A stretch of 64,000 nt of DNA from a virus (Duplodnaviria; Caudoviricetes). The translations under genes were made by a program, and so were the position numbers. Location of the stretch: the IMG/VR virus record IMGVR_UViG_3300032243_000867, positions 32,001 to 96,000 of that record. One strand, written 5' to 3'. The notes under the pieces were generated by a model, which was given only the letters and a program-made list of their open reading frames with translations, was not told the origin of the DNA and searched no databases. This document shows, piece by piece, positions 1 through 64,000 of this stretch. How positions within the stretch are numbered: position 1 is the stretch's first letter; every line of letters begins with the position of its first letter.

Positions 1-11
1 GGTGATCTGAC

Positions 12-236
12 ATGGCCGCGTACACAGGGACGGAAAGCATCCCGGCGATTCCTCCGGGCATCGCGACCGCCACGGGCCTTGTGACCGCCGTCCAAGGCAC
101 GCCGTCCATTCCCTCGGGCGGCGGCGGGATCGTGACCACCTACTACTACCGCACGGCTCTCGGTGTGCGGGGCAACACCACGAGCCTAGGGTCGATCCCC
201 GCGGGGTCGGTGATCGAGCGCATCGTCACGTCGTAG
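12..236 (+). CDS. small hypothetical protein, probably virion-associated (may be the 3' end of a gene starting before the window)
   Basis: 74-aa Gly/Thr/Pro-rich ORF directly upstream of a structural block. Confidence 0.5.
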   Translation: MAAYTGTESIPAIPPGIATATGLVTAVQGTPSIPSGGGGIVTTYYYRTALGVRGNTTSLGSIPAGSVIERIVTS

Positions 237-279
237 ACGGTCCGCGCCCCCCGTTCCCTAGCCTATACGGCACGGCTTT

Positions 280-2664
280 GTGATGCCCGCCAAGATCGCT
301 AAAATCGCCAAAGCCAACGTAGCCCTGCTTCGGCAAGAGACGCAGTTCTCCTGCTGTGCCGCCTCTATCGCATCCGCCTTGAAGGCCCACGGGAAGGACA
401 TGACCGAGGCCGGGGTCAACAAGGTGCTCGGTGCCAGCCCGATGGGCGGGGCGACGTGGGAGGCGATGCTGGCGACGGTGCAGTATTTCGGCCTTCGGGG
501 AACCCTCGTTGTCCCGTCCACCCTCGCCCAACTGAAGGCGTGGACCGACGCGGGCATCCCGGTCGTCATCGCTTGGAATCCCGAGGGTCGCCCGTGGTCG
601 CACGCCTCGTGCGTGTTTCATGTGGACGACGAGCAGAACGTCCACGTCATGGACCCCAACATCCCCGACCCCAGCGAGACGGTGAGAATCGTCCCCAAGT
701 CCGAGTTCTACCGGAAGTGGGCTGAGGCGGTGGGGGACAACCTCATCGTTCGCCGCCCCGCGATGGCGATTGAGCGCGAGGTCACGGCAGACGGTCGTCA
801 GGTCATGGCCAGCGGCAAAGAGGCGATTTTCTTTCAAGGCGTCACCCGAGAGATGGACCGCCTACGCCGCGAGAAGCTGGCACCCCCTTCTCGCAGCCCT
901 TCTCACCCGGCCCCCCCTAGCTGGAGGAAGTTGAAGGAGGAGGAAGAAGCCCCCAAGGTGAAGTCTTGGGTGGGCCGTCTGTTCGACAAAACCGGGGAAT
1001 CCGAGGAGGGCATCATGGCAGGCAAAAAGGAGCGCCGGTCGCTCAAGGACAAGAGCATGGCTCGGTTCCTTGAGCGCGGACCCGTGCGCCCCGCGGATAA
1101 GTCCGACGCCGCCAAGGCGATGTCCAAGGCCCAGTGGGAGCTCCGCAAAGAAGAGGGCCGCGCGGGCCTCCCGGGTGCGGGCCTCGGCGCGGGCTACCAC
1201 AAGGACAAGTCTCAGTACAACCGCGGGAATGGCAAAGGTATCGAGCGCGAGGCGGAAAGCCTCACCCAGCCCCTCATGACCCGCCGAGACTACGGCGCGG
1301 TCACGGCCAGCGACTACGCTAGCATCCTCAAGTACGCCGTGGACCTCCCCGCCGACGTGGAGCGGTACGTCGAAGAGGGCACCGATGCGGGGATGCCTGA
1401 AGACAAGGCGTGGGCCGTCGCATGGTCGCGGTACTGCAAGTACAAGAACCCCGAAAGCGAGCACTGTCAGATGAACAAGTCAGAGTATTTCCCCGGTCGC
1501 AAGGCCAAGTTCGAGCGCGGCGTGTCCATGACCGTGGACGAGGTGGCCGAAGTCGTCGGCCCCGAGTTCAAGGAGATGAACGAAGACCCGCCCGAGTCCG
1601 TGAAGAAAGTGATGGAGGGGATGCAGGGAAAGACGGCCCGCCGTTCGCCCCTCCTCGCGATGGAGCAGTTCGCGGATATGCTCCGGGACGGCAAGTTCGA
1701 GGAGGGAGTTCCCGCCGACCCCACCGAGAACATGAGCCCCGAGGACGCCGCCGAGTGGGAGCGTCAGACCGAGGAGCACAAGCACGAGTTCAAGGGGGCG
1801 TCTCTCGAAGCGGTGCTCCACCGCGACGACGACGGCACCGTGCCCTTCGACCTGTTCTTCAACCGCACCGCCGCCCCGAAGCTGGTGTGGAAGGTGAACC
1901 GAGTGCTGGGAGCCCAGTATGCCGAGACCCCTGTCGGTACCTACTGGATTCACCCAGAGGGGAGGAACTACGAGATCCGGCTCGACAACACCCCAGTGGG
2001 CTTCTCGGGGCAAGACCAGTACGCGGAAGACCCCTCGGCAGATGCCAAGAAGATGGTAGAGGCCCACTACGCCAAGGCTCTGCGGGGCAAGACTGCCGCT
2101 GTAACGGCGGGCGGCAAATGGGGCTTCACCAAGGGCACCGAGAGTGCGTGTACGGCGGGGGTGAACAAGCTCTCGAAGTCGGCGTCTCGCATCGCCAAGG
2201 CTCTGTACGCGAAGGACGAAGGCTCGGTGGGCTTCCTCCAGAAGCACTCGGCGAAGGCGGGCAGCAAGACGGCTTCGATGCTTCTCAAGGCGATGGAAGA
2301 CATCGGCCCGATGGCGGCTCTCGCCAAGAACGGCAAAACCGCTGGCAAGTCGGGCAACGGCCTGTACGGCTTCAGCGAGAAGACCGCCAAGCTGGGCCTC
2401 GACGCTTGCAGCGCCCTTCACCACGAGGCGGGCGTGATCGCCGCTGACCTGTTCGCCCGCAAGGGTGCCGACCCCGTGAAGGTGGCGGGCTACCTCACGG
2501 CGAACGCCAAGAAGGGCAAGTGCGCGTTCAGCGACTTGCTCGCAGAAGTCGCCCCGGACGTGGCCGTGGAAGTCACGGGCTCGGTCAAGAAGAAGGCCAC
2601 GGACTTCCTCGCGGCGGACGAGAACGCCGACGACGAAGTGGCCGACATCATCAGCAAGTGCTGA
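280..2664 (+). CDS. multidomain putative virion protein with N-terminal C39-like cysteine peptidase
   Basis: QETQFSCCAAS (Cys), WSHASC (His) and VMDPN (Asp) fit the C39 papain-like arrangement; the rest is modular and charged. Confidence 0.7.
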   Translation: MMPAKIAKIAKANVALLRQETQFSCCAASIASALKAHGKDMTEAGVNKVLGASPMGGATWEAMLATVQYFGLRGTLVVPSTLAQLKAWTDAGIPVVIAWNPEGRPWSHASCVFHVDDEQNVHVMDPNIPDPSETVRIVPKSEFYRKWAEAVGDNLIVRRPAMAIEREVTADGRQVMASGKEAIFFQGVTREMDRLRREKLAPPSRSPSHPAPPSWRKLKEEEEAPKVKSWVGRLFDKTGESEEGIMAGKKERRSLKDKSMARFLERGPVRPADKSDAAKAMSKAQWELRKEEGRAGLPGAGLGAGYHKDKSQYNRGNGKGIEREAESLTQPLMTRRDYGAVTASDYASILKYAVDLPADVERYVEEGTDAGMPEDKAWAVAWSRYCKYKNPESEHCQMNKSEYFPGRKAKFERGVSMTVDEVAEVVGPEFKEMNEDPPESVKKVMEGMQGKTARRSPLLAMEQFADMLRDGKFEEGVPADPTENMSPEDAAEWERQTEEHKHEFKGASLEAVLHRDDDGTVPFDLFFNRTAAPKLVWKVNRVLGAQYAETPVGTYWIHPEGRNYEIRLDNTPVGFSGQDQYAEDPSADAKKMVEAHYAKALRGKTAAVTAGGKWGFTKGTESACTAGVNKLSKSASRIAKALYAKDEGSVGFLQKHSAKAGSKTASMLLKAMEDIGPMAALAKNGKTAGKSGNGLYGFSEKTAKLGLDACSALHHEAGVIAADLFARKGADPVKVAGYLTANAKKGKCAFSDLLAEVAPDVAVEVTGSVKKKATDFLAADENADDEVADIISKC

Positions 2665-2676
2665 AGGGGTCGCACC

Positions 2677-4083
2677 GTGGACCTGATCGCCCGCGTTGAG
2701 ACCCCCGAGTCCCGCGCGTTTGCACGGGACGAAGCCGCACGGGCGAAGCACGCCCAGGGTGCCGTGCGGGCGTTTCGGGCGCTGGCGGTGGCTTCCGCCC
2801 CGATGGCGGAAGAGGCGAAAGCTGCGTTCCCCGGTAGGGATCAGCAGTCCCTCGACCGACGGTTGCGGGCGTTCACCAAACTGGCGAAGGAAAACGACGC
2901 CGTCCAGAAGTACCTCGACCAGTGGATCGGCACGGAGGACGTAGACCCGTCCGCGTACTCCTGGCGGTCGAAGATCACCTACGCCCTGCGGGACTACCTA
3001 CTGGGCGGGCTGAAACTCTCTGATACCGTGGCGGTGGTCGAGAAGTACGCGCTGGTGAGCTTTCAGGCCATCACCATGCACGCGGTACAGGCCCCCATCC
3101 GTGAAGCCCTGCCCGCGGAGGTGATGGCGTACCTCCCGAAGACGGTGGTGGTGAAGGTGGACCCGAAGGGGAAGATCACCGAGGTCACCGACCGTTTCAA
3201 GAACGAGTACTTCACGTTGGCCCTGAAGGCCAAGCAGATGCGGAAGATCCTCGCGGGCTACAACCGCATCGCCCGTGAGGTGAAGAAGGATCTCAAGAGC
3301 CCGGACGAGACGACCCGCCTATCGGCCATCGTCACGTCGATCATCATGGAAACGGGCATTCGTCCCGGCAAAATCGGCAACGGCAAGGTGGTGTTGAAGG
3401 GCGGGTCGGAGGAGTTCGTCGAAACCTTCGGCGCGGCGACGCTGGGACCTTCGCACGTCAAGTTCGTGCGGGACAACTTCGCGGAACTGGAGTTCGCGGG
3501 CAAGAAGGGCGGCATCAACACGGCCCGGTTGTCCGACGCCGACATTGTGAAGGTGCTGAAGGACTATGTCGCCAAGGCGCTGAAGTCGGGCTCCCCCTAC
3601 ATCTTCGTGACGAAGGGCGGCACCCCTTACGACTACAACGACCTCGACAGGTACTTCCGGCAGAAGATGGAAGGCATCAACCCCACGGACTTCCGAAAGC
3701 TCCGAGCAACCGAGGAAGTGCTGAACGCCATCGTTGAGGAGCAAGAGGGCCTGTACGGGCGCATTCGCAAGCTCAAGTCTCTCAAGAAGGATGCCCTCAA
3801 GCAAGCCATCGTGTCCGAGGTGGTAGCCACCCTTCAGCGGGCCATCGAGCGGTCCCAATCCGCCCTATCGCACGAGAGCGATACGACCACGGTGGAGAGC
3901 TACATCCACCCCGGCGTTCTGTTTCGGTTCCTGTCTACGGGGCGGCTCGAAAAGAATCTGGACGACCTGCTGGCGACGGGCAAGACGGAACTGAAGTTCG
4001 ACCCCGAAGCGTTCCTCTCCCAAGCGATGGGTAAGAAGGCTTCGGCCTCTCGCGTCGCCGCGCAGTACCTCAGTTCGCGGTAA
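2677..4083 (+). CDS. DNA topoisomerase IB-like protein
   Basis: TopIB catalytic set in order: ETGIRPG (R), FAGKKG (K), TDFRKLRAT (R), LSHE...SYIHP (H, Y). Confidence 0.8.
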   Translation: MDLIARVETPESRAFARDEAARAKHAQGAVRAFRALAVASAPMAEEAKAAFPGRDQQSLDRRLRAFTKLAKENDAVQKYLDQWIGTEDVDPSAYSWRSKITYALRDYLLGGLKLSDTVAVVEKYALVSFQAITMHAVQAPIREALPAEVMAYLPKTVVVKVDPKGKITEVTDRFKNEYFTLALKAKQMRKILAGYNRIAREVKKDLKSPDETTRLSAIVTSIIMETGIRPGKIGNGKVVLKGGSEEFVETFGAATLGPSHVKFVRDNFAELEFAGKKGGINTARLSDADIVKVLKDYVAKALKSGSPYIFVTKGGTPYDYNDLDRYFRQKMEGINPTDFRKLRATEEVLNAIVEEQEGLYGRIRKLKSLKKDALKQAIVSEVVATLQRAIERSQSALSHESDTTTVESYIHPGVLFRFLSTGRLEKNLDDLLATGKTELKFDPEAFLSQAMGKKASASRVAAQYLSSR

Positions 4084-4378
4084 ACCTGTGAAAATCCCAA
4101 TCCGGGCGGGTGCCCGTGACGGATACCTCGACTCCCATCTCGTAACCCGCGTCGTAAGCGCAGTTGTCGCCCTCTCTCAAAGAGGGGTCGCGGCCCATTC
4201 CTTCACGGCCCATAACGTAGCCCGCGGCGAACGAACCCCGGTCACCGAAGGGTGCCGGAACTTCGCCCCAGCGTAGGCGGTTGACCTCCATCGTGAGGAG
4301 GGTGTCTTGCTTTTTACCGCCGAGGAAGTTGGGGTCGTTCCTAGCGGCTAGATGGAACAGAACGGCGTACGGGTTCAC
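4070..4378 (-). CDS. hypothetical protein
   Basis: GTG start overlaps the TGA of the upstream methyltransferase (GTGA coupling). Confidence 0.55.
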   Translation of the reverse strand: MNPYAVLFHLAARNDPNFLGGKKQDTLLTMEVNRLRWGEVPAPFGDRGSFAAGYVMGREGMGRDPSLREGDNCAYDAGYEMGVEVSVTGTRPDWDFHRFTAN

Positions 4379-4941
4379 AGTCTTTTCCCCCATGTCGTGG
4401 CGTCGAGCCTGTCAGGGTTGGGGTTGTAGGGGTGTTGTTCAGAATTCGCTATTCCCGCAAGCTCTTCATGGTGCAGCGTGCGGTCCGGGCGGGGGTCGTT
4501 ACCGTAGTGAATCATTACGTTCCATCGGCAGGGTAGGCACTTCACGGTGCCCCTCAACACGAGGTGGGAGAACAGGTCGGGCGTCCCGCAAGCGGTCCCG
4601 TCCGTGTTCTTGCCGACGTAGAGGACGTGGGGGATGGAGCGGAGAATCCCCGTCAATCCCATCAGCGTGTAGTTCTGGGGCCAGCACAGGACGGCCACCT
4701 CTACGCCCTCCGGGCACTTCCAATGCGCGAAGTAGCTCTGATGTACCTCGACCTTGGGGTGCTCCACGGGACACGGTCCCTTGTCCACGGCGTGGACGAG
4801 CGTAGCCCCCATGTCGGCCATCGTGCGGGAGAGCTCGCCGCTACCGCATCCTAAGTCCGCGACCGCGCGCCCTTCGACCACAGTGCGGAGGTAGGCCAAC
4901 TGTTCCTCTGACAGCGTGTAGTAGGTGCCCGTCCTGCTCAT
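4375..4941 (-). CDS. class I SAM-dependent methyltransferase
   Basis: VADLGCGSG motif I and HAVD motif II; start re-called at ATG 4941, coupled to the upstream minigene stop. Confidence 0.75.
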   Translation of the reverse strand: MSRTGTYYTLSEEQLAYLRTVVEGRAVADLGCGSGELSRTMADMGATLVHAVDKGPCPVEHPKVEVHQSYFAHWKCPEGVEVAVLCWPQNYTLMGLTGILRSIPHVLYVGKNTDGTACGTPDLFSHLVLRGTVKCLPCRWNVMIHYGNDPRPDRTLHHEELAGIANSEQHPYNPNPDRLDATTWGKRL

Positions 4942-5111
4942 CGGGGTTCCTTTCCCCGCAGCGCGCACCGAAACCCCAGGTTGAGGATCCGGTACGCAGG
5001 CACGCTCGTGTGGCGAGACGCCGCGCTCACCCACGACGGTACGTTGAGGCCCCAACTGCCGCCGCGGATGACGAGGTAACGGGTGTCGGTGGGCTTTGTG
5101 GGGGGTTTCAC
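4938..5111 (-). CDS. FGE/CLec variable-region-like minigene, copy A (57 aa)
   Basis: Hand translation VKPPTKPTDTRYLVIRGGSWGLNVPSWVSAASRHTSVPAYRILNLGFRCALRGKEPR; GTGA/ATGA overlaps at both ends. Confidence 0.75.
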   Translation of the reverse strand: MKPPTKPTDTRYLVIRGGSWGLNVPSWVSAASRHTSVPAYRILNLGFRCALRGKEPR

Positions 5112-5251
5112 GGCTCACCCCGGAACAGGATGTAGAAGAGGAGGCACAGCGCGGCCACGGTGAACGGGGATACCTGTAGATCGAACCGCTCTGAGAGCGT
5201 GAGGTCTTCCCAGCTTGGGATGCGGCAGTCGTCGTCGGGTTCGCGGGGCAT
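5108..5251 (-). CDS. small membrane protein (47 aa)
   Basis: MPREPDDDCRIPSWEDLTLSERFDLQVSPFTVAALCLLFYILFRGEP; GGGCGTAA motif 9 nt upstream; hydrophobic C-terminus. Confidence 0.55.
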   Translation of the reverse strand: MPREPDDDCRIPSWEDLTLSERFDLQVSPFTVAALCLLFYILFRGEP

Positions 5252-5285
5252 ATCCCGCTTTTACGCCCGTTCAATCCGTTAGCTA

Positions 5286-5369
5286 GGCTACGCACAAGCC
5301 CGCGACGTGAACGCGGCCCTCAACCTACGAGGTTGGGGAATGAGACGGACCCGTAAGTATCGGAGTTCA
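5286..5369 (+). mobile_element. remnant of the TnpB element (3' end of tnpB fused to the right end)
   Basis: Encodes GYAQARDVNAALNLRGWG versus GYAQDRDVNAALNLRGWG in the tnpB at 58873-60111; terminal 26 nt match the element end at 25/26. Confidence 0.85.
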
Positions 5370-5387
5370 CGCCCGTAGGGTACGAGC

Positions 5388-7817
5388 ATGACCAAAGTTC
5401 CCGACCATCAAATGCGCGCGGCGATGAACACCGTCGCGGCGTCGAACCCTTCCGTCAACTGGGCGTCCCTCGCCGTGGGAATCGCGCGGGTGAAGGAGGT
5501 TCAGTACGAGGAGATGAAGGTCACCTTGGTGGTCCTCACGGGGGAGTCTCAGGTGGCCGAGTACACCGGGGTGGACATCACCCTTCCCGGTGGGGGCAAA
5601 CGTCATTTTTTTGGTGCTATTCCCGAGCGCGGGGACATCTGTTACGTCACATGGGGGGCGCGAGAAAGCGCCGGAACGGCCAGTGCGAAGGCCCCGGTGA
5701 TTCTAGGGTGGGTCCCAGCCGCTCAGTGGATGGGGCACGAGTGGATTCCGTTTCAGGCGATGGAACGGGGGGAGAACATGGACACCCCCAGCGACCGTGC
5801 GGTGACCTCGGGCACGTTCGAGCGGGTGCGCTTCAAGATGCGCCACCTCGCCCCCGGCAACGTGTTCGCAAGTTCCTCCCAGGGCAGTGACTTGGTGATG
5901 GACGAAGGGGTGTCGATCTCGAACCGCCGCGGAAACGAGATTCGTCTCCGCGACAGCGATCAAGCACTGGTCACACGGTCGCTTCAGCAGTATCACGCGA
6001 TGGCGGGGGCTCGAATCTACTCCGGGATGGTCCACCGCGAGTCCCGGCTACTACCCAGCACGCTATTCAGCGACGGGGTGTACTGGGATAACAGCCCTCA
6101 GACGGTCGGAGACAACGCCCCGCGTAGCGCCCTCGGTTCTTCCCCCTTCCCCGAGAGGTACTTGACGCCGGGGGAGATTTTCGAGCGAAACGTCGGGGCG
6201 TCGTCTTCGGGCTTCGCTCTAGCTAACGGGACTTTCCCCGCACGCCTGGACCCCTTCGTATTCCTCCAGTGGGGGGGATTGATCGACGCGAACGGGTACC
6301 GAATCGACAACTCCTTTCCCAGCGGGGGTGGAGGGGTATCCAACACCACCTACGGCGGGAAACCTCTGTATCGGATCGGACTGCGCCCGAACGGAGGGGT
6401 GGACAATGCCGTCGCGCGGACGGATCAGCAGAACACGACCCCGGTTGATTCCCTGACCGAGTACCGAGTTGAGGTAACGCACACCAGCAACGGGCTTCTT
6501 CCGGTCACGGAACAGACGGACGGTTTCGACGCGGAGAGACTCCCGGCCTCCGTACCCACGGCGGGTTCCCCCACGGGTCAGGGCCGTCTACCGTTCATCG
6601 AATGGGTCCTCGGGTCTGTCGTCGGCAACGATCCGTTCTCCCTCCAGGGTCGCCCTCTCTACGGGTTGCCTCTGAAGGCGCAGATACAAGACCCGTCGGG
6701 AAATGTGTCTCCCGCGATGATCTCCGCCCTTACGTCTCCTCTTGGTGACCACGCGGCGACTTTGTTCCGCCTCGTATCCCCAGTTCCAGGCCCGAACGGA
6801 TCGACCCAGAGCAGTTTCACCAGCTTCACGAAGGACGGAAGGTTCCGCGCGTACCTAGCTGGCGGGCCTGTCAGCGCGGAAGTAGCCACGGAACGGGACC
6901 TATCCCTCACCGTGGGCGGGGTTCTCAACCTCAAGCTAGCGGGCGGAATCAACATCAACGGCGCGACGGGTCCGGGGAACGTCGGTCTGAACCTCGGAAG
7001 CGCCACGGGTGCAGTGGTGATCTCGGGCGGGGGAGCCCTCAACGCGAACGTCGCAGCCCAGGCCACAGCCCCGAACTCCCTCGGGAACGTCACCCCTTCG
7101 GTGGTGGTGGACGGCGCTCAGGGCGTCCAAGTGCAGTCCGACGCGCAGGTGAACATCAGCGCCTCGCAGTCGGTGAACATCGCCAACACGGGCAACATCA
7201 ACTTTAGAGCCCAGAACCAAATCAGCATCCGTTCCGGCGGAAACGTCAGCCTGTCCGCGCAAACGCACAGCGTCGTCATCACCGGCAACGAAACCGTCAA
7301 CTACAGCGGCCCCGAAGGCGCGAACCCCGCGAACGGCCCCACCCGCTCTGTGCGCCTCGCTAGCACGCCGGGAACGGGGAACCTCGGCGGCACCGTGGAC
7401 CGCTACCGGATGGTGTACGGCGACCGCGAGGAAGTGTTCGAGACAAGGGGCAACCACAGCACCAGCATCATCGGGCAGGGGAACCTCACCTACGAGACCA
7501 ACCTCGGTAGGTTCCGGGCGCGGGCGGGCACCAACCAAATAGACGTTGACAGCACCAGCGGCATCACGGCCACGGTCGCGGTCGGGAACGTATCCGTCAC
7601 CGCCAGCGTCGGGGGCGTTTCTATCACCGGGCAGACGGATGCCACCCTCCGGGCCATCACGGGGACGGCCACGGTAGCGGGCGCGACGGGCGTGCGGCTC
7701 GTCAGTCCCGGCCCCGCCAATGGAGGAATCTTGGCTGGGAGCGACCTCGACCCGCTCACGGGTATCCCCTACGCGACGTTCATCGCGCCCCGTAACCAGA
7801 CCCTCGCCCCGGCCTAG
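5388..7817 (+). CDS. baseplate hub/spike protein (gp5/VgrG-like)
   Basis: N-terminal OB-like region (IPERGDICYV) and long C-terminal Gly/Ser/Thr/Val/Asn beta-helix-like repeats. Confidence 0.65.
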   Translation: MTKVPDHQMRAAMNTVAASNPSVNWASLAVGIARVKEVQYEEMKVTLVVLTGESQVAEYTGVDITLPGGGKRHFFGAIPERGDICYVTWGARESAGTASAKAPVILGWVPAAQWMGHEWIPFQAMERGENMDTPSDRAVTSGTFERVRFKMRHLAPGNVFASSSQGSDLVMDEGVSISNRRGNEIRLRDSDQALVTRSLQQYHAMAGARIYSGMVHRESRLLPSTLFSDGVYWDNSPQTVGDNAPRSALGSSPFPERYLTPGEIFERNVGASSSGFALANGTFPARLDPFVFLQWGGLIDANGYRIDNSFPSGGGGVSNTTYGGKPLYRIGLRPNGGVDNAVARTDQQNTTPVDSLTEYRVEVTHTSNGLLPVTEQTDGFDAERLPASVPTAGSPTGQGRLPFIEWVLGSVVGNDPFSLQGRPLYGLPLKAQIQDPSGNVSPAMISALTSPLGDHAATLFRLVSPVPGPNGSTQSSFTSFTKDGRFRAYLAGGPVSAEVATERDLSLTVGGVLNLKLAGGININGATGPGNVGLNLGSATGAVVISGGGALNANVAAQATAPNSLGNVTPSVVVDGAQGVQVQSDAQVNISASQSVNIANTGNINFRAQNQISIRSGGNVSLSAQTHSVVITGNETVNYSGPEGANPANGPTRSVRLASTPGTGNLGGTVDRYRMVYGDREEVFETRGNHSTSIIGQGNLTYETNLGRFRARAGTNQIDVDSTSGITATVAVGNVSVTASVGGVSITGQTDATLRAITGTATVAGATGVRLVSPGPANGGILAGSDLDPLTGIPYATFIAPRNQTLAPA

Positions 7818-7821
7818 CCCG

Positions 7822-7851
7822 CCTATAGGGTTGCACCTGTAGAGGTGCCCG
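7822..7851 (+). promoter_or_regulatory. putative late promoter CCTATA-N12-TAGAGGTGCCCG
   Basis: Same layout recurs at 30812-30841; both copies lie 1-2 nt before an ATG. Confidence 0.5.
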
Positions 7852-7852
7852 T

Positions 7853-8650
7853 ATGTCCATCGTGCTGAACGGCGAGAAGATCGCCACCCCCGGCCTTGAA
7901 ACCTTCTCGTGGCTCGACGACCACAACGTCCCCAAGACCACGGACGTGAACCCGCGCACGCAGTGGCTTCGGGCCATCGTGATGCACACGGTATCGGGCA
8001 AGGTCGGGGGCTTGAAGCCCGGTCTGTCCGCGCCGTCGTCGCGCGCGGAGTCCTACGCCAAGTACCAAGCGAACACCAGCCGCGACGTGTCGTGGGACTA
8101 CACCATCGACACGGACGGAACCATCATCGCTAGCAACGACCCGCTCAAGTTCTACACCTGGCAAGCCACGTCGGTGAACCCCTTCACCCTCGGGATCGAA
8201 CTCGTGCAGGAGGACAACGGCGACCTGTACGAAGGCCAAATGGACGTGGCCGTGCGGTTCCTCGACCTACTCACCCGCGAGCTCGCGGACCGGGGTCACC
8301 CGATCCAGCGACAGGTGCCGATGACGATGGACGGGAAGCCCGTGAAGGGGATCGTGAAGCGCATCGAGGACTCGTCCCAAGCCAAGAACTTCTCTGGTGT
8401 GGTGGGCCATCGCAATCAGACCACGAACCGTGGACCCGGCGATCCCGGCGATCATATCTTCAACGCGCTGTTGAAGGCGGGGTACAAGGGATTCAACCTC
8501 GACGCGAACGACGACGTAAGGTTCTGGAAGGACATTCAGACCCGTCTGAACCTGTCCCCGGCGGACGGCATTCCCGGTCGCGGCACGCAGCAAGCCCTCA
8601 TCGCGGCGGGCTACAAACACGGGCTGATGGTCACCCGCCCCGGTGACTGA
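7853..8650 (+). CDS. N-acetylmuramoyl-L-alanine amidase (endolysin) with C-terminal peptidoglycan-binding domain
   Basis: IVMHT, WDYTIDTDG, LGIEL, VVGH...DPG amidase_2 motifs; IQTRLNL..ADGIPGRGT PG-binding motif. Confidence 0.85.
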   Translation: MSIVLNGEKIATPGLETFSWLDDHNVPKTTDVNPRTQWLRAIVMHTVSGKVGGLKPGLSAPSSRAESYAKYQANTSRDVSWDYTIDTDGTIIASNDPLKFYTWQATSVNPFTLGIELVQEDNGDLYEGQMDVAVRFLDLLTRELADRGHPIQRQVPMTMDGKPVKGIVKRIEDSSQAKNFSGVVGHRNQTTNRGPGDPGDHIFNALLKAGYKGFNLDANDDVRFWKDIQTRLNLSPADGIPGRGTQQALIAAGYKHGLMVTRPGD

Positions 8651-8656
8651 TCCCGG

Positions 8657-9235
8657 TCAGTCGTCTTCGCGGCTGTAATCGGTCGGCGTCCCTCGGGCGG
8701 CGAGCGCACGGTAGAACACCTCGCGGCAGTCGAGGGCGTCTTGGAGGGCCGTGTGGGCACCCTCCCGCGACAGGCCCAGATGATCTCGAAGGCTGTCCAG
8801 CGAGAGCTTGAGGTTCCCGTCCAGCCCCCACGCCATGTACGCCACCGTGGTGGTGTCGATGGTGCGGTGTGAAATCCGGGCGTCCACCCCCGCGCGCTTC
8901 AGTTCCGCCGCGATGAACCCCGTGTCGAACTTCGGGTTGTGACCGATGATCGTTCCACCCTTCAGGTGCTCGACCAGTTCCCCGGCGATGGCGCTGAAGG
9001 GTGGGGCGTTCGCCCACGCTTCGGGCGTGTACCCGTTGACCTTCAACGCGACGGGTTCAGCCGTCTCGATGTGCTGCGGGGCGACCTTCCGTGACCACAT
9101 GAGAGTGATCTTCCCCGGCCCCGTGTACGGGTACTCGACCTCTTCGCGCACGATGGCGACCTCGATCACCTCGTTGACGGTGGGGTCGAGCCCGGTGGTC
9201 TCGGTGTCGAGGTAGATGCGAACGATGGTTTCCAT
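8657..9235 (-). CDS. DEDDh 3'-5' exonuclease (Pol III epsilon-like)
   Basis: YLDTETTG, GHNPKFD and HTALQDA Exo I-III motifs. Confidence 0.9.
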   Translation of the reverse strand: METIVRIYLDTETTGLDPTVNEVIEVAIVREEVEYPYTGPGKITLMWSRKVAPQHIETAEPVALKVNGYTPEAWANAPPFSAIAGELVEHLKGGTIIGHNPKFDTGFIAAELKRAGVDARISHRTIDTTTVAYMAWGLDGNLKLSLDSLRDHLGLSREGAHTALQDALDCREVFYRALAARGTPTDYSREDD

Positions 9236-9276
9236 AGGGTAGGTTTCCTATCGGCCCGCAAGGGTGAGGAGTCTAC

Positions 9277-9633
9277 ATGACCGCCAGCGCCCGTAGGGTT
9301 GTTGCACGCTACCTATCCGCCGCCCCCCTTCGCCTAGACCCAGCGGTGACGAGAACGGTGGACCTAGCCTTGGTGAAGGCGGGGATGGACGGGAACAGCC
9401 CGTTCCGAAGCACCTCCCTCGCGGTCAACCGCATCGGAGAGGTTCTGTCGTCTCACTCCCTGGGTCTCTCGGGGCTGAACGCGGCATCGGTGCGGGGAAG
9501 CGAAGGAGAGGCTTCCGCGAGGTTGGTGTCCCGGAACGCCGAGGGGATGGCGATGCTGACCACCTCGAAGCTGACCCTTCAGTGGGTCACGGCGGACGAC
9601 GGAACCGTGAAGGTCGTTGCCTACCTGACCTAG
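9277..9633 (+). CDS. hypothetical putative virion protein
   Basis: GAGGAG RBS; N-terminal ARRVVARYL motif shared with other proteins in the window. Confidence 0.6.
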   Translation: MTASARRVVARYLSAAPLRLDPAVTRTVDLALVKAGMDGNSPFRSTSLAVNRIGEVLSSHSLGLSGLNAASVRGSEGEASARLVSRNAEGMAMLTTSKLTLQWVTADDGTVKVVAYLT

Positions 9634-9742
9634 ACGACCTCGACGACCCGGAAAGTTTTGAAGATGTCCGGGCCGTGCGGGTGGACCGGAAGGTAGTCGT
9701 CTACCGTCCCGCCGCGGAGCTTTACCAAGTTTTTGGCGTGCG

Positions 9743-9928
9743 TCAGCGGAGTATCGTTCGCGGTTCCCTTCCCCGAAGGGCGCACCGAAACCCGGCATCG
9801 TCGAGACGGCACGCAGGCACGTCCGCGCCGCGAGACGCGGCGCGCACCCTCGACGGTACGTTGCTGTACCAACAGCCGCCGCGTTGGACGCGAAGGCGGG
9901 TGTCAGTGGGCTTGGTGGTGGGGTTCAT
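9743..9928 (-). CDS. FGE/CLec variable-region-like minigene, copy B (61 aa)
   Basis: MNPTTKPTDTRLRVQRGGCWYSNVPSRVRAASRGADVPACRLDDAGFRCALRGREPRTILR; ATG overlaps the stop of copy C. Confidence 0.75.
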   Translation of the reverse strand: MNPTTKPTDTRLRVQRGGCWYSNVPSRVRAASRGADVPACRLDDAGFRCALRGREPRTILR

Positions 9929-10083
9929 ACTCGGGGGCTCCTTCCCGGCAGGTGGGTTCGGAACCCGTGGTCGCGGAAAAAAATTGTGGGCTTGTACTCT
10001 TGAAACGACGCGGCGGGTAGGAAGGCCGCGAGGTGGTACCAAGACCCGCCACGAATCACGCGAAGCCGGTTGTCGATCCTCAC
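9925..10083 (-). CDS. FGE/CLec variable-region-like minigene, copy C (52 aa)
   Basis: VRIDNRLRVIRGGSWYHLAAFLPAASFQEYKPTIFFRDHGFRTHLPGRSPRV; GTGA-coupled. Confidence 0.7.
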   Translation of the reverse strand: MRIDNRLRVIRGGSWYHLAAFLPAASFQEYKPTIFFRDHGFRTHLPGRSPRV

Positions 10084-10253
10084 AGCGTCACCTCGTAGGG
10101 GTGGACCAGGACGTAATCGTAGTCGTCGATTCGACCGCGCGAGTCCACGCGGAGGGTTTGGACGTAGGCGTTCGCCCCCTCCTCCGTGGCGAACACGCCA
10201 CGGATGAAACGGTCCCCGTGGACCCAACCCGCCGTTACGATCCAGACGGTCAT
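10080..10253 (-). CDS. small hypothetical protein (57 aa)
   Basis: MTVWIVTAGWVHGDRFIRGVFATEEGANAY...; GGGCGTAA 8 nt upstream; coupled to copy C. Confidence 0.6.
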   Translation of the reverse strand: MTVWIVTAGWVHGDRFIRGVFATEEGANAYVQTLRVDSRGRIDDYDYVLVHPYEVTL

Positions 10254-10261
10254 GCGGGATG

Positions 10262-11110
10262 TTACGCCCGCAGGTCGCGCAGAACGGCGGTGAGTTTAGC
10301 CGCGATGCCGCCGGGGAGATCCGCCACCGCGCCGCCGTTCAGGACGTGTTCGACGGCGGACGCGAGGTGGGGTTGCCCGATACGGGTGAGGTGCCTACGC
10401 ACCATGTCCACCCGCGATTTGCGGGCGAGAGCGTCTTCGGGAGAAGGGGCCGCAGGATCGTGAAGGTCCGGGGTGGAGAGGGTGTCTTCACGGTCCCGCA
10501 CTACTTCCCGTGCGGTGTCGGCGGACTGAACCACCCGCCACGCCTTCCCAGCTTGCACCTCACGGGCGGTCTTCGCCCCACGGGTCATACGGGTGGAAGC
10601 GTCTACGCCCCAGCGGCGAAGCTCAGTGCTGGCGCTCTGGTAGGCCCAGACGCGCAACACCGACAACTTCACTTCTTTGCCGTCGCGGAGAAACGGGGCG
10701 AGAGTGTCCCGCTCAACGAAGCGGGCAAGAACCGTCTGGACATGATCCTCGACGACGGAGAGCTCCCGCGACAAGGGCATCTTCGACGCCAGATGCGCCA
10801 CCAGAGCGGGATATACCTTCGCGTAGTTGTCCCGCACCCAGCGTGCGGTCAAGCTAACCTTCGTTTCCGTGCGGGGGAGGGGTTCCTCGCCTCGAACTAC
10901 GGCGAGGGTAGTGCGGCACGCCCCGGGCTTCTGAGCGACGGTACCTTCCGCGAAGTCCCCACGCGCGACCGCGAGGGCGGCGAGAGCCAACGGGCTGCGG
11001 CAACCCCCGAAAGCTCGCACGGCGCGATCAGCTACTTCCACCTCGCGGGCGGCGACGATTACAGCAGATCCCCCAACAGCGAACGGCGAAACGGTGGTGT
11101 ACAAGGACAT
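10262..11110 (-). CDS. ECF-type sigma-70-like factor
   Basis: Region-2-like YPALVAHLA..VEDHVQTVLARF..LRVWAYQSASTELRRW; degenerate region-4-like C-terminus. Confidence 0.55.
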   Translation of the reverse strand: MSLYTTVSPFAVGGSAVIVAAREVEVADRAVRAFGGCRSPLALAALAVARGDFAEGTVAQKPGACRTTLAVVRGEEPLPRTETKVSLTARWVRDNYAKVYPALVAHLASKMPLSRELSVVEDHVQTVLARFVERDTLAPFLRDGKEVKLSVLRVWAYQSASTELRRWGVDASTRMTRGAKTAREVQAGKAWRVVQSADTAREVVRDREDTLSTPDLHDPAAPSPEDALARKSRVDMVRRHLTRIGQPHLASAVEHVLNGGAVADLPGGIAAKLTAVLRDLRA

Positions 11111-11256
11111 TAGAGTCTCCGTTGGTTAGTCCCGGGGGTCAAGACCCTTGGGGTTACAGGGGGGAGATCTTAACGTAGGGTGGTCCGGGGGTCTACTAAA
11201 TTCGTACGACCGCTCGGGCGGCCAACGCCGTTAGGCGTTCTATTACGCGCGAAGGG

Positions 11257-12924
11257 TTGACCTCCCCTGCCTACGGGGGCGGAACCCCCGAAGTGAAGGA
11301 ACTCTCTGCCATGGATCGTATCGCCGCTCGGAACATCGTTCGCAGGGTGCTGTTCGCCATGATCGCGAAGCATCAGGCGAATCAAGCCCCCCTCCCCAAG
11401 AAGGCGTCTCTCCCGACGGGGAACGTGCTGACGGGGTTGGATATGCTGGCACGCGCCCAGTTCCTGGAGGGTCTGGCGGGTAAGCCTTTCGGTTCAATCT
11501 CCTCCAAGGCGGGGGGCGGGAGGCCGGTGGCCAAGAAGGTCATCGGGAAGTTGCTTCTCCTTCTCGATCCGACTCTCAACCCTGCGGACCTCGAACCGAA
11601 GCACGAGAAAGAAGTCGAAAAAATTCCGGCGGGTCCCGGAATGACGGGCAGCAAGCTGAACGAATGGGTCAGCGACGCCGGGGCTTCCGGCCTCTACCGT
11701 TCCGCATGGCTCGGGGCGAACCGCGCACTGGCCCGTACTCGCGGGCCGACGGGCTCGGGTCTTGAGGCGACGGATGTCCTCACGGCGAATATGCTTCGCT
11801 TCATCGACCCTTCTTCGGGGGAGCCCGCGATGGACGAGGCTGCTCTCGAAGAGTTCGCCCAATCCGCGAGCATGGGGGAGAAGCAAGAGGTTCTTGAGAA
11901 CCAAGAGAAGGCCCTTCGGGACGGCGTTCTGGAAGAAGCCGCCAACATGGGCAACTTCTTCTGGATGGCCGGAAAGAAGATGCAAGCGGCCAAGGCGAAG
12001 ATCCTCTCCGAGGATATCGGCATCGACCGTCTCGGTGGAATCGTCGCCCGGTACGCCTTCAACGACGCGAGCAAGCTCGTGGAGAAGCTGGAGACGGAAT
12101 CCCGCGCACTGGCCCGCGCGCTGAAGTTGGATATGCTCCCCGGCGCTAACGAGGAGCGGGCCGACTTCGACCTGGGAGAGCTCACCCCCACGGGTTGGGG
12201 TTACGTCATCCAGGCCGTCCTCGGGGACCCGAACAGCCACTTCTCGCAGGAAGTGTTCGACTGGATGCTGGACGACGTGAAGTTCCACCCTTCCCTCAAC
12301 GACAAAGAGAAGCAGGTGATGACCGCGTACGTCCAGGCCGTGATCGACGGGCGGCTGTCGGGCTTCATGAGCGCCGAGGGGGCGAGCGCGGGTCGTGGCG
12401 CTGACCGGGGCTTCATCGAGGACTACAACCGCCGGAACCCCGACGCCACCCTCACCCCCAACTACTTCGGCGTCGTCAAAAACAAGTATTTTGGAAAGGA
12501 CGGGGCGGAAGTTGCGAAGCGTCTTCACGACGAAGCCCCCGAGTGGAAGCTGGACGCAGAGGACCAGTTGTTCCTGATGAACGCGCAGAAGGGTCGCGGG
12601 AAGTTCGCCGCTCAGAAGGTCGCCGCCGAGGAGCGCGCCCTGCGCTCCAAAATCATCCGTCTGGCGCACCAGAACCCGGCGATGCGCCCGCACCTTCTCC
12701 CGCTGCTGGTTCGCACGGCGGCGGGGGAAGAAGGAACGCTGGCGGGGCGGACGTGGGGCGGTCCGGGCGCGGGCCGTGACTGGGACTGGAACAAGCCCGA
12801 GTATGCTTCGCACGAGGATTCCCCCCCCGCGGGTTCCAACGGCAGCACCGAGCGCGCGGAGTACAACAAGTGGTACCGCGAGAACGTCTGCCCTTCCAAG
12901 CACGGCACGGGTTGCGGTCTGTAA
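11257..12924 (+). CDS. hypothetical putative virion protein (start may be ATG 11311)
   Basis: Long ORF with phage-like codon use; C-terminal LRSKIIRLAHQNPAMRPHLLPLL module. Confidence 0.6.
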   Translation: MTSPAYGGGTPEVKELSAMDRIAARNIVRRVLFAMIAKHQANQAPLPKKASLPTGNVLTGLDMLARAQFLEGLAGKPFGSISSKAGGGRPVAKKVIGKLLLLLDPTLNPADLEPKHEKEVEKIPAGPGMTGSKLNEWVSDAGASGLYRSAWLGANRALARTRGPTGSGLEATDVLTANMLRFIDPSSGEPAMDEAALEEFAQSASMGEKQEVLENQEKALRDGVLEEAANMGNFFWMAGKKMQAAKAKILSEDIGIDRLGGIVARYAFNDASKLVEKLETESRALARALKLDMLPGANEERADFDLGELTPTGWGYVIQAVLGDPNSHFSQEVFDWMLDDVKFHPSLNDKEKQVMTAYVQAVIDGRLSGFMSAEGASAGRGADRGFIEDYNRRNPDATLTPNYFGVVKNKYFGKDGAEVAKRLHDEAPEWKLDAEDQLFLMNAQKGRGKFAAQKVAAEERALRSKIIRLAHQNPAMRPHLLPLLVRTAAGEEGTLAGRTWGGPGAGRDWDWNKPEYASHEDSPPAGSNGSTERAEYNKWYRENVCPSKHGTGCGL

Positions 12925-12928
12925 ACCG

Positions 12929-13162
12929 CTACCCCGGCCTACGCCCGCCGCACACGAAGTAGTGCCAATCGGTGTAAAGGTAGATCGGCAGGAACTCCTC
13001 GCCGCACCCCGCACACACCGACCGCTTCACTTCCATCCGGTCCCGTCCCCGCTCCCACGTCACGGTCCCCACGGTGATCTTCGTTCCCCCGCACCGGGGG
13101 CACGGCTTCACCTTGGCCACGTCGGGCACGAACACGGTGGAGGTGGTTTTGGGATCGGACAT
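12929..13162 (-). CDS. small zinc-ribbon protein
   Basis: CPRCGG and CAGCG pairs; divergent promoter-like motif upstream. Confidence 0.55.
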   Translation of the reverse strand: MSDPKTTSTVFVPDVAKVKPCPRCGGTKITVGTVTWERGRDRMEVKRSVCAGCGEEFLPIYLYTDWHYFVCGGRRPG

Positions 13163-13174
13163 CGTGAGCGCACC

Positions 13175-13188
13175 TTACGCGGGCGTAA
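13175..13188. promoter_or_regulatory. back-to-back GCGTAA motif (TTACGC-GG-GCGTAA) between divergent genes
   Basis: Inverted pair between ATG 13162 (-) and ATG 13197 (+). Confidence 0.6.
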
Positions 13189-13196
13189 CGGTGGGC

Positions 13197-14468
13197 ATGG
13201 GTCACTTCAGCCAGACTTGCATGATCTCCCGCCTCCCCATCACCGGGGGCACGCCGATTCGCGTCTGCCTCCTTTCCGGCCCTCCCTACAAGGACGGCAG
13301 GGGGTTCCGATTCGGGGACGAGTGGTCGTTCCGGTCCATCCCGTTTCGGGCCGTATACAACGACTACGGTTCCATCGAGGACGTGCCCCCCGAGGACCGG
13401 GTGCTCGTGGACCTCGCTCTCGCCCAGTTCGACCGCGATGCCGTGGAGCTCCCCTTGGGGGAGAACCAGTACCACGACCCGCCCGTTACGAAGGGGATGC
13501 CAGCGGAAAGGTGGTGGGAGGCGCTGACGGAGGGACGCCTTCGCGTCCGTTCGTCGGATACCTACGAGAAGGTGAAGGTCCCGGCGGGCGTGCCGACATG
13601 GCGGCGGGTGTTGAAGGCCCTCCTCCGTGCGGAAGCAAAGGGGGAGCTCCCGCCGGGGGGAACGGCGACGCGCCTCGCCTACGGGGTGGTCAAGGTCGTA
13701 TTCAACGGCCAGTGGGAGAAGAAGACCGAGTGGTGCGAGAAGCTCCGTCCGATTCTGGAGCGGAAGTACCGGGTCGAGGTGCGGCACCGCTACGGACTTG
13801 AGTGGCACCGGGAGCACATGGAGAAGAGCCCCGATCCGAGCCCGTACACGGACGTCGAGTACATCCTCGCACCGAAGGAGGGACCCTTCCCCCCGACGAA
13901 CCCCCACCGGGAACGGCGTGAGCAGCGGTTCTTGAAGTCCCTCGAAGGACCCGTGCGGCACGATCCCCACGCCCCCATTCCCGTCGCTTGGGCGTTCGTC
14001 CGCGAGGACGTGTGGCAAGCGACGCTCTCCCTCGGGGGCCGGGAGCTGGACTGGTTCCCCACCCCTTCCGTGAAGCAGACGAAGGCCCGGTTGAAGGCGG
14101 GGATCGAAAAGGCGATCAAGAGCCCCGTGGGTCAGATCATCGGCGTCGGGTACCTCCTCGAAAACGACCTCCACGATCTCAAGACCACGCCGCCCTTCGT
14201 CCAAGGGATCGCGGACGAGGTCGCGGAGCTCGCGAAGCAGACGCGGGACGGGAAGGTGACGGCGAAAACCTACGGGCACGCCCTCACGAAGCTGTCCGAG
14301 TTCATCGTCGTGCGCTACGTGATGCTCGGTGCGTGCATCCCCCCGGTCCCGACCTACGGGGGGCCGCAGGACGGCGCGTGGGATACGCAAGCGGCGCTTC
14401 ACGCCGCGTTGGCCCCCGTGGTGGCGGGGGCCGTGAAAAAACAATCTTGGGAGGAGGACGAGCCGTAG
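13197..14468 (+). CDS. hypothetical protein
   Basis: Start re-called at ATG 13197, 8 nt after GGGCGTAA. Confidence 0.65.
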   Translation: MGHFSQTCMISRLPITGGTPIRVCLLSGPPYKDGRGFRFGDEWSFRSIPFRAVYNDYGSIEDVPPEDRVLVDLALAQFDRDAVELPLGENQYHDPPVTKGMPAERWWEALTEGRLRVRSSDTYEKVKVPAGVPTWRRVLKALLRAEAKGELPPGGTATRLAYGVVKVVFNGQWEKKTEWCEKLRPILERKYRVEVRHRYGLEWHREHMEKSPDPSPYTDVEYILAPKEGPFPPTNPHRERREQRFLKSLEGPVRHDPHAPIPVAWAFVREDVWQATLSLGGRELDWFPTPSVKQTKARLKAGIEKAIKSPVGQIIGVGYLLENDLHDLKTTPPFVQGIADEVAELAKQTRDGKVTAKTYGHALTKLSEFIVVRYVMLGACIPPVPTYGGPQDGAWDTQAALHAALAPVVAGAVKKQSWEEDEP

Positions 14469-14476
14469 GGTGCCTC

Positions 14477-15262
14477 ATGACCTACGTTCTCCCCTGCACC
14501 GCTGACGCCCTTCTCGACCGAATCCCCGACGGCACCGTTCACCTGCTCCTCACGGACCCCCCGTACTACGGCATCGTAGAAAACGCATGGGACCGACAGT
14601 GGTCGAACGACCGTGAGTTTGCAGATTGGCTGTCGGGCATCCTCCTCCGCGCCCTCCCGAAACTCACCCCCACGGGCTCCCTCGTGTTCTTCGGCGGGCT
14701 GGGTCGGCACGGGAGCCACCCGCTGTTCCGGGTGGTGACGGCCCTCGAAGACGGGGGCTACACGTTCCGAAACTGGCTGACGTGGCGGAAGCGCCGCGCC
14801 TACGGCAAATCTCACGATTACCTGTACGTCCGCGAGGAGATCCTCTGGTTCTCCAAGTCGCCGGAACGTACGGGGGTGACGTTCAACAAGCCGTACACCG
14901 AAGAGCGAAGGGGCTACGAGGGGTTCAACTTGAAGTACCCCGCCCTGTCCGAGTTCAAGCGCGTGGGGAACGTGTGGACGGACATCGACCCGGTGATCGA
15001 CGATTGCCCGGAGCTCATGCGCCCCGAGCGGTCGTGCCAGAAGCCCCAACGGCTCATGGACCGCTTGGTGGCGGCGCACAGCAACGAGGGTGACTTGGTG
15101 GTGGACCCGTTCTCCGGGTGGGGCAGCACGGGGGTGAGCGCCGTCGCCCTCGGTCGGCGCTTTATCGGCTGCGAGGCCATCGAGGCAGACGCCCGGGCGG
15201 CGGACGAGAGAGTTCGTAACGCCGCGCCTATTGCCGCGCCTATCTTCGAGGTACTACGGTGA
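14477..15262 (+). CDS. DNA N6-adenine/N4-cytosine methyltransferase (beta class)
   Basis: TDPPYY motif IV precedes VVDPFSGWGSTG motif I. Confidence 0.85.
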   Translation: MTYVLPCTADALLDRIPDGTVHLLLTDPPYYGIVENAWDRQWSNDREFADWLSGILLRALPKLTPTGSLVFFGGLGRHGSHPLFRVVTALEDGGYTFRNWLTWRKRRAYGKSHDYLYVREEILWFSKSPERTGVTFNKPYTEERRGYEGFNLKYPALSEFKRVGNVWTDIDPVIDDCPELMRPERSCQKPQRLMDRLVAAHSNEGDLVVDPFSGWGSTGVSAVALGRRFIGCEAIEADARAADERVRNAAPIAAPIFEVLR

Positions 15263-15930
15263 AGGTACTAGGAATTTCCACCACGACACACGCCTACGGG
15301 GAGTCCGCCAGCGGCGTGATGCTGGAAGCGGTGTTGCGGGTAGCGGCGGCGCGCGGCCACACGGCGACGGTCATCGACGCGGCCAAGCTCCATGTGGTCC
15401 AGAACCTGTCCTGCTACGCGGGCGGGGGTCGCAATTGTGCCCACCCCGACGCGGGTCCGTACCGCTGCTGGGCGCACAAGAACTCCGCGGACGACTCGGA
15501 CAAGTACGGGGGCGTGGACGAGATGCCCGTGTTGTACGACGGAATCGCAGACGCCGACGTGGTGGTGTGGGCGACGAGCGTCCGGTGGATGTCTCACTCA
15601 TCCCTCCTCCAGCGCGTAATCGAGCGCATGAACACGTTGGAGAACCGCGCATCCGTGTACGGCGAGCCCAACCCTCTCACCGGGAAGCTGGCGGGGGTGC
15701 TGGTGGCGGGCCAGCACTACGAGGGGCAGAAGGTCGCGATCTGTCTTCAAGAGGTGTTCATCCGCCTTGGGTTCACCGTCCCGCTCGACGCCCAGATGGT
15801 GTGGCAACGCACCCTCGACCTCACCGTCGAACAGGGCGACGGGTCGAACCGCCCGCACGTCGCCGCGCACTTGGTGTCCCCCACGGGCCGGGGGCAGATC
15901 ACCCGGTACCTCCAAGCTCTCGGGCTGTGA
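15259..15930 (+). CDS. flavodoxin-fold NAD(P)H-dependent FMN reductase / iron-sulfur flavoprotein-like
   Basis: MKVLGIS start, Cys cluster CYAGGGRNC..C, ADVVVWATSV, IERM. Confidence 0.7.
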   Translation: MKVLGISTTTHAYGESASGVMLEAVLRVAAARGHTATVIDAAKLHVVQNLSCYAGGGRNCAHPDAGPYRCWAHKNSADDSDKYGGVDEMPVLYDGIADADVVVWATSVRWMSHSSLLQRVIERMNTLENRASVYGEPNPLTGKLAGVLVAGQHYEGQKVAICLQEVFIRLGFTVPLDAQMVWQRTLDLTVEQGDGSNRPHVAAHLVSPTGRGQITRYLQALGL

Positions 15931-15934
15931 CACC

Positions 15935-16570
15935 GTGAGGATCGCACACGTTTCTGACATTCACGGTCACTACAGCACCCTCGACCGGCTGGGGGGGGAC
16001 GCGCCCGACCTTTGGGTAATCACGGGTGACTTCTTCCCCAACAAGACCCGTGGCCACGTCCCGACCGAAACCCGCTGGCAGACCAACTGGTTCGGCTACA
16101 AGTCGTTCAGCATCCGGCGGCGGTTGCTGGGCGCTCCCGTGCTCTTGGTACCCGGCAACCACGACTACGCCAACCTCGCGGGGCTCCTGCGCCGCGACGG
16201 GGTGGACGCCCGTGAGGTCGCCCCCGAGGGCTGCACCTTCGGGGGGTTGAGGTTCGCGGGCTTCGGGCACATCCCGATCATCGCGGGCGAGTGGAACCGA
16301 GAGAGCACCACGCAGGAGCTCTACGACCTCACGCACCGCACCCTCGACTGCGACCCGGACGTGCTGCTCACCCACGCCCCGCCCGACGGCATCCTCAACG
16401 GGCGCTACCCCGGCATCGGGCCGCTCACCACCGCCCTCACCTACCGCCCGCATCGGGTGACCCATCACTTCTTCGGGCACAGCCACGAAGACGGCGGCAA
16501 GAGCGTCGAGCACATGGGCATCACCTTCGTGAACAGCGCCACGACCCTTCAGCGGGTCGATCTACCGTAA
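15935..16570 (+). CDS. calcineurin-like metallophosphoesterase
   Basis: SDIHG, TGDFF, PGNHD, THAPP and GHSHE motifs. Confidence 0.85.
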   Translation: MRIAHVSDIHGHYSTLDRLGGDAPDLWVITGDFFPNKTRGHVPTETRWQTNWFGYKSFSIRRRLLGAPVLLVPGNHDYANLAGLLRRDGVDAREVAPEGCTFGGLRFAGFGHIPIIAGEWNRESTTQELYDLTHRTLDCDPDVLLTHAPPDGILNGRYPGIGPLTTALTYRPHRVTHHFFGHSHEDGGKSVEHMGITFVNSATTLQRVDLP

Positions 16571-16709
16571 CACCCCCGCCGTCGAACGGGGGGGCCGCTT
16601 CTGGCCCCTCTACGGGGCCGGGTAGAGGTAACGTACCCCCCGGAGGGCGCGCGGCCCTAGAATCGCCTCGTAGCGGTTTTCCGAAACGTCTTATCGTTCT
16701 CGGTAGGGC

Positions 16710-17096
16710 ATGAACCTCGAAGACTCGCCGCTTCCCCCTCCCCCCGCGATCCCCCGGGCGAGCTTTCACTGGGTGCCGCGCCCTACGGGTGCGAACGGGT
16801 TGGAGGAGTGGTGCCAGTGGTTGAACTTCCTCGACGGGATACTCACCGCCCACGCCCTCACCGGGGGGCGGTCTACCGAGCTCAACTTCTTGATGCGGAA
16901 GGCTTGGGATGCGTCACCGTTGATCTACGGGACGCTGAAGTTCTGGTTGTTCTGGTTCGGGCTGAAGTGCCTGGAGCGCGTCGCGGTCCTCAGCAAAGGA
17001 TCCCAGAACGTCCGGGAAACGATCTTGAAGGGGATCTTCATGGTGTTTCTCACGGTGTTCCTCTGGCACCTGTTCGTGCTCTCTCTTTTAAACTAG
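16710..17096 (+). CDS. small membrane protein (DUF5658-like, tentative)
   Basis: LNFLDGILT..ELNFLM; two to three hydrophobic segments. Confidence 0.5.
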   Translation: MNLEDSPLPPPPAIPRASFHWVPRPTGANGLEEWCQWLNFLDGILTAHALTGGRSTELNFLMRKAWDASPLIYGTLKFWLFWFGLKCLERVAVLSKGSQNVRETILKGIFMVFLTVFLWHLFVLSLLN

Positions 17097-17681
17097 ACTT
17101 CCCCCCCGTCTCGTAGTACCCGTCACCCGGATCGTCGCCCGTCTTCTCCTCTGTAGGTGGGGATCGGGACGTGGAAAACCCTCCCGGTCTGGACCTCGCG
17201 AACGCTTCTCCCGTGGAACGGAGCGGCCTCTCGAACAATAGCCCGGGGAAATACGGACCCCCTACCCCAACAGGGGGGTTCGACGGATTCCAGACCGAAA
17301 GGTCGCAGAAGTGGGGGCTAATCACCCCTCGAAGGTGGACGCTGCCGACGACATCCTCGGATACGAAGTCCTCCCGTAGACGCCGACGAGGTAGACCCGC
17401 AAGCCCCTGAGAAGGCTGGAACAGGTCTGACAGTCCCCCCTCCCGGCGAGTAAGGGTTTCAACTTCATCCCGAAGGATTCTCAAAGGTTCCACAGCTAGG
17501 TGCCTACGCAAGAGGCCCCGGAGAGAGGTACGAAAGACTCGCTCTCCACTTCCTTCAAGCCTCCCGGTTCCCGTTGGTCTTCCCCTACAAGGGGAGAGAG
17601 GGAACGAACCCTAGACCCGTAAGGGAAGGGTAGTAAAAGGGATAGAGGGTGAAGGTAGTTAGATCCAACAATAATAGAAAC

Positions 17682-17760
17682 ACTTCTCGAACCCGTACTT
17701 CTCGAACTCCTACTCCTACTACTTCTCGAACTCCTACTCCTACTTCTCCTACTACTCTCT
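17682..17760. repeat. short direct repeats (ACTTCTCGAAC x3 plus TACTCC units) in a lower-GC non-coding stretch
   Basis: Copies at 17682, 17697 and 17721. Confidence 0.75.
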
Positions 17761-17930
17761 GTACTCGTACTAGTAGAACTACTCGTAGTAGAACCGATAC
17801 GAACTCGAAGACTGATCGCGAAGGATTGAAGCCTTGTAGCTGAGAATCTGATCCCTATGAAGGGATCGGAAGGGCGAAGCCTTGCTTGGGAACCGTGAAA
17901 CGGTTTCCTTTCTTATCGGCGGGGAAGAGA

Positions 17931-18257
17931 GTGAGTGCTCTCTTACAAGCTCTGATTCCTTTTCAGCCTCTGGTAGATCAGTGCTGGGGACTCTTGAAGC
18001 GGACTTCCTACCTAGCCTTCCCCTCGACCTCTCGGTCGAATCCCTCTGAGTGGGTACGGGTAGGACGGGGCGAGGGATCTTATCCGGGAGACTTCTGGCA
18101 GGGGGTAGCGGTTCCGACTCTCTCGGAACTGATCGGGGTGTCGCCGTCCTACTCGGGGGGTTGGGCGAACCCGATGGCGAGGGCTCTCGTAGAGTCCTAC
18201 CTACGGAAGAACCTCAAGACCTCCCCTTGGGAGGTCTGGATCGACTTCGCCCGTTGA
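17931..18257 (+). CDS. hypothetical protein
   Basis: Open frame filling the gap before the holB-like gene; start uncertain. Confidence 0.4.
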   Translation: MSALLQALIPFQPLVDQCWGLLKRTSYLAFPSTSRSNPSEWVRVGRGEGSYPGDFWQGVAVPTLSELIGVSPSYSGGWANPMARALVESYLRKNLKTSPWEVWIDFAR

Positions 18258-18287
18258 CCTTTCTCTGGGGGCGTAACGTCTCCGCCG

Positions 18288-18944
18288 ATGAAACCCCCTT
18301 CCTACGAAATCACCTCCTGTATCTTGTTTCACGGACCGGGAGCGGAAGCGGAGGGCTACGCCTCCGCGAAGGCTTACGGCAGGCTCCTCCCCTTCACGGG
18401 CTCGGAGTTGAAGAAGGAGGGGGCTCGGGAGCTCGTATCGCTTCTCTCTCACCGTCCCGTAGGCGGGGGTCGGGCGGCTGTCTTCGTCGGACCCGTAGAT
18501 GAGGTGAACCCCGCTACCAGCGACGTACTCCTCAAGACCATCGAGGAGTTCGACCCGGATGGCACCCGTCCGTTTCTCTGGGCGTGGGACCTCGGGGGCG
18601 TCTCCCTCACCTTGCGTTCCCGGTGCATCTTGAAGTTCTGCGCGGGCACGGACCTTCGCGGCGAAGCTCACGAGTCCACCGCCCGGGCGCTTCTCTCCGC
18701 CTATGAGGGCGGGGACTGGGTGACGGTGACCGAAGAGGCGAAGGGGTACGAGGACCTCGCATCTCTGATGCGATCCGTTGCGGACCTTCTCCCCCCGAAG
18801 CTTCGGGTGATGAACCCGGAGCCCCGGTACGCGAACCTTTGGGAGTGTTTGCGGGACCTGTTCGACGGGACGACGCTGACCCCGGCGCGGGTTGTCTCGG
18901 CGTTTCTTCTCGCTGAACACCGAACCGTAGTTGGGGAGCGATGA
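18288..18944 (+). CDS. holB: DNA polymerase III delta-prime-like clamp loader subunit (short)
   Basis: ILFHGP, DVLLKTIEE and TLRSRC (SRC motif). Confidence 0.7.
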   Translation: MKPPSYEITSCILFHGPGAEAEGYASAKAYGRLLPFTGSELKKEGARELVSLLSHRPVGGGRAAVFVGPVDEVNPATSDVLLKTIEEFDPDGTRPFLWAWDLGGVSLTLRSRCILKFCAGTDLRGEAHESTARALLSAYEGGDWVTVTEEAKGYEDLASLMRSVADLLPPKLRVMNPEPRYANLWECLRDLFDGTTLTPARVVSAFLLAEHRTVVGER

Positions 18945-19903
18945 AGCTCCCGCCCGCGCTTTTGGTCGCCGGGTCGGACGCCCATCGACGGAGGGTGTTC
19001 CTCCGGGACTTCCTCTCCAAGTGCTCCGCCAACGGGTACGTGATCCAGCCCATGGACGGGGCAGACCGGGGGGCTTTGCAGAACCTCCTCAGCACGGTGG
19101 GGGTTCTGTTTCCGAACCCGACGGTGGCGTTGATTTCCCGCCCGGAGAAGGTCCACCCCCAGGACGTGGGGGATCACTTTCGCGATCCCGACCCCCTTCT
19201 CACCCTCCTTCTCGTGTCCGAGGAAGACAAGCCCGCAGGGGGGGTGCTAGACGGGTTCCCCCCGGCTCACACCAAGACTTTCTCCCTCCCCCCGTTCTAC
19301 AAGCTGGACGAGTACGCGGCGGACTTCGCGCGGGAGTGCGCGAAGTCCCGAGGCGTAGACCTTCCCGACGCGCTCGCGCGGGCGATGGTGAAGCGGGTGG
19401 GTAACGATCTGGGGGTGATCTCGTACGAAGCCGAGAAAGCCTCTCGGCTTGCCCTAGCCCTGGGGGTGAAGGTACTGGAGCCCGTACATCTCAAGGGAAC
19501 TCTCGCGCCGTTGACCGAGCTCGACGGGAGCACTGTGGTAGAGGCTCTTGGGACCCGCAACGCGAGAACCCTCGCGGACGATCTCGCCCGGTACAAGAAC
19601 TCCAAGAAGGGCGACCCTACCATCGAGCTTTGCGGGAGGACCCTCACCCCCGCGGTGTTTCGTTGGCTCCAAGCGGCTACGCTGCACGCGCGCGGGTGGT
19701 CGATCACCGCCGCTGCCGGTAGGGTCGGAGCATCGCCGTGGTACTGGGAGAACAAAATACTTCCGGCGGCGAGGGCGTGGGGAGTAGATGGTTGCCGGGG
19801 TATTCTCTCCGTGGTCGCCCGTTCTCAGAGCGCCGTGTTTGAGGGGTATGTACGCCCATGGGTAATCCTAGAGTCGGGATTGCTTCGCCTCGTTCAACGG
19901 TGA
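18941..19903 (+). CDS. holA: DNA polymerase III delta-like clamp loader subunit
   Basis: LPDALARAMVKRVGNDLGVISYEAEK lid helix; adjacent to the holB-like gene. Confidence 0.65.
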   Translation: MKLPPALLVAGSDAHRRRVFLRDFLSKCSANGYVIQPMDGADRGALQNLLSTVGVLFPNPTVALISRPEKVHPQDVGDHFRDPDPLLTLLLVSEEDKPAGGVLDGFPPAHTKTFSLPPFYKLDEYAADFARECAKSRGVDLPDALARAMVKRVGNDLGVISYEAEKASRLALALGVKVLEPVHLKGTLAPLTELDGSTVVEALGTRNARTLADDLARYKNSKKGDPTIELCGRTLTPAVFRWLQAATLHARGWSITAAAGRVGASPWYWENKILPAARAWGVDGCRGILSVVARSQSAVFEGYVRPWVILESGLLRLVQR

Positions 19904-20014
19904 CGGCCCCCCCCGTTTGCTTTTCGATAGCCCCCGCCCCTTACCCCCGGACGGGGGCTAACGTCCGGGAACCCCCGAAACCCTAGCGCCTTGATGACGA
20001 GTGAGGAGTCAACC

Positions 20015-22999
20015 ATGCTCGACGGGAACCATTTCCCCAATTTGCTCAGTGAGTTCGTGTACACGCGCACCTACGCGCGATGGCTGGAGGACGCCAAGCG
20101 CCGCGAAACGTGGCCCGAGACCGTCCACCGTTACGTCAGCTACATTTTCAAGGACAAGCCCGCGCCCCACGGGTTGCGCGAGAGCACTGAGAAGCTCATC
20201 CTCAACTTCGACGTGCTCGGTTCGATGCGGGCGCTGTGGTGCGCGGGTCCCGCGATGGACCGCGATAACGTGTGCGGCTACAACTGCTCGTTCTTGCCCG
20301 TGGACAACCTCCGGGCGTTCAGCGAGGCTTTGGCGATTCTCATGGCAGGGACGGGCGTGGGGTTCAGCGTCGAGCGCACGTTCACCGACAACCTCCCGGT
20401 GATCGCGCACCCCACGGGCGACGCCATCGACTACATCATCCAAGACTCGACCGAAGGCTGGGCGGACGCCGTGTACTTCGGGATGGTGCAATACCACCTC
20501 GGGCACCGTGTGAACTGGAACTACTCCCTCATCCGCGCGAAGGGCGAAAGGCTCCACACCAAGGGCGGTCGGGCTAGCGGGCCGGAACCCCTCAAGCGCG
20601 TGCTGGACTTCGCCGGGGAGACCATCGCCGGGGCGGCGGGCCGGAAGCTCAAGCCCATCGAAGCGCATGACATCATGTGCATGATCGCGGAGATCGTGAT
20701 GGTGGGTGGGTTCCGTCGGGCGAGCCTCATCTCGTTCAGCGACGTAGAAGACACAGAGATGCGCGACGCCAAGGACTGGTCGAAGGGCACGTTCCCTTCC
20801 ATCCGTTACATGGCGAACAACAGCGCCGTGTACACGGACCGCCCCACGGAGGAGGTGTTCTGGCGCGAGTGGAACTCCCTCGCCAAGTCGGGCTCGGGCG
20901 AGCGGGGTTTCTACATCGTCAGCCCCAGCAACGTCGCCAAGCGCGGCGGAGAGTTTCGCAGTAACCCCTGCGTCACCGGGGACACCCGCGTGATGACCGA
21001 CCGTGGCATGGTCCAAATCCGCGACCTCGTCGGCAAGCCCACCAAGCTCCTGCTCGACCAGCGGTTTGGCACGGGCGGCTTCGGACACACCACGGAGGCT
21101 GGGGCGTTCAAGACGGGCACCAAGGAGGTGTACCGCCTCACCACGGAGGAGGGGTACACCCTGCGCCTCACGGCTGACCACCGGGTGATGACTTCTCGCG
21201 GGTGGGTCGAGGCCCGTCACCTCACCCCCGCCGACCGCATTCACGTCACCAACAATGGCGGCGGTTTCGGCACCAAGGGGGACGAGAATCTCGGGATGCT
21301 GGCCGGATGGCTCGCCGGGGACGGCTGCGTCCTCGACAACGGGGTCCCCCGCTTCTACTTCTACGGCGAGAAGCGTGAGCTCACGGCTCGCATGGCCGTG
21401 GCAGCGCAAGCCGTCACCGGAGGACCGCTCCCGGTGGCTCACACCTACGCCCCGGCTGATCGGGACACCTTCCAGAGCGCGGACCTTCGCGAGTACCTCG
21501 GGGGGATGACCAAGGGGCGCGTGCCAGAGTTCGTCTGGCAGGGCTCCAAAGACTGCCAGCGGAGCTACCTCTCGGCGCTGTTCAGCGCCGATGGTTCCGT
21601 GCAGGGCACTCGTGAGACGGGTGCCTCGGTGCGTCTATCGTCCGTGGAGGCCGACCTTCTCCGTGACGTGCAGATGCTCCTGCTGAACTTCGGCGTGGCG
21701 TCGAAGCTCTACCTTGACCGTCGCGAGGCGGGGACCCGTCTACTGCCCGATGGCAATGGTGGTCTGTCCCCGTACCCCTGCCAAGCCGACCATGAGCTCA
21801 TGGTGAGCAAGGCTAGCCTCGTCGTGTTCCACCGCAACGTGGGTTTCATGCTGGCGTCCAAGGACGCCAAGCTGAAGTCCGTCGTGGACGGTTTCGTTCG
21901 CGGCCCCTACGCTGAGAAGTTTGTCGCTCGGGTGGCTTCGGTCGAGTCCTGCGGCACCGAAGACGTGTACGACCTCACGGAGCCGACGACTCACTCGTTC
22001 GTCGCGAACGGGATGGTGGTCCACAACTGCGGCGAGATTTTGCTCCGCTTCAAGCGCGCGACCGACCCGTGGACGGGCGCGGGCGGCGGTGGGCAGTTCT
22101 GCAACCTCACGGCGGCGGTGATGCGCCCGCACGACACCCTTGAAACGATGGCCGAGAAGGTTCACGCGGCGACGTGGCTGGGGGTGATTCAGTCCTCTTA
22201 CACGCACTTCCCCTACCTTCGCCCCGCGTGGAAGGAGCTTTGCGACGAGGACCGCCTCGTGGGCGTGGACATCACGGGCCAGTGCGACAACCCGGCGCTC
22301 TCGGGCGACGAGGAAGCGATGACGTACCTGAACGCCCTCGCACGTTCGACGGCGATCATCGCGGCGGCAACCCTCAAGGTTAACCGCCCTGCGGCGATCA
22401 CCTGCGGCAAGCCCAGCGGGAACTCGTCGCAGTTCGTGGACTGCGCCAGCGGGTTTCACACCCGGTACGCGAAGTATTACCACCGTCACGTTCGCATCTC
22501 GTCCAAGGACCCGCTGTACCACCTCGTCCGCGACCAAGGCGTGCCGCTGTTCAAGGAGAACGGGCAAGAACACCTCGACGACGACAAGGTGGACGTGTGG
22601 GTGGCACGGTTCCCGGTGAAGTCTCCCGACGGGGCGAAGCTCCGCGACCACGAGCGCGCCCTCCAGCAGTTGGAGCGGTACCGACAGATCATGCGGACGT
22701 GGTGCGGGACGAAGGGCCACAACCAGAGCGCAACCGTCTACGTCCGCGACGAAGAATGGCAGGAGGTGGGCGAGTGGCTCTGGAAGCACTTCGACGAGGT
22801 GACCGGGCTGTCGTTCCTGAACTACGACGGCGGGGCGTACCGTCTCGCCCCCTACGTCGAGATCACCGAAGAGGAGTATCTCAAGTCCTCGGCGGAGATG
22901 CCGCGCGTGCGGTTCGACCTCCTCCACCGTTACGAGACGGGCGACATGGGCGACGGTGCCCGTGAAGCCGCGTGCGTGGGTGGGGCGTGCGAGGTTTGA
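20015..22999 (+). CDS. nrdJ: class II (B12-dependent) ribonucleotide reductase with intein
   Basis: YNCS, GTGVGFS, NP|CGE split by intein, TCGKPSGN, C-terminal ACVGGACEV; GAGGAG RBS before ATG 20015. Confidence 0.92.
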   Translation: MLDGNHFPNLLSEFVYTRTYARWLEDAKRRETWPETVHRYVSYIFKDKPAPHGLRESTEKLILNFDVLGSMRALWCAGPAMDRDNVCGYNCSFLPVDNLRAFSEALAILMAGTGVGFSVERTFTDNLPVIAHPTGDAIDYIIQDSTEGWADAVYFGMVQYHLGHRVNWNYSLIRAKGERLHTKGGRASGPEPLKRVLDFAGETIAGAAGRKLKPIEAHDIMCMIAEIVMVGGFRRASLISFSDVEDTEMRDAKDWSKGTFPSIRYMANNSAVYTDRPTEEVFWREWNSLAKSGSGERGFYIVSPSNVAKRGGEFRSNPCVTGDTRVMTDRGMVQIRDLVGKPTKLLLDQRFGTGGFGHTTEAGAFKTGTKEVYRLTTEEGYTLRLTADHRVMTSRGWVEARHLTPADRIHVTNNGGGFGTKGDENLGMLAGWLAGDGCVLDNGVPRFYFYGEKRELTARMAVAAQAVTGGPLPVAHTYAPADRDTFQSADLREYLGGMTKGRVPEFVWQGSKDCQRSYLSALFSADGSVQGTRETGASVRLSSVEADLLRDVQMLLLNFGVASKLYLDRREAGTRLLPDGNGGLSPYPCQADHELMVSKASLVVFHRNVGFMLASKDAKLKSVVDGFVRGPYAEKFVARVASVESCGTEDVYDLTEPTTHSFVANGMVVHNCGEILLRFKRATDPWTGAGGGGQFCNLTAAVMRPHDTLETMAEKVHAATWLGVIQSSYTHFPYLRPAWKELCDEDRLVGVDITGQCDNPALSGDEEAMTYLNALARSTAIIAAATLKVNRPAAITCGKPSGNSSQFVDCASGFHTRYAKYYHRHVRISSKDPLYHLVRDQGVPLFKENGQEHLDDDKVDVWVARFPVKSPDGAKLRDHERALQQLERYRQIMRTWCGTKGHNQSATVYVRDEEWQEVGEWLWKHFDEVTGLSFLNYDGGAYRLAPYVEITEEEYLKSSAEMPRVRFDLLHRYETGDMGDGAREAACVGGACEV
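20969..22027 (+). mobile_element. intein with LAGLIDADG homing endonuclease (353 aa) in NrdJ
   Basis: Begins CVTGDT, ends VVHN before Cys; LAGWLAGDG and LSALFSADG blocks. Confidence 0.92.
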
Positions 23000-23038
23000 C
23001 CCCGTGAAAGGGTGCCGGGGGCGTAACGTATCGACGTT

Positions 23039-25369
23039 ATGCCCCCCATCCCCAAGTCTCCCTCTGCCTACTACTCAGGGCGGGTTCACTCGGTCAACTT
23101 CTCGGACGAGTCCAAGGCGTTCTACGTTCTGCGCGTCGCGCTGGACGCGGAGAACTTGACCGGCAACCTCCCCTCCAACATCGTTACCGCGCGCGGGGAA
23201 ATCCCCGGCGTGAAGATCGCCGTGGGGACTTGGTTCGGTTTCGAGGCCGCGTGGGACGATCACCCCAAGTACGGGCGGCAACTGAAGATCACCCGCGCCC
23301 CCGTCCTCAAGAACGGGTGGGATGACGACACCTGTGAGAAGATCCTCACCTCCCACGGTATCGGTTCCGCCATCGCCGTAAAGCTCCGCGAGGCTTTCAA
23401 GGGAGATATGCCCGCCGCTCTGGCAGACCCGGAGCGATTGAAGGCCGTTCCGGGTATCACCTCGTTCGTTGCGGAGCACATCGCTCACAAGTGGAAGGTC
23501 GCCCGCAGCCAATTCCTCACCCTGGATTTCCTCGGGGACCTCGGGTTGCCGCAAGGGAAGATCCGTCAGGTGTGGTCCACCTTCGGGGATCGTGCTCAGG
23601 ATGTACTGGCGACGGACCCGTGGTCCCTTCTGGAGATCGACGGAATCGCTTTCTCGGACTGCGACCTTGTCGCCCAGCGCCTCGGTCTGGACTGCTCCCC
23701 GTCGAACCTCAACCGCGTGAAAGGGGCGGTTCTTCACGCCTCGAAGTTCTCGAAGCGCCTCGGCCACCTGTACCTCTCTTCGGGTGAGCTCCTCGGTTCC
23801 GTCCGACCCCTCGATCCTCTGATGACCGACCGGGACATCGCCACGGGCTTGAAGGCCCTGATGGACGAGAAGCGGGTGGCGGTGGACCGGGTGACGGCAC
23901 CGGGCATCACGGCTATCTACGACCCGTGGTCCTACGAGACGGAGAACGGCTCGGCGGCGCTCCTTCGGGAACGGCTCACGACGGCGGCGATTCCGACCGA
24001 CCGCGCTGCTCGGTACGCGAAGTCTATTCTGGGCGAGGAAGTTCCGGGCACCCTGCGCGAAGCCGGGGAGAAGTACCTATCGCGGGTGGGGTCCAACCTG
24101 GGCATCGCCCTCTCCACCAAGCAGACAGAAGCCGTGCTGAACGCGCTCACCGAGAGCGTGTCTATCATCACGGGTCTTCCGGGCTCGGGCAAGACGACCT
24201 CTCTCCGCATGGCCCTGACCCTTTTGCACGAGGCGGGCGTGCAACCTTTGGTGGTGGCCCCCACGGGAATCGCGGCGAAACGGGTCGCTTCCGTCACTGG
24301 GGTCACCGCCAGTACGATCCACCGCGCCTTCAAGGCCAAGGGGATCGAGAGCGAGGGGGGGCGAGAATCTACCTACGCGGGCGTCGTCGGTGAACGGGGG
24401 GACGGGTCGCTCTCGGACGGTTCGGATGAGGAGTGGGGCTACGGGCCGGGAAAGCCTCACCCTGCTGAAGTAGTAGTGATCGACGAGTCCAGCATGGTAG
24501 ACCAAGCCGTGCTGTACCGGGTGCTGTCGTGTACCCGCCCGGACTGCCGAATCGTGTTCGTCGGAGACGCCGCTCAGTTACCGTCCGTGGGGGCGGGCAA
24601 CGTCCTGCGCGACCTCATCGAATCGGGCCGTTTCCCTACCGTGTCCTTGACGGAGATTTTTCGTCAAGCCGACACCAGCCCCATCGTTACGGCTGCACAC
24701 GACATTTTTCACGGTCGAGTGCCCGAGGCCCCGGTGAAGTCCGACTTCTCCCTGCTTTCGCTAGCGGACGATGAAGAGGTACTGAAAACGATCCTGTCCG
24801 TGTCGGAGAAGCTGTACGGGCAGCGGGCGAATTTTCAGGTGCTCTCCCCCCGGCACGCGGGCACGCTGGGCGTTACCAACCTCAACACCCGGTTGCGTGC
24901 GATCCTCAACCCGGCGCAGCCCGGTCTGAACGAGGTCACTCTCGGAGGGGAGACGCTTCGGGAAGGGGACCGTGTGATCGTCTGCAAGAACGACTACAAG
25001 CTGGGGGTGTTCAACGGCGACGTGGCCAAGGTGAACTTCATCGACAAGAACGCCAAAGAGATCGAAATCAAGATCCACGGCCCGCCCGTCGTGCTTGTGC
25101 GTATCCCCCGAGCTTCAGCCGGAACCCTTCTCCGTCTCGCCTACGCCGTGACGGTCCACCGCTGCCAAGGACTGGAGTACGACGCGGTGGTGATGCCGAT
25201 TGTAGACGGGTTCGCTCACCAGCTACAGCGCAACCTGTTCTACACGGCCATCACCCGCGCCAAGAAGAAGGTCCTGCTGGTAGGAACCCACCGCGCTATG
25301 GAACGGGCGGTGAGCAACAATCGAGAGGACGCGCGGAACACTCTGTTCGCAGCGCGCCTGAGGGCGTAA
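23039..25369 (+). CDS. recD2: RecD2-like SF1B helicase
   Basis: GLPGSGKTT, APTG, VIDESSM, GDAAQLP, EIFRQ, YAVTVHRCQG, YTAITRAK; HhH-rich N-terminus. Confidence 0.9.
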   Translation: MPPIPKSPSAYYSGRVHSVNFSDESKAFYVLRVALDAENLTGNLPSNIVTARGEIPGVKIAVGTWFGFEAAWDDHPKYGRQLKITRAPVLKNGWDDDTCEKILTSHGIGSAIAVKLREAFKGDMPAALADPERLKAVPGITSFVAEHIAHKWKVARSQFLTLDFLGDLGLPQGKIRQVWSTFGDRAQDVLATDPWSLLEIDGIAFSDCDLVAQRLGLDCSPSNLNRVKGAVLHASKFSKRLGHLYLSSGELLGSVRPLDPLMTDRDIATGLKALMDEKRVAVDRVTAPGITAIYDPWSYETENGSAALLRERLTTAAIPTDRAARYAKSILGEEVPGTLREAGEKYLSRVGSNLGIALSTKQTEAVLNALTESVSIITGLPGSGKTTSLRMALTLLHEAGVQPLVVAPTGIAAKRVASVTGVTASTIHRAFKAKGIESEGGRESTYAGVVGERGDGSLSDGSDEEWGYGPGKPHPAEVVVIDESSMVDQAVLYRVLSCTRPDCRIVFVGDAAQLPSVGAGNVLRDLIESGRFPTVSLTEIFRQADTSPIVTAAHDIFHGRVPEAPVKSDFSLLSLADDEEVLKTILSVSEKLYGQRANFQVLSPRHAGTLGVTNLNTRLRAILNPAQPGLNEVTLGGETLREGDRVIVCKNDYKLGVFNGDVAKVNFIDKNAKEIEIKIHGPPVVLVRIPRASAGTLLRLAYAVTVHRCQGLEYDAVVMPIVDGFAHQLQRNLFYTAITRAKKKVLLVGTHRAMERAVSNNREDARNTLFAARLRA

Positions 25370-25395
25370 AGGTTCGGGAAGGGACACACACGGAC

Positions 25396-25797
25396 ATGAG
25401 CAACGACGAACTTCGGGCGCTGGTTCAACGGGTCAAGGCGGGTCTGAAGATCACCAAGGTGGTCGCGACCCGTTCGGTAAAGGGCCGGGGCGGAGACACC
25501 TTCGTAGGTTTCTCCGCCGCGTGGAACAGCGTTCAGGAGGACGGCGGGCAGGGAGTCATTACCGCTGGGGAGGACTCCGACGAGGGGAACAACCTCAACG
25601 GTATGACCATGCAAGAGGCCCTCGTCGCCAGCATCCTTATTGCCCGCGAAGCCGACACCGCCGCCTACCGCAACGCGGCGGCGGGGGGAAACATCTCCCA
25701 GTCTCAAGCGGACGGGGCCATCACGGCAATCAAGTCGAACTACAGCAAGCTTCTGGTGAGCGCCCTCGGAGCGGGGAACAATGGTTCTGACAAGTGA
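25396..25797 (+). CDS. hypothetical protein
   Basis: Co-directional ORF in the replication operon. Confidence 0.65.
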   Translation: MSNDELRALVQRVKAGLKITKVVATRSVKGRGGDTFVGFSAAWNSVQEDGGQGVITAGEDSDEGNNLNGMTMQEALVASILIAREADTAAYRNAAAGGNISQSQADGAITAIKSNYSKLLVSALGAGNNGSDK

Positions 25798-26494
25798 CCC
25801 GATGCTCGACCCCTCGCACATTGAGGGGTTGTACAACTCGCTCGGAGCGATGCAGGTTGATCTGGACGCAGACCCTCTGGAGCTCGGCCCGAAGCGTCTG
25901 AACGGGAAGATCGCTGAGTGCCGGGGGATGCTCTCCCGGTGCGAGAAGATTTTTCTCGACGTGTCGCAGTCCCTTCACCGCTACAAGCGCCTTCACCGGG
26001 CGGCGAGCGCGGACTTCAAGCTCCGTATGCGGGATATGTTCACCAACGACCCGGAAGTTCGTATGGGTCGCAATGTGACGGACCGTGAAGCTATCGCGGC
26101 GAACAAGATGCGCCCGGAAGCTGAAGAAATCGACCGTTTGACGGCGAACGTCGAAGACCTCGAAGCGGTTCTTACCGTGGTGCGAACGAAGCGCGCGGAC
26201 CTGAAGGATATTCAGGGACGCCTCAAGGATCAGCTCAAGGTGTGCCAAGAGGAAATCTCCCTCGGCGGGCGCTGGGGGAAGTCTCTGATCGCCACCGGGC
26301 GTATCCTCGACCCGGCGGGCGATAGCGTGACCGACCTCATCGAGAACGTGTTGGTCCGCCCCCCGGCGAAGGCACTTGTTGGTGATGAGGACATTCCCTT
26401 GGAGCCCGTTCCTGACGAGGTTCCCTCTGTCCGTCACCCGGATGAGGGTATCTTCACCGACGAAGGGATCGACGAAATTCTCTCTTCGCTCTGA
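25781..26494 (+). CDS. coiled-coil protein, possibly a UvsY-like recombination mediator
   Basis: Long heptad helices, acidic tail, position next to SSB; the function is inference. Confidence 0.45.
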   Translation: MVLTSDPMLDPSHIEGLYNSLGAMQVDLDADPLELGPKRLNGKIAECRGMLSRCEKIFLDVSQSLHRYKRLHRAASADFKLRMRDMFTNDPEVRMGRNVTDREAIAANKMRPEAEEIDRLTANVEDLEAVLTVVRTKRADLKDIQGRLKDQLKVCQEEISLGGRWGKSLIATGRILDPAGDSVTDLIENVLVRPPAKALVGDEDIPLEPVPDEVPSVRHPDEGIFTDEGIDEILSSL

Positions 26495-26587
26495 AAAATT
26501 TCCCGCCTCCCGTTGGGGGCGGGCGTAATAACCCCCGCGAACACTGTCCCAATCAATCGACCCGTTCGCAACAAAGGAAAGACCAAG

Positions 26588-27307
26588 ATGAGCAACGGAT
26601 ACCTGGAATTCGGTTTCGGTCAGGATGACGGCAACATCGGCGCGAAGGGCAAGCGTTTCAAGGCCAAGGAGGGCGAGACGTACCGCGTCTCGTTCGTCTG
26701 GTGGCCGGGGATCGAGGAGGGCAAGCCCAACCTCGACGCGCAAACCCCTCGCTTCCTCGGCTGCAAGCGCCTGTACCTCGCGGGCGTCGGGTACTTCACG
26801 GACAAGGGTCCCGAGTACGTCAAGATCGCGGGCGGCGGTCCCGCGAAGATGTACGCCGCCACGATCATCTGCAAGTGGCCCACGGACTCGCGTGGCAACC
26901 TCGACAAGTCCCGCTTCGCGGCGGGGGAGTTCGAGATCAACTCGTGGGTGATGTCGGTGGACAAGTACCGCTCCATCGAGGCGCGTCACAAGGAGTTCCC
27001 CCTCGGTCAGCACGACGTGACCCTGTCCTGCACCGACACCCAGTACCAGAAGATCGACATCAGCCCGTGCCGCGAGTCCCTGTTCCGCAAGATCCTGGAG
27101 AAGGACCAGGAACGCGCCCGTTCGATCATCGAAGCCATCCAGGCGGCGGCGAAGGAGGTCCCCCGCGACCTCGCGCAAGACCTCACCCTCGACCAGATCC
27201 GTGAGAAGCTCGGCAAGGGCGGCGGTCCGTCCCCGGTATCGAACAGCGGCCCCGTTTCCAACAACAGCTCCGACTTCGACGGGATGCTCGACGACATCCT
27301 CAAGTGA
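26588..27307 (+). CDS. single-stranded DNA-binding protein (gp32-like)
   Basis: Aromatic-rich core, acidic/hydrophobic tail SDFDGMLDDILK, AAGGA RBS. Confidence 0.6.
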   Translation: MSNGYLEFGFGQDDGNIGAKGKRFKAKEGETYRVSFVWWPGIEEGKPNLDAQTPRFLGCKRLYLAGVGYFTDKGPEYVKIAGGGPAKMYAATIICKWPTDSRGNLDKSRFAAGEFEINSWVMSVDKYRSIEARHKEFPLGQHDVTLSCTDTQYQKIDISPCRESLFRKILEKDQERARSIIEAIQAAAKEVPRDLAQDLTLDQIREKLGKGGGPSPVSNSGPVSNNSSDFDGMLDDILK

Positions 27308-27388
27308 GGGTATCGTAAATCACGGCGCGGACAGGCACCTCGGGGTGATTCCCCCCTCACCACCGACCCAAGCCGCCCGCGCCTACTA

Positions 27389-27429
27389 GAGGGGCACACC
27401 GGGATCTCCCCCCACCCGGTGTGCCCCTC
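27389..27429. terminator. perfect 15-bp inverted repeat with 11-nt loop
   Basis: GAGGGGCACACCGGG / CCCGGTGTGCCCCTC; no U-tract follows. Confidence 0.5.
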
Positions 27430-27450
27430 GCCTATTTCGGAGACCCCTCC

Positions 27451-28113
27451 ATGAAGGTCATCGGACTCGACCCCTCACTTTCTAATTTCGGATGGGCACT
27501 TCACGACACCACGGCCACGGGCGCGGCCCGGTGCATCGCGCGCGGTAGGCATTCCACCCCCGCCGACATGACCTTCGTGGACCGCTACACGTTCATGCGG
27601 GATTCGTTGCGGGAGCTCATTCAGAGGCACCAACCCGACAAGGTGGGGATCGAGAGCCCGTTCTTCGGGGGGACGTTCAGCGAGGGGATGTACGCGCTGT
27701 TCGTCTACTCCAACGAGGCTCTCAAGCTGGAGCGCCGCGACGTGGTGTACTTCTCGCCGTTGCAGGTGAAGGCGCACGCGCGGGAGTCTCTCGGTCGCCC
27801 CGACAAGTGGAAGATGCAGAAGCCCGACATGGTCGCGGCGATGAAGCACGACCTCGGCGGTGGCGGCAAGAACGTCAACCACAACGAGGCCGACGCCTAC
27901 TTGGTGGGGAGGCTAGCGGGGCGGTTCTGGCGCTACCTCGACGGCGAGCTCACGGACGCGGACCTCACCCCGGAGGAGCGTAAGCTCTTCGCAGAGGTTC
28001 ACACCTACCAGCGGGGCAAGAAGGCTGGGAAAACAGAGAGAAAGGGATTGGTCTACCGTGAAGAAGACAGGTTCTTCCGCTGGTCGCAGGATGGTTCAAG
28101 TGAGGCCCCCTGA
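27451..28113 (+). CDS. ruvC: RuvC-like Holliday junction resolvase
   Basis: VIGLDPS, VGIESP and NHNEADA acidic motifs. Confidence 0.8.
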   Translation: MKVIGLDPSLSNFGWALHDTTATGAARCIARGRHSTPADMTFVDRYTFMRDSLRELIQRHQPDKVGIESPFFGGTFSEGMYALFVYSNEALKLERRDVVYFSPLQVKAHARESLGRPDKWKMQKPDMVAAMKHDLGGGGKNVNHNEADAYLVGRLAGRFWRYLDGELTDADLTPEERKLFAEVHTYQRGKKAGKTERKGLVYREEDRFFRWSQDGSSEAP

Positions 28114-28393
28114 CCTTCAGATCCTCCTGCACTCCACGATGCGGTACTCCCTCGGGCGCATGACCTATATGCCCGCGATGGTGCAGGACCTCATCAAGCA
28201 GCACCGTGAGGTGTTCACCAACGAGATGCTCGGGCAACTCGCGGACGAGATTCAGAGCGAGCACGACGCTCGCGGCGGGAAACTCGGCATGGACTTCGAT
28301 ACCAAGGGCTGGTTGGATTTCCGTGATTGGCTACGCGCTACCGCCGCAGCGGGCGTAATACCCTCGCCTCTATCTCTCAACTCCAAGGAGTAA
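28091..28393 (+). CDS. hypothetical protein
   Basis: MRYSLGRMTYMP motif; operon context. Confidence 0.55.
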   Translation: MVQVRPPDLQILLHSTMRYSLGRMTYMPAMVQDLIKQHREVFTNEMLGQLADEIQSEHDARGGKLGMDFDTKGWLDFRDWLRATAAAGVIPSPLSLNSKE

Positions 28394-28398
28394 GCCGA

Positions 28399-29622
28399 AT
28401 GGCCCCAAAGAAAACCGCCGCCCCCGCCCCCAAGGTGTCCGCCCTCACCCGCGCCCGTACGGCGATCACCACCGTCCTGAAAGAAGACCACGTCGTCCCC
28501 CTGTCCGAAGACCTCCTCAAGCAGTCCACCCCGCACATCCCCACGGGCTCGATCATCGTGGACTACGCCATCGGCGGGAAGGTCAACAAGTACGGGATCG
28601 CCCCGTGCCCCGGCATCCCCCGTGGGCGCATCACTCAGCTCTACGGGCAGAACAGCGCCGGGAAGACCACCCTCGCCCTGACCATTGCCGCCAGCGTGTG
28701 CGCGGCGGGGGGGACGGTCGCGTACATCGACTGGGAACACGAGGTCGAGCCCCGCTACGCCAGCACCCTTGGCGTGCCCATCGGCGACGAATCTCGCTTC
28801 ATCCTCATGCAGCCCAACACGCTGGAGGAAGGGATGAAGGCGATGGCCGTGTTCATCTCCGAAGGCGTGGACCTCGTGGTTCTCGACTCGGTGGGGGCGG
28901 GCAAGCCCGAGGTTCAGGTGAACCGGGACGTGAGCGAAATCGGTGACCAGACCCGTGTGGGCATCATCGCCCAGAAGTGGTCTGAGTTCCTTCCTACAGT
29001 GAAGTCGATGATCTCGAAGTCGGGCACGACCATCCTCGCCATCTCGCAGCTTCGCAAGACCATCTCGGCCATGACGGGCGGGCCGGATAGCGCCCCGCAG
29101 GGCGGCGAGGCGTGGAAGTTCTACACCAGCGTCCGTATGTCGCTGCGCGTGATGCAGAAGGAGAAGGCCCGCCAGTTCGACGCCCTCACGGGCAAGCTGG
29201 AGGAGAAGGTGGTGGGAACCATCGTCGTCCTCAAGCTCGACAAGTGCAAGGTCAGCGACTCGGTGAACAACGAGTTCAAGTTCTACCTCAAGTCGGGCTA
29301 CGGCATCGACAACACCCGCTCGGTTCTCGACCTCGCCATCGCGTACAAGATCGTGAACAAGTCCGGGGCGTGGCTCCTGTGGGGCAACAGTCCCAAGGGC
29401 GAAATCAAGGTGCAGGGCACCGACGCAATGCTCAAGGCGCTGAACGAGGACCCGAAACTTCTCACCGCCCTCTTCTCACAGGTCACCCCGAAGCTCATGC
29501 AGACTCCCGCCACGCCCGCGGAGACGGAAACAGAAGAGGCTTCATCGGATGATCTGGATGAGATTCTTTCCGCCGTTCCCGGCGTAAAGTCGGCGGTCGC
29601 AGCCGTCGAAGACGAAGGCTGA
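28399..29622 (+). CDS. recA: RecA recombinase
   Basis: GQNSAGKTT, YIDWEH, VVLDSV, ISQLR, GGEAWKFYTSVR. Confidence 0.92.
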   Translation: MAPKKTAAPAPKVSALTRARTAITTVLKEDHVVPLSEDLLKQSTPHIPTGSIIVDYAIGGKVNKYGIAPCPGIPRGRITQLYGQNSAGKTTLALTIAASVCAAGGTVAYIDWEHEVEPRYASTLGVPIGDESRFILMQPNTLEEGMKAMAVFISEGVDLVVLDSVGAGKPEVQVNRDVSEIGDQTRVGIIAQKWSEFLPTVKSMISKSGTTILAISQLRKTISAMTGGPDSAPQGGEAWKFYTSVRMSLRVMQKEKARQFDALTGKLEEKVVGTIVVLKLDKCKVSDSVNNEFKFYLKSGYGIDNTRSVLDLAIAYKIVNKSGAWLLWGNSPKGEIKVQGTDAMLKALNEDPKLLTALFSQVTPKLMQTPATPAETETEEASSDDLDEILSAVPGVKSAVAAVEDEG

Positions 29623-29635
29623 CCGGGAGCCCCGA

Positions 29636-30832
29636 ATGACGGTCAAGATTCGAGTCCGAGATTACCAGTCCATCGAGGATGCGGAGATCGAAGTCTCGGG
29701 TCTGACCGTCATCACGGGTGCGAACAACACCGGAAAGTCCGCCATGCTCCGGGCCGTCTACGGGGCGTTCACCAACGCGCGCGGCACCAAGTACGTCCGC
29801 CACGGGAAAGATCAGTGCGCCGTCACCGTCACGTTCGGTGACGGGCGCACGGTCACATGGGAGAAGGGCGAGAAGGTCAACCGCTACACCGTGGACGGGA
29901 AGGTTCTCGACAAGGTGGGCGCGGGCGTCCCCGTCGAGGTGGAAGCCCTCGGGGTGGTCCAGATCACGGCAGCGGGCCGGGAGCTCTGGCCGCAGTTCGC
30001 CCAGCAGTTCACCGGGCAGGTGTTCCTTCTCGACCAGCCGGGGTCGGTGCTCGCGGAGTCTATCGCGGATGTGTCCCGCGTTGGGGTGCTGAACGAGGCC
30101 CTGCGGAACACCCAGTCCGACAAACGATCCCTCTCCTCGGAACTCAAGGTGCGACTCGGTGACGTGTCCAGGTACGAGGCGCAAGAAGCCTTTTTCACGG
30201 GTCTGGACGCCGTGGAAGCCCTCGCCCAAGAGGCTGAAGACCTGAAGTCTTCTTGCGACGACCTGTCATCGGAGCGTAGCGACCTCGGACTTCTTCGGGA
30301 CGCCCTGTCCTCCTACGAGTCTCTCGTTTTGGGGCTTCTACCAGTTCGGAACCTCGCCCTTCCGGGCGACGGTTCGGAAGTACGCGAGGGGCTAACCGAG
30401 CTAGCATCACTGAGGGAGCTCTCTGAAGAGCTCTCGGGGGCCGTCGCCGCTCGCGAGGCCCTTTCCCCCGTATCCTCTCTCATCATCCCCAGCGAGGCCG
30501 ATACGGCGCGGGCAGCGAAGGTTCTAGAAGCCCTCTCGCTGGTCCGGGGGATGCGGGATCAGAGGACCCCGTTGCTGGGGATTCTCGGGGACTCGGAGGG
30601 GATCAGGGCTTCCGCATCGTCTTCTTTTCCCGAAGCCGTGGACCTTCTGGAACAAGCGAAACAGGCGGAAGCCTATCGTCAGATTCAGAAGGAGTTGTCC
30701 TCCCGCGACACCGCCCTCGCGGACCTCCGTCGGGAACTCGGGGAAACCTCCGGGGCTCTGGACCTAGCCTCCCACGAAGTTCAGGAGATCATCGGGGACG
30801 CGGGTAGCTGCCCTATATGCGGTCACCCCTAG
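29636..30832 (+). CDS. sbcC: SbcC/Rad50 N-terminal half (Walker A, coiled coil, zinc hook)
   Basis: TGANNTGKS Walker A, Q-loop FAQQ; ends at CPICGHP-stop with no Walker B. Confidence 0.8.
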   Translation: MTVKIRVRDYQSIEDAEIEVSGLTVITGANNTGKSAMLRAVYGAFTNARGTKYVRHGKDQCAVTVTFGDGRTVTWEKGEKVNRYTVDGKVLDKVGAGVPVEVEALGVVQITAAGRELWPQFAQQFTGQVFLLDQPGSVLAESIADVSRVGVLNEALRNTQSDKRSLSSELKVRLGDVSRYEAQEAFFTGLDAVEALAQEAEDLKSSCDDLSSERSDLGLLRDALSSYESLVLGLLPVRNLALPGDGSEVREGLTELASLRELSEELSGAVAAREALSPVSSLIIPSEADTARAAKVLEALSLVRGMRDQRTPLLGILGDSEGIRASASSSFPEAVDLLEQAKQAEAYRQIQKELSSRDTALADLRRELGETSGALDLASHEVQEIIGDAGSCPICGHP

Positions 30833-30843
30833 AGGTGCCCGCT

Positions 30844-31110
30844 ATGCGAAGGCTGTTTCCGCTGTTCGTGTTCTTGACCCTCGTCTCGTCGTGCAAGTGC
30901 CGACAGACGGGCGTCGTCTACCCCACCAACGCTTGCACCAACGGCTCTACCACCTGCATCGGTGGCCACCCCTACGCCTGTGGGGGAGGGGTGTGGCGTC
31001 CGGTGGGAGACGTGCGCTGCACGCAAGTGTGCTGCCCCAGCGCCGAGACGGGCGTTCATGCGTGCCTTCCGCAAGACCGCTGCGCCGCCACCTCGTCGGG
31101 AGGTAACTGA
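30844..31110 (+). CDS. Cys-rich secreted or lipoprotein
   Basis: Signal MRRLFPLFVFLTLVSSC followed by multiple Cys. Confidence 0.65.
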   Translation: MRRLFPLFVFLTLVSSCKCRQTGVVYPTNACTNGSTTCIGGHPYACGGGVWRPVGDVRCTQVCCPSAETGVHACLPQDRCAATSSGGN

Positions 31111-31112
31111 TC

Positions 31113-31715
31113 ATGAGCGACCTAGCTACCGCCGCACAGGCCCTTCAGGCTCACCTCGCCGCCCAGTTCGGTCTCACTGTCCACGACAAGGAAACATCGA
31201 CGCTGATGAAGGCCATCGCGTTCGGGATGGACGTGGGATCGGCGTTCTCGTCCGGGCTTCCCAAGGGGGGTGACTTCATGACCCGGTTCGCGACGACCGC
31301 GGGGAAGGACGTGTTCCTCCCTCAGTCCATCCGGGACAACCCCCTGTCGGTGCTGGAAGTGGTCACGCACGAAGCCCAGCACGTCGTGCAGTTCGACGCC
31401 ACGAATGTCGAGTTCGCGTGGTTCTACCTGACGGATGCGTCGGCGCGTGCGCAGTTCGAGGCCGACGCCTACGCCAGCGGGATCGCCGTGCGGTGCTGGC
31501 TCACGGGCGAGAAGCCCGAGGGCAACATCTCGTGGGTGCTGGAGTCGCTGGTGAAGGGCTACCACCTTCGCCCGGAGGACAAGACCTACGCGGAGGCCGC
31601 GCTGAAGTCCCACGTCGCCAGCCTCAACTCGGGTATCTACATGACCCGTTCGGCCCGCACGGCCATCGAGTTCCTCTCGCAGAACTTCCCCGACCTCAAG
31701 GGTGCCATTCGATGA
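31113..31715 (+). CDS. HExxH zinc metallopeptidase-like protein
   Basis: VVTHEAQH followed by FEADAY. Confidence 0.55.
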   Translation: MSDLATAAQALQAHLAAQFGLTVHDKETSTLMKAIAFGMDVGSAFSSGLPKGGDFMTRFATTAGKDVFLPQSIRDNPLSVLEVVTHEAQHVVQFDATNVEFAWFYLTDASARAQFEADAYASGIAVRCWLTGEKPEGNISWVLESLVKGYHLRPEDKTYAEAALKSHVASLNSGIYMTRSARTAIEFLSQNFPDLKGAIR

Positions 31716-32602
31716 CTACCACTATCCGCAAGCTCGGTCGCAAGCGTCCCGTTGCCCACGCCCCCGTCCTCCGTCTGTCCCGGTACATGGCGGCTCTGCC
31801 CGCCCCCCCGGCGTCGGTGGACTACGCCCACGCCGCTGCCACGGCGCTCTCCAAGATGTACCTCAACGATCAACTGGGCGACTGCGTGATCGCGGGCATG
31901 GCCCACTTGGTCGGTCTGTTCACGGGCAACGCGGGACAGACCCCGGTGACCTTCACGGACGCCCAGATCACGGCGCTCTATTCGGCCATCGGCGGCTACG
32001 TCCCGGGTGACGCCTCCACGGACGGTGGGTGCAACGAGCAGGACGCCCTCAACTACTGGAAGCAGCACGGCGCACCCAATGGTTCGCACCAGATCGCCGG
32101 GTGGCTCGCCGTGAACCCCGCTGACGTGAACGAGGTCAAGACGGCCCTTTGGCTCTTCGAGAACCTCGTGTTCGGCATCGAACTCCCCGACGCATGGCTG
32201 AACGTCAACGCCTCGGGCTTCGTGTGGGATGCAGGTGCGCCCAACCCCAACAACGGCCATTGTGTCGTCGGATGTGGCTACAACGCGCAGGGAATCCAAG
32301 TCTCGACGTGGGGCATGGTCGGAACGATGACGTGGGCGGCACTTGCCCGTGACGTGATCGCACAGTCGGGCGGCGAGCTCTACTGCGTGATCTCGCAGGA
32401 CTGCCTCAACCGGGCTACCACCAAGACCCCGGCGGGTCTGAACTGGTCGCAACTCGTCGCGGACTTCAACGCCATCGGCGGGAACATTCCGGCACCGGCT
32501 CCCGTCCCGCCCGCCCCCCCAGCCCCCGTGGCTGCACCGACCAAGGCGCAAGTTCTCGCAGCGGTGACCGCCGCCGTCAACAACTTGAAGTGGCCGACGT
32601 GA
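31712..32602 (+). CDS. papain-like (C1-type) cysteine peptidase
   Basis: NDQLGDCVIAG, GHCVVGCGY and STWG; Pro/Ala linker at the C-terminus. Confidence 0.7.
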   Translation: MTTTIRKLGRKRPVAHAPVLRLSRYMAALPAPPASVDYAHAAATALSKMYLNDQLGDCVIAGMAHLVGLFTGNAGQTPVTFTDAQITALYSAIGGYVPGDASTDGGCNEQDALNYWKQHGAPNGSHQIAGWLAVNPADVNEVKTALWLFENLVFGIELPDAWLNVNASGFVWDAGAPNPNNGHCVVGCGYNAQGIQVSTWGMVGTMTWAALARDVIAQSGGELYCVISQDCLNRATTKTPAGLNWSQLVADFNAIGGNIPAPAPVPPAPPAPVAAPTKAQVLAAVTAAVNNLKWPT

Positions 32603-32630
32603 ACCCCGCTTCGCGGGCGTAACGTCCACC

Positions 32631-33623
32631 ATGCCCGTCACCCTCGTCTGGAGGACCGACGTTCACCTGTCGGACCACACGCCCCGCTCCCGCACCGACA
32701 ACTGGACTGACACGGTTCTCCGCAAGCTCGCGGCGGTAGGTGAGATCGCCCGCAACGTGGGTGCGAACGCCGTGATCGACGGCGGAGACTTCTTCGACAT
32801 CAAGGCACCGGGCCGGAACTCGCACGCGCTGATTCGTCGCGCCATCGAGGTCCACCGTGACTACCCCTGCCCGGTGTACGCGAACGTCGGCAACCACGAC
32901 TGCGTGTACGGGGACTACAGCTACCTCCCGCAGCAACCCTTGGGAGTGCTGTACGAAGCGGGTACGTTCCGCCGCCTGTACGACGAACACGAAGCCGTCT
33001 TCAGTTCCACCGAGGCCCTACGGGTGCCTTTGAAGGTTCGGGTGGTGGGGGTGCCCTATCACGGCACCCAGTACGACCTCGACCGCCTCGCCCGTATCAA
33101 GAAAGGCGACGAGGACTACCTGATGGTGGTGGGGCACCTGCTCGCCAGCCCGAAGCAATCCACCATGTTCGACGCCGAGGACGTGATTCGGTACGACGTT
33201 CTGGATCAGTACCCGGACGTGGACGTATGGGCGTTCGGTCACTGGCACATGGACCAGGGAATCGAACGCACACCCGGCGGCAAACTGGTGGTCAACACGG
33301 GAAGCCTCACTCGGGGGGCTCTCTCCCAAGACTCCCTCGACCGTATCCCCACGGTCACCGCTCTGCGATTCGGCCTTGAGGGTGTCACGGCTACGAAGGT
33401 GGTGGTCCCACACGCCCCAGCGAGCGAGGTATTCGACCTCGTAGCCAAGGACAAGGACGCGATCCGGCAGACAATGATCGAGGAGTTCGTCGATCACCTG
33501 TCGCAGACGTTCTCCCCGTCCACCCAGAAACCCCTCACCGATGCCGTGCGGGATATCCCCGGTGTGCCCGATGCCGTGCGCGAGCGGACCCTCAACTACA
33601 TCGAAAAAGCGGGCGGGCGGTAG
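32631..33623 (+). CDS. sbcD: SbcD/Mre11-like nuclease
   Basis: TDVHL, GGDFFD, VGNHD, FGHWH; near the sbcC halves. Confidence 0.85.
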   Translation: MPVTLVWRTDVHLSDHTPRSRTDNWTDTVLRKLAAVGEIARNVGANAVIDGGDFFDIKAPGRNSHALIRRAIEVHRDYPCPVYANVGNHDCVYGDYSYLPQQPLGVLYEAGTFRRLYDEHEAVFSSTEALRVPLKVRVVGVPYHGTQYDLDRLARIKKGDEDYLMVVGHLLASPKQSTMFDAEDVIRYDVLDQYPDVDVWAFGHWHMDQGIERTPGGKLVVNTGSLTRGALSQDSLDRIPTVTALRFGLEGVTATKVVVPHAPASEVFDLVAKDKDAIRQTMIEEFVDHLSQTFSPSTQKPLTDAVRDIPGVPDAVRERTLNYIEKAGGR

Positions 33624-33635
33624 AGTGCCGATACC

Positions 33636-34610
33636 GTGAGCCGTACCTTTTATCTGTATTGGAGCAACATCGAAGCCTATGAGGCTTGCCCTCGTTCCTT
33701 TCTCTGGGGGCACGGGTGGGGGGCGATTGACCTTGGTCGGGGGCCGGGTCGGTCGAAGGCGAAACCCGTGCGGGACAGCAAGCACCATGCGGTCATGGGC
33801 ATTGTGCTCGCTCGCGCCATCGAGCACCTCTACAACGACGAGCTCTGGCGAGAGCCCGCGGCGCTCTCTCAGAATCTCACGGACCTCGTGACCCGCGAGT
33901 TCACGTTCGCCCTGAACGAGAACTACATCGACTGGAACGAGGCTCCGCCGAAGTCCGAGATGCTCGACGTGTGCGTCAAAGGTGCGCTGGGCTACCTCAA
34001 AACGATGAAGGCCAACAAGCTGCTGGGCCCCTACGCCAAGAGCGAGGTGGACCTGACCGCATGGGTGGATCAGTACACGCCCGTGGGCGGGCGTCCCGAC
34101 GTGATCATCCGCCGCGAGGACTCTGGGGTCACGATCCTCGACGGGAAGAACGCCCTGACTCCCGGCAAGTACACGAACCCGGACCAGCTTCGGTGGTACG
34201 CCCTCTGCTTCTACCTCGCGTACAACGTGCTGCCGTCCCGTCTGGCCTTCGCGTACTTCCGTTACCCCGAGGGGACACCTCCCAAGGATCACCCCGAGGG
34301 CACCCCGTGGACGGGGTTGGTGGAGGTTCCCTTCGACCGGGAGGACCTCAAAACGCTGGGGGTTCGCGCCAAGGAGACTCACCGCGCGATGCAAAAGGAG
34401 CTCTTCGACCCGGTGCCGTCGTCGAAGAACTGCCGTTTTTGTGACTACAAAACCGTGTGCGACGCCGCTCACCAACCCACGCCGCGAAAGCCCAAGGCCC
34501 TTCCCGTGGTCACCGAGGGCACGGTAGAGCACGCGATCTCAACTTCTGACGGGATCGTTGAGTTCGGGTTCGGGAACGAGTCGGTCGCGGGCGTAAAAGT
34601 GAAACCATGA
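33636..34610 (+). CDS. PD-(D/E)xK nuclease, Cas4/AddB-like with Fe-S cysteines
   Basis: ACPR, GRPD..ILDGK, QLRWY, CRFCDYKTVC. Confidence 0.8.
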   Translation: MSRTFYLYWSNIEAYEACPRSFLWGHGWGAIDLGRGPGRSKAKPVRDSKHHAVMGIVLARAIEHLYNDELWREPAALSQNLTDLVTREFTFALNENYIDWNEAPPKSEMLDVCVKGALGYLKTMKANKLLGPYAKSEVDLTAWVDQYTPVGGRPDVIIRREDSGVTILDGKNALTPGKYTNPDQLRWYALCFYLAYNVLPSRLAFAYFRYPEGTPPKDHPEGTPWTGLVEVPFDREDLKTLGVRAKETHRAMQKELFDPVPSSKNCRFCDYKTVCDAAHQPTPRKPKALPVVTEGTVEHAISTSDGIVEFGFGNESVAGVKVKP

Positions 34611-34879
34611 GCTCAGACCTAAAGACTCGCCTCGACGCGGCGGTCAAGAGGCGTGACGACCTCACCGCGAAGCGGCAGAGGTTGCTGGGCCGTCTCGAAG
34701 AGGCGGAACGAACCGCCGAGGAACTTCGGGCGAAGTGCCGCGCGAAGGGGATTGACCCGGACAACCTTGAGAGCGTAATCGCCAAACTGGAAACCGCTCT
34801 GGAGAAGTCCCTCCTCGACTTAGAAGCCAAGCTAACTGACGCCGAGAAATCCCTCGAACCCTATCTCAACAGGAAGTAA
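34607..34879 (+). CDS. small coiled-coil protein
   Basis: 90 aa of heptad repeats; GGGCGTAA 10 nt upstream. Confidence 0.65.
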   Translation: MSSDLKTRLDAAVKRRDDLTAKRQRLLGRLEEAERTAEELRAKCRAKGIDPDNLESVIAKLETALEKSLLDLEAKLTDAEKSLEPYLNRK

Positions 34880-34882
34880 CCC

Positions 34883-36001
34883 GTGAACATCAACAGCACT
34901 GACCTCGAAATCGCCCTGAAGGTTGTCCGCGTCACCGTGGGAACCTCCAGCGACATCGCTTCCCACTACGTCTTCCGTTCGCGCGGGGGAAAGCTGGAGG
35001 TTCTCTCTTACGACGGGCGCACGTTCTCTTCGTGCTTCGTCCCCAACACGACGACGACCGAGGAGCTCTCTTTCACGGTGGAGGCGCGGCGTATTCACGT
35101 TCTCCTCGACAACGTCGGCGCGAACCAGCCCCTCGAACTCTCCTACTCGGAGGGCGGGGAGGTCACCGTCAAGGCTTCGCGCGGCAAGGTGACGTTCTCT
35201 TCTCTCGACCCGTCGCTGTTCCCGTACTGGGATGACGTTCTGACGGGTGCGGCGTCTACCGCGACGGTGGGGGCGGACCGCCTTCATTCCGCGCTCTCGA
35301 ACGCTCGGCAGTTCATCTACGACCAGGAGTCCAAGAACCCGGCTCTCTGCGTCGCGGAGTTCCGCAACGGGGTGCTTCACTCCACCGACCAGATGGCCGT
35401 CTCCCTCGTGAAGATGCCGGGGATGGAGGCGTGCAAGCTCCGCGTGTTCGTGAAGGATCTTCCCAACGTGCTCTCCTTCCTCGTTACGGCGAAGGGGGAA
35501 GATGTCGAGATTCTGGAGTCCGACCGGGCGAGCTTCCTCCGCCGCCCGTCGGGCGCGGTGTTCGGTGAGGCGGTGTTCGCGCACCGGTTTCCCGACATCA
35601 ACGTGGACTGGGCCCTGGAGGATGACCAGTCATGGGACATCTTCCAAGAGGAGCTCCTCGCGGGCATCGGGTTCCTTCAGTCGGGCGCGAAGCTCGACGA
35701 GCCCCGCGTCCGTTTCCAGCGCGACGAGAATCGGGTGAATCTCTCGATGACCTCGGTCAGCGGGAAGGCCCTTCCCCTCACCATCCCCCTCGTCGAGTTC
35801 AAGCAGAAGGAGGGGGGCGTAACGGAGATGCCGGTGTTCGCCGTCACCGATGCCTACGTCTCCAAGATTCTCAACGGCAACGGCAACACCAAGGTCCGCC
35901 TCGGCGTTTCCAAGAAGGGCGCTGGCGGCTGGGTGCGCGTTCGGGACGACCGCGGCCCCGATACCTACCTCACCACGGTCGCATGGTTGAAGAACGCCTG
36001 A
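34883..36001 (+). CDS. dnaN: DNA polymerase III beta sliding clamp-like protein
   Basis: 372 aa; LEVLSYDG, STDQM and FPD repeats in a three-domain clamp pattern. Confidence 0.7.
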   Translation: MNINSTDLEIALKVVRVTVGTSSDIASHYVFRSRGGKLEVLSYDGRTFSSCFVPNTTTTEELSFTVEARRIHVLLDNVGANQPLELSYSEGGEVTVKASRGKVTFSSLDPSLFPYWDDVLTGAASTATVGADRLHSALSNARQFIYDQESKNPALCVAEFRNGVLHSTDQMAVSLVKMPGMEACKLRVFVKDLPNVLSFLVTAKGEDVEILESDRASFLRRPSGAVFGEAVFAHRFPDINVDWALEDDQSWDIFQEELLAGIGFLQSGAKLDEPRVRFQRDENRVNLSMTSVSGKALPLTIPLVEFKQKEGGVTEMPVFAVTDAYVSKILNGNGNTKVRLGVSKKGAGGWVRVRDDRGPDTYLTTVAWLKNA

Positions 36002-36618
36002 AGTCCCTCAACAACTCGCTGCGTATCGCGCAGGGTCGCCGTGAAGAAGTACGGCTCTCCCTGAGCGATGCGCGCGGGTCTGTTACCCGCCTCGAAAACG
36101 AATCCCAACTCCTGGATCACGTCGCGGTCTTACTTCACACCCTCATCGACGGGGAAATCACCGAGGGCGTCAAGGCCATCGAGTCCCTTCAATCCGAAGG
36201 GGTGCGTGCGGTGTTCAACGACCAAGACATCACGGTGCGGGCCGACGTAGAGGTATCTCGCGGAAAGGTGAACGTCTCCCTCGTCACCTCCCAGCGTAAG
36301 GAGAACGGCGACCTGATCGAAGGGCTTGCCCTCGACGGGTTCGGCGGTGCGGTCAGCACCGTGCAGAGTATTCTTCTGCGCCTCGCGATCATTTTCCGGC
36401 GCGGGTTGCGACCCGTGTTGTTTCTAGACGAGACACTCCCAGCCTTCGACGACCGCTACGTCCACGCGATGGCCGCGTTCCTCAAGACCCTTTGCAAGCG
36501 CATGGGTGTGGACATCCTGCTGGTGACGCACAACCCGGCGTTGGTAGATGCCGGGGACCGCGCGTACCGTATTCGGCGGGACAAGGGGTTCTGCACGTTC
36601 CACAGGATCACCCAATGA
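35983..36618 (+). CDS. sbcC: SbcC/Rad50 C-terminal half
   Basis: Coiled coil, then FGGAV signature, LFLDE Walker B and LVTH H-loop; no Walker A. Confidence 0.8.
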   Translation: MVEERLKSLNNSLRIAQGRREEVRLSLSDARGSVTRLENESQLLDHVAVLLHTLIDGEITEGVKAIESLQSEGVRAVFNDQDITVRADVEVSRGKVNVSLVTSQRKENGDLIEGLALDGFGGAVSTVQSILLRLAIIFRRGLRPVLFLDETLPAFDDRYVHAMAAFLKTLCKRMGVDILLVTHNPALVDAGDRAYRIRRDKGFCTFHRITQ

Positions 36619-37145
36619 AGACCGAAGGGCAGGTACGGCACAAGCTCCAGCAGGTGACCTACCGCCACATCCAGCGGGCCATTCGCACGGCCCTCTCCCG
36701 TCGCCCCGAGAATTGCGAGAACAACCGCCGCGTGAAGCTCCCGGTGTTGGGTTCCGAAGTTCGGTTCTGCACCGTGATCGAGGACGTGGACGGTGACTTC
36801 GTGCCGTGCGACGAACGGCACGGGGGTTTGGACCGTGCCGCCAAGTGCCCGCAGTTCGCGTGCGCTTCCACCAAGGAGTCCGTGAAGGCCGACTTCTCGG
36901 AATTCTTGAGTACGTCCGACGTGGCGACCATCGCCGCCCAGTACCCGGACATCGCCGCGCTTCTGTGGGCCCTCGATGACACCGCCCCGGTGCCCATCGA
37001 GGAGCCCCTAGCGCCGGAACCACCCCCTCCCCCCTACAACATCATCTACTTCACGGGGGGAGGGGCGATTTCCGTCCCCGCTGTGGGGCCGTTCACGGGT
37101 CACCGCGCCGTCACCTACAATGTCACGTTCGGAGCCGGGTCGTGA
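36615..37145 (+). CDS. hypothetical Cys-containing protein
   Basis: ATGA-coupled ORF. Confidence 0.55.
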   Translation: MKTEGQVRHKLQQVTYRHIQRAIRTALSRRPENCENNRRVKLPVLGSEVRFCTVIEDVDGDFVPCDERHGGLDRAAKCPQFACASTKESVKADFSEFLSTSDVATIAAQYPDIAALLWALDDTAPVPIEEPLAPEPPPPPYNIIYFTGGGAISVPAVGPFTGHRAVTYNVTFGAGS

Positions 37146-37663
37146 GTCTACTCCACGTCGTGTCCGTCCCGGCCCCCGGCAAGGGTGCCCCATTGTTCGT
37201 GGAGTTGCCCGTCCACCCGGACACGGCCCCGTACCTCGTCACCAGCAACAAGGGGATGTTGTGGATCGACAACAGCTTCAGCGGGAGCTTTGTCCGTTCC
37301 GCTGTCCTCCGTGAGCGATGGGGGGACTCCGTGGGTCACGTCACCTACGAGGCCATTGTGCGGTGCATCGTCCAGCGGGGTCGAGAACTCTCGTGGGGCA
37401 ACCAGTTCCCGGCGACGGCGGTAGGACTTCGTGGTGCCCGTGAGTACCTGAGGTCCTACGACTTGGTGGACTGCGATCTGCTGACCGGGAAGGGCGTGGC
37501 CTTGGGTGAGGGCATGGGGTGCCTTTGGGTTCCCGAGGGCTGTGCCGTGCTCGTGCCCCGCGACCGTTCGTACCTCGGCATCGTCGGGACGCTGGGCGAC
37601 GGGGCACACACGGTCATGGTCCACAACCCTTCCCGTGGCATGGCCGTGCTGGGCGCGTGGTGA
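37142..37663 (+). CDS. hypothetical protein
   Basis: GTGA-coupled ORF. Confidence 0.55.
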   Translation: MSLLHVVSVPAPGKGAPLFVELPVHPDTAPYLVTSNKGMLWIDNSFSGSFVRSAVLRERWGDSVGHVTYEAIVRCIVQRGRELSWGNQFPATAVGLRGAREYLRSYDLVDCDLLTGKGVALGEGMGCLWVPEGCAVLVPRDRSYLGIVGTLGDGAHTVMVHNPSRGMAVLGAW

Positions 37664-37680
37664 CGGGCGTAACGTCCCCC

Positions 37681-38403
37681 GTGAACTCCCCCATCGGTGA
37701 GTGGCTGGAAGCCCATCTCACCACCCTCTCCCTCTCCGAAGACTGCGAAGGCTACCTGCTGGGGCGAGGCGCGAGCCCCGACACCATCGAGCGGTTGGGC
37801 ATCCGCGAGTGGGAGCCAGCATCTACCCCCGCTCCCAGCGAGCACTTCACGTCCCGCTACGGTCGGCACGGCGAGAAGCTGACCGAGATGGTCACGATCC
37901 CCCTGCGTGGCCCCACGGGCACGCTCACGGGGATCGAAGCCCGTTCGTGGCACGAGAAGCGGGTGACGGACTTCCGGGTACCCGAGGCCGAGTGGAACCC
38001 CGTCGCTCTCGACCTACCGAGGGCGGCGGAAGCCATGTGGGCGGGCGGGTCCGTGTGGGTGGTCGAGGGCGTGTACGACCTGTGCGCCTTGGATTGGTGC
38101 ATCCCCAAGACCGACGCGGTGATCTCGACCCTGCGAGCGGGTCTGGGCAAAGACGTGCTGGAGTTTTTGGCCCGGTTCTGCACCAACACCGTGTACATGG
38201 TGTACGACAACGATGACACCGGGCGGCGGGCCACCCACGGCTGGAAAGACCCCGCCACGGGGAAGTACCGCCCCGGCGCTCTCGACCTCCTCAAGCGGGC
38301 TGGCGTGAGGGCGGTGGACTTCCGCTACCGGGGGAAAGACCCCGGTGAGGTGTGGCGAGCGGGCGGGCTGTCCAAGTTGCGGGAGACGTTCGGGCGGGCG
38401 TAA
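37681..38403 (+). CDS. dnaG: DNA primase, TOPRIM core (no zinc-binding domain)
   Basis: VVEGVYD, YDNDDTG and KDPGE; GTG 8 nt after GGGCGTAA. Confidence 0.8.
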   Translation: MNSPIGEWLEAHLTTLSLSEDCEGYLLGRGASPDTIERLGIREWEPASTPAPSEHFTSRYGRHGEKLTEMVTIPLRGPTGTLTGIEARSWHEKRVTDFRVPEAEWNPVALDLPRAAEAMWAGGSVWVVEGVYDLCALDWCIPKTDAVISTLRAGLGKDVLEFLARFCTNTVYMVYDNDDTGRRATHGWKDPATGKYRPGALDLLKRAGVRAVDFRYRGKDPGEVWRAGGLSKLRETFGRA

Positions 38404-38411
38404 CGTCCCGC

Positions 38412-38885
38412 ATGAGCCCCGAAGCTATCGTCATCGCCATCCTCGCCCTGTTCCCCCACATGAGCGGGAACAACCGCCGCTGCATCGAGACGCAGCAAGA
38501 CCGCATCGTCCAACAGCTTCGTGAGGTATCCCAGCCCTACGAGCCCGGTGCGCCCGTGCCCCCGGTGGAGCTCACCGCTGCCGTTGCCTTCGCGGAGACA
38601 CACCTTGGGTGCGACATCAACGAAGGGGGCAACTGGGGTGCGCCCATCGACCCGCAGCACCGTCACACCGCCGGGACGCATATGCACGCCGTCCGCGCCC
38701 TGTCCCGTGGCTACCAGCGGTGCGGGGATTGGGACGGGGCCATCCTTCGGTTCCGCACGGGGCTCTGCAACCCCCGGCGCAGCCCGTCGGAGCGGGTACG
38801 CGAGCAGGGCGCGCACTACCTCCGGGTGATTCACCGCATCGTGGAGCGGGTTCGTCGGCACGCCGAAGAAGTACACGGCGAGTGA
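38412..38885 (+). CDS. putative lytic transglycosylase-like protein
   Basis: Hydrophobic N-terminus and LTAAVAFAET resembling the SLT catalytic Glu helix. Confidence 0.45.
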   Translation: MSPEAIVIAILALFPHMSGNNRRCIETQQDRIVQQLREVSQPYEPGAPVPPVELTAAVAFAETHLGCDINEGGNWGAPIDPQHRHTAGTHMHAVRALSRGYQRCGDWDGAILRFRTGLCNPRRSPSERVREQGAHYLRVIHRIVERVRRHAEEVHGE

Positions 38886-39052
38886 CCCGGAACAACCTTC
38901 CGCGTATCCTCCGGGGCGGCAGCGGGTTCAGCCTAGAGACGGTGCCCGTTCGCGCGGCGACTCGCTACACGGTCGGGCCTTTGGTTTTGTACGACAGCGT
39001 CGGGTTTCGGTGTGGGTTGCGGGGCAGACAACCCGTGGGGGCTAAACCGTGA
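38882..39052 (+). CDS. FGE/CLec variable-region-like minigene, copy D (56 aa)
   Basis: VTRNNLPRILRGGSGFSLETVPVRAATRYTVGPLVLYDSVGFRCGLRGRQPVGAKP. Confidence 0.7.
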   Translation: MTRNNLPRILRGGSGFSLETVPVRAATRYTVGPLVLYDSVGFRCGLRGRQPVGAKP

Positions 39053-39210
39053 GCTTCGACAAGACTATGGTCGTCATCCGAGGCGGTAGCTGGGGGGATT
39101 CCCCGGAAATCTTCGCCCGTGCGACCTTCGATTCCGCGTACTCGCCCGTGACCCGCTACGAGTGCTTCGGGTTCCGCACCCCCCTTCCAGCCCGTCAGCC
39201 ACGGGCGTAA
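39049..39210 (+). CDS. FGE/CLec variable-region-like minigene, copy E (53 aa)
   Basis: VSFDKTMVVIRGGSWGDSPEIFARATFDSAYSPVTRYECFGFRTPLPARQPRA. Confidence 0.7.
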   Translation: MSFDKTMVVIRGGSWGDSPEIFARATFDSAYSPVTRYECFGFRTPLPARQPRA

Positions 39211-39218
39211 GTACCCGT

Positions 39219-39401
39219 ATGAACCCCCCCACCACCAAACCCACCTCCGACACCCTTCACCGCGTCTACCGCGGCGGCAGTTGGTGCAGCGGACCGTCGT
39301 TGGTACGCGCGGCTCGCAGCGCGGTCGTGCCTGCGTTCCGGTACAGCATCATCGGCTTCCGTTGCGCGCTGCGGGGATGTGAGAGGAAGGTGAAGCCGTG
39401 A
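39219..39401 (+). CDS. FGE/CLec variable-region-like minigene, copy F (60 aa)
   Basis: MNPPTTKPTSDTLHRVYRGGSWCSGPSLVRAARSAVVPAFRYSIIGFRCALRGCERKVKP; ATG 8 nt after GGGCGTAA. Confidence 0.75.
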   Translation: MNPPTTKPTSDTLHRVYRGGSWCSGPSLVRAARSAVVPAFRYSIIGFRCALRGCERKVKP

Positions 39402-39571
39402 GTGAGTCCAAGACCGACACCCGTTACCTCGTCTTCCGCGGCGGCGGTAGCTGGTACAGCTGTGGGCCGTCGAGGGTGCGCGCGGCCATTCGCAACGCGG
39501 ACGAGCCTGCGTACCGTGACGACAACCTGGGGTTTCGGTGCGCGCTGCGGGGAAGGGAACCACGGGCGTAA
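39398..39571 (+). CDS. FGE/CLec variable-region-like minigene, copy G (57 aa)
   Basis: VSESKTDTRYLVFRGGGSWYSCGPSRVRAAIRNADEPAYRDDNLGFRCALRGREPRA. Confidence 0.75.
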   Translation: MSESKTDTRYLVFRGGGSWYSCGPSRVRAAIRNADEPAYRDDNLGFRCALRGREPRA

Positions 39572-39579
39572 GTACCTAT

Positions 39580-39999
39580 ATGGACGACGACACTCTCAAG
39601 CAGTTCCTCCGATGGCGCGGTGTCCGCAACCCCTGCCCCAAGTGCAACGGGCGCGGCTGCTACCAGTACAGCAGCGGGGCGACGTGGCGCGGCGGCATGG
39701 GCACGGCATCCTACGAGTGGGACGTGTGCGACGTGTGCTGGGGCACGGGCGACGAATCCCGCACGGGCGTGGACCTCCGCAAGCAGCGAGACGAGTTCAA
39801 CGCCACCGTGGCGTTGGAAGCTGGGAAGCACCTGTCGCGGTTCGTCGGCGGCATCGGTGAAACGCGCCCCGCCATCGGGGCCATCGCGGACGAACTGGAC
39901 CGCCTTGCACGGGGCCGGAAGGATCGCCCCCGTCACTTTTACACGTTGGTGGGCTACATCGCGGACAAGGTGCGGGACATGGCGAAGGTGCCGACGTGA
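39580..39999 (+). CDS. hypothetical protein with DnaJ-type CxxCxGxG zinc finger
   Basis: CPKCNGRG and CDVCWGTG. Confidence 0.65.
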   Translation: MDDDTLKQFLRWRGVRNPCPKCNGRGCYQYSSGATWRGGMGTASYEWDVCDVCWGTGDESRTGVDLRKQRDEFNATVALEAGKHLSRFVGGIGETRPAIGAIADELDRLARGRKDRPRHFYTLVGYIADKVRDMAKVPT

Positions 40000-40214
40000 G
40001 CGAGCCCCGGTACCAGTATGTGAACGTTGGGGTCTCGACGGGCCACCGTTGCGATTTCTGCGGAGAAGAGATACGGGACCCAAGTTGGGGTCTGCGCCGC
40101 GTGTGCAGCCTCCCCCCGGAGCACAAGGGGCACCCGTTGGGGCCGTGCCCCATGACGTGCGTGCAGACGTATGCGTGCCGCTCTTGTGCGCGGGCGGCGG
40201 GGAAGCATCCCTAG
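39996..40214 (+). CDS. small Cys-rich protein
   Basis: CDFCG and CRSC; coupled ORF. Confidence 0.5.
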   Translation: MSEPRYQYVNVGVSTGHRCDFCGEEIRDPSWGLRRVCSLPPEHKGHPLGPCPMTCVQTYACRSCARAAGKHP

Positions 40215-40216
40215 TC

Positions 40217-40429
40217 GTGAACGGCGACAACGAAGCGGCCTACCGCGCCGAGATCGCGGGTGCCCGGAAGGCCCTCGCCGCCGTGATCGCGATGCTGGAG
40301 TCCTGCAACGACCGTATCGTGCCCATCGGGTGGGACAGGACGGCATGGGAAGGTTTCTGCCTTCACCGCTACGGTGCGGCGGACGACGTGCGGGCGATGA
40401 AGCCCGAGGACATTCTGACGGAACGCTGA
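40217..40429 (+). CDS. hypothetical protein
   Basis: GTG start 2 nt after the upstream stop. Confidence 0.45.
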   Translation: MNGDNEAAYRAEIAGARKALAAVIAMLESCNDRIVPIGWDRTAWEGFCLHRYGAADDVRAMKPEDILTER

Positions 40430-40443
40430 AAGGACAGACGACG

Positions 40444-40929
40444 ATGGCAACGGATACGTGGGAAGCTGGCAAGGACGTGTGGGAGCTCGTGCAGTACCAC
40501 ATCAGCAACAATCACCCCAACCTCGCTCTGGTGGACAAGGAGATCGCCGTGATCTTCCGGGCGAAGGCTAGCAAGTCGGGCGGGCAGGTGGTGCTGGGCA
40601 AGTCCCGCAAGGCCGGGGCGATCTTCAAGGTGCTGGGCAAGGCGGACTACAAGTTCATCTTGGAGATCGCGGGCGATGAGTGGGGCAAGATGGGCGATCC
40701 CCAGCGCAGCGCGCTGATCGACCACCTCCTCTGCGCGTGCAAGGTGGAGGAGGACGAGAAGACGGGCGACCTCAAGTTCAGCATCGCATCGCCCGAGGTG
40801 AGCTTCTTCTGGGATGAGCTCAAGCGCCACGGCGACTGGCGCACGCGCCCGCAGCAGGAAGCTGGCGACTCGACCAACGTCGAGGGCGTGCTGGGGATGA
40901 TGAACGACGACGCATCCGAAGAGAACTGA
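40444..40929 (+). CDS. phage metallopeptidase-like protein (degenerate HExxH)
   Basis: FILEIAGDEW...ALIDHLLCAC pattern. Confidence 0.55.
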   Translation: MATDTWEAGKDVWELVQYHISNNHPNLALVDKEIAVIFRAKASKSGGQVVLGKSRKAGAIFKVLGKADYKFILEIAGDEWGKMGDPQRSALIDHLLCACKVEEDEKTGDLKFSIASPEVSFFWDELKRHGDWRTRPQQEAGDSTNVEGVLGMMNDDASEEN

Positions 40930-40957
40930 CGGTTACTGCGGGGATAGCGTTTCCATC

Positions 40958-41254
40958 GTGCCCCTTCCCACCGTTTACTTCATACAGGCCAACGGCCCCA
41001 GCGGCCCCGTGAAGATCGGCTACACGGGGCGAAGGGTGTCCCAACGGCTGGCCGAGGGGCAAACCTTCGCCCCGGAGGAGCTCACGGTGCTGGTAGAAGC
41101 CCCCGGTACGCCCGCCGATGAGGCGAAGCTGCACCGATTGTTCTCCCAGCACCGCATCCGGGGCGAGTGGTTCACCTACGGACCCGAGATTCAGGAGCTC
41201 GTCTGGTTCCTGATCGAAGGCGGGTCGCTGACGCTGTGGTTGGAAGCGTTCTGA
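40958..41254 (+). CDS. GIY-YIG superfamily (T5orf172/MUG113-like) protein
   Basis: VYFIQ..VKIGYT..RL..E..LHRLF..RGEWF. Confidence 0.75.
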   Translation: MPLPTVYFIQANGPSGPVKIGYTGRRVSQRLAEGQTFAPEELTVLVEAPGTPADEAKLHRLFSQHRIRGEWFTYGPEIQELVWFLIEGGSLTLWLEAF

Positions 41255-41285
41255 CGCGCTATCCCGTTTCTAGGGTAGGTCCGTT

Positions 41286-41567
41286 GTGGCGAAGATAATC
41301 AGCACCGCCGGGATGACCCCGTTCGAGGTGGTGATCGACGGAACCGTTCCCGGCATGGTGCGGTTCGTCCGCGCGTTGTCTAAGACGAGCGCGAAGGTAT
41401 CCAGCTCCCCGAAGAAGAGCCAACTTGGGAACCAAATGGTTTTCGTGGTTTGGCTGAGCCCGTTCTACATCGCCCTGTTTCGGACGTGGTGCGATCCCGC
41501 GGGCTTTCGGTTCATCTCGGCGGATTCCGTCCAGACGGACGGATCGGTCAAGAATCCAGAGCCTTGA
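41286..41567 (+). CDS. hypothetical protein
   Basis: ORF preceded by a CTATC-N12-TAGG element. Confidence 0.45.
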   Translation: MAKIISTAGMTPFEVVIDGTVPGMVRFVRALSKTSAKVSSSPKKSQLGNQMVFVVWLSPFYIALFRTWCDPAGFRFISADSVQTDGSVKNPEP

Positions 41568-42042
41568 GGGAGTCTCCGAGGGAGCGGAGCGAATCAGCGG
41601 AGAGCTTCCCCGCCGAAGACTCCAGCTCACCGAGCTGAGCCGAGAACCTCTCGACGTTCCCTTCTATCTGGTCTGCAAGGACCCAGAACCGTTTGCGGCA
41701 CTCCACGGCGAGCGCGGCGACGTGCTTACACGCCGCCCGCCGTTGCTGAAGGTCGGGGCAGGTGCAGTTGAACCCCGGCTTCGGTTGGAAGGTGAGGCGG
41801 GTTTTGTATCCCGCCGACCCGGTGCTGGCCGATGCCGTCGCGGGAACTCCGCTGCCGTCCGGGAGCATCTGGGTAGTGATGATGACGTGGGACACGGGGA
41901 CGTTCGGGGCGCGTTGCGCCCTCGAAGGGGGGACCGCTCGTTCCAGACGGTTTAGCAGTTCGTTCGCCGTCTGAAGGTTCCCCAGGGTCTTCGAGAGGCC
42001 CAGAAGGGCGGAGGATGTAGATTGAAGAGGGTTCGCGTTCAT
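41548..42042 (-). CDS. SWIM zinc-finger protein
   Basis: FNCTCPD...CKHVAA; GGAGG RBS and GGGCGTAA upstream. Confidence 0.7.
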   Translation of the reverse strand: MNANPLQSTSSALLGLSKTLGNLQTANELLNRLERAVPPSRAQRAPNVPVSHVIITTQMLPDGSGVPATASASTGSAGYKTRLTFQPKPGFNCTCPDLQQRRAACKHVAALAVECRKRFWVLADQIEGNVERFSAQLGELESSAGKLSADSLRSLGDSLKALDS

Positions 42043-42085
42043 GCCTACCTCCCTCTTTTTACGCCCGCGAAGGTAAGGTAACGGC

Positions 42086-43918
42086 ATGGCCCGCCCCATC
42101 ACCACGTTGTTTCAGCCCACCGTCATTCTCCTCGCAGAAATGTCCCTCGTCCCTCAAGGGCTCGATGACCTCGTGGAGTGGGTCGGGGACTACCGCCCGG
42201 AGTGCCTCCCCGGTGAGAGCCCCACGGGCATGGACCTGTTCCCCCACGGTGGTGCGCGCGACGACGGGGGTGTGCTCACGGGCAATGAGCTCTTGGTCGA
42301 GCTCGCGGGCCGAAATTGTTATGACAAGGAGACCGAGGTACTCACGGAAACTGGGTGGGTGAAGTTCCCGGACCTCCCCCAAGGTGTGCCCATCGCCACG
42401 TACAACCAGGGTACCGGGATGGTCGAGTATCAAGTACCGACGGACTACATCCAGAAGAAGTACACCGGGGCGATGTATCGGGTGGATTCCCGGTCAGTCT
42501 CTCTTCGTGTGACCGAAGACCATGACATCTGGCATGGGGATCGGAGCCGCTGGTGGAGCTTCTCACCGGCTCGCGAGGTGGCTGGCCATTCCTACAGGCT
42601 CCTCCGTACGGCACCCTATGCAGGGGATGGGTTCGTGGAGCCCTTCTGGGAGGTTCCCACTGACAAGTCTCTGGCATGGGCTACGTTTCTCGGGTATCTC
42701 GTGACCGAGGGTTATGTGTTCGACGGGCGCGGGAGGGGCACTGGATCAAGGGTCACTCTTTTCCAGAAGCCTGCGAAGGCAGGTCCCATTCTCGCGTGTC
42801 TGGCAGAACTGGGTTTCACCCCCCGTGTCCAGACCGATGCGCGGAATGGTGTTCTCCAGATCACTGTGGGGAACACCAAACTCGCACAGGCACTCCTCCC
42901 TTGGGCGGGGGTGCTGTCTCATCACAAGCGTCTCCCCAACCATGTTTTCAACTGGCCGATGGGTGTTCGGGCTGCGCTGGTCAACGCCATGATGGCTGGT
43001 GATGGGACCGTCACCAATGGGCACCGGGTCTTCTACACGTCTTCACCGGGGCTCGCTGAAGACATGCAGCGCCTCATCACTCTCTCCGGGAAACCGGGGT
43101 CTCTGCACAACGTCCAGAGGGTGCAACGGGAGACCGGGTTCTCGTCGCGTCACCCGAGCTACACTGTTCGGGAGTGTGGACGGAACGAAGTCACCCTCAA
43201 CAAGCACGGTGTGGCCCATGACGGGTGGGAGGAGACATCAGATGAGGATGTCTACTGCGTGACGGTGCCCAATCGAACCCTTCTCGTCCGCCGTGACCAG
43301 AAGGTGGTGGTGTGTGCAAATTGCTACCACTCCTACGGGGCCAAGGCGGGCAAGAAGTCCAACGCGGACTACATCGCCCACACCCAGAGCGGGAGCGTCC
43401 CGCACCGTTCGATCATGTACCACGCCAAGATGACCTTCTTCGTCGGCGGCATCTCACGGCGGGTCAGTCACGAGCTCATCCGGCACTACGTCGGTGCAGA
43501 CCGTAGCGAGGAAGGTTCACCGTCGCAGGAGTCCACCCGGTACACGCACCACCCGGGGCACTTTGTCGTCCCCCCGAAGATGATGGGGGACGGTAACGCC
43601 GTGGAGCAGTTCATGGCGTCGATGAGCTCCGCGTACACCGCGTACCACGAGTACATCGACCGGGAGACGGAAGCCTATCGTGCGGCGTCGGGAGAGGAGC
43701 CCAAGGGGCTGTCCCGCAAGCGCATCTACGAGGCGGCGGCGGGGTTGCTACCGATGCAATCTGCCACGTCTCTCGTGTGGACGGCCAACCCGGTGAGCCT
43801 CGCCAAGATGTTTGCGGAACGCACGGACGAAACCTCCGACGCGGAGTTTCAGCGCCTCGCCCTCCGGTGGCAGAAGCTGTGTGTCGCCCGGTGGCCCAAT
43901 CTGTTTCCGAGGGCGTAA
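42086..43918 (+). CDS. thyX: flavin-dependent thymidylate synthase with intein
   Basis: ELAGRN|CY, HRSIMYH, RRVSHELIRH, SQESTRY. Confidence 0.88.
   Translation: MARPITTLFQPTVILLAEMSLVPQGLDDLVEWVGDYRPECLPGESPTGMDLFPHGGARDDGGVLTGNELLVELAGRNCYDKETEVLTETGWVKFPDLPQGVPIATYNQGTGMVEYQVPTDYIQKKYTGAMYRVDSRSVSLRVTEDHDIWHGDRSRWWSFSPAREVAGHSYRLLRTAPYAGDGFVEPFWEVPTDKSLAWATFLGYLVTEGYVFDGRGRGTGSRVTLFQKPAKAGPILACLAELGFTPRVQTDARNGVLQITVGNTKLAQALLPWAGVLSHHKRLPNHVFNWPMGVRAALVNAMMAGDGTVTNGHRVFYTSSPGLAEDMQRLITLSGKPGSLHNVQRVQRETGFSSRHPSYTVRECGRNEVTLNKHGVAHDGWEETSDEDVYCVTVPNRTLLVRRDQKVVVCANCYHSYGAKAGKKSNADYIAHTQSGSVPHRSIMYHAKMTFFVGGISRRVSHELIRHYVGADRSEEGSPSQESTRYTHHPGHFVVPPKMMGDGNAVEQFMASMSSAYTAYHEYIDRETEAYRAASGEEPKGLSRKRIYEAAAGLLPMQSATSLVWTANPVSLAKMFAERTDETSDAEFQRLALRWQKLCVARWPNLFPRA
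42317..43321 (+). mobile_element. intein with LAGLIDADG endonuclease (335 aa) in ThyX
   Basis: Begins CYDKETEVLT, ends VVCAN before Cys; FLGYLVTEG and VNAMMAGDG blocks. Confidence 0.88.
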
Positions 43919-43928
43919 GGTAGGGCAC

Positions 43929-44009
43929 GCGAGCGTGGCGGAATGGCAGACGCGCCGGATTTAGGCTCCGGTGCCGCAAGGCGTGGAGGTTCGACCCCTC
44001 TCGCTCGCA
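43929..44009 (+). tRNA. tRNA-Leu (UAG)
   Basis: Acceptor GCGAGCG/CGCTCGC, anticodon stem CCGGA/TCCGG with TAG, long variable arm, GGTTCGACCC; CCA not encoded. Confidence 0.92.
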
Positions 44010-44021
44010 CTGGAGACGGCA

Positions 44022-44357
44022 ATGCACACCCTGCTTCAAGGCTTCTATCACGTCGGGCGCGACCCGTTCCCCGGGCACCTCTGCACCCTCCCCAACTCGC
44101 GGGAGCCCGAGGTCATGGATTCTTCCGGCGACGCCTACCACGTCGTGGTTCTCGTAGATTGCAGGTTTTCCGTGCATGGTAGGATCGCCAAGATGAAGCC
44201 CTACACGGCCCGCGACGACGAAGACGGTTCGTTGCTATACGGGTGGGTAGACGCGAACGGCAACTTTTCGGACCACGGCGAGAAGTACATCCACGGCGAC
44301 CATGAGAAGGTGGTCGCTTGGAAGCCGTGCCCTGCCGACTTCGACCTTCGAGTGTGA
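44022..44357 (+). CDS. hypothetical protein
   Basis: ATG after tRNA with GGAG upstream. Confidence 0.5.
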   Translation: MHTLLQGFYHVGRDPFPGHLCTLPNSREPEVMDSSGDAYHVVVLVDCRFSVHGRIAKMKPYTARDDEDGSLLYGWVDANGNFSDHGEKYIHGDHEKVVAWKPCPADFDLRV

Positions 44358-44379
44358 CCGAAAACTGATGGAAAAGCAC

Positions 44380-44592
44380 ATGGCTTGGGACGCGAACGGA
44401 TCGCCCATCGAGGGCTCTCAACACCACACCCCTGCTCCTACCCCCTCCCCGTCGCGTAAGGGAGCCCTCTCCGACCTCTTCGTCGGATACCGGGAGGCGC
44501 TTTCGCTTGCCCTGTCGGACGGCGACCTGTCGAAGCTGGACGAGGCTCACGAGGCCCTCAAGGCCCGCATCCGTGAGGACCGACTTCGATGA
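44380..44592 (+). CDS. hypothetical protein
   Basis: Short ORF coupled to the next gene; start uncertain. Confidence 0.45.
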   Translation: MAWDANGSPIEGSQHHTPAPTPSPSRKGALSDLFVGYREALSLALSDGDLSKLDEAHEALKARIREDRLR

Positions 44593-44816
44593 TCCGCAAC
44601 CTTCGCAAGATGTCCTACGCCCGACTCGCCGCCATCTCACACGCACCCGAGGTCAAGGCGGAGTTGGAACGCCGAAGGCTTCGCCGCTCCGTTCGCAAGC
44701 CTTCAGGGCAACCGAGCAATGACTACGACCTGATCGTGAGAGACACGGTGGACCGTGTGCGGAGCGCGATCCTTGCGAAGATACTTTCCAATCTCGGCCT
44801 CCCCTCGCGGGGGTAG
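44589..44816 (+). CDS. hypothetical protein
   Basis: ATGA-coupled basic ORF. Confidence 0.45.
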   Translation: MIRNLRKMSYARLAAISHAPEVKAELERRRLRRSVRKPSGQPSNDYDLIVRDTVDRVRSAILAKILSNLGLPSRG

Positions 44817-44824
44817 GTCAACAC

Positions 44825-44889
44825 GGACGGGTGCCCGAGCGGCCAAAGGGAGCAGACTGTAAATCTGTCGGCTTATGCCTACGGTGGTT
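44825..44889 (+). pseudogene. tRNA-Tyr (GUA) truncated in the T-loop
   Basis: Intact 5' acceptor strand, D arm, GCAGA-CTGTAAA-TCTGT anticodon arm, variable arm and GGTGGTT; no CGAATCC or 3' acceptor strand follows. Confidence 0.85.
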
Positions 44890-44965
44890 ACTCCTCAACA
44901 GTTCTTCTACCTTCTGGTCAGTGCCGCCCTCGTTTGGGCGGTGACCCAAGCCGTCACGTACCCCC

Positions 44966-45127
44966 ATGACAGAAGATGCCAAAGCGAAATTGTCTGCTGC
45001 CCGCAAGGGTGTCCCGAGACCCCCCGAGGTTGGAGCAAAAGTGAGTGCGGCACTCAAGGGGCGACCCTGGACACCTGAGCGCAAAGAAGCCGCCCGTGTC
45101 CGTGCAGCACAGCGTAAGGGGGGATAG
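44966..45127 (+). CDS. NUMOD3-like DNA-binding repeat peptide (homing endonuclease remnant)
   Basis: MTEDAKAKLSAARKGVPRPPEVGAKVSAALKGRPWTPERKEAARVRAAQRKGG; not in the ORF track. Confidence 0.6.
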   Translation: MTEDAKAKLSAARKGVPRPPEVGAKVSAALKGRPWTPERKEAARVRAAQRKGG

Positions 45128-45129
45128 AC

Positions 45130-46506
45130 ATGTCGCTAGACACGAAGCACCGCCCCCGCACCTACGCCGACGTTCTCGGCCAGCGCGAAACGATCACGAT
45201 CCTCAAGCAGTACGTCTCGACGGGCGCGGGCTTTCATCAGTCCTACCTGTTCGCGGGGCCGTTCGGGAGCGGCAAGACGACCCTCGCACGGGTGCTCGCC
45301 CGCTCCCTTCTGTGCTCCGCGCCCGTAGAAGGCGAGCCCTGCGACCGTTGCACCTCGTGCAAGTCTCTCTTGGAAGGGGGCTCTTCGCCCGACTTCTCCG
45401 AGATCGACGCGGCGACGAACAGCGGCAAAGATTCCGTCCGCCGCATCGTGGACGAGATTCAGTACAGCACCTTCAGCGGGAAGCGGAAGCTGTACCTCCT
45501 CGACGAGTCTCACCGCTTGTCCACCGACGCCCTCGACGCCCTTCTCAAACCCTTGGAGGACAACTACCCCGGCACGCAGGACAAGCTCCTCGTCTGTATC
45601 TTCTGCACGACCGAGCCCGAGCGGATGCGAAACACCATCCTCTCCCGATGCGCCCCGGCGTTCGTTGTTCGCCCGGTACTCCCTGCCCAAGTGGGCGAGC
45701 GCCTCGCCGCGGTCTGCGAGTCCGAAGGCATCCCGTACGAGCGCCCCGCCCTCGATCTGATCGGTGAAATCACCGAGTGCCACATCCGCGACGCACTCAA
45801 GGCCGTGGAGGGGGTCTCGATGCTGGGGGGGATCACCGTCGCCAACGTGGCCCAATACCTCCACCTCGACTATGCGGAGTCGGCTCTGGAGGTTCTGTCT
45901 CTCATCAAGACGGACCTCCCCTCCGCCCTTTCCCGCGCCGAGGGGTTGCTCAAGACCATGAGCCCTATCACCTTGTACGAGAGACTCTCGGACATGGCGA
46001 TGTTGTCCTATCGTTCTTCTCTGGGGTCCGCTACGATCCCGACCTACTTGAGTCGGGAAGCCGTTGAAAGCCTTGGCCGAACGGTAGGAACCGAACTTCT
46101 CGACTACTCGGAGAAACTGTCTTCCCGTCCGGGCCGTCCGACGGCGGCGATGCTTCTGTGTGACCTATCCCAGTTGCACCGGGGGCCTCGGCGGTTCTCC
46201 CTCGTACCTGAATCCTCTCCGACCCCCGCCCCCCTTTCAAAGAAGGAGGGTAACGTCAAGCCGCCCAATGCGGATAAACCTTCTATTGTCGATTCGGTCT
46301 ACCTCCACCCCCGCGCCGTCAACGCGAATCGCGACCGGGTCGAGCCTTCTTCGTCTGCTGTGTCCGCTTCGTCTGGGTACACGCCGTTGGAGTTTTTTCA
46401 ACTCGTCAAGCGCCGCGTACAGGAACTAGAACAGCAGGGCGGATCGAATGGCGGATCAACGGGACGAGACGACATGGGCGACTCTGGAACTCACGAAACT
46501 CGGTGA
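45130..46506 (+). CDS. dnaX: DNA polymerase III gamma/tau clamp loader ATPase
   Basis: KHRPRTYADVLGQ, GPFGSGKTT, PCDRCTSC, EIDAA, LDESH, TILSRC. Confidence 0.92.
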   Translation: MSLDTKHRPRTYADVLGQRETITILKQYVSTGAGFHQSYLFAGPFGSGKTTLARVLARSLLCSAPVEGEPCDRCTSCKSLLEGGSSPDFSEIDAATNSGKDSVRRIVDEIQYSTFSGKRKLYLLDESHRLSTDALDALLKPLEDNYPGTQDKLLVCIFCTTEPERMRNTILSRCAPAFVVRPVLPAQVGERLAAVCESEGIPYERPALDLIGEITECHIRDALKAVEGVSMLGGITVANVAQYLHLDYAESALEVLSLIKTDLPSALSRAEGLLKTMSPITLYERLSDMAMLSYRSSLGSATIPTYLSREAVESLGRTVGTELLDYSEKLSSRPGRPTAAMLLCDLSQLHRGPRRFSLVPESSPTPAPLSKKEGNVKPPNADKPSIVDSVYLHPRAVNANRDRVEPSSSAVSASSGYTPLEFFQLVKRRVQELEQQGGSNGGSTGRDDMGDSGTHETR

Positions 46507-47062
46507 GCAGAAGGCCATAGAGGGGAAGCTGGAAGCGTCTCTTCGCTCCCTACTTTCTGTAGACTCCTCCTTTCCTATATTCGTCCCCTACGCGACGTAC
46601 ACTAAAGGGGGGAGGACGGTTAGCGTCCGTTTGATCGAGGGCTATGCCTTCATCGCGACGGGGTTGCCCGAGACTTCTTACTTTCGCCTCGAACGATCCC
46701 AGCTCGTATCGCGGGTCTTCAGCTCCCAGCAACGGAACGGGATGCGGGTTCTTCACTCCTTGCCGAACGGCGAAGTGGAGTCGATGCGGGAACGCTTGGC
46801 GGATTCTCTGGGGGCAGACCTGGAGGTCGGGGCGAAGGTTCGTATCACGGGCGGGAATTACCGCGACCTGGAGGGGGTCGTCATGGATCTGTACGAGAAG
46901 CGCGCCGCTGTTCAGGTCGTATTTCGATCCCTCACGGCGATAGCGGTGGTACCGAGGAATTTGGTCACCTTCTCAAGCCCGGAAGTTTTCCAGACCTCAG
47001 ATTCGGAATCTGAGATTACGGTATCCCTGGAAGAACTACTGGAGGGGGGCTCCCAGCTATGA
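46448..47062 (+). CDS. nusG: NusG-family transcription factor
   Basis: NGN-like IFVP..LIEGYAFI and KOW motif VGAKVRITGGNYRDLEG. Confidence 0.8.
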   Translation: MADQRDETTWATLELTKLGEQKAIEGKLEASLRSLLSVDSSFPIFVPYATYTKGGRTVSVRLIEGYAFIATGLPETSYFRLERSQLVSRVFSSQQRNGMRVLHSLPNGEVESMRERLADSLGADLEVGAKVRITGGNYRDLEGVVMDLYEKRAAVQVVFRSLTAIAVVPRNLVTFSSPEVFQTSDSESEITVSLEELLEGGSQL

Positions 47063-47634
47063 CGGAATGGTTGACGAACCTGTCCGAAGAGGACGTGATC
47101 ACCAGCTTCGGAAGCATCTTCACGGACCCGGACGAGGATGACCTTCGGGTCATCGAGAGGGTTCGCAAGATCCTAGACCGTCTCCCGGTGATCGAGGCCG
47201 ACTTCATCGACTTGTACTTTTTCCGTCACCTCCGTCAAACGGACATCGCCGCGATTTTCGGGGTGTCTCAGCCCACGGTGTGTTACCGCCTACAGAGGGG
47301 CATCCAGCGCATCAAGTACCTACTCGAAGTCCCGAAGGTGAATGCGGTAACGCTTCGCTCGGACCTTCGGAGATTCTTCACCGACCCCACGGACATCGAA
47401 ATTCTCGTTCTCATGTACGAGACGACGTGCCAGAGTGAGACGGCGAAGCGTCTGGGGGTCACGCAGGGGTTCGTCCGACACCGTTTCGTGAGATCCACGA
47501 AGCGTATGAACTCTCACCCCGCCATGAGGTTCTACGGCGAGGTGTTCACTGTCGTTTCCGACAACCTGAACCTACTTCGCGAGGTCCAGCGCACCCTTCC
47601 CGCCGTTCGCGGGGGGTACGTCTTGGACTCTTGA
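47059..47634 (+). CDS. protein with tandem sigma-70 region-4-like HTH domains
   Basis: LRQTDIAAIFGVSQPTV and CQSETAKRLGVTQGFV; no region 2. Confidence 0.65.
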   Translation: MTEWLTNLSEEDVITSFGSIFTDPDEDDLRVIERVRKILDRLPVIEADFIDLYFFRHLRQTDIAAIFGVSQPTVCYRLQRGIQRIKYLLEVPKVNAVTLRSDLRRFFTDPTDIEILVLMYETTCQSETAKRLGVTQGFVRHRFVRSTKRMNSHPAMRFYGEVFTVVSDNLNLLREVQRTLPAVRGGYVLDS

Positions 47635-47671
47635 CCCGCCGCTACCTTCCTTATCTTTCCGCGGTAGGTAG

Positions 47672-48007
47672 ATGGAACCTGACGACAATCCCCTTACCGT
47701 GCGGGTGGTTATGGCCCGATCCGTCGCGGATCGCTGGCTTCGGGGACACACCCGTAGCGAGTACCGCTTCACGGTCTTCGGGTTTCAGAGCCCCGCGAAG
47801 GCCAAAAGGTTCGCTTCGAGCCTTCGGTCCATTCGGGACCGTCAGCTTCGCGTCTCCTCGCACCCCACCCATCTGCCCGTGATTGCGGATCTTGGGGTCA
47901 AAGAGAAGGGGGACGCTGTCGAGCTCTGGTCTTCCAACGTAGAGGCCCTGCGAAAGATCGCCCGCTGGGCGGAGTCCGCGGGAATGAACACCGACTTCAT
48001 CTGGTGA
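47672..48007 (+). CDS. hypothetical putative virion protein
   Basis: ARSVADRWL motif; first gene of the structural block. Confidence 0.6.
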   Translation: MEPDDNPLTVRVVMARSVADRWLRGHTRSEYRFTVFGFQSPAKAKRFASSLRSIRDRQLRVSSHPTHLPVIADLGVKEKGDAVELWSSNVEALRKIARWAESAGMNTDFIW

Positions 48008-48010
48008 ACC

Positions 48011-48439
48011 GTGGCCTACCAGCGAACACTCTCGGCGTTCACTTACCGTAGCGGGGTCGCCCCGAACTACTACTACTTCACGATCTGCCTCGACCAAGGC
48101 GGACTCGTCTCGGTCAAGAACATCGAGAGCCCGCAGGGTCGGATCGTTGACTCACAGACTTCCATCCCGCAGTCCGTGACCGACGACATCCAGTCGGCCA
48201 TCGCCCAAGTGGAGAACCTCGTGGCCCAGACCAGCGCCGTGAATGGCCAACTCACCTTCGCCGGGGAAACCACCAAGACGGTGGCCTTCGTGACGCCCTT
48301 CTCGGGCACGTCCTACCGGGTGGTGTTCTCGGTGCAGGACTTCGTGCCCGTGCGGGTCACCAACAAGCTCACCACGGGCTTCACCGTGTCGGTGGGCGTG
48401 ACCTATTCCGGCACCATCGGCTATGACGTGTTCGTCTAA
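48011..48439 (+). CDS. hypothetical structural protein with C-terminal beta-sandwich
   Basis: C-terminal domain similar to that of the next gene (RVTNKL). Confidence 0.6.
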   Translation: MAYQRTLSAFTYRSGVAPNYYYFTICLDQGGLVSVKNIESPQGRIVDSQTSIPQSVTDDIQSAIAQVENLVAQTSAVNGQLTFAGETTKTVAFVTPFSGTSYRVVFSVQDFVPVRVTNKLTTGFTVSVGVTYSGTIGYDVFV

Positions 48440-48449
48440 GGCTTGACCA

Positions 48450-49634
48450 ATGACCCAGCCCAACATCCAAGCGGACGGGGTGAGAATCGAGCCGGGTTCC
48501 GGCCAGACCCTCACCATCACCCGGGACGCCTCCACGGGCTCCCTGCGCTTTGTGGACAACGCGGTCCCAGGCGGCATCAACCTGTCGTCGCTCGCGGGGC
48601 TGGGCACCATCTCGGGCGTGCTGGTCGTGGGCGCTTCGGGCACGGGCGCGCAGTACACGACCCTTCAGTCGGCCATCAATGCCGTCCCGGCGAATGCCAG
48701 CCTCACGAACCCCTACGTCGTCCTCGTGATGCCCGGTGTGTACAGCGAGAATGTCACCATCGAGAAGGCCGGGATCACCGTGCAGGGCATCGGGCGCGCG
48801 GTGATCCAAGCCGCCGCCGTGGCGGGCACCCTCACGGTGCAGGAAGCCGTCGCTTCCGTCCCGACCTCCCTTACCCTGCGAAACCTCGTGCTCGTCAACG
48901 CCAACAACGGCGAGGCGTGCGTGGACATCGTCGGCGGCGCGGGTAGCACCGTGGGCGCAGACGGGATCACCCTCGACGGGTGCGATCTCCGTCCCACGGG
49001 CGTGGGCGGGTACACGGTCTACGCCGACACGGTGAACTACGTCACCCTCACGGGGTGCCAAGCCACGGGTGCTCCCGGCACGGCGAGCCTTCGGGTGAAC
49101 CAGTGTGCGGGTTTCACCGCCCTCAACAGCGCCCTCCCCGCCGTCCAAGCGGACTACACCACGGCGGGCAGCATCCCTTCGGTGGTGGGCAGTGCCTACT
49201 ACCTGTCGGGATGTCCCTCCGTTGGGAACGTCCTTTCGACACTCACCAACGCCGGGTCGCTGGTCATCAGCGGGTGCCCCTCCGTGGGGAATCTGACCCT
49301 CAACGGAAACCGCACCCTCGCTGTAACCACCTCCAGCGTCGGAAACGTCACGGTCAACGGAAGCACAGCGGCGGCGCTTCGGAACTCGACGCGGGGCACG
49401 GCTGCGGGCGCGGGCACCTTGCTGGAGTCCCAACTGTCGGGCTCGACGGTGTTCGCGGCAAGCGCCACGGAGACAGTGACCTTCCCTGTCGCCCGACCGA
49501 ACGCCAACTACACGGTCGCCTTCGACACGGGGCTGAACACCGTGTCGCGGGTCACGAACAAGCTCGCCACCAGCTTCGACATCGTGTTCACCGCCCCCGT
49601 CAACACCACCGTCTACTGGACCGTTCTCTCATAG
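48450..49634 (+). CDS. fibre/spike-like protein with pectin-lyase-like beta helix
   Basis: YTTLQSAINA..VLVMPGVYSENVTI cap motif; Asn/Gly/Thr/Val-rich. Confidence 0.65.
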   Translation: MTQPNIQADGVRIEPGSGQTLTITRDASTGSLRFVDNAVPGGINLSSLAGLGTISGVLVVGASGTGAQYTTLQSAINAVPANASLTNPYVVLVMPGVYSENVTIEKAGITVQGIGRAVIQAAAVAGTLTVQEAVASVPTSLTLRNLVLVNANNGEACVDIVGGAGSTVGADGITLDGCDLRPTGVGGYTVYADTVNYVTLTGCQATGAPGTASLRVNQCAGFTALNSALPAVQADYTTAGSIPSVVGSAYYLSGCPSVGNVLSTLTNAGSLVISGCPSVGNLTLNGNRTLAVTTSSVGNVTVNGSTAAALRNSTRGTAAGAGTLLESQLSGSTVFAASATETVTFPVARPNANYTVAFDTGLNTVSRVTNKLATSFDIVFTAPVNTTVYWTVLS

Positions 49635-49701
49635 CGATAGATACCCTATCGCGGCCCGTTCACTAGGCGGACCCCAGCCTTGGGTTTCGCCGCTGAGGTG
49701 A

Positions 49702-50235
49702 ATGGTGAGCAACTTCTGGGAAAGCGGCGGTTTCTTCGTCCCGGCTACGGCGGGTTCGCTAGACGCCCACCTGTCGGGAAACTCGACGGTGCGGGACTAC
49801 GCCCGGGGCCGTACGGCTTCCGTGGGGTCAGTCCCCTCGGGAACCCGCGTGGCGTTCGACGGCAAGCTGTCCTCCTTGCTCGCCTACCCCGTGCCCCCGG
49901 AGCGGGGTGACATCGGGACCGTGGTGAGGGTCCGCACGGCGATGGGCGACACCACCGAACACAACGGCATGGTGTTCGTGAAGTTTGACGGTGGCCGGTT
50001 CATGGGCGTTCACCGGGCACACCTCGTCTCTGCCCCGACCGTTACCCGCACCGCGAACGCCTACCGAAGGACGGTCACGGCGATGGGAGATCTCACGGAC
50101 TTTTTGAAGAGTGCGGGGGGTGGGGATGACCTTATCCACAAGAGCTCCAAGGACTTGTGGAAGCTGTCGAAGTCAGACGGCGAGTTCGTGATCGAGCGAC
50201 TGTTCGACGAGACGGGCAAGCCCCTGAAGGTGTGA
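49702..50235 (+). CDS. hypothetical putative virion protein
   Basis: C-terminal DLIHKSSKDLWKL..VIERLFDETGKPLK module; structural block. Confidence 0.6.
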   Translation: MVSNFWESGGFFVPATAGSLDAHLSGNSTVRDYARGRTASVGSVPSGTRVAFDGKLSSLLAYPVPPERGDIGTVVRVRTAMGDTTEHNGMVFVKFDGGRFMGVHRAHLVSAPTVTRTANAYRRTVTAMGDLTDFLKSAGGGDDLIHKSSKDLWKLSKSDGEFVIERLFDETGKPLKV

Positions 50236-50236
50236 G

Positions 50237-51172
50237 ATGACCGACCGCAAGCCCGACCCCAAAAACATCGCGCGCCGCGCCATGATCCGCACGGCGGGTG
50301 AGGTCCGCTTCATCAAGGACAAGTCGAACGACGCCAACCAGTGGGCGTGGAACGACTCCGGTCCCCAAGAGCGGAAGATCACCCCGGACTTCGCGTTCGA
50401 CCCGAGGAACACCAAGCCCCTCGCCAAGGTGCTGCGGTCCACCAACGCGGCACTGGGCCATGCCATGTCGGCCTACGCCATCTTCACGAAGATCAAGTCG
50501 GCGGATGTCTCTCCCGACGGCAGCTTGGGTGGCAAAGGGTACATCCAGAAGATCGCGGAGATGCGACGGGCTTACATGAACGTGGTGGAAGCCATGAGTG
50601 CCCTGTCCGACACCCTGTACGACGAGATCCGTGCGCCTCACTGGGCGGCGGTGTCCCGGCAGGAAGATCCCGAGGAGCGCGCCGAGGTCGAGCAGATCGT
50701 CGAGGATGCCATCGAGATCAAACAAGACCCCGAGGGATGGGCCGAGGACCAAGAAGAAGAGATGGACGAGGAGAACGAGGAAGAGATGGCGAAGGCCGTC
50801 AAGCTCGCGTCTCACCGTTCGTTGGTGTCCTCTATGGATACCGTTCTCACCCCGCAGCAAAAAAAGGCGTTCGCCCGGGTTTCGGGGGAGTTCTATACGG
50901 GGGCGACTTCTTCTCCGAACGCCTTGGTGGCCTCGGTTGAGAGAATCTTGGCTTCGTCCCCTCAGTTGAAAGGGGTGGAGTTTGGGCTGGCCTATGGCGA
51001 ATACGACGGGGACTTCTACGTTCTGTACGTCGGTCCCTTCGATCCTAAAGGCCCAGACGTTTCTAGAGCCGCAAGGGCCAGAGCTTCGACTCTGGCCTAT
51101 GAACTCGATCTGGACGACGGCGGGAAAGACTGGATTATGGATTCCATCCTAACGCAATGGGTGATGGCATGA
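50237..51172 (+). CDS. hypothetical putative virion protein
   Basis: Acidic linker; structural block. Confidence 0.6.
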   Translation: MTDRKPDPKNIARRAMIRTAGEVRFIKDKSNDANQWAWNDSGPQERKITPDFAFDPRNTKPLAKVLRSTNAALGHAMSAYAIFTKIKSADVSPDGSLGGKGYIQKIAEMRRAYMNVVEAMSALSDTLYDEIRAPHWAAVSRQEDPEERAEVEQIVEDAIEIKQDPEGWAEDQEEEMDEENEEEMAKAVKLASHRSLVSSMDTVLTPQQKKAFARVSGEFYTGATSSPNALVASVERILASSPQLKGVEFGLAYGEYDGDFYVLYVGPFDPKGPDVSRAARARASTLAYELDLDDGGKDWIMDSILTQWVMA

Positions 51173-53325
51173 GCTCCCGCACGCCCGATGGCGGCTATAT
51201 GCCTACTTTCGCGAGCAACTATATGCTCGACGGCTTCGATTTCTCCGAGGAGTACGGAGAAGGGCCGCTGATGAACCACAAGGTTCCTACCACGTCCCGT
51301 ACGACGGGTATGCCTGCTGCCGCCCGTTCCGAAGCGGGCATGGCGAAGCTCCCAGACGGGATCGTCACCGCCGACGACCAAGATCGCGAGTCCGCCGAGC
51401 AGTACCCGATGGGGCTCAACGTGTTCGCGGGTGCGGAGGGCACAAACTTGGGAGACCTGTCGGGCATGGTCCGAGAGGCCAACCACATCACCGACCTGTC
51501 GTGGCTAGAACTCGCGGAACAGGACCCCGACCGCCTTCCCCAGCAGCACAACGACAAGGCCCTTCAGGGCCTGGTGGAAGCGTGGGGCACCAACAAGCGC
51601 ACGGACGGGGTAGAGGTCATTCCCAACGTCGTGGTTCCTCCCGCGTCCCGGTCGCAGGTGGCACTTCTTCCCGGCGACGACGCGATGCGTCAAATGGTTG
51701 CCAGCGCGATGCGGAAGTCGGCCTTCGGGGTCCCCTTCGGGAACATCTTGTCCGACCTCGCCGCCCATCTAGGGCCGAACGCCCTGTCCCTCGTGGAAAC
51801 CGACCCCCGGTTTCAGCGGTTCGCAGCGGCGGTGCGCTCGGTCAAGGCCGAACACGGCATCTCGGGCACCCTGTACCTGCGGGATAGCGCGTTCCCCGGG
51901 CTTCTCTCGGGTAAGTGGGATCGGGAGATCAAGAAGCGGTGCGCCAGCGCCCGCTACTGGCTGACCCGTCCGGGATCGAAGCTGGCCGCGTACCAGAACT
52001 ACCTCGGCAAGCAGGTGGTGACAGAGATTCCTTGGAACGAGGCTCTCTCTCACTACCGCCCGACGTTGGAAGCATCCGGCAAACGCCTCGCTTCGGGAAA
52101 CGCCAAGACGGTGCTCGTCTCCGCGCTACGGGCAGAAGCAACCCGTGTCGCACGGGAAACCCATCACACCTATCACCTCACCCCGTCCGAAACGGTGACC
52201 TCGCGCGAGGCGTGGCGGGTGTTTGCGAGTGCCGCGCCCCCCAAGCGGGAGATCCTCCAGAAAGACTCGGTGAGGGTCACCCTCGATCAAGCTCGGCAGC
52301 GGTTCGCTAGCTGGGTACGGGCCGGGATGCTCTCCGAAGACATGGCGCGGAAGGTTCTCGCTTCCGACTTGTCTGTCGAGGACAAGCTGCGGAACGGCGC
52401 GGCGATTGTTGCCCGTGCGACAAAGTCGTCGAAGTATGACGGGCAGGGCGTAGGGGCGAAGTCCCCGGAACGGGCGTCGAAGACCGCCCTCGACGCGGAC
52501 CTCGACGCGCAGCGCCTCGCGGCTGACGTAGAGGCTCGCCGCACCCGTGCGGTGGAAGCGAAGGTCGCAGCCCGGTTCGCTAGCTGGGTGAAGGCGGGGA
52601 TGCTTACGGAAGGGCAGGCGGCAGACCTGATCGGTCGCGACGCCCCGGCCATCGACCGTGTGAGAGCGGGCGCAGCCCTCGCTTCCAAGGCTCGCATCGC
52701 CCAGTACGCGGGAGAAGGCGTCGGGTCCAGCGTTCACACGGGCATCCGCAAGGCTAGCGAAGGTGGGGATACCCGCCCGGTGCTGAAGTACGCGATGCAG
52801 AAGATGAACGAGGGGGCGGCAGGTAACGACCTGGACGTTCTTCTGAACTCGCACTTCTCGCAGGGGTACCTCAAGGGCGCGGGCGAACAGTTGGTGCAGC
52901 TTCGCCGGAAGCACGAAGGTCTGGCGGGTCACGTCTACGTTGCGGCGGATGCATATGCCAGCAAGATGGGGACGACCGGGTGCGACCAGGGCTCTCTGAT
53001 CCACCGGGCGAACCAAGTGAAGGCCGTCCTCCAGATGGAACGCTGCGGTAGCTGCACCCACAACACCGAGGGTCACTGCCAGAAGTACGCGAAGCAACTG
53101 GTGTCCGCCGCCCCGGTGGCTAACCCCGCGAAGTACCAGCGGGAGACCATCCGACTCGCGAATGCCGACGACAGCGAGCGAACGGCGGCGATGTTCAACA
53201 ACTACGACCCCGGCGAGTTCGACCTTCAGAACGACTCTCTCGACACATTCAACTACGACAACCTCCCCGATCACGGAACCCTTCACGGGATTCTGTTCGA
53301 GGGGATGACACTTCCCGAGGAGTGA
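51169..53325 (+). CDS. large putative virion protein with internal repeat
   Basis: Two RFASWV[RK]AGML..Y.G.GVG repeats and a C-terminal Cys cluster. Confidence 0.65.
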   Translation: MSSRTPDGGYMPTFASNYMLDGFDFSEEYGEGPLMNHKVPTTSRTTGMPAAARSEAGMAKLPDGIVTADDQDRESAEQYPMGLNVFAGAEGTNLGDLSGMVREANHITDLSWLELAEQDPDRLPQQHNDKALQGLVEAWGTNKRTDGVEVIPNVVVPPASRSQVALLPGDDAMRQMVASAMRKSAFGVPFGNILSDLAAHLGPNALSLVETDPRFQRFAAAVRSVKAEHGISGTLYLRDSAFPGLLSGKWDREIKKRCASARYWLTRPGSKLAAYQNYLGKQVVTEIPWNEALSHYRPTLEASGKRLASGNAKTVLVSALRAEATRVARETHHTYHLTPSETVTSREAWRVFASAAPPKREILQKDSVRVTLDQARQRFASWVRAGMLSEDMARKVLASDLSVEDKLRNGAAIVARATKSSKYDGQGVGAKSPERASKTALDADLDAQRLAADVEARRTRAVEAKVAARFASWVKAGMLTEGQAADLIGRDAPAIDRVRAGAALASKARIAQYAGEGVGSSVHTGIRKASEGGDTRPVLKYAMQKMNEGAAGNDLDVLLNSHFSQGYLKGAGEQLVQLRRKHEGLAGHVYVAADAYASKMGTTGCDQGSLIHRANQVKAVLQMERCGSCTHNTEGHCQKYAKQLVSAAPVANPAKYQRETIRLANADDSERTAAMFNNYDPGEFDLQNDSLDTFNYDNLPDHGTLHGILFEGMTLPEE

Positions 53326-53329
53326 CCCC

Positions 53330-53959
53330 ATGCGCGTTGCCGCCCCGCCCAAGTTCAAGGTGCTTGTCGCGAACCTATCGGGAAGCTCCGACCCTGCCCG
53401 TAATACGGGCGGCAACCCCGTGAAGCTCCGCACGGGCTTCGTTCTACAGATGCTCCACACCCCTGCGGGAAACGTGCGGACGGGCGGGACTACGCAGCAG
53501 CCCCCGCCCGTCAGCGCGGTCAACAACATGGCCCGGATTCAAGTCGCCGCGGCGACGTACTGGGACCCGTCAGTGGCTCCCCCCGGCCCGTTCTACTACC
53601 AGGAGGAGTGCCGCGCGTTCGACCAGTACCCTCTAGCCGCGACGGATTTCGGCGTGGGTAACGGTAGCGGCGCAGGCCCTGTCAACACCATCGCCAGCGA
53701 CCTTTCCGACTGGTTCAATGCTTCCGTTCCGGGGGTTAGCGCGACCTCCGTGGGCGACACTGTGTACCTCAGTACGAACCGGGTGGACCCCTTGTTTCCG
53801 GTACAGGCCACGAACGATATGTCCGCCCTTCTCGGAGGGGTCACGTTCAACGTCAAGGACGGGGCGGGGACTACTCTCAACGTGGCGGGTCAGAGGCGGC
53901 GTTCGTTCTTCCTACCGAAGACGGTGAAGAGCCAGTCCGCTCCGACGATCCTGCCCTGA
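53330..53959 (+). CDS. hypothetical structural protein
   Basis: ORF in the structural block. Confidence 0.6.
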   Translation: MRVAAPPKFKVLVANLSGSSDPARNTGGNPVKLRTGFVLQMLHTPAGNVRTGGTTQQPPPVSAVNNMARIQVAAATYWDPSVAPPGPFYYQEECRAFDQYPLAATDFGVGNGSGAGPVNTIASDLSDWFNASVPGVSATSVGDTVYLSTNRVDPLFPVQATNDMSALLGGVTFNVKDGAGTTLNVAGQRRRSFFLPKTVKSQSAPTILP

Positions 53960-53973
53960 AGGTAGGGTTTTAT

Positions 53974-54732
53974 ATGTCTGACGACGTAGACGAGATTCTC
54001 GACGAAGAGCTACCTCCCGTTTCGGTGAAGCGGGAAACGAAGTCCCCCTCCCCTTTTATCAAGGTGGATGAGAAGGGCGTTCGTCGATACAAAGGGTACG
54101 TCATCCCTCCAGAGGCCGTCCGAATCAAAGTCGTGGACGAGCTCGGAAAAATTCGCCTTCGGAAGTTCGAGGACCTTCAGAAAGGGGACACTCCGTCCCT
54201 CAACGACTCGGGGCTCCCGATTTTTCTTGAGGGCCAGATCGGTAAACCCAAGAAGGAGGACGACGGGCTTCTTCCCCCGGCGTCGCCTCTGGTCGGGGAT
54301 CTTCTCCGAATCAAGCAGGGGCAGCTACGGAACGATCCCATCCTTCAAGCCGCCGAGTCAGCACCCGAATCCGCCGAGGTTCTGAACCAAGTGGTTCTGG
54401 CCATCGGTGAGGAAGCGGCATCCCTACGCTTCGAGCGCATGGAGGCCGAGCGCAAGGGCACGGACACCTCCCAGCTATCCATGCGCCGCGTCGCGGCCCT
54501 GAAGGCCATCGGAGACACCTGGATCAAGAGGAAAGAACAGATCCAGAGCCGAATGATCGACCTGGAGTCCCCGTCGTTCCAAGCCCTGTTTCAGTTCATC
54601 AGCGAGACGTTCGTGCGGGCGATGCAAAGCGCGGGCGTTCGCCAGGAACTCTCCGACACGGTGATCGCCCAGTTTGCGAAGCAACTGGACGACTCTTGGA
54701 AAAACGAGGCGAAGTCCCGCATGAAGGATTGA
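53974..54732 (+). CDS. hypothetical protein, candidate terminase small subunit
   Basis: Helical, immediately upstream of terL; positional inference only. Confidence 0.45.
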   Translation: MSDDVDEILDEELPPVSVKRETKSPSPFIKVDEKGVRRYKGYVIPPEAVRIKVVDELGKIRLRKFEDLQKGDTPSLNDSGLPIFLEGQIGKPKKEDDGLLPPASPLVGDLLRIKQGQLRNDPILQAAESAPESAEVLNQVVLAIGEEAASLRFERMEAERKGTDTSQLSMRRVAALKAIGDTWIKRKEQIQSRMIDLESPSFQALFQFISETFVRAMQSAGVRQELSDTVIAQFAKQLDDSWKNEAKSRMKD

Positions 54733-54742
54733 CGGCACTCCC

Positions 54743-56590
54743 ATGACCCTTGCCAACCTCGTTCTCTCTGGTGCGCGTGCGGTTTCTCCCGCGAACGCCT
54801 CTACTTCTGTCGCGAACATCATCGAGTTCGTTGAGGAGCCTTGGGGCCTCGGGATGCAACTGTTCCCGATCCAGAAGATCATCCTCAAGGCTCACTATGG
54901 ACTCCCTCTCGATGACACGCAGACCTTCACGGTGACCGATTGGCGGCGGCAGAACCCCCGCCAGATGACCGAGAAGGAGTACCTCGCCTACCTGTACAGC
55001 GAGGGGCGGTCGAACATCAAAGAGGTGGTGCCGGGGCACGAGCGCCGGGAGATGATCCTCTCCATCGGTCGCCGTTCTGGCAAGACCACAATCAGCGCGT
55101 GCATCTCCGCCTACGAGACGTACAAGCTCATCTCGAAGGGCGACCCCCAGGCGTACTACGGGCTTCCGCAGAGCAACATGATCCAGTTGATCTCGGTCGC
55201 CACCGACAAAGATCAGGCGGGTCTGCTCTACCAAGAGGTGTCCGGGCACTTTCGGAACTGTGCGTTCTTCGGCCCGTACACCGCCAACAACACCATGTCC
55301 TATGCGCGCTTCCAGACGCCGAAGGACGTAGAGCGGTACGGGGCCTACTCAGACGATCCGAGCGCGAAGGCCACCGTCAAGGTCACCTTCCGTAGCTGCG
55401 TCGCTAAAGGTCTCCGTGGCGCGGGCAACATCGTCGTGATTCTCGACGAGGTGGCGCACTTCACCGACGCGGGGCAGTCCTCCGCCGACGCCGTGTACAA
55501 CGCCGTCGTCCCGTCTACCTCCGCGTACTCGGCCAAAGATCCCAAGGACCGCCGCAAGCCCATCGGTCAGGTAGAGGGCCGAATCATCCTGATCTCCAGC
55601 CCACTGGGTAGGCAGGGGCTGTTCTACAAGATGTTCCAGATCGGCATGGGCGGCGGAATGGCCGCAGAGAATATGCTCTGCATCCAAGCGCCGACGTGGG
55701 AGGTGAACCCCACGGTCCCGGCGCACGAATTTGAGAAGCACTACCTGAAGGACCAAGCGGTCTTCTTCACGGAGTACGGCGGCGAGTTCAGCGACCGCAC
55801 CCGTGGGTGGATCGAGCGGGGCGACGACCTCGTGGCGTGCGTGGAAACGTCTGCGCGCCCTCAGCAGAGGGGAATCCCCCGCGTTGCGTACTTTCTCGGC
55901 CTGGACTTGGGCCTCGTTGGGGACGGTACGGCGGTATCCATCGGTCACCTAGACCCGAACGGGCACATCGTCGTAGACCTCGTAGACCAGATCAAGGCGG
56001 GTGCCGGGAAATACGTCGGAAAGGAACGGCTGGAGTTCGACGACGTGGCCGACTGGGTTCTGGACCTGTCGAAGCGGTTCTACATTCAGGAAGGAATGTT
56101 CGACCAGTGGTCGGGCATTCCGTTCGAGCAAGCTCTCTCCAAGAGGGGGCTGAGCCAGATGAAGTCGCATCCCATGACGAAACAACTCACGTCCCAGATG
56201 TTCCAGAACTTCAAGGACATGATGTGGGACAAGAAGCTGGTTCTCTACGACTTCCCTATCGCCCCGAACGAGGGTCACTGCCCATACATCGCGGAGCTTC
56301 TAGAGCTACAGGCCGAGTACCACAGCAAGTTCGTGACGACCGTGGAAGCGCCGAACATCGACGGAAAGCACGACGATATGTCCGACGCCCTTGTTCGCAT
56401 GGTGTGGCTGGCGTCGAACCGCCTCTCCAAGAACATTCACCTCTCTGGGGTTCAACGTCAGAACGGTCCGGTAATCCCCGGATACTCCCGCGTAGTTATG
56501 CGCGCGAAGCTACTCCAGAGCGGGTCGCACGAGTCTCGTCAGATCCCTCGTCATGGGTCGGGGGGTCTGCGAAAGTGGGGTCCACGATGA
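54743..56590 (+). CDS. terL: terminase large subunit
   Basis: GRRSGKT Walker A, VVILDE Walker B, nuclease GLDLG..FDQW..HDDMSDA. Confidence 0.88.
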   Translation: MTLANLVLSGARAVSPANASTSVANIIEFVEEPWGLGMQLFPIQKIILKAHYGLPLDDTQTFTVTDWRRQNPRQMTEKEYLAYLYSEGRSNIKEVVPGHERREMILSIGRRSGKTTISACISAYETYKLISKGDPQAYYGLPQSNMIQLISVATDKDQAGLLYQEVSGHFRNCAFFGPYTANNTMSYARFQTPKDVERYGAYSDDPSAKATVKVTFRSCVAKGLRGAGNIVVILDEVAHFTDAGQSSADAVYNAVVPSTSAYSAKDPKDRRKPIGQVEGRIILISSPLGRQGLFYKMFQIGMGGGMAAENMLCIQAPTWEVNPTVPAHEFEKHYLKDQAVFFTEYGGEFSDRTRGWIERGDDLVACVETSARPQQRGIPRVAYFLGLDLGLVGDGTAVSIGHLDPNGHIVVDLVDQIKAGAGKYVGKERLEFDDVADWVLDLSKRFYIQEGMFDQWSGIPFEQALSKRGLSQMKSHPMTKQLTSQMFQNFKDMMWDKKLVLYDFPIAPNEGHCPYIAELLELQAEYHSKFVTTVEAPNIDGKHDDMSDALVRMVWLASNRLSKNIHLSGVQRQNGPVIPGYSRVVMRAKLLQSGSHESRQIPRHGSGGLRKWGPR

Positions 56591-56847
56591 AGACGGCAAA
56601 ATTCGACCCCCTAAAACCTAGTCGAGCGGACTACCGCTTGATCCGAAAGATCCTCGACAGCTCTTTTCCGGGGAAGGTGCTGCACACGGAGGACAGTTAC
56701 GAGCTTCTCGTCCGTGTCTTCCAGAAGGCGGGCGGGTCGTGGGAGAAGCTGTTTCTCGGATCGTCCGATGATATGAGCCTTCTGAAGAAGGTTCTGAAGG
56801 TAGCGTTCAAGGAGGGACACCTTCCCAAAGCCCCGGACTGGAGATGA
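56587..56847 (+). CDS. hypothetical protein
   Basis: ATGA-coupled to terL. Confidence 0.55.
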   Translation: MKTAKFDPLKPSRADYRLIRKILDSSFPGKVLHTEDSYELLVRVFQKAGGSWEKLFLGSSDDMSLLKKVLKVAFKEGHLPKAPDWR

Positions 56848-56853
56848 CCCCCC

Positions 56854-57168
56854 TTGACCCGGTTGCGCGCGACCCTTTCATCGCTCCCTATCGACCGTCA
56901 GATCGCGGGTCACGTCGATACCGCCCAGCGGTCTATCCGTGCCGCGCTTCGGGCGTGCGAAGGGATTGAGGTTAGCCCCGTTCAGCGTCGGCGTGTGGCG
57001 GCGGTGCGTCGTGACCTTGAGAACATTCTCGGTGCCCTGACTTCAGTACGTCGGGTCGGTTCCCCGTACGACCTGAATGACCCGGACCTCATGGACACCC
57101 CGAGGGCATCCCAACCGAAGCGGGAAGCTCCCCCCACCCCAGCCCCGCCTACGGTTGACGGAGAATAG
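56854..57168 (+). CDS. hypothetical protein
   Basis: ORF between terL and the portal-like gene. Confidence 0.5.
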   Translation: MTRLRATLSSLPIDRQIAGHVDTAQRSIRAALRACEGIEVSPVQRRRVAAVRRDLENILGALTSVRRVGSPYDLNDPDLMDTPRASQPKREAPPTPAPPTVDGE

Positions 57169-57173
57169 CCCCC

Positions 57174-58862
57174 ATGCCCAAGACAAACGAAGATGCGGTT
57201 GAGGTGAAGCGCGTCGCGCCCAAGGAGAAGGGCGCGAAGGTCGGCAAGCCCGGAAAGATCGTCACGTCGTCCATGCGGTCGAAGGTGGCTTTCCCCGCGT
57301 CGGGCGGCACCGTGGGCGGCACGGGGGGCAACTTCTACTCGCCCGAGCTCTCGACCGACTTCCTAGAGCTCCCGCAGTCGCTCGACGAGAAGCGCAACTA
57401 CTTTCGGTTCTTCTACCAGAACGATCCCTTCGTCGGTCAGGCTATCGACCTTCACACCATCCTCCCGCTGTCAAAGACCCGGCTGACCACGCCGAAGGCG
57501 AAAGATCCCGAGCTCGCGCAGAAATCACTGAACTTCTGCACCCGGTGGTCGCGCGAGATCGGGCTCCTTCACCGTCTTCTCGAAATGGTCCACGAGTACA
57601 ACCTCCTGGGGGAAGTCTTTGTCTTCGCAGAAGACACCTCGCCCGATATGCCCGAGGAGGTCACCCACGAGGTGATTCGCGAGCTTGACGAGGACGGCAA
57701 TCCCACCGAGCGCACGGTGCGCCGGGAGGACGCCGACGCCCGCGCCGAGAAGTGGTTGAAGCGCAACTACAGAGGTTGGACGGCGATCCGTGTGCTCCCC
57801 CCGGAGCAGGTCCACATGGAGAGCTTCCCGTTCACCGACGAGAAGATGATTGAGCTCATCCCGGACAGCAAGACCAAGGACATCGTGAACCGCGCCGACA
57901 TGGGCGACGAGTCCGCCATGCGGATCGTCAAGTCCATGCCCGAGGGTGTGGTCAACGCCATCCGAGAAGGCACGAACATCCCGTTGAACACGGACCCCGA
58001 CGCCGGGTCGTTCGTCCACTACATGGCCCAGAAGAAGTCGCAGTACGAGCCTCGCGGGCACTCGATTCTGCAAAGGTGCCTCCGCACCCTCGTGTACCGG
58101 GACAAGCTGCGCCAAGCGCAGACCAGCATCGCTTCGCGCCACATGACGCCCATTCGCATCGTGACGGCGGCGGATATGTCCGCGACGGATACGGACGCCC
58201 TGCGCGACCAGGTGGACCTCGCCCTTCAAGACCCGGATTACTCGATCATCACGAACTTCGAGGTGAACTGGAACGAGATGGGATCGCAGGGGAGGCTCCT
58301 AGAGCTCTCCAGCGAGTACGACATGACCGACCGCCAGATGTACGCGGGGCTCGGTGTGACGGAGTCCCTACTGTCGGGCGAGAGCTCGTACTCGGGCGAC
58401 CGCATCAACCTCGAAGTCATCAACACCCGGTATATGCTCCTGCGAGAAGTCTTGCAGGACATGGTCGAGGACAAGATGCTTCGCCCGATGTGCCGCCGCA
58501 TGGGGTTCATCGAGACCGACGAAGACGGTAACGAGACGGTCATCTGCCCTTCCCTGTCGTTCACGCGCCTCGCACTCCGGGACAACGCGGACACGTTCGA
58601 CGCCCTGTTCAACCTCTACCAGAAGGGCTCGCTGGACGTGGACGTGATTCTGGAGCTGCTGAACATCGACCCGTACACCACCCGCGAGCGGCTCAAGCGC
58701 GACGTGTTCACGTTCAACGACAGCAAGTTCAACGACGTGCTGGGGGGGATCTACTCCGAGGCGGGCCGCGCCCTCGCGGAGAACAGCGACGTGGTGGCGA
58801 AGATCGCGGAAACCTTGGGGTTGAAGTACGCGAAGCCCCAGACCGAGGAGGGGCGTTTCTGA
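57174..58862 (+). CDS. portal protein (probable)
   Basis: 562 aa after terminase; FFYQNDPFVGQAIDLH, GEVFVF, RGHSILQRCL and AGLGVT patterns. Confidence 0.7.
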   Translation: MPKTNEDAVEVKRVAPKEKGAKVGKPGKIVTSSMRSKVAFPASGGTVGGTGGNFYSPELSTDFLELPQSLDEKRNYFRFFYQNDPFVGQAIDLHTILPLSKTRLTTPKAKDPELAQKSLNFCTRWSREIGLLHRLLEMVHEYNLLGEVFVFAEDTSPDMPEEVTHEVIRELDEDGNPTERTVRREDADARAEKWLKRNYRGWTAIRVLPPEQVHMESFPFTDEKMIELIPDSKTKDIVNRADMGDESAMRIVKSMPEGVVNAIREGTNIPLNTDPDAGSFVHYMAQKKSQYEPRGHSILQRCLRTLVYRDKLRQAQTSIASRHMTPIRIVTAADMSATDTDALRDQVDLALQDPDYSIITNFEVNWNEMGSQGRLLELSSEYDMTDRQMYAGLGVTESLLSGESSYSGDRINLEVINTRYMLLREVLQDMVEDKMLRPMCRRMGFIETDEDGNETVICPSLSFTRLALRDNADTFDALFNLYQKGSLDVDVILELLNIDPYTTRERLKRDVFTFNDSKFNDVLGGIYSEAGRALAENSDVVAKIAETLGLKYAKPQTEEGRF

Positions 58863-58872
58863 ACTCCGATAC

Positions 58873-60111
58873 TTACGGGGCCGTCCCCTGATCGGTTCTC
58901 GTTTCAACGGAATCTGCCCGGATCGCTCCGGGTCTTACGTTTCCTCCACGAGCAGTAACCGGGGTTCCCCCGGCCAGAAAGTTTAGACCCCAACCCCGAA
59001 GGTTGAGTGCCGCGTTCACGTCGCGGTCTTGGGCGTACCCACAACAGTCGCAAACGTAGATGCGCTCCGATAGGGGTAGCGACGACTTCACGTCCCCGCA
59101 GCCGTTACAGGTCTTGCTGGACGGATAGAAGCGGTCTGATACAACGAGCTTCACCCCGTACCACTCACACTTGTACGTCAGTTGACGGCGAATCTCCGCG
59201 AACGATGCGGAGCTTACAGACCGGGCTAGGCTGAGGTTCCGGGTCATACCCGTCACGTTCAAGTCCTCGATGACGATAGCAGCGGGCCGCTTGGTTTTCA
59301 CGATCTCGCTGGTCATTTTGTGGAGGGCGTCCGCCCGTTGATTGCTGATCCGTGCGTGAGCGCGGGCGAAGCGGTCCTTGGTCTCGGCCCTCCGTTGCGA
59401 TCCTTTCTGTTGTCGCGATAGCTTCCGTTGAAGGCGTGCTAGGGACGCTTGCGACCGTTCAAGGTGCTTCGGGTTCTGGTAGTCCGTTCCGTCCGATAGC
59501 GTCGCGAGGGTCTTGATGCCGAGGTCGATTCCGAGAACCTCCCCAGTCGTTTCGACCTTCGGAGGGTCGGGTACTTCAACCAGAACGGTTGCGAACCACC
59601 GCCCTGCGACCTCGCTCACGGTGACGGTCTTGAGGGGTACGTCCGTGGGGACGTAGCCCCGCTGCTTCAACCGCACGGGGCCGATCTTCGGAAGTCGAAC
59701 GTGCGTCTGGGTGACCGAAGCCTTTTGCGGAAATTGAAACGACGGTTTGGACACCCCGCGCTTCTTGAACTTTGGGTAGCCGGGGGTCTGTCCCGCCTTC
59801 ACCCGGCGGAAAAATCCTTGAAACGCCCGGTCGAGATTACGAACGGACATCTGGAGGGATTGAGCGGTCACCTCCGCGAGCCAAGGACGCTCGACCTTCA
59901 ATGCCGGGAGGCGGGCTTGAAGATCGAGGGGACGTAGGGCTCCCTTCACCTTCTCGCCTTCGGGGGTCGCGGCCTTTCGATCCGCGTAGTCCTTCGTCAA
60001 GGTAGCGAGGCCCCAGTTGTAGACGAACCTCACCGCCCCGGCATGACGGACGAAGGCAGTCCGCTGCCGGTCGTTGGGGTCCAACTCCACCCTGTAGGCC
60101 CGCAGGATCAC
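58873..60111 (-). CDS. tnpB: RNA-guided endonuclease TnpB
   Basis: RAYRVELDP HTH, GIDLG, IVIEDL, CNGC/CDCC zinc finger, DRDVNAALN; GTG start re-called at 60111. Confidence 0.92.
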   Translation of the reverse strand: MILRAYRVELDPNDRQRTAFVRHAGAVRFVYNWGLATLTKDYADRKAATPEGEKVKGALRPLDLQARLPALKVERPWLAEVTAQSLQMSVRNLDRAFQGFFRRVKAGQTPGYPKFKKRGVSKPSFQFPQKASVTQTHVRLPKIGPVRLKQRGYVPTDVPLKTVTVSEVAGRWFATVLVEVPDPPKVETTGEVLGIDLGIKTLATLSDGTDYQNPKHLERSQASLARLQRKLSRQQKGSQRRAETKDRFARAHARISNQRADALHKMTSEIVKTKRPAAIVIEDLNVTGMTRNLSLARSVSSASFAEIRRQLTYKCEWYGVKLVVSDRFYPSSKTCNGCGDVKSSLPLSERIYVCDCCGYAQDRDVNAALNLRGWGLNFLAGGTPVTARGGNVRPGAIRADSVETRTDQGTAP

Positions 60112-60263
60112 TCGACAGGTGCCTTCGGTTGCGAGGCCATCTCGCGGAGGACGAGCTCGCGAATGACTTGGGCGCGAGGCACCCGACGCCGAATACTCTC
60201 GGCTTTGAGCCATTCGATTTGGTCCGGGTCAAACCCAACAAGCACTTGAACCTTCGCTGACAT
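60108..60263 (-). CDS. ribbon-helix-helix (CopG-like) DNA-binding protein (51 aa)
   Basis: MSAKVQVLVGFDPDQIEWLKAESIRRRVPRAQVIRELVLREMASQPKAPVE; its TGA overlaps the tnpB GTG; not in the ORF track. Confidence 0.7.
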   Translation of the reverse strand: MSAKVQVLVGFDPDQIEWLKAESIRRRVPRAQVIRELVLREMASQPKAPVE

Positions 60264-60344
60264 ATAACATGAAGTCAATATAAGCAAGGTAACGGAGTAA
60301 TCCGTTTCCCCCTCTATCCCCCGGCGGTAAGTGAGACAGCCCCG

Positions 60345-60788
60345 ATGAACCGCCGCGCCGACGAGACGCCTGACCTCCTACCGATCATGCACCCCCTCTA
60401 CAACATGAGGGAGGTGTGCAAGCAGACGGCGTTGCTTGAGGACCACCTCAACAACGAGCGCAAGCGGTGTACGGACTGCATTCGTAAGCACTTCCTCACC
60501 ATCGAAGCCCTGCTGGAAGAGGCGGTCAGCCTCGACAACAAGGCCAAGTGGGCCGACCTCCTCGGCGGCAAGGTCGAGCTCGTGCGGGAATGCCAAGCCC
60601 GCTGGATCGACGGCGAGGAGCCTTGCGACATCGCCCAAGACCTCCGCGTGGTCCGCAAGGAGCTCACCCCAGAGTGCTTCGACCTCCGAGAGATGACCTC
60701 CGAGTCTCGGCTGGCTAGCTCCCGGTCGCCCCTATACCGTCAGGTCGCGGGCCGGTACCTTTCGCGCGGATTCCACTTCTGTCGGTGA
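60345..60788 (+). CDS. hypothetical protein with conserved Cys/His cluster
   Basis: EDHL..RCTDCIRKHF; C-terminal RQVAGRYL motif. Confidence 0.65.
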   Translation: MNRRADETPDLLPIMHPLYNMREVCKQTALLEDHLNNERKRCTDCIRKHFLTIEALLEEAVSLDNKAKWADLLGGKVELVRECQARWIDGEEPCDIAQDLRVVRKELTPECFDLREMTSESRLASSRSPLYRQVAGRYLSRGFHFCR

Positions 60789-60791
60789 CGT

Positions 60792-61337
60792 ATGACCCCC
60801 ACGAAGATCGCGGTATTTGACTTCGACGGGACGCTGTTCCGCAGTCCCGAGAAGCCCGATAGCTGGGCCGAAGGGTGGTGGGGCAACCCCGTTTCCCTGA
60901 ACCCGCCCGTGGTGCCGGAAGCCCCCGGTGTGGGTTGGTGGAACGCTTCCGTGGTGCAGCGGGCGAAGGAGGACATCGCTAGCGACGAGGTCTTCGCCGT
61001 GATGGTCACGGGGCGGCTGGCCAAGAAGTTCACCGCGCGCGTGAAGGACTTGCTGGCGCACGCGGGTCTGAAGTTCGACCGAATCTACCTAGCCCCCGGC
61101 GGCGACACGGAGTCGTACAAGCTGCGGGTGATCGGTGATCTCATCAAGGAGTTTCCCACCGTCACGGGCGTGGACCTCTGGGAAGACCGCGCCCCGCACC
61201 TTGCGAAGTTCTCGGATTTCGTGGAGTCGAAGGGCCGTGCGGCGTTCCCGCACCTTATCACCGTGTCGGCCCAGAAGCCCGAAGGGTTGCCCAGCGCCGC
61301 GAAGGTGGCGAGCTTATACCTGTCGCGGAGGCAGTGA
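60792..61337 (+). CDS. HAD-family phosphatase (Swiss Army Knife RNA-repair-like)
   Basis: FDFDGTLFRSP, VTGR, FDRIYL, WEDR. Confidence 0.75.
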   Translation: MTPTKIAVFDFDGTLFRSPEKPDSWAEGWWGNPVSLNPPVVPEAPGVGWWNASVVQRAKEDIASDEVFAVMVTGRLAKKFTARVKDLLAHAGLKFDRIYLAPGGDTESYKLRVIGDLIKEFPTVTGVDLWEDRAPHLAKFSDFVESKGRAAFPHLITVSAQKPEGLPSAAKVASLYLSRRQ

Positions 61338-64000
61338 TGTCGGTCGGACTGTTCCTACCCCTTCCCGAGAAGCTCGCGTCAAAATTCCCCTCGCTAGGGG
61401 ATCATGACACGTCGCCCCCGCACGCGACCCTTCTGTACTTCGGGGACGCCCCCGAGGACCGGGAGCGGTTTCTCGCGGTCATCCGTTCGCACCTGAGCCA
61501 ATGGCCGGGGAAAATCACCGCGACACTTCGCGGGCTCCGTCACTTCGACAACGCCGATGCCACGGTGGCCTACGACAGCGTGCGCTTCGACGCCGATGTG
61601 GCGGGTCTGCGTTCTTCCCTCATCGCGCACCTGTCGGACAACGGGTTCCCCTCGACGGATAGGTCTCCCGTCCGCTACTTCCCCCACGTCACGCTGGCCT
61701 ACCTACCGCCTAACAGCGTAGGTGCGTACGGGGGTCCGGTGCCCGTGGGTTCATGGACCTTCGACGAGGTGGAAGTCTGGGGTCTGGAGGATGACCCGGT
61801 GGTGCTACCGCTGGGCGGTGTATCCGTTACCCGCGTCGCCGCCCGTTACAAGTCCAAGAAGAAGATCGAAACCAAGGACGGCGACGAAGCCACGGTGTAC
61901 GAGTACAGCGACCGTCAGGTCGCCAACCGTCACCGTGAAAAGGCCGAGCGGGTCGAGCACCTGCGAAACCACATCACGGACCTCCGCGCGCGGGTGAAGG
62001 ACGATCTGAAGTCCGACGACCCCATGACCCGGATGACGGCCCTCGCCGTGTCTCTCATGGACCACACCTGTGAGCGGGTGGGGAACGACGACAGCGCAGA
62101 CGACGGCCACTACGGCGTCACGGGCTGGCTGAAGAAGCACATCACCATCCGGGACGGCAAGGCCACGATCAAGTACGTCGGCAAGTCCGGGGTCGATCAC
62201 GAAAAGACCGTGGACGACGGCCCCACGGTCACCGCCCTGAAGGAACTGTGCGAAGGGCTTGGGAAGGAAGACGCCATCTTCGACACGGACGACGCGAAGG
62301 TCAGCGCCGACGAGGTGAACGACTACCTCGCGGAGTTCGATGTCACCGCCAAGGACATCCGGGGCTTTCGCGCCAACGACGAGATGTGCAAGGCCCTACG
62401 GGCGGAACGCGCCAAGGGACCGAAAGAGCTCCCCCGCGCCCGCAAGGAGAAGGACGAGATCCTCAAGGCCGAGTTCAAGCGGGCGCTGGAGACGGTCGCG
62501 GAGGTGGTGGGCCACGAAGCCGCCACCCTACGCTCCCAGTACCTCGTGCCGGGGCTGGAAGACCAGTACGTACACGACGGGACGGTGCTGAAGTCCCTCA
62601 AGGTAGGCACCAAGACCGAAGCCCAGCGCGAGGACGAGGCCACGGAGAAGTTGGTGAAGCCCGCGCCGAAGGCAAAGCCCCCGCGCCACGATCTACGGAA
62701 CGAACGGGTGGAAGCTGAGGGCGACCCCGACCTCGACGACACCGACGACGACCTGTCGCTGAACTTCAAGAAGGTCGCGGGGATCGTTCGTGCGGCGCTG
62801 TTTGCGGGAATGTCTCGCCGCGTGTTGTCGAGATCTCAGAGCAAAGTACAAGAGTTCAAGAAGTTTCCCACTCGGGCGGACACCCGGCACCGAGTACAAG
62901 AGTTCCCCGCAGTTGATGCGAAGGCCGTTCAAGAAGAGTCGGAGTTTCAGAAATACGTCGAAGGTGAGAAATTTCGCACGAACAAGTCGGACCGAGAAGA
63001 AGGCGTGTCTTTCTCCTACCTGGAAAAGATCGACCCCCAAGCGGCCAAGAAGGTCCGAAAGGATTGGGGCAAGAAGAGAACCCAGGACACCCCTCAAGAC
63101 TCCCTTAAAAATCGGGAGAAGAAGCAAAAGGAACTGTCGAAGCCCTCTTCCCCCGAACAAATCCAGAAGCTGGTAGAGGAAATCCAGTCTTCGGAATCCG
63201 CCAAGGCTATGACCGAGGGGGACCGCGAAAACGTATCGAACCTGATCTCTTCCGTCATGGACGGTCAGAGCGGCAATTCCAACGAGAAGCTGAACGCTCG
63301 TATCGAGAAGTACAACGCGGAATCCGTCGAGAAGCTCAAGGGCGGAACGGACCGCAAGACGGTGGACGCTCTGCGAAAGGTGCCCGAGGGGCTCTACGGC
63401 AAGGGCGTGAAGATGACCACGTTCGACTCGAAGAAGTCGGGCGACGCCATCGCCAAGAAGCAGAAGGCCCGCGACAAGATCCAGAAGGACCTCGAACAAG
63501 CCAAGCGGGACGGGGAGAGCCTTCCGTCTGAAATCGAGCGGGCGAAATATGAGAAGAAGGTCAAGGAACAAGAACTCAAGGGCGAACAAACCAAGCTGAA
63601 AGGTTTGAAAGAGGGCACCCCGGAGCACGCACGCCGGAAGTCGAGAGTGTCCACGCTTCAGGCGGCTATCGAAAAGCTGGACGTTTCGATAACGGGCGGC
63701 ACCAAGAAGAGGGATGCCGACGAAAAGCTCCTTCCGGCACTGAAGGCGTCTCTGGACAAGGAGACGAGCGAACTCAACGCGATGACGGCGTATCACGTCT
63801 CGCAGGAGCACCTGTCGTCGCGTTTGACCGATATGTCGTCGTTGAAGTCGGACTCCCCCTCGGAGCGCCTTTCCGAAGCCTCCAAGCACTTGCAGGCGCT
63901 GCCCCCTGAGATGCGGGACAAGTCCATCGAACGGTCGAAGGCACGGCGGGACGAGAAGAAGAAGGAGCTGGACAACGCCTCGTCGGACGAGGAACGGGCG
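61337..64000 (+). CDS. multidomain protein: 2H phosphoesterase + topoisomerase IB + charged coiled coil (partial, runs off the window)
   Basis: Hand translation shows 888 codons with no stop; HAT and HVT motifs; CERVGN, VGKSG, KDIRGFRAN, GHEAATLRSQY; missing from the ORF track. Confidence 0.8.
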   Translation, partial: MSVGLFLPLPEKLASKFPSLGDHDTSPPHATLLYFGDAPEDRERFLAVIRSHLSQWPGKITATLRGLRHFDNADATVAYDSVRFDADVAGLRSSLIAHLSDNGFPSTDRSPVRYFPHVTLAYLPPNSVGAYGGPVPVGSWTFDEVEVWGLEDDPVVLPLGGVSVTRVAARYKSKKKIETKDGDEATVYEYSDRQVANRHREKAERVEHLRNHITDLRARVKDDLKSDDPMTRMTALAVSLMDHTCERVGNDDSADDGHYGVTGWLKKHITIRDGKATIKYVGKSGVDHEKTVDDGPTVTALKELCEGLGKEDAIFDTDDAKVSADEVNDYLAEFDVTAKDIRGFRANDEMCKALRAERAKGPKELPRARKEKDEILKAEFKRALETVAEVVGHEAATLRSQYLVPGLEDQYVHDGTVLKSLKVGTKTEAQREDEATEKLVKPAPKAKPPRHDLRNERVEAEGDPDLDDTDDDLSLNFKKVAGIVRAALFAGMSRRVLSRSQSKVQEFKKFPTRADTRHRVQEFPAVDAKAVQEESEFQKYVEGEKFRTNKSDREEGVSFSYLEKIDPQAAKKVRKDWGKKRTQDTPQDSLKNREKKQKELSKPSSPEQIQKLVEEIQSSESAKAMTEGDRENVSNLISSVMDGQSGNSNEKLNARIEKYNAESVEKLKGGTDRKTVDALRKVPEGLYGKGVKMTTFDSKKSGDAIAKKQKARDKIQKDLEQAKRDGESLPSEIERAKYEKKVKEQELKGEQTKLKGLKEGTPEHARRKSRVSTLQAAIEKLDVSITGGTKKRDADEKLLPALKASLDKETSELNAMTAYHVSQEHLSSRLTDMSSLKSDSPSERLSEASKHLQALPPEMRDKSIERSKARRDEKKKELDNASSDEERA

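Follow-up and report, generated by a model that had tools for sequence, protein, structure and literature searches.

What does it mean that several otherwise unrelated proteins of one phage carry the same short peptide, at their ends or between their domains? The question was raised by a 64,000-nt stretch of DNA (the window) from a viral genome of 265,895 bp (64% G+C, 244 called genes), in which an earlier note had listed seven peptides as instances of a pattern, [RK]VAxR[YW]L, and suggested that they serve capsid targeting or maturation. All seven are present on the + strand where it had placed them (Table 1). Here, we scanned the whole genome and its relatives for the peptide and weighed the roles that it might play.

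A longer motif conserved at the protein level

As originally written, the pattern fits none of the seven peptides exactly (0/7), each carrying at least one mismatch; when up to one mismatch is allowed, however, it has 13 matches in the 244 proteins versus 1.3 +/- 1.1 in within-protein shuffles, and at up to two mismatches a small genome-wide excess remains (52 observed versus 38.8 shuffled). Six of the seven belong to a longer motif, [P/A]-S-[A/P]-x-R-V-A-[A/S]-R-[Y/F/H]-L-S-x-[K/R], hereafter tag1, whose 13-residue form, S-A-x-R-V-A-x-R-Y-L-S-x-K, has five near-invariant positions. The flanks outside the original pattern are also kept, namely Ser at -3, Ala or Pro at -2, Ser at +8 and Lys or Arg at +9/+10. 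The proposed sharing of a peptide among unrelated proteins thus holds for these six, whereas AKVAARF, scoring below 8 bits on a 13-column matrix of the motif, is rejected as a chance-level partial match of the kind counted at two mismatches.

The scan of the whole proteome that the earlier note had called for returned 14 matches at >=12 bits with this matrix, versus 0.9 in shuffles, and picked up copies outside the training set, one in the 2H-TopIB protein (residue 1140 of 1156) and one in a polyA-polymerase-like protein (residue 690 of 705), C-terminal in both cases. In the five other reading frames of the same DNA (421,604 aa) the top match reached 20.5 bits, compared with at least 24.8 bits for all 11 trained sites. 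Trained on this genome only, the matrix also found 16 matches at >=12 bits (1.1 expected) and five at >=15 bits (0.12 expected) in LR745208, an independent 485-kb phage, and 21 at >=15 bits versus 0.1 in the loci of IMG/VR relatives. Among 75 unique copies, position 4 is Arg or Lys in 67, position 5 Val in 73, position 6 Ala in 71 and position 9 Tyr, Phe, His or Trp in 71. Because 63% of the residues that are identical between copies use different codons (mean nucleotide identity 48%), conservation lies at the protein and not the DNA level, which rules out a DNA-level repeat. Its bearers in this genome number at least 13 proteins, unrelated to one another; among all the encoded proteins there are only 11 pairs of homologues.

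Table 1. Listed peptides, tag copies and landmark genes in the window
Feature	Position	Strand	Remarks
ASRVAAQYL	4045-4071	+	peptide present
ARRVVARYL	9289-9315	+	peptide present
ARSVADRWL	47714-47740	+	peptide present
AKVAARF	52558-52578	+	peptide present in 722-aa ORF 51157-53325; not a tag copy
RQVAGRYL	60738-60761	+	peptide present
AAKVASLYL	61296-61322	+	peptide present
TRVAARYK	61829-61852	+	peptide present
tag1, TopIB paralogue 1 (ORF 2677-4083)	4042..4080	+	last 13 residues (456-468), 29.4 bits
tag1, 118-aa protein (ORF 9277-9633)	9286..9324	+	residues 4-16, 30.8 bits
tag2, 555-aa ORF 11257-12924	12640..12720	+	residues 462-488
tag1-like, 111-aa ORF 47672-48007	47711..47749	+	residues 14-26, 24.8 bits (in training set)
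Terminase large subunit gene	54743..56590	+	phrog_2, 2.7e-23
Portal gene	57174..58862	+	phrog_16240, 5.3e-34
Three consecutive tagged genes	60345..64000	+	cluster extends beyond the window
tag1, conserved post-portal protein (ORF 60345-60788)	60732..60770	+	residues 130-142 of 147
tag1, HAD_SAK_1 phosphatase (ORF 60792-61337)	61293..61331	+	residues 168-180 of 181
tag1, 1156-aa 2H-TopIB protein, between 2H and TopIB domains	61823..61861	+	residues 164-176, 28.9 bits
Weak tag-like stretch, 2H-TopIB protein	61907..61945	+	residues 192-204, 12.0 bits
Degenerate tag1 after TopIB domain, 2H-TopIB protein	62810..62848	+	residues 493-505, 8.8 bits

The ORF of the 118-aa protein has a good ribosome-binding site. 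No relatives of it or of the 111-aa protein were found in IMG/VR, and therefore conservation gives no confirmation of the 111-aa copy, although it fits the motif; were this ORF to start at its second ATG, the copy would be residues 1-13. The 2H-TopIB ORF begins at 61334 and runs past the window end, and its weak tag-like stretch, identical in locus L019, may be part of the TopIB N-terminal domain and not a tag.

Position, predicted structure and modularity

The earlier observation that copies lie at termini or domain borders extends to the wider set. Of the 75 unique copies, 33 are within 20 residues of an end (8 N-terminal, 25 C-terminal) and the rest are internal, those that could be placed falling between Pfam domains. 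In AF2 models tag1 is a short helix in a stretch with pLDDT <50, located between or after well-folded domains. The post-portal protein is predicted as a four-helix bundle (pLDDT >90) with a low-confidence tail, the helix of which (residues 130-141) is tag1. On these models, the peptide appears to be displayed as a docking peptide would be.

In orthologues, tag1 is kept at the same ends and linkers while the flanking linkers diverge, and domain fusions and splits fall exactly at the tags. Orthologues of TopIB paralogue 1 with 68-70% identity end without tag1, one with 44% identity carries it, and another with 50% has two copies as the linker to an extra domain. The copy of the 118-aa protein is kept in its LR745208 orthologue (36% identity), and the post-portal protein has a C-terminal tag1 in 6/14 unique orthologous sequences. 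In the HAD phosphatase, the C-terminal copy is kept in L018 and L023, and in L021 and LR745208 it forms the junction of a HAD-TopIB fusion (HAD-tag-TopIB in L021). The copy between the 2H and TopIB domains is conserved in all aligned orthologues; in L024 the gene is split just after it, giving 2H-tag and TopIB-tag proteins, and L092 has the reversed order tag-TopIB...CPD-tag. Aligned with the degenerate copy behind the TopIB domain are full tags in L018 and L023 (24.6 and 28.3 bits), and shorter 2H-TopIB orthologues end at this very place.

Copies also occur in the linkers of a 3032-aa protein. A single protein may hold up to three or four, one orthologue having four at >=12 bits, and within one family homologues have tag1, lack it or carry it elsewhere. 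Tag1 is thus short, conserved, situated in disordered regions and gained or lost independently of adjoining domains, as is expected of a short linear motif. A weak match to Pfam DUF5872 is limited to one bearer; that tag1 is part of this family was rejected, as homologues of the family place the tag differently or lack it.

Gene context in the head module

The suggested tie to head assembly finds support in gene order, which runs terminase large subunit, portal, three tagged genes, an acidic scaffold-like protein, another tagged gene, prohead protease, scaffold, a 226-aa protein and major capsid protein (MCP), the genes from the acidic scaffold-like one onwards being outside the window. Of the five genes that separate portal from protease, four are tagged (hypergeometric P = 2.4e-5); an inserted transposase gene sits between the portal gene and the tagged cluster. 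The 11 kb upstream of the capsid gene hold four tagged genes, and a further one is found 5.5 kb downstream; the others are dispersed over the genome. LR745208 shows the same head-module order, as do dozens of contigs ranging from 33 to 65% in G+C content; this clade of uncultivated phages is represented by 558 capsid-gene matches in IMG/VR, and its contigs reach 618 kb.

Across 80 head loci of the clade, tag1 at >=12 bits was found in none of the portal (0/14), protease (0/42), main scaffold (0/47), second scaffold-like (0/11), 226-aa (0/43) or MCP (0/40) sequences. It recurs in five other families, namely the post-portal bundle protein (6/14), TopIB fusions (15/19), the pre-protease protein (9/21) and two post-MCP proteins (11/18 and 4/16). 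Untagged shell builders combined with tagged passengers are the pattern expected if the passengers dock on the shell-building set. Adjacency to head genes is suggestive of a role in the head, not proof of it, and some of the clustering could have arisen as related enzymes exchanged domains, and not by independent placements. We conclude that tag1 is a real motif, selected at the protein level, modular and present throughout the clade, and that gene order ties it to the head module.

Searches for relatives, function and a receptor

By capsid protein, the nearest cultured phages are Tunturi_5 (47.6%) and phage G (38%), which have a common capsid, portal and protease lineage with this clade; in their head regions, both the tagged families and tag1 are absent. 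Deposited phage genomes contained no close DNA or TopIB matches. Long IMG/VR contigs are 10-36% complete and lack the capsid gene, so that the relation of tag presence to capsid type is uninformative there. Searches of PHROGs, Pfam, ESM Atlas and Foldseek gave no clue to what the tagged proteins of no assigned function do. The 147-aa post-portal protein matched no Pfam family at E up to 10, and its bundle model no PDB entry significantly; considered as a minor head protein of the MuF or SPP1 gp7 type, whose gene follows that of the portal, it contains no Phage_Mu_F domain. A predicted complex of the capsid protein, the second scaffold-like protein, residues 1-150 of the main scaffold and a 43-residue piece with the best tag scored 0.18 (mark 0.32), values that speak neither for nor against binding. 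A Tat signal, a C39 double-glycine leader and a clamp-binding motif were set aside, as they do not fit in position and sequence and the replication enzymes are untagged.

Discussion

We propose, at about even probability, that tag1 is a putative position-independent docking helix that targets its bearers to the assembling head. This approximately 13-residue basic peptide, predicted to form a helix with an N-capping Ser and presented on a flexible tail or linker, can stand at the N-terminus, at the C-terminus or between domains; it would bind one conserved prohead component (scaffold, capsid interior, portal region or an adaptor) and thereby recruit passenger proteins into the head. The passengers would comprise two type IB topoisomerases, a 2H phosphoesterase, a HAD phosphatase, a CCA/polyA-type nucleotidyltransferase and several small conserved head-module proteins, and could act in the head or be delivered with the DNA. 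Binding to a head component, packaging of the bearers and any trimming by the prohead protease are what we infer. Against this reading stand the roughly half of the tagged genes that fall in no recognisable structural module, some of them near the replication block at 192-200 kb, the mostly C-terminal or internal placement that sets tag1 apart from the T4 leader, and the absence of tag1 and of the tagged families from the head regions of Tunturi_5 and phage G.

Going further, it is a tentative possibility that in this clade of huge phages tag1 and a second shared peptide, tag2, act as addresses that load a changeable end-repair kit (TopIB, 2H/CPD phosphoesterase, HAD phosphatase and CCA-type nucleotidyltransferase) into the capsid, so that it enters the cell with the DNA. 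Such a kit might repair tRNA, RNA or DNA that host defences have cut, ahead of all phage gene expression, and the conserved post-portal four-helix-bundle protein may be the adaptor that reads tag1.

Short terminal peptides are also known to gather partners on sliding clamps or scaffold proteins, and tag1 might dock its bearers on a shared cytoplasmic hub, such as a nucleic-acid repair or processing assembly unrelated to the capsid. Many bearers are indeed nucleic-acid end-processing enzymes (HAD_SAK_1, 2H/CPD, TopIB, PolyA_pol head domain), placement on flexible terminal tails is typical of hub-binding motifs in general, and several tagged genes outside the structural modules adjoin those for DNA polymerase A, DnaB and an SNF2 helicase. 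We nevertheless regard a hub as unlikely, since DNA polymerase A, DnaB helicase and the clamp loader of this genome are themselves untagged, in keeping with the earlier remark that the peptide was not seen in replication proteins, and since a hub gives no reason why the most widely conserved bearers, small non-enzymatic proteins, are fixed in the portal-to-capsid block across the clade.

That the chief role of tag1 is to be recognised by the prohead protease, or another phage protease, in polyprotein cutting, with no targeting function, seems improbable. It would suit the copies in the linkers of multi-domain proteins (1156, 1592 and 3032 aa), the existence of the same domains as separate genes ending at the tag, and the protease gene within the tagged cluster. 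A [KR]-x-A triplet, moreover, directly precedes 10/75 unique copies versus 0.95 expected, other registers not being enriched, and it nearly always ends tag2 (LRSKxIRLAHxxPxLRPxLLPLL..A), a mostly N-terminal peptide. However, the triplet is missing before 65/75 copies and Pro precedes 21/75; many copies are so few residues from a natural end that cutting there would free only the tag, and a conserved helix of 13 residues far exceeds the needs of known prohead-protease sites.

Even less credible is the reading of tag1 as a generic basic helix with an affinity for nucleic acid or membrane and no specific protein partner. Tag1 does have a net charge of +2 to +3 and predicted helicity, and DNA/RNA enzymes are among its bearers, but its conserved positions (Arg or Lys 4, Val 5, Ala 6 and the aromatic or His residue 9) are specific and not merely basic, while a low mean hydrophobicity and an unremarkable hydrophobic moment (0.18-0.54, the value of the best copy being equalled by 24% of shuffles) argue against a membrane anchor. 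An artefact of chance in an Ala/Arg/Val/Leu-rich, high-G+C proteome, to which the failure of the exact pattern, the small excess at two mismatches and the one chance-level peptide might point, is rejected by the shuffles, the other frames, the conserved flanks, the orthologues and LR745208, and is extremely improbable.

If tag1 is a head-loading address, it would reveal which uncharacterised huge-phage proteins travel inside the particle, would suggest that RNA/DNA repair enzymes are delivered ready-made and would offer a short handle, usable at any position, with which foreign proteins could be brought into very large capsids. Should it prove to be something else, tag1 still provides a clean natural case of a short linear motif in viruses. 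Its gain, its loss and its part as a junction in domain shuffling can be traced across hundreds of genomes, and its 13 residues with five near-invariant positions make a precise experimental target.

Comparison with known systems

Encapsulin cargo-loading peptides, of about 10 residues, are carried on a flexible N- or C-terminal tail by diverse enzymes whose genes adjoin that of an HK97-fold shell protein, and they bind a pocket on the inner face of this shell. Tag1 is likewise a terminal peptide on flexible linkers of diverse enzymes with genes near a shell gene, a likeness of genes and predicted structures in which shell binding is putative; its sequence is, however, unrelated, and it belongs to a tailed phage, which has a portal, a scaffold and a protease. 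Duda, Oh and Hendrix (2013, J Mol Biol 425:2765) reportedly found that the C-terminal tail of the HK97 maturation protease targets the procapsid and can also bring foreign proteins along. Where it stands at a C-terminus, tag1 would putatively resemble this tail in taking a protein into the procapsid, but the HK97 tail is on the protease itself. Here the protease has no tag1 in 42/42 orthologues, although its tail contains a five-residue string, LIRLA, that resembles the first half of tag2.

In T4, the only feature shared by the internal proteins is the capsid-targeting sequence (CTS), which loads them into the scaffolding core (PMC3012670; PMC7411985). Borne by IPI-III and Alt (Mullaney & Black 1996), the CTS is an N-terminal leader of 10-20 residues with the gp21 cut site at its end, and it is removed (PMC3012670, PMC7411985). 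As with the CTS, a short peptide alone is common to unrelated proteins of one phage, enzymes included, and loading into the prohead is the role proposed, although not observed, for tag1. Tag1 is not an N-terminal leader of the T4 kind, most copies being C-terminal or internal; its sequence is unrelated, one protein may carry multiple copies, and no consistent cut site accompanies it. The protease encoded here had its match in a PHROG 'head maturation protease' family alone, with none among the Pfam protease families. In the giant phages phiKZ and SPN3US, many different proteins, some of them enzymes, are packed in the head, and ejection and head proteins undergo propeptide processing by the protease (PMC7411985, PMC10052503). 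What defines those systems is a cut motif of three residues together with proteomics, and no common helix of 13 residues for docking is involved; they also belong to another capsid lineage. We see an evenly balanced case for tag1 being a previously undescribed variant of the T4 CTS or encapsulin-tag idea.

Sequence unit and statistical support

The seven peptides that the earlier note had read as a shared, candidate capsid-targeting or maturation signal all lie where it had placed them. None of them fits its pattern, [RK]VAxR[YW]L, exactly, and for this reason we tested the pattern with mismatches. At most one mismatch gave 13 matches in the proteome, against 1.3 ± 1.1 expected from within-protein shuffles, while at two or fewer the excess was nearly gone (52 observed, 38.8 in shuffles). 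The 13 matches have common flanks outside the pattern, and the true unit, here called tag1, reads [P/A]-S-[A/P]-x-R-V-A-[A/S]-R-[Y/F/H]-L-S-x-[K/R] over about 13 residues. Training on 11 sites, all from this genome, gave a matrix that found 14 matches of at least 12 bits here (0.9 in shuffles) and recovered untrained C-terminal copies in the 2H–TopIB protein, which combines 2H phosphoesterase and type IB topoisomerase (TopIB) domains, and in a polyA-polymerase-like protein. Real copies score 24.8–34.8 bits; the five remaining reading frames of this DNA yielded no match above 20.5 bits. With a score under 8 bits, one of the seven peptides, AKVAARF, falls outside tag1.

Tag1 copies are alike at the level of protein and not of DNA: codon pairs at same-residue positions differ in 63% of comparisons between copies, and nucleotide identity averages 48%. 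Among 75 unique copies, the near-fixed positions are V5 (73 copies), A6 (71), R/K4 (67), R/K8 (63) and an aromatic residue or His at position 9 (71); 25 copies lie within 20 residues of the C-terminus and 8 within 20 of the N-terminus. Tag variants occur as well, an example being R-I-A-x-K-H-L in AT-rich clade members.

Tagged genes and the head module

The source is a single virus record of 265,895 bp with 64% G+C, of which the window covers bases 32001–96000; 244 genes were called by a simple third-position G+C rule, a crude procedure that leaves start codons and small genes approximate. Of the five genes that separate portal from prohead protease, four carry tag1, compared with 13 of 244 genome-wide (P = 2.4e-5, for an interval picked post hoc). 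The head gene order is maintained throughout the clade and in the uncultured 485-kb phage LR745208, the capsid protein of which is 93.5% identical.

Coordinates of the head module and other features (L003, the same genome past the window end; all other positions refer to the window)
Feature	Position	Remarks
794-aa ORF	280-2664	N-terminal C39-type peptidase domain
TopIB paralogue 1	2677-4083	Topoisom_I, E = 6e-11
tag2 copy	12640-12720	in ORF 11257-12924
Terminase large subunit	54743-56590	first in gene order
Portal	57174-58862	after terminase large subunit
Transposase gene, inserted	58873-60213	minus strand, opposite to neighbours; phrog_506, E = 5.5e-118
Three tagged genes	60345 to past window end	after transposase
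Post-portal protein	60345-60788
2H–TopIB protein	61334-64000, running beyond window end	Topoisom_I, E = 4e-27
Linker module	62650-62800	2H–TopIB residues ~440-490
Acidic scaffold-like gene, first	L003:891-1526, outside window	after three tagged genes
Fourth tagged gene		between first acidic scaffold-like gene and prohead protease
Prohead protease, with intein	L003:2071-4827 (genome 98071-100827), outside window	after fourth tagged gene
508-aa acidic scaffold	L003:4840-6366, outside window	after prohead protease
226-aa protein, then capsid protein		following 508-aa scaffold; end of listed order

The capsid protein matched 558 stretches in IMG/VR, and the best 80 of these 558, with capsid proteins 88–99% identical, come from contigs that reach 618 kb and range from 33 to 65% G+C. 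Across 80 head loci, tag1 at 12 bits or more was absent from the portal, the protease, both scaffold-like proteins, the 226-aa protein and the capsid protein. In the same loci it recurs in the post-portal protein (6/14), the TopIB fusions (15/19), the pre-protease protein encoded just before the prohead protease (9/21) and two proteins whose genes lie downstream of that for the capsid protein (11/18 and 4/16). Other bearers are encoded next to a VgrG-like spike and an amidase, within the neck/tail operon, or adjoining the replication block. The earlier note had seen no copy among the replication-block proteins, and neither DNA polymerase A nor DnaB nor the clamp loader carries one.

Several other features of the head module emerged. 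In LR745208, a 71% identical copy of the transposase is located between terminase and portal, and this difference in position marks it as a mobile element active within the head operon. The protease intein (Hint and LAGLIDADG, approximately residues 196–623) is missing from the 474-aa protease of relatives such as L021/LR745208. Of the two acidic scaffold-like proteins on either side of the protease, the first is conserved at both ends, starting with the vaguely tag-like KKASKxGARRVTAxLDxLAxLF and finishing with KTASLFGLF; the second conserves its first 145 residues (highly) and its last 50 around a variable acidic repeat region.

Modular behaviour of tag1

Tag1 acts as an independent module in evolution. 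Orthologue alignments retain it next to linkers that are divergent or altered in length. TopIB paralogue 1 carries tag1 here and lacks it in orthologues at 68–70% identity; an orthologue at 44% identity has it, and one at 50% has two tandem copies before an extra domain. In homologues of the DUF5872-like bearer, tag1 is absent, N-terminal, central or C-terminal. It also marks domain joints: the HAD gene of this phage ends in tag1, and the gene after it reads 2H-tag-TopIB-(degenerate tag)-long K/E-rich region-tag. A fusion protein of L021/LR745208 has tag1 as the joint between HAD and TopIB, in L024 the gene is divided into 2H-tag and TopIB-tag, and L092 arranges the domains as tag-TopIB...CPD-tag. 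Tag1 also precedes the nucleotidyltransferase domain of a 3032-aa protein, which carries another copy in a later linker.

One of the two TopIB paralogues of this phage is fused with the 2H phosphoesterase and a K/E-rich region of ~600 residues, and in relatives the fusion partner of TopIB is HAD or a CPD domain of the fungal-tRNA-ligase type. Past the TopIB domain, tag1 is preceded by a conserved linker module, KPxPKxKPPRxDLR...DPDL...DLSL, which recurs in AT-rich orthologues of the post-portal protein (L096, L103, L116), joined to that protein in phages lacking the TopIB gene.

Tag1 in other genomes

The matrix trained on this genome only was applied to others. Over the entire LR745208 genome, with 658 genes called crudely, it gave 16 matches of at least 12 bits (1.1 in shuffles), with 5 of at least 15 bits (0.12). 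In IMG/VR loci around orthologues of tagged proteins, 21 matches reached 15 bits or more where shuffles gave 0.1; orthology accounts for part of this count, but several copies occupy new places. At 12 bits or more, tag1 was essentially absent from AT-rich distant loci and from the head regions of Tunturiibacter phage Tunturi_5 and Bacillus phage G (capsid proteins 47.6% and 38% identical, respectively): the sole match in a real gene (13.8 bits) lies inside the phage G portal, and two in Tunturi_5 (12.5 and 13.0 bits) fall in short ORFs with no annotated-gene counterpart.

Other shared peptides

All-against-all short BLAST uncovered a second, longer peptide, tag2 (LR[ST][KR]x[IV]RLAHxxPxLRPxLLPLL[K/T/R]xA), in eight otherwise unrelated proteins here, seven of them encoded elsewhere in the genome, and in at least 10 proteins of LR745208 (19 unique copies overall). 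Being mostly N-terminal and nearly always ending in [KR]-x-A, tag2 resembles a T4-type leader more than tag1 does. Separately, residues 325–338 of the 794-aa ORF, the immediate upstream neighbour of the tagged TopIB paralogue 1, copy a peptide of the major capsid protein N-arm (11 identities in 14 residues; pairwise BLAST E = 4e-4).

Discussion

Predicted structures place tag1 in short helices within poorly ordered segments. The pre-protease protein is modelled as an SH3-like barrel and a zinc ribbon connected by a linker of pLDDT below 50, whose only element, helix 108–114, is tag1; for the post-portal protein, the model shows a four-helix bundle at high confidence and, in a tail of low confidence, helix 130–141, which is tag1. 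The hydrophobic moment of tag1 is unremarkable, making a membrane anchor unlikely. The post-portal bundle itself is very conserved, with invariant C25, H34, C42, C45 and H49 that possibly form a metal site. It has no significant neighbour in the PDB, the weak ones including helix-peptide-binding bundles (FAT domain with LD motif, FliS).

We consider it highly probable that tag1 is genuine and under selection as some sort of docking motif; that it serves specifically as a head-targeting docking tag is, in our estimate, an even bet. In the latter case, tag1 would be a short docking helix that tethers its passengers to a single conserved product of the head module. Judging by sequence conservation, candidate partners are the capsid protein and the first 145 residues of the scaffold, both very highly conserved, and likewise the post-portal four-helix bundle, a candidate tag reader.

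Alternatively, tag1 may bind a hub in the cytoplasm. It might also be a pure processing signal: a [KR]-x-A triplet immediately precedes 10 of the 75 copies (0.95 expected) and nearly always ends tag2, which is compatible with such a protease site, although most tag1 copies lack the triplet. Generic nucleic-acid binding is a further rival.

The reading of tag1 as a head-targeting docking tag has parallels in known systems. The T4 capsid-targeting sequence (CTS) follows the same logic, but is an N-terminal leader taken off by gp21. Encapsulin cargo peptides have a more similar form: they occupy flexible tails at protein termini and are encoded next to the gene of an HK97-fold shell. In HK97 itself, the C-terminal peptide of the protease can load proteins into the procapsid. 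Tag1 is set apart from these three by its sequence and lineage, and by being position-independent and sometimes multi-copy.

Follow-up and report, generated by a model that had tools for sequence, protein, structure and literature searches.

GFRC-type lectin minigenes of a lake phage vary almost only at the adenines of a bacterial template repeat

Minigenes and truncated scaffold of the phage

The stretch of DNA analyzed in this study (the window) comprises 64,000 nucleotides, positions 32,001 to 96,000 of the IMG/VR record IMGVR_UViG_3300032243_000867, and belongs to a 266-kb phage (G000) from a lake. The genome was judged to be near-complete, since both of its ends were bridged by synteny with the relative G003. 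No match was returned when 50,697 phage records were searched by megablast with a 25-kb portion of the window. Approximately 25 translationally coupled minigenes, encoding 52-61 aa each, are present per phage genome, seven of which lie within the window. Their products correspond only to the last ~50 residues (RGGSW...GFR) of the FGE-sulfatase/C-type-lectin (CLec) fold, the C-terminal segment that constitutes the variable region in DGR targets, and were divided by their end motif into a GFRC type, including minigenes A, B, F, and G, and a GFRT type.

The four copies aligned in the preliminary description (A, B, F, and G) were all located at the positions given there, and C, D, and E were identified beside them. 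On the minus strand, minigene A (4938..5111; 57 aa, GFRC type) has a GTG start in overlap (GTGA) with the stop of a small ORF lying upstream, and ends in a TGA overlapping the start codon (ATG) of a methyltransferase-like gene at 4378-4941. Minigene B (9743..9928, minus strand; 61 aa, GFRC type), near-duplicates of which occur at 252239-252559 and 262880-263407 of the genome, begins with an ATG placed 3 nt before the end of minigene C (overlap ATGA), and C itself (9925..10083, minus strand; 52 aa, GFRT type) has a GTG start overlapping the TGA of an upstream ORF. The plus strand carries the degenerate GFRC-type minigene D (38882..39052; 56 aa), whose GTG start overlaps the TGA of the ORF 38352-38885, followed by the GFRT-type minigene E (39049..39210; 53 aa; GTGA overlap with D), the GFRC-type minigene F (39219..39401; 60 aa) with the alternative tail GCERKVKP, and the GFRC-type minigene G (P0001; 39398..39571; 57 aa; GTGA overlap with F). 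The repeated unit was found to include the start codon, a leader (TKPTDTR), a part homologous to the bacterial template repeat (TR) described below, and a tail (LRGREPR plus the ribosome-binding site of the next gene). An alternative genetic code was considered and dropped, as the minigenes end in TGA as well as TAA and no slippery site was found at the scaffold stop.

The phage possesses a single scaffold gene (277 aa; genome 263933-264763), the product of which ends directly after GNVWEW without the RGGSW...GFR segment, and its stop overlaps the start of the first minigene (ATGA). Out of the 255 positions of PF03781, the scaffold covers 12-193 and minigene G covers 207-254 in separate ORFs; no one polypeptide covers the whole domain here, the split lying between GNVWEW and RVxRGGSW. 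The scaffold and minigene layout is common to the relatives G001-G003, and a further relative with a 66%-identical scaffold carries more than 30 minigenes in 10 kb. Scaffold homologs (43-94% identity) formed ~45 clusters, and all of the ten clusters inspected ended directly after GNVWEW, and a tblastn search with the scaffold matched only distant (32%) genes of Microcystis phages. Furthermore, structure prediction of a complex between scaffold residues 100-277 and minigene G gave an ipSAE of 0.66 (best control, 0.00), with residues 9-52 of the minigene product making more than 200 confident contacts, and the scaffold pLDDT was 78-79 with G compared with 49-50 with unrelated partners. Of 80 solved complexes, 58 attained an ipSAE of 0.66, as did 2 of 110 mismatched pairs, although these counts are only rough owing to the use of custom alignments. 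From the split architecture and this model prediction, for which no binding measurement is available, we infer that the minigene product completes the truncated scaffold in trans, in which case one scaffold with many tips would provide a mixed repertoire of binding proteins.

Adenine-specific variation and its bacterial template

The preliminary description held that the copies vary at codon positions 1 and 2 with the third base mostly remaining C. In A, B, F, and G alone this pattern was only modest: among 29 gap-free core codon columns, 13, 13, and 11 were variable at positions 1, 2, and 3, and the third base was C in 35 of 44 codons (11 columns having at least three position-1-2 dinucleotides). 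Synonymous framework changes and indels, conceded there as a caveat, were indeed present among the copies. The pattern was strong in the set of 33 GFRC copies from G000 and three relatives, in which the hypervariable nucleotide columns (H of at least 1.2 bits) fell on codon positions 1, 2, and 3 in 12, 11, and 2 cases. Eight NNC codon columns were recognized, with C in 29/30 to 33/33 copies; the other variable codons changed at one base only (NGT, NGG, NCG, and GNG). The NNC columns contained 103 distinct codons, of which 91 were C-ending and three encoded K, E, Q, M, or W. Among conserved columns, A was found in 0/54 of the core and 7/20 of the flanks. Copy pairs with 0/86 framework differences differed at 12-15 of 26-28 hypervariable sites, and more than 50 different variants were collected in total (33 in four phages and 25 more proteins in metagenomes).

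The search for a template, proposed in the preliminary description, led to a TR in a bacterial genome (G126), and the mismatches of the phage copies fell on its adenines. This TR (TR_G126; G126:C74, 1163-1280) is identical to the template predicted from the phage copies and lies 3' of a DGR-type reverse transcriptase (RT) at 266-847. This RT reached 55 bits against PF00078, above the cut-off of 29.6, and 478 bits against a profile derived from 34 DGR RTs of TR-bearing loci. The same contig also contains an inverted variable region at 1946-1818. While the protein atlas and the cluster members gave no information on its taxonomy, the contig was assigned to Myxococcota by a 94%-identical Lon protein labelled Myxococcales/Deltaproteobacteria at NCBI; the unpublished genome G392 does not underlie any of the conclusions. 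The DGR targets of G126 itself include a caspase (Peptidase_C14)-CLec protein, and genomes of the G126 family have many RTs, with remote variable regions matching a TR at non-adenine sites.

Compared with TR_G126, minigene A (homologous tract ~4961-5078) was changed at 14/26 adenine sites and 7/92 other sites (p=9.5e-7), B at 17/26 and 6/92 (p=1.3e-9), F at 15/24 and 8/88 (p=1.9e-7), and G (tract ~39425-39545) at 14/26 and 12/92 (p=4.2e-5); when the four were pooled, 60 of 102 adenine sites were changed versus 33 of 364 others (p=1e-24). The degenerate minigene D was changed at 18/26 adenine sites but also at 26/92 others, and in assemblies of other lake metagenomes it differed by ~2%, like its flanks. 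Minigene C showed no adenine signature; its ortholog in G001 keeps both flanks around a TR_G126-like interior. In the best phage copies, 11/26, 11/26, and 15/26 adenine sites were changed along with 0/89, 1/92, and 2/92 others, and the variable regions of the bacterium itself gave 14/26 with 2/91 and 16/26 with 3/91. The best phage copies thus match the TR as well as or better than the bacterium's own variable regions. On the basis of their 6-12 non-adenine mismatches, the window copies are older, decayed, or derived from an unseen TR allele. At template-A sites, A, T, G, and C were counted 260, 151, 130, and 47 times; since adenine is replaced by T, G, and C alike, adenosine deamination as the mutagen was ruled out. 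These comparisons showed that nearly all variation in the GFRC subfamily, to which A, B, F, and G belong, falls on positions at which the bacterial TR carries adenine.

The homology to the TR extends from CTCCGCGTC to TGCGCGC, the point from which the minigene flanks show conserved adenines. Protein identity between the scaffold and bacterial CLec bodies was only 36-40%, whereas the framework DNA of the variable regions was 96-100% identical. Another TR class, also from the G126 family, was found to fit a second minigene class in sister phages. At the 3' end, the TR reads ...TGCGCGCGCGAGGCC and the bacterial variable regions read ...TGCGCGCGCGGGG; the G003-type minigenes are identical to the bacterial variable-region form TGCGCGCGCGGGG, and the main phage class ends in TGCGCGCTGCGGGG, in which an extra T (1 nt) is inserted compared with the bacterial IMH-like GCGCGCGCGGGG. 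A search for the IMH-like 23-mer in 185,579 species genomes yielded only one match, within the antisense frame of an unrelated gene; G126 was missed because its TR and variable regions read GCGCGCG there and not GCGCTGCG. No convincing BPP-1-type hairpin (7-10 bp, GRNA loop) was found 3' of the variable regions, where 5-bp stems were no better than in shuffled sequences. A CGGGG-N7-CCCCG element occurs downstream of A and many other copies and is absent in F and G, with fold energies at z of -0.75 to +1.26 relative to shuffled sequences, and the downstream hairpin of the bacterial variable regions was equally weak.

The machinery itself was absent from the phages: RT, TR, and Avd were found neither in the near-complete G000 nor in G001-G003. 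G000 gave no match to PF00078 or PF05635 (Avd), nor any with a DGR RT or the 34-RT profile, and a nucleotide HMM search of G000 for a TR recovered coding copies only, without any non-coding TR-like copy. Two family-specific TR patterns had no match in IMG/VR, where the search detected one unrelated classical DGR that served as a positive control. The RT and TR are thus not in the same genome as the variable repeats of the phage.

Origin of the variable regions

The earlier proposal of remote DGR targets fits these results, with the modification that the RT and TR reside in a Myxococcota genome, that of the probable host, and not in the phage. Its companion suggestion, that ectopically inserted cDNA cassettes turned into genes, was not supported: the repeated unit exceeds the TR, and the start codon, leader, and tail lie outside it and keep their adenines. 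In the mechanism we propose, the host DGR (TR RNA plus RT) would retrohome adenine-mutagenized cDNA into the variable regions of the phage minigenes in trans during infection, and the variants would then spread by tandem duplication, gain and loss of units, and gene conversion. The mosaic copy 263408, which combines the 5' part of 263578 with the 3' part of 263235, indicates that recombination also shapes the minigene family. The identification of G126-type Myxococcota as the host is probable and relies on the TR match and a tRNA-Tyr fragment of the phage that is 98% identical to that of one G126-family member, without CRISPR or Hi-C evidence. It therefore appears that the hypermutation machine of the probable host supplies the binding repertoire of the phage.

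Ordinary paralog divergence in a GC-rich genome, that is, diversifying selection plus a preference for C-ending codons without templated mutagenesis, would be consistent with the codon background of the phage (GC3 79%, C3 44%) and with the 11 of 29 columns that vary at the third position when only the four window copies are considered. However, the third base is fixed per column (C in NNC; G in GNG, NCG, and NGG), and under a null model of genome codon usage, a check put forward in the preliminary description, 24 of 27 distinct four-fold-box codons were C-ending versus 11.1 expected, a count that none of 200,000 simulations reached. Moreover, the core has no conserved adenines, and the 23 GFRT copies, serving as an internal control, showed no signature (hypervariable columns 26/20/28 on positions 1/2/3; 43 of 114 such codons C-ending versus 46.1 expected, P=0.75). 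These features place the copies beyond codon bias, and a TR that was found independently has its adenines at the variable sites, so that this explanation is hardly tenable. A different view would regard the array as a fossil, in which an ancestral phage DGR, of which the bacterial DGR is a relative, diversified and duplicated the variable regions before RT and TR were lost. The GFRT-type minigenes and D/E do behave as frozen genes, with orthologs 90-98% identical between phages and ~2% different in other lakes, and the non-adenine mismatches of the window copies point the same way; GFRT ortholog pairs had 1-6 amino-acid changes versus 0-2 synonymous ones, too few differences for a purifying-selection test. 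Nevertheless, the four related phages with 5-30% flank divergence all lack an RT, yet their GFRC repertoires differ, and saturation of the adenine sites is seen in copies having 0/86 differences in the framework. An old loss is also hard to reconcile with a copy equal to the bacterial TR at 89/89 non-adenine bases, or with two independent TR classes of one bacterial family fitting two phage classes, and we thus consider such an origin quite improbable.

A more serious competitor, although in our estimation still an unlikely one, is that the DGR diversifies bacterial targets only, and that homologous recombination or gene conversion brings finished segments of host target genes, or of other phages, into the phage minigenes, to be duplicated there. 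The lack of RT and TR in the phage, the active recombination evident from mosaic copies and unit-sized gain and loss, the identical variable regions at two G001 loci, and the missing canonical hairpin would all be accommodated by such pick-up. On the other hand, the TR boundaries are precisely where the homology with bacterial variable regions breaks off, and within the homologous tract only 9 nt precede the first variable codon and 16-19 nt follow the last. Such arms are very short for RecA-type exchange and suit DGR homing, for which at least 8 bp suffices (PMC3240598). The more than 50 variants, several of them closer to the TR than the bacterium's own variable regions, also speak against pick-up. 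Trans-writing is thus the most likely alternative of the two, although retrohoming into phage DNA is inferred. As a whole, the combination of trans-writing by a Myxococcota host DGR with minigenes completing the scaffold is in our view the probable reading, with the reservation that no writing event on phage DNA was observed, and that the inserted T in the main phage class, the lack of a convincing hairpin, and the non-adenine mismatches of the window copies count against it. Lake metagenomes of 12 studies contain this phage, but per-locus hypervariability was unreadable, because the public metagenome runs were available as assembled contigs only, in which the F/G region fragments and paralogs cross-map.

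Significance and relation to known systems

In the established view, a DGR is a self-contained cassette whose targets belong to the genome that carries it. The present system departs from this in the near-perfect relation between a template in the genome of a DGR-bearing bacterium and variable regions in that of a phage lacking any DGR, in the presence of the variable region as an independent gene in ~25 copies per genome (more than 30 in a distant relative), and in the division of a lectin fold at the boundary of scaffold and variable region, which is conserved among homologs with as little as 43% identity. Should the host element indeed write into phage DNA, this would be a natural case of a virus exploiting the targeted mutagenesis of its host, and would offer a sequence-based way of assigning hosts to uncultured phages; should the scaffold indeed be completed by minigene products, the phage would possess a natural form of fragment complementation by which binding surfaces are swapped. 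It is conceivable that an RT-less phage in this way outsources hypermutation, offering its minigene array to the host DGR, which would write new variants into the phage genome during infection, with products that plug into one scaffold and give a combinatorial binding repertoire. Since a caspase-lectin protein, of a kind proposed to sense invaders, is also among the targets of the donor DGR, the set might act as decoys or competitors of the host sensor rather than as receptor-binding tips. We advance this tentatively, its chances being a little short of even. The fact that a caspase-lectin protein is the donor DGR's own target makes the proposed role of such proteins in phage-host conflict directly testable.

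Among known targets, TvpA of Treponema denticola and other non-adjacent DGR targets have an FGE-type CLec with RGGSW...GFR around the variable residues and multiple targets per template. The phage minigenes share this CLec subtype (FGE-sulfatase), the RGGSW...GFR framing, and the multiplicity of targets per template, but TvpA-type targets are single polypeptides, whereas the phage fold is split between GNVWEW and RVxRGGSW. In layout only, a scaffold with alternative variable cassettes and gene-conversion mosaics resembles Neisseria pilE/pilS and Borrelia vlsE. Unlike the silent cassettes of those systems, the phage cassettes are equipped with start codons, ribosome-binding sites, and stop/start overlaps of their own, which makes expression of all of them probable, and their diversity bears a reverse-transcriptase signature.

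The DGR of the Bordetella phage BPP-1 (mtd variable region, TR, avd, and brt) likewise shows adenine-specific differences between TR and variable region, with the latter at the C-terminal end of a phage CLec-fold binding protein and with a GC-rich 3' end common to the template. A plasmid-supplied DGR can retarget a phage or heterologous gene provided with an IMH and hairpin, 5' homology of at least 8 bp being enough (Guo et al., 2011; PMC3240598), so that in its laboratory version the BPP-1 machinery is able to act in trans on a phage target (PMC3240598), as proposed here. The present phage differs from BPP-1 in lacking RT, TR, and Avd, with a bacterial genome carrying the matching TR and RT; no 7-10-bp GRNA-loop hairpin was found, and the variable region is a separate 52-61-aa gene in ~25 copies, with the scaffold as another gene. 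In multicellular bacteria, cellular clade-5 DGRs generate diversity in the CLec sensors of conflict systems and serve remote targets in trans (Dore et al., 2024; PMC10907252). The RT and TR of G126, with several targets including one caspase-CLec protein, are similar to these, although the membership of the G126 RT in that clade is not established. In contrast to the clade-5 DGRs, for which the published trans action takes place within one genome, the matching variable regions described here are viral and are encoded as stand-alone minigenes.

Minigene subfamilies and the adenine-type signature

About 25 minigenes were located in the phage genome by profile search and by scanning all six frames for the motif; seven of them (A to G, 52-61 aa) lie inside the window. 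The products follow the pattern leader-RVxRGGSW-x4-PSWVRAASR-x4-PAxR-x4-GFR-tail and fall into two subfamilies, the GFRC type with the C-terminus GFRCALRGREPR, comprising A (4938-5111, minus strand), B (9743-9928, minus), D (38882-39052, plus), F (39219-39401, plus) and G (39398-39571, plus), and the GFRT type with the C-terminus GFRTxLPxRxPR, comprising C (9925-10083, minus) and E (39049-39210, plus). Most minigenes overlap the stop of the preceding gene through GTGA or ATGA, and the stop of minigene A is itself overlapped by the ATG start of a methyltransferase-like gene, an arrangement suggestive of a translationally coupled operon. The small ORF MPREPDDDCRIPSWEDLTLSERFDLQVSPFTVAALCLLFYILFRGEP (5107-5262, minus strand), which has a hydrophobic C-terminal stretch, likewise overlaps the GTG of minigene A with its stop.

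The preliminary description had proposed that copies A, B, F and G differ by an adenine-type NNC signature. Visible but weak in these four alone, the signature was borne out by 33 GFRC copies from four phages, in which the hypervariable columns fell 12/11/2 on codon positions 1/2/3. Eight codon columns were of the NNC form, the share of copies with C ranging from 29/30 to 33/33, and the remaining variable codons showed single-base variation only (NGT, NGG, NCG, GNG). Conserved adenine columns numbered 0/54 from CGC GGC GGC to CTG CGG and 7/20 in the leader and tail. Measured against genome codon usage with the amino acid controlled, the null that the same description had called for, 24 of the 27 distinct four-fold-box codons ended in C where 11.1 were expected, a count that 0 of 200,000 simulations reached and that lies beyond codon bias. 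Copy pairs with 0/86 framework differences differed at 12-15 of 26-28 hypervariable sites, and the adenine-site distance was saturated (~0.6) where the framework distance was below 0.04. As for the GFRT copies, their hypervariable columns were distributed 26/20/28 and 43 of 114 codons ended in C (46.1 expected); since these copies, of the same length, genome and fold, lack the signature, GC3 bias was ruled out as its cause.

Two further observations concern the arrays themselves. Four tandem GFRT-type minigenes at genome 4909-5641, 26 kb ahead of the window, show 0-6 amino-acid changes relative to the related phage contig G001 and, judged from these sequences, appear to behave as fixed rather than hypervariable genes. 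The F/G region (39210-39585) splits, in four lake metagenomes, into many short contigs whose joints skip 170-181 bases, equal to one minigene unit, and one strain lacks D/E or F, so that the arrays differ in copy number between strains.

A template repeat in a myxococcal genome

From the variable columns, a template was predicted with AAC at the NNC columns and AGT, GAA, ACG and GAG at the single-site columns. No reverse transcriptase (RT) was found in the phage genome by Pfam, by a bona fide query from a diversity-generating retroelement (DGR) or by a profile of 34 DGR RTs, nor was an accessory protein (Avd) or a non-coding template copy found there, or an RT in the related phages. The whole IMG/VR record (265,895 bp, of which the window is bases 32001-96000; window GC ~64%) belongs by gene content to a tailed phage, with the terminase large subunit (54743-56587), portal (57174-58859), ribonucleotide reductase, helicase and clamp loader in the window. 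CheckV put its completeness at 59%; we treated it as near-complete, because the related contig G003 bridges both ends (G003 5036-5681 corresponding to bases 1043-419, and 6455-6673 to bases 265184-264966) and G001 and G003, from one sample and 272 kb summed, tile the entire record. In the ribonucleotide reductase ORF (19991-22996, plus strand, 1002 aa), residues 327-429, flanked on either side by a reductase stretch, give a further PHROG match to a 'terminase large subunit' family; an intein or another inserted element may explain this.

Outside the phage, a pattern shaped like a template repeat (TR) retrieved 60 metagenome loci, 34 with an adjacent RT, whose adenines coincided with the hypervariable columns of the family (Fisher p=4.7e-4 outside the pattern-fixed part; p=2e-8 overall). 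Pairwise scoring of the metagenome TRs against the phage copies picked out three loci whose non-adenine bases agreed at 94-97% with three sister-phage minigenes, while 15-17 of 27 adenines differed. One of these loci lies on a 46.7-kb contig (73.5% GC) carrying a Lon protease, RT, TR and full-length FGE target, and its Lon shares 94% identity with a protein from GCA_030652255.1, labelled Myxococcales/Deltaproteobacteria by NCBI. Searching 401 genomes from the order of that bacterium with a framework pattern led to the Myxococcota genome G126, whose contig C74 holds a DGR RT (266-847; PF00078 55 bits, DGR-RT profile 478 bits), a TR (TR_G126, 1163-1280) with the codons LRVNRGGSWNNNEPSWVRAASRNTNEPANRNNNIGFRCA, identical to the predicted template bar one base, and an inverted variable region within a target gene. 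Both bacteria belong to one family of 31 genomes, in which many DGRs and both TR classes occur. Another genome of this family (G154, 12.2 Mb) has at least eight RT genes over the Pfam cut-off, several of which adjoin TR/variable-region pairs.

Compared with TR_G126, the copy at genome 261509 was changed at 11/26 adenine sites and 0/89 other sites, G001_66005 at 11/26 and 1/92, and three further copies at 13-15/26 and 2/92; the variable regions of G126 itself gave 14/26 and 16/26 against 2/91 and 3/91. The corresponding values were 14/26 and 7/92 for minigene A, 17/26 and 6/92 for B, 15/24 and 8/88 for F, and 14/26 and 12/92 for G, or 60/102 against 33/364 when pooled (odds ratio 14, p=1e-24). 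The check proposed in the preliminary description, whether mismatches map to the adenines of a template located elsewhere, was thus positive, with the template in a bacterial genome. Opposite template adenines the copies show 260 A, 151 T, 130 G and 47 C, the mixed spectrum of DGR misincorporation. The homology starts at CTCCGCGTC and stops at TGCGCGC, where the conserved minigene adenines begin; as the protein of the phage scaffold, the gene without the variable tip, shares only 36-40% identity with the bacterial lectin bodies, near-identity is limited to the TR-length tract.

This TR match itself is the main link to the Myxococcota family of G126 as a probable host. Weak support comes from a tRNA-Tyr fragment (anticodon GTA; 44821-44889, plus strand), comprising the 5' two-thirds and ending ahead of the T arm, that was missed by both ARAGORN and Rfam. 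Its identity is 98% to the tRNA-Tyr of a single genome in that family, 88-94% for further members of the family and order, and mostly 80-90% in the rest of the phylum sample; it may be an attachment-site remnant or a host-derived piece.

The split lectin fold

Minigene G aligns to positions 207-254 of the 255 in the Pfam FGE-sulfatase model, and the scaffold P0027 (277 aa, genome 263933-264763) is the sole phage gene for positions 12-193. The scaffold ends in GNVWEWTSTVHK and a stop overlapping the ATG of the first minigene in a tandem run, and three related IMG/VR contigs share this arrangement. Its homologs form ~45 database clusters (43-94% identical, full coverage); because their lengths match and all ten homologs read from these clusters stop directly past GNVWEW, the truncation is inferred to be old and maintained. 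An ENA contig of 392,378 bp (L089), whose scaffold shows 66% identity, has over 30 RGGSW...GFR minigenes, highly divergent and mostly without a Pfam hit on record, in the 10 kb downstream of that scaffold (10-21 kb). Elsewhere, at G003:25489-26577, a minigene lies upstream of and in frame with the scaffold gene, and gene callers therefore give a 347-354-aa protein with an N-terminal variable piece (P0070, P0071), which may be a natural permuted fusion or mere read-through.

Complex prediction for scaffold residues 100-277 with minigene G gave an ipSAE of 0.66 against 0.00 for the best control, a mark reached by 58/80 solved complexes and 2/110 mismatched pairs, although these counts are rough as our own alignments were used. 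Partnered with G, the scaffold was modelled with a confidence of 78-79, compared with 49-50 for unrelated partners. The model supports, without demonstrating, assembly in trans.

Origin of the tracts and relation to known systems

A bacterial DGR would write onto the phage minigenes in trans, or the phage would instead pick up finished variable regions; neither has been shown. Consistent with writing, the tract boundaries coincide with those of the TR, and the variable codons nearest to the tract ends are 9 nt and 16-19 nt inside them, a spacing that fits DGR homing, requiring at least 8 bp (PMC3240598), better than RecA-type exchange. The distinct variants number more than 50, and some phage copies agree with the TR no less closely than the targets of the bacterium itself. 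Minigene C and its ortholog at G001:35143-35583 have identical flanks and differ in a ~95-nt interior with the TR_G126 framework only in G001, which looks like in-place replacement of a single variable region. Recombination, however, is evident from mosaic copies and unit-sized gain and loss, and the window copies carry extra non-adenine mismatches. Writing in trans is further weakened by the lack of a convincing downstream hairpin, by a 1-nt difference in the IMH-like (3' homing element) run of the main phage class, and by D, E and the GFRT copies, which appear frozen. Close phage relatives occur in 12 freshwater studies; only contigs from public runs were available and paralogs cross-map, precluding a per-locus readout of variability.

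DGRs with remote targets in a single genome are known. Within our incomplete coverage of the literature, no publication was found that describes arrays of genes reduced to a variable region, a split lectin scaffold, or a phage templated in nature by the DGR of a host. DGR trans-complementation acting on a phage is a laboratory case (PMC3240598), a jumbo-phage survey lists no lectin domains ('FGS' there) of the kind diversified by such reverse transcriptases (PMC7824862), and Wu et al. listed DGR targets down to 44 aa without further comment (PMC5758913). In cellular DGRs, the diversified proteins include lectin sensors coupled to conflict modules of the caspase or NACHT type (PMC10907252), and a second target in G126, a 571-aa caspase (Peptidase_C14)-FGE protein on contig C407 (L114 3288-5000, minus strand), looks to be of a comparable kind.

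Follow-up and report, generated by a model that had tools for sequence, protein, structure and literature searches.

The targets of DGRs are known as full-length proteins bearing one variable tip, and in ordinary targets the last ~50 residues form the variable, ligand-contacting region (VR). In TvpA of Treponema denticola (PDB 2Y3C), the VR is of the FGE-type C-type-lectin (CLec) kind and lies at the extreme C-terminus, and one template repeat (TR) of the T. denticola DGR serves many dispersed targets, seven non-adjacent ones in that genome. In Bordetella phage BPP-1 (mtd-avd-TR-brt), a phage CLec ligand-binder is diversified at template adenines, and a GC-rich IMH-type sequence stands at the 3′ end of the VR. 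The phage genes described here appear to resemble these systems in the kind and place of the VR, the many dispersed targets of one TR, and the changes at template adenines, and the GC-rich sequence at their VR 3′ end is a candidate IMH. In this phage, each variable tip has a gene to itself, with ~26 copies per genome and one truncated body as putative partner.

A family of short FGE-type modules

The window analyzed in this work is a stretch of 64,000 nucleotides from a giant, uncultured freshwater phage, taken from a virus record of 265,895 bp (G000), and three relatives (G001–G003) were included for comparison. The four consecutive ORFs reported by the first-pass annotation at 38882–39571 (modules D to G) are present as claimed, and the three additional window copies it listed are real as well (modules A to C). 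Its “7-member family”, however, was an undercount, as an HMM census of the virus record gave 26 modules, with four at 5.0–5.6 kb, seven inside the window, and 15 at 252–264 kb.

Table 1 Modules and the adjacent upstream gene in the window
Feature	Position	Strand	Description
Module A	4938..5111	-	57-aa GFRC-type minigene; ORF; HMM E 4e-28
Module B	9743..9928	-	61-aa GFRC-type minigene; ORF
Module C	9925..10083	-	52-aa GFRT-type minigene; ORF; HMM E 1.7e-25
Upstream 177-aa gene	38352..38885	+	Stop overlaps start of D; lytic-transglycosylase-like lead only
Module D	38882..39052	+	56-aa GFRC-type minigene, strongly diverged (RGGSGF, no Trp)
Module E	39049..39210	+	53-aa GFRT-type minigene, GTGA overlap, no DGR signature
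Module F	39219..39401	+	60-aa GFRC-type minigene with CERKVKP tail
Module G	39398..39571	+	57-aa GFRC-type minigene, GTGA overlap

Matches of the modules to the Pfam FGE-sulfatase family (PF03781) were confined to about positions 204–254 of the 255-position profile (207–254 for D to G), which bears out the earlier reading of RGGSW...GFR as the C-terminal FGE segment. Module G exceeded the 23.3-bit cut-off (E 9.4e-6, 25.9 bits), while module F (E 6.2e-5, 23.2 bits), module E (positions 210–253, E 2.3e-4), and module D (positions 211–253, E 0.21) were below it. Module starts lie mostly in 4-nt overlaps, outside the TR-homologous part. Module D starts with a GTG overlapping the TGA of the upstream gene (a GTGA overlap), and module C stop/start-overlaps both B and an upstream 57-aa gene. 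The ATG of module F is located 8 nt past the stop of E, preceded by the GGGCGTAA motif that the first-pass annotation had pointed out; this motif proved to be a duplicated junction, CACGGGCGTAAGTACCnnTATG, found after E, after G, and also in G001.

The 177-aa gene in front of the array is conserved in this position in G001 and in another related contig (L115), and it fell in an SLT-domain cluster in the feature search (0.95). It was considered as a cryptic scaffold and ruled out, having no FGE match in Pfam and an SLT-like lead instead.

Contigs of related phages hold syntenic arrays whose ORFs are intact and whose copy number varies. L115, the sole find of one scan of JGI metagenomes, carries an orthologue of the window array and retains an orthologue of module E, and the position of D holds other modules in the relatives. 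A megablast search of the window region against GenBank phages gave no match. The reading frame is open in 25 of the 26 G000 copies and, among the scanned relatives, in every further module hit with E ≤ 0.001. The exception (261828–261920 of G000) is degenerate and has no RGG motif, and its orthologue is retained in L005. A start codon lies suitably upstream of the motif in nearly all modules and was lacking for two hits. Even at 25–35% identity, modules still retain the residues R-GG-W...R...GFR...R-PR.

A truncated FGE scaffold and its conserved split

The sole FGE body in the 266 kb is encoded by one 289-aa gene, 192 kb from the window array (hereafter the scaffold). It matches PF03781 at profile positions 12–193 (E 9.4e-32) and stops six residues past GNVWEW, ending in GNVWEWTSTVHK. 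Using the scaffold profile, the PDB search returned SUMF2/FGE (1e-49) and TvpA (E 3e-24), and the top Foldseek matches, EgtB and FGE, likewise place it among FGE domains. A search with its N-terminal domain gave no lead, and tblastn of the scaffold against GenBank phages found only distant FGE proteins of Microcystis and Acinetobacter phages. The FGE-domain gene without its last ~55 aa that a split lectin would need, as the first-pass annotation had envisaged, is thus present in the same genome, and its truncation is kept across 41 metagenomic protein clusters, all ending 5–12 aa past GNVWEW. Scaffolds of as little as 43% identity still share the truncation point, and in more distant homologues RGG...GFR occurs within the same chain in 56 of 72.

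The first module after the scaffold, M1, begins in an ATGA overlapping the scaffold stop. The order of scaffold followed by modules was found in 8 of the 8 contigs inspected (G000, L002, L008, L009, L010, L114, L116, and L117). The scaffold/M1 junction reads AAATGA, AAGTGA, or TAGTGA in four phages, and L009 has two stops in a row. Because of this conserved junction and the double stop, the split is not an assembly error, a read-through, or a frameshift site; a programmed frameshift or read-through was rejected also for want of a slippery site and because the start codon is ATG in some phages and GTG in others. No single chain carried a complete ~255-position PF03781 domain, the minigenes covering positions 204–254 and the scaffold 12–193, and judged by this profile coverage it takes both chains to make up the FGE domain. 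Against a pairing of the two counts the odd stoichiometry of a single scaffold gene with 26 partners.

In catalytic FGE, a cysteine pair is found in RGGS-x-C-x4-C-R (human Cys336/Cys341). A conserved cysteine pair after RGGSW was absent from the 57 aligned modules, in which just the structural Cys of GFRC is retained, and the modules are predicted to be binding modules, not enzymes.

The co-folding proposed with the first-pass annotation was performed for the scaffold and module G, and the predicted complex scored above its controls with an ipSAE of 0.93 (best control, 0.00), although the model may here be recalling intact FGE domains. In the calibration of the tool, 58 of 80 solved complexes attained the 0.93 mark, as did 2 of 110 mismatched pairs. 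The prediction contains about 215 residue contacts, and module G has a pLDDT of 75 when modelled with the scaffold, compared with 33 beside an unrelated chain.

Codon comparisons show purifying selection on the scaffold, with an omega of 0.2–0.4 at dS ~0.6 among the close orthologues (G000, L002, L008, and L009) and of 0.38–0.58 against the 51%-identical L010 scaffold. For the modules, changes from the TR in the framework give a pN/pS of 0.42, which points to constraint on the protein, and the framework of module F shows 7 synonymous changes and 1 non-synonymous change. Stable modules gave dN/dS values of 0.5–1.0, a weak estimate from very few changes. Open frames say less for the VRs, which stay open automatically because the template is stop-free.

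Adenine signature of the GFRC-type modules

Two types of modules were distinguished. The GFRT type comprises E and C in the window and M1 beside the scaffold, and 15 of the G000 modules belong to the GFRC type, among them four copies of the window (A, B, F, and G) together with its decayed module D. Across 34 copies of the GFRC type, taken from six contigs, C is the last base of 283 of 301 hypervariable codons (genome C3, 0.45) and of 51 of 58 four-fold codons, for which 25 would be expected. Only 2 of 301 residues at these hypervariable positions are K, E, Q, M, or W, compared with 15% genome-wide, and none of the 69 invariant nucleotide columns of the VR core is A. At the same columns the GFRT-type copies are genome-like (C3 58%; K/E/Q/M/W 26/207). 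As a group, then, the GFRC modules bear the nucleotide signature of DGR adenine mutagenesis. The annotation's suggestion that the copies may be diversified VRs fits this type only; E and C do not carry the signature, and D is badly decayed.

Module B and a paralogue at 252.3 kb of G000 differ at 5 of 28 variable sites and at 0 of 83 others, and module G differs from its positional orthologue in G001 at 13 of 28 variable sites and 5 of 83 others. Two loci of G001 carry identical VRs.

A matching template repeat in a bacterial DGR

A pattern built on the inferred template matched a locus (L118) in a bacterial MAG (G004), so that the template was predicted before it was found. The reverse transcriptase (RT) of L118 (RVT_1 E 3e-14, motifs LGNLTSQ...YMDD) ends 30 nt ahead of the TR, which reads RVNRGGSWNNNEPSWVRAASRNTNEPANRNNNIGFRCA, and a template adjoining a DGR-type RT was therefore identified. 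The best phage copy (261.6 kb of G000) has 0 of 88 non-A mismatches to this TR and 11 of 26 adenines changed, and six more copies, one in G000 and five in contigs of relatives, have at most 2 of 88. For the best copies the non-A mismatches number 0, 1, 1, 1, and 2 of 88, with 11–18 of 26 adenines changed, as opposed to 34–50 of 88 for unrelated modules. Among the G000 GFRC modules, 12 of 15 have no more than 10 non-A mismatches, and three fit poorly, including D (23 of 88).

In the window, modules A and B each differ from the TR at 5 of 88 non-A sites, with 14 and 17 of 26 adenine sites differing, respectively. Module F (VR ~39260–39369) differs at 8 of 84 non-A and 15 of 24 adenine sites and has two codon deletions, and module G (VR ~39428–39546), which also has codon indels, differs at 10 of 88 and 14 of 26. 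The GFRT modules E (38 of 88) and C (34 of 87) fall in the range of unrelated modules. “Only A-to-N differences” is the VR criterion of Wu 2018, and the best phage copies conform to it. The family as a whole does so too, and the window copies do so approximately; among these, F and G have the look of old or frozen VRs and are not pristine. A perfect non-adenine match is also the basis on which trans-activity of DGRs was inferred by Dore et al. 2024 (PMC10907252), and we used the same criterion for the phage.

The TR/VR homology ends at the TR ends. An adenine-free GGGTTTCGGTGCGCGC stretch is common to the 3′ end of the VR and the TR, and divergence starts directly after it. Most VR copies are followed by a CGGGG/CCCCG inverted repeat, which was not found after F and G, and a hairpin past the pristine VR copy scored no better than shuffles (z −1.2).

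The MAG with L118 is large, GC-rich, freshwater, and “deltaproteobacterial”. Its TR also serves a caspase-FGE protein beside a TPR-CHAT protein, the host targets being full-length. Of 41 genomes searched, 7 contain related TRs (G004 itself and 6 of its 40 relatives). A mis-binned phage piece was considered for the MAG contig and rejected: it has only the TR/VR segment in common with the window, its GC is 71–72%, and relatives carry related TRs. The link between phage and host is based on the TR match and the common freshwater biome only, and the run lists of the phage and the MAG do not overlap.

Thus the AAC-rich TR and DGR RT that the first-pass annotation proposed to seek in the full genome do exist and match the modules; their place is a bacterial MAG, and the phage DNA sampled has neither. 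Profile searches for RVT_1 and Avd (PF05635) in G000 and for RVT_1 in G001–G003 found none, an RT motif regex gave no match, tblastn with two genuine DGR RTs (L112 and L113) against G000–G003 returned nothing, and none of the large ORFs around the scaffold locus is RT-like. Neither the 57 aligned modules nor the 58 HMM hits of G000–G003 include an all-adenine copy. TR-pattern scans of IMG/VR matched two unrelated DGRs and no TR of the module family, and the closest match of the L118 RT there was 45%. These results apply to the sampled DNA: G000 is ~59% complete (CheckV) and a relative sits on a 392-kb contig, and therefore 120–180 kb are unseen.

A proposed two-chain lectin and alternative explanations

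Taken together, the minigenes are probably free-standing C-terminal subunits of a split FGE-type CLec domain, that is, a two-chain lectin with interchangeable tips of which the GFRC type is rewritten in trans. One phage gene would supply the invariant body (an N-terminal domain plus FGE positions 12–193), and ~26 minigenes of 50–60 aa each would supply alternative last ~50 residues. Each peptide may insert into the truncated body and finish the fold, and many binding specificities would then arise from one scaffold gene. In this reading the GFRT-type modules diverge in the ordinary manner, and the GFRC-type modules owe their sequences to mutagenic retrohoming with a DGR template repeat as the source. 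The scaffold, the synteny, the co-fold, and, apart from its place in a bacterial MAG, the template came out as expected from the annotation's proposal of VR-only microproteins that complement a separate scaffold. The data show the family, the split and its conservation, the adenine signature, and the TR match; separate translation, complementation, the supplier of the RT, and the ligand are inferred from them. The most economical reading is that, in the course of infection, the phage minigenes are rewritten in trans by the DGR of the host. For BPP-1, a donor provided in trans was shown to rewrite a phage target, for which upstream sequence was not required (Guo 2011, PMC3240598).

A less likely reading, although one of appreciable weight, is that the phage has its own DGR (RT, TR, and perhaps Avd) in the unassembled ~40%, acting in cis, and that the bacterial TR is a close relative, for example through past transfer. 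The unseen part of the genome leaves room for such an element, phage targets normally have phage-borne DGRs (Wu 2018), and the agreement of F, G, and a second class of VRs with the bacterial TRs reaches just ~85–90% of non-A sites, as if there were another TR variant. On the other side stand the empty searches of the 266 kb of G000, of G001–G003, and of IMG/VR, together with the embedding of the bacterial DGR in its MAG, where its contigs have a GC of 71–72% (phage, 64%) and it has its own full-length targets and related TRs in relatives. In a further alternative, the arrays would be silent donor cassettes recombining into one expression site beside the scaffold, pilS/pilE- or vls-like, without separate translation. 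Tandem arrays, conserved flanks, and the mosaic similarity of distant copies (B with those at 252 kb and 263 kb; the identical VRs in G001) would suit such an exchange, but no full-length expression site exists even at the scaffold, because M1 is there a separate ORF behind a conserved stop, and the starts of dispersed copies are their own, in coupling with unrelated genes upstream. We regard it as very improbable.

That the modules are non-functional debris, namely fossil VRs and fragments spread by duplication or ectopic retrohoming beside a scaffold that is a pseudogene remnant, is improbable. The strong decay of D, the drift of F and G from the template with loss of the downstream repeat, the stable-module dN/dS near 0.5–1 at few sites, and the fast turnover of array content are what decay would leave, but the frames are open in all but one G000 copy with starts in nearly all, the scaffold is under purifying selection with its truncation point conserved to 43% identity, and motif residues are retained at 25–35% identity with a framework pN/pS of 0.42. 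We likewise give little probability to peptides that work alone, for instance by binding or poisoning FGE-domain sensors of the host. In favour are the caspase-FGE proteins, neighbours of a TPR-CHAT protein, that this TR targets in the host, and the surplus of 26 peptides over one scaffold; yet the module is predicted to be disordered without the scaffold (pLDDT 33), full-length host targets offer no empty slot, and the truncated scaffold accompanies the modules in every contig inspected.

It is conceivable, if doubtful, that the phage hijacks a host DGR that hypermutates the tips of caspase-linked immune sensors, with dozens of VR minigenes and the effector-less scaffold serving as a decoy repertoire drawn from the sequence space of the host sensors, masking phage antigens or otherwise blunting DGR-based immunity.

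Comparison with known systems

If the pieces assemble, the two-chain lectin would be a microbial binding repertoire from separately encoded variable chains and one scaffold gene, and a natural design for split, swappable binders. The exact bacterial template match ties an uncultured phage of ~400 kb to a host in a way that can be tested, and it raises the possibility that a host hypermutation machine, which in the host apparently serves caspase-type conflict systems, rewrites viral genes. Targets below 300 nt were initially put aside in at least one large survey (Roux 2021), and 170-nt targets like these may therefore be under-reported.

The published maximum is 7–8 DGR targets per element (Wu 2018), while the phage has ~15 DGR-type copies. 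TvpA and its paralogues in T. denticola are full-length single chains, whereas the phage VR is a separate 50–60-aa ORF, and RT and TR of T. denticola lie in the target genome, whereas the sampled phage genome is without an RT. BPP-1 carries its own cassette and a single full-length tail-fibre target, and in place of its 8-bp stem with a GRNA loop only the weak 5-bp repeat was seen in this phage. The bacterial target of the matching TR, a caspase-FGE protein beside TPR-CHAT, resembles the putative antigen sensors that DGRs diversify in multicellular bacteria (Dore et al. 2024, PMC10907252; Kaur et al. 2020, PMC7159879). Unlike those cellular, full-length, and effector-fused proteins, the phage version is viral, split, and without an effector.

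Distribution and types of the modules

The four consecutive ORFs of the first-pass annotation (D to G) were found together at 38882-39571 of the window, with their GTGA overlaps and 8-nt spacing before an ATG, and their resemblance to the C-terminal end of FGE was borne out by Pfam, in which FGE-sulfatase matched solely at profile positions 207-254 of 255 (module G above the curated cut-off, F and E slightly under it, D weak). A family of seven had been claimed; the seven window copies are real, but the total was too low, since a profile built from them and run on the 265,895-bp IMG/VR viral record G000 (~64% GC; CheckV completeness 59%), whose bases 32001-96000 form the window, returned 26 modules, with 4 at 5.0-5.6 kb, 7 in the window and 15 at 252-264 kb. 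Alignment of 57 modules separated a "GFRC...REPR" type, to which 15 of the 26 copies in G000 belong (A, B, F, G and the diverged D among them), from a "GFRT" type, whose members include E, C and M1, the module adjoining the scaffold gene. Since the catalytic Cys pair is absent from the 57 aligned modules, FGE catalysis was excluded.

Most module starts are 4-nt overlaps, and a start codon is suitably placed 5' of the motif in nearly all hits (two lack one). The frameshifts and stops expected to accumulate in decayed fragments were not found: the frame is open in 25 of the 26 G000 copies and in every other hit among the scanned relatives. The one remaining copy, at G000 261828-261920, has no RGG motif; the related contig L005 retains its orthologue. 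The array orthologous to D-G holds seven modules in the related phage G001, and in contig L115 it consists of a GFRC-type module and an E orthologue, then two unrelated genes and a further module. The junction CACGGGCGTAAGTACCnnTATG(A/G)AC is present after E and again after G (window 39196-39225 and 39557-39586), so that F and G together resemble a block that was inserted between an ancestral module and the following gene; the seven-module array of G001 is flanked by the same two junctions. The 177-aa gene coupled to D (38352-38885) had no match in Pfam or PHROGs, and a feature search alone gave a lytic-transglycosylase (SLT) lead. Outside the window, the minus strand of G000 239282-249961 is one open frame of 3,560 codons (GC3 0.87).

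Features of the split FGE system and the match of modules to the template repeat (TR)
Feature	Location	Strand	Description	Non-adenine mismatches to TR	TR adenines changed
Module D	38882-39052	+	56 aa; GTG overlaps TGA of upstream gene	23/88	18/26
Module E	39049-39210	+	53 aa; GTGA overlap		
Module F	39219-39401	+	60 aa; ATG 8 nt past E stop	8/84	15/24
Module G	39398-39571	+	57 aa; GTGA overlap	10/88	14/26
Module A	4938-5111	-	Further window copy	5/88	14/26
Module B	9743-9928	-	Further window copy	5/88	17/26
Module C	9925-10083	-	Further window copy		
G000 copy	261.6 kb			0/88	11/26
Six further copies	one in G000			≤2/88	11-16/26
GFRT-type modules				30-50/88, two at 25/88	
Scaffold	G000 263931-264800 = L001 17931-18800	-	289 aa; sole other FGE match in G000		
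DGR-type RT	L118		LGNLTSQ and YMDD motifs; RVT_1 E 3e-14		
TR	L118, 30 nt 3' of RT		RVNRGGSW-NNNE-PSWVRAASR-NTNE-PANR-NNNI-GFRCA		
Full-length unsplit FGE target	L118	other than RT/TR	...GNVWEWTSTVDGNNRVHRGGSW...GFRCARGVM*		

Adenine-directed variation and its template

Six contigs supplied 34 GFRC-type copies, among which each of the nine codon columns with the greatest variability held 8-11 different residues. At these columns 283 of 301 codons ended in C (genome C3 0.45), as did 51 of 58 four-fold-degenerate codons against 25 expected, and K/E/Q/M/W accounted for 2 of 301 residues versus 15% genome-wide, the copies being mutually related so that P-values overstate their independence. None of the 69 invariant nucleotide columns of the variable region (VR) core is adenine, and A is a common state in 27 of the 42 variable ones. 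The GFRT type, serving as internal control at the same columns, was genome-like (C3 58%; K/E/Q/M/W 26/207). The GFRC pattern is the signature of mutagenesis directed at the adenines of AAC-rich template codons, and the results demonstrate that a DGR-written module subfamily exists.

The template codons inferred from the alignment were AGT, three AAC, GAA, AAC, ACG, AAC, GAG, AAC, three AAC and ATC. A DGR RT, avd and an AAC-rich TR had been named as features to look for in the full genome. The sampled phage DNA yielded none of them: nothing was found with RVT_1 in G000 or in the related phages G001-G003, nor with Avd in G000, tblastn with two real DGR RTs had no match in phage DNA, an all-adenine copy was absent from the module census, and pattern scans of IMG/VR and JGI gave no template matching GFRC modules. 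An RT and a TR were present in a bacterium, since a scan of 185,579 bacterial species representatives returned as sole match to the inferred template L118, a 2,470-bp contig of a MAG (G004) titled "uncultured delta proteobacterium". All inferred adenine codons were correct against this TR; columns 35 and 40, guessed as adenine, are not adenine. The template and its RT are real, and their known location is bacterial. A second TR copy (AAC AAC AAC GAA...) was seen at L136 6182-6237, the end of G004 contig C145, 3' of kinase-FGE genes, and this may reflect either a pair of DGR loci in G004 or the presence of two strain variants.

The TR/VR homology begins at CTCCGCGTC and stops at GGTGCGCGC, with unrelated flanks; this bounding at the TR ends fits templated rewriting rather than capture of a host gene. 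Module G differs from its positional counterpart in G001 at 13 of 28 variable sites and 5 of 83 others (all five synonymous), and B differs from a paralogue at 252 kb at 5 of 28 and 0 of 83; positional orthologues have been rewritten since the phages diverged, and because the variable sites had been defined on the module alignment itself, independent support for rewriting comes from the TR. F and G carry 9-11% non-adenine drift and codon indels, and the CGGGG/CCCCG repeat that follows pristine copies is absent after them. They seem to be older than copies lying close to the scaffold, and may represent VRs that have become frozen or may derive from a variant TR. Some protein-level constraint persists: in the framework of F, 7 changes are synonymous and 1 is non-synonymous, and pN/pS over the pooled framework is 0.42.

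A second phage VR class (RGGSW-NITSAT-FVRAAF...) was seen at G003 21857-22012, G002 25153-25311 and L115 1146-1328. It resembles another template, L142 of the MAG relative G015, with a non-adenine match of only ~85%, which hints at several host templates.

A truncated scaffold and its separate tips

The first-pass annotation had envisaged an FGE scaffold encoded elsewhere and lacking its last ~55 aa, and such a gene was found: its 289-aa product comprises an uncharacterised N-terminal domain of ~115 aa followed by FGE profile positions 12-193, and ends ...GNVWEWTSTVHK*. In full-length relatives, RVxRGGSW...GFR comes 15-25 residues past this sequence. M1 starts within an ATGA overlapping the scaffold stop; behind it come another five modules, arranged head to tail and repeating every 170-179 bp. 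Four related phages have AAATGA, AAGTGA, AAGTGA and TAGTGA at this junction. Assembly error, read-through and programmed frameshifting were rejected as explanations of the split, since the start codon varies, the stop is constant and in one phage there are two stops. A protein search showed that 41 clusters (43-94% identity) all terminate 5-12 residues past GNVWEW; among more distant homologues, 56 of 72 carry RGG...GFR in the same chain. Modules lie downstream of the scaffold in every contig inspected (G000, L002, L008, L009, L010, the 392-kb L114, the 350-kb L116 and L117). Scaffold omega is 0.2-0.4 at dS ~0.6 among the close orthologues of G000, L002, L008 and L009, and 0.38-0.58 against the 51%-identical L010 scaffold; in the four close orthologues the scaffold is under purifying selection. 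Alone, it was confidently predicted by AF2 as an FGE-like body (pLDDT 91). These results show that an FGE-type CLec domain is split, in a conserved manner, between a single gene for the body and many genes for the tip.

Co-folding of a peptide with the truncated scaffold, another proposal of that annotation, gave a pass for G: scaffold residues 100-289 plus G, with our own alignments, reached ipSAE 0.93 in three runs against 0.00 for the best control. Of 80 solved complexes 58 reached this mark in calibration, as did 2 of 110 mismatched pairs, counts that apply only approximately when own alignments are used. Some 215 residue contacts were predicted, in which almost all of the G peptide takes part. 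With the scaffold present G had a pLDDT of 75, compared with 33 beside an unrelated chain; for the scaffold, pLDDT was 90 when paired with the module and 51-54 when the partner was unrelated. The prediction supports scaffold-module complementation, but the pass may reflect model memory of intact FGE domains.

Several observations concern the scaffold locus itself. Its 3' end plus M1 (L001 17780-18020 = G000 263780-264020, outside the window) has 97-98% nucleotide identity among four phages, the scaffold 5' half only 50-70% among the same four, and dS is ~0.05 for M1 versus ~0.6 for the scaffold; a DGR effect was ruled out here, as M1 keeps conserved adenines. At L010 5683-6714 (G003), a module ORF reads on, with no intervening stop, into a second type of scaffold (51% identity to that of G000), which may be a module-scaffold fusion or a circular permutation of the domain; the second type is absent from the syntenic place in G000. 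In L117 (5568-9869), a MoxR-like AAA_5 ATPase and a CobT_C/vWA protein lie directly before the scaffold; the two resemble vWA-MoxR conflict systems and are also the cobS/cobT pair common in phages.

Source of the DGR and proposed mechanism

The MAG looks bacterial (8.1 Mb; DGR contigs 71-72% GC versus 64% for the phage). At least three VRs or copies of its TR lie on other G004 contigs, and one target is a caspase (Peptidase_C14)-FGE protein adjoining a TPR-CHAT protein. Related TR/VR sequences occur in 7 of 41 genomes searched, namely G004 and 6 of 40 relatives (2.7-12 Mb). Nothing else beyond the TR/VR segment is shared between G004 and the window, and phage and MAG contig both occur in freshwater and lake metagenomes, the listed runs not being the same. 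Supply in trans is mechanistically plausible: sequence 5' of the VR is dispensable in BPP-1 and a plasmid donor can rewrite a phage target (PMC3240598), and a perfect non-adenine match is the published criterion of trans-activity (PMC10907252; PMC5758913). We lean slightly towards a DGR supplied by the host. That a phage-borne copy does the rewriting seems rather unlikely to us; IMG/VR contains no close relative of the L118 RT (best 45%), and in favour of such a copy G000 is incomplete, since phage relatives reach 350-392 kb.

In the mechanism that we propose, tips would be translated via coupling to upstream genes, each would complete the body and thereby form a distinct binding site, and a host or phage DGR would keep producing new tips, with arrays storing older ones. 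Given that the arrays lie among non-structural genes and that the host proteins targeted from the same TR are caspase-linked putative sensors, an effector-less decoy role for the phage tips is conceivable but improbable.

In the portions of the literature searched, where absence is not proof, we found no description of a VR as a free 50-60-aa gene, of ~15 DGR-type among 26 total copies per genome, of a dedicated truncated scaffold, or of virus VRs matching a bacterial template. DGRs, FGE-type VRs, multiple and remote targets, and trans-activity are already known.
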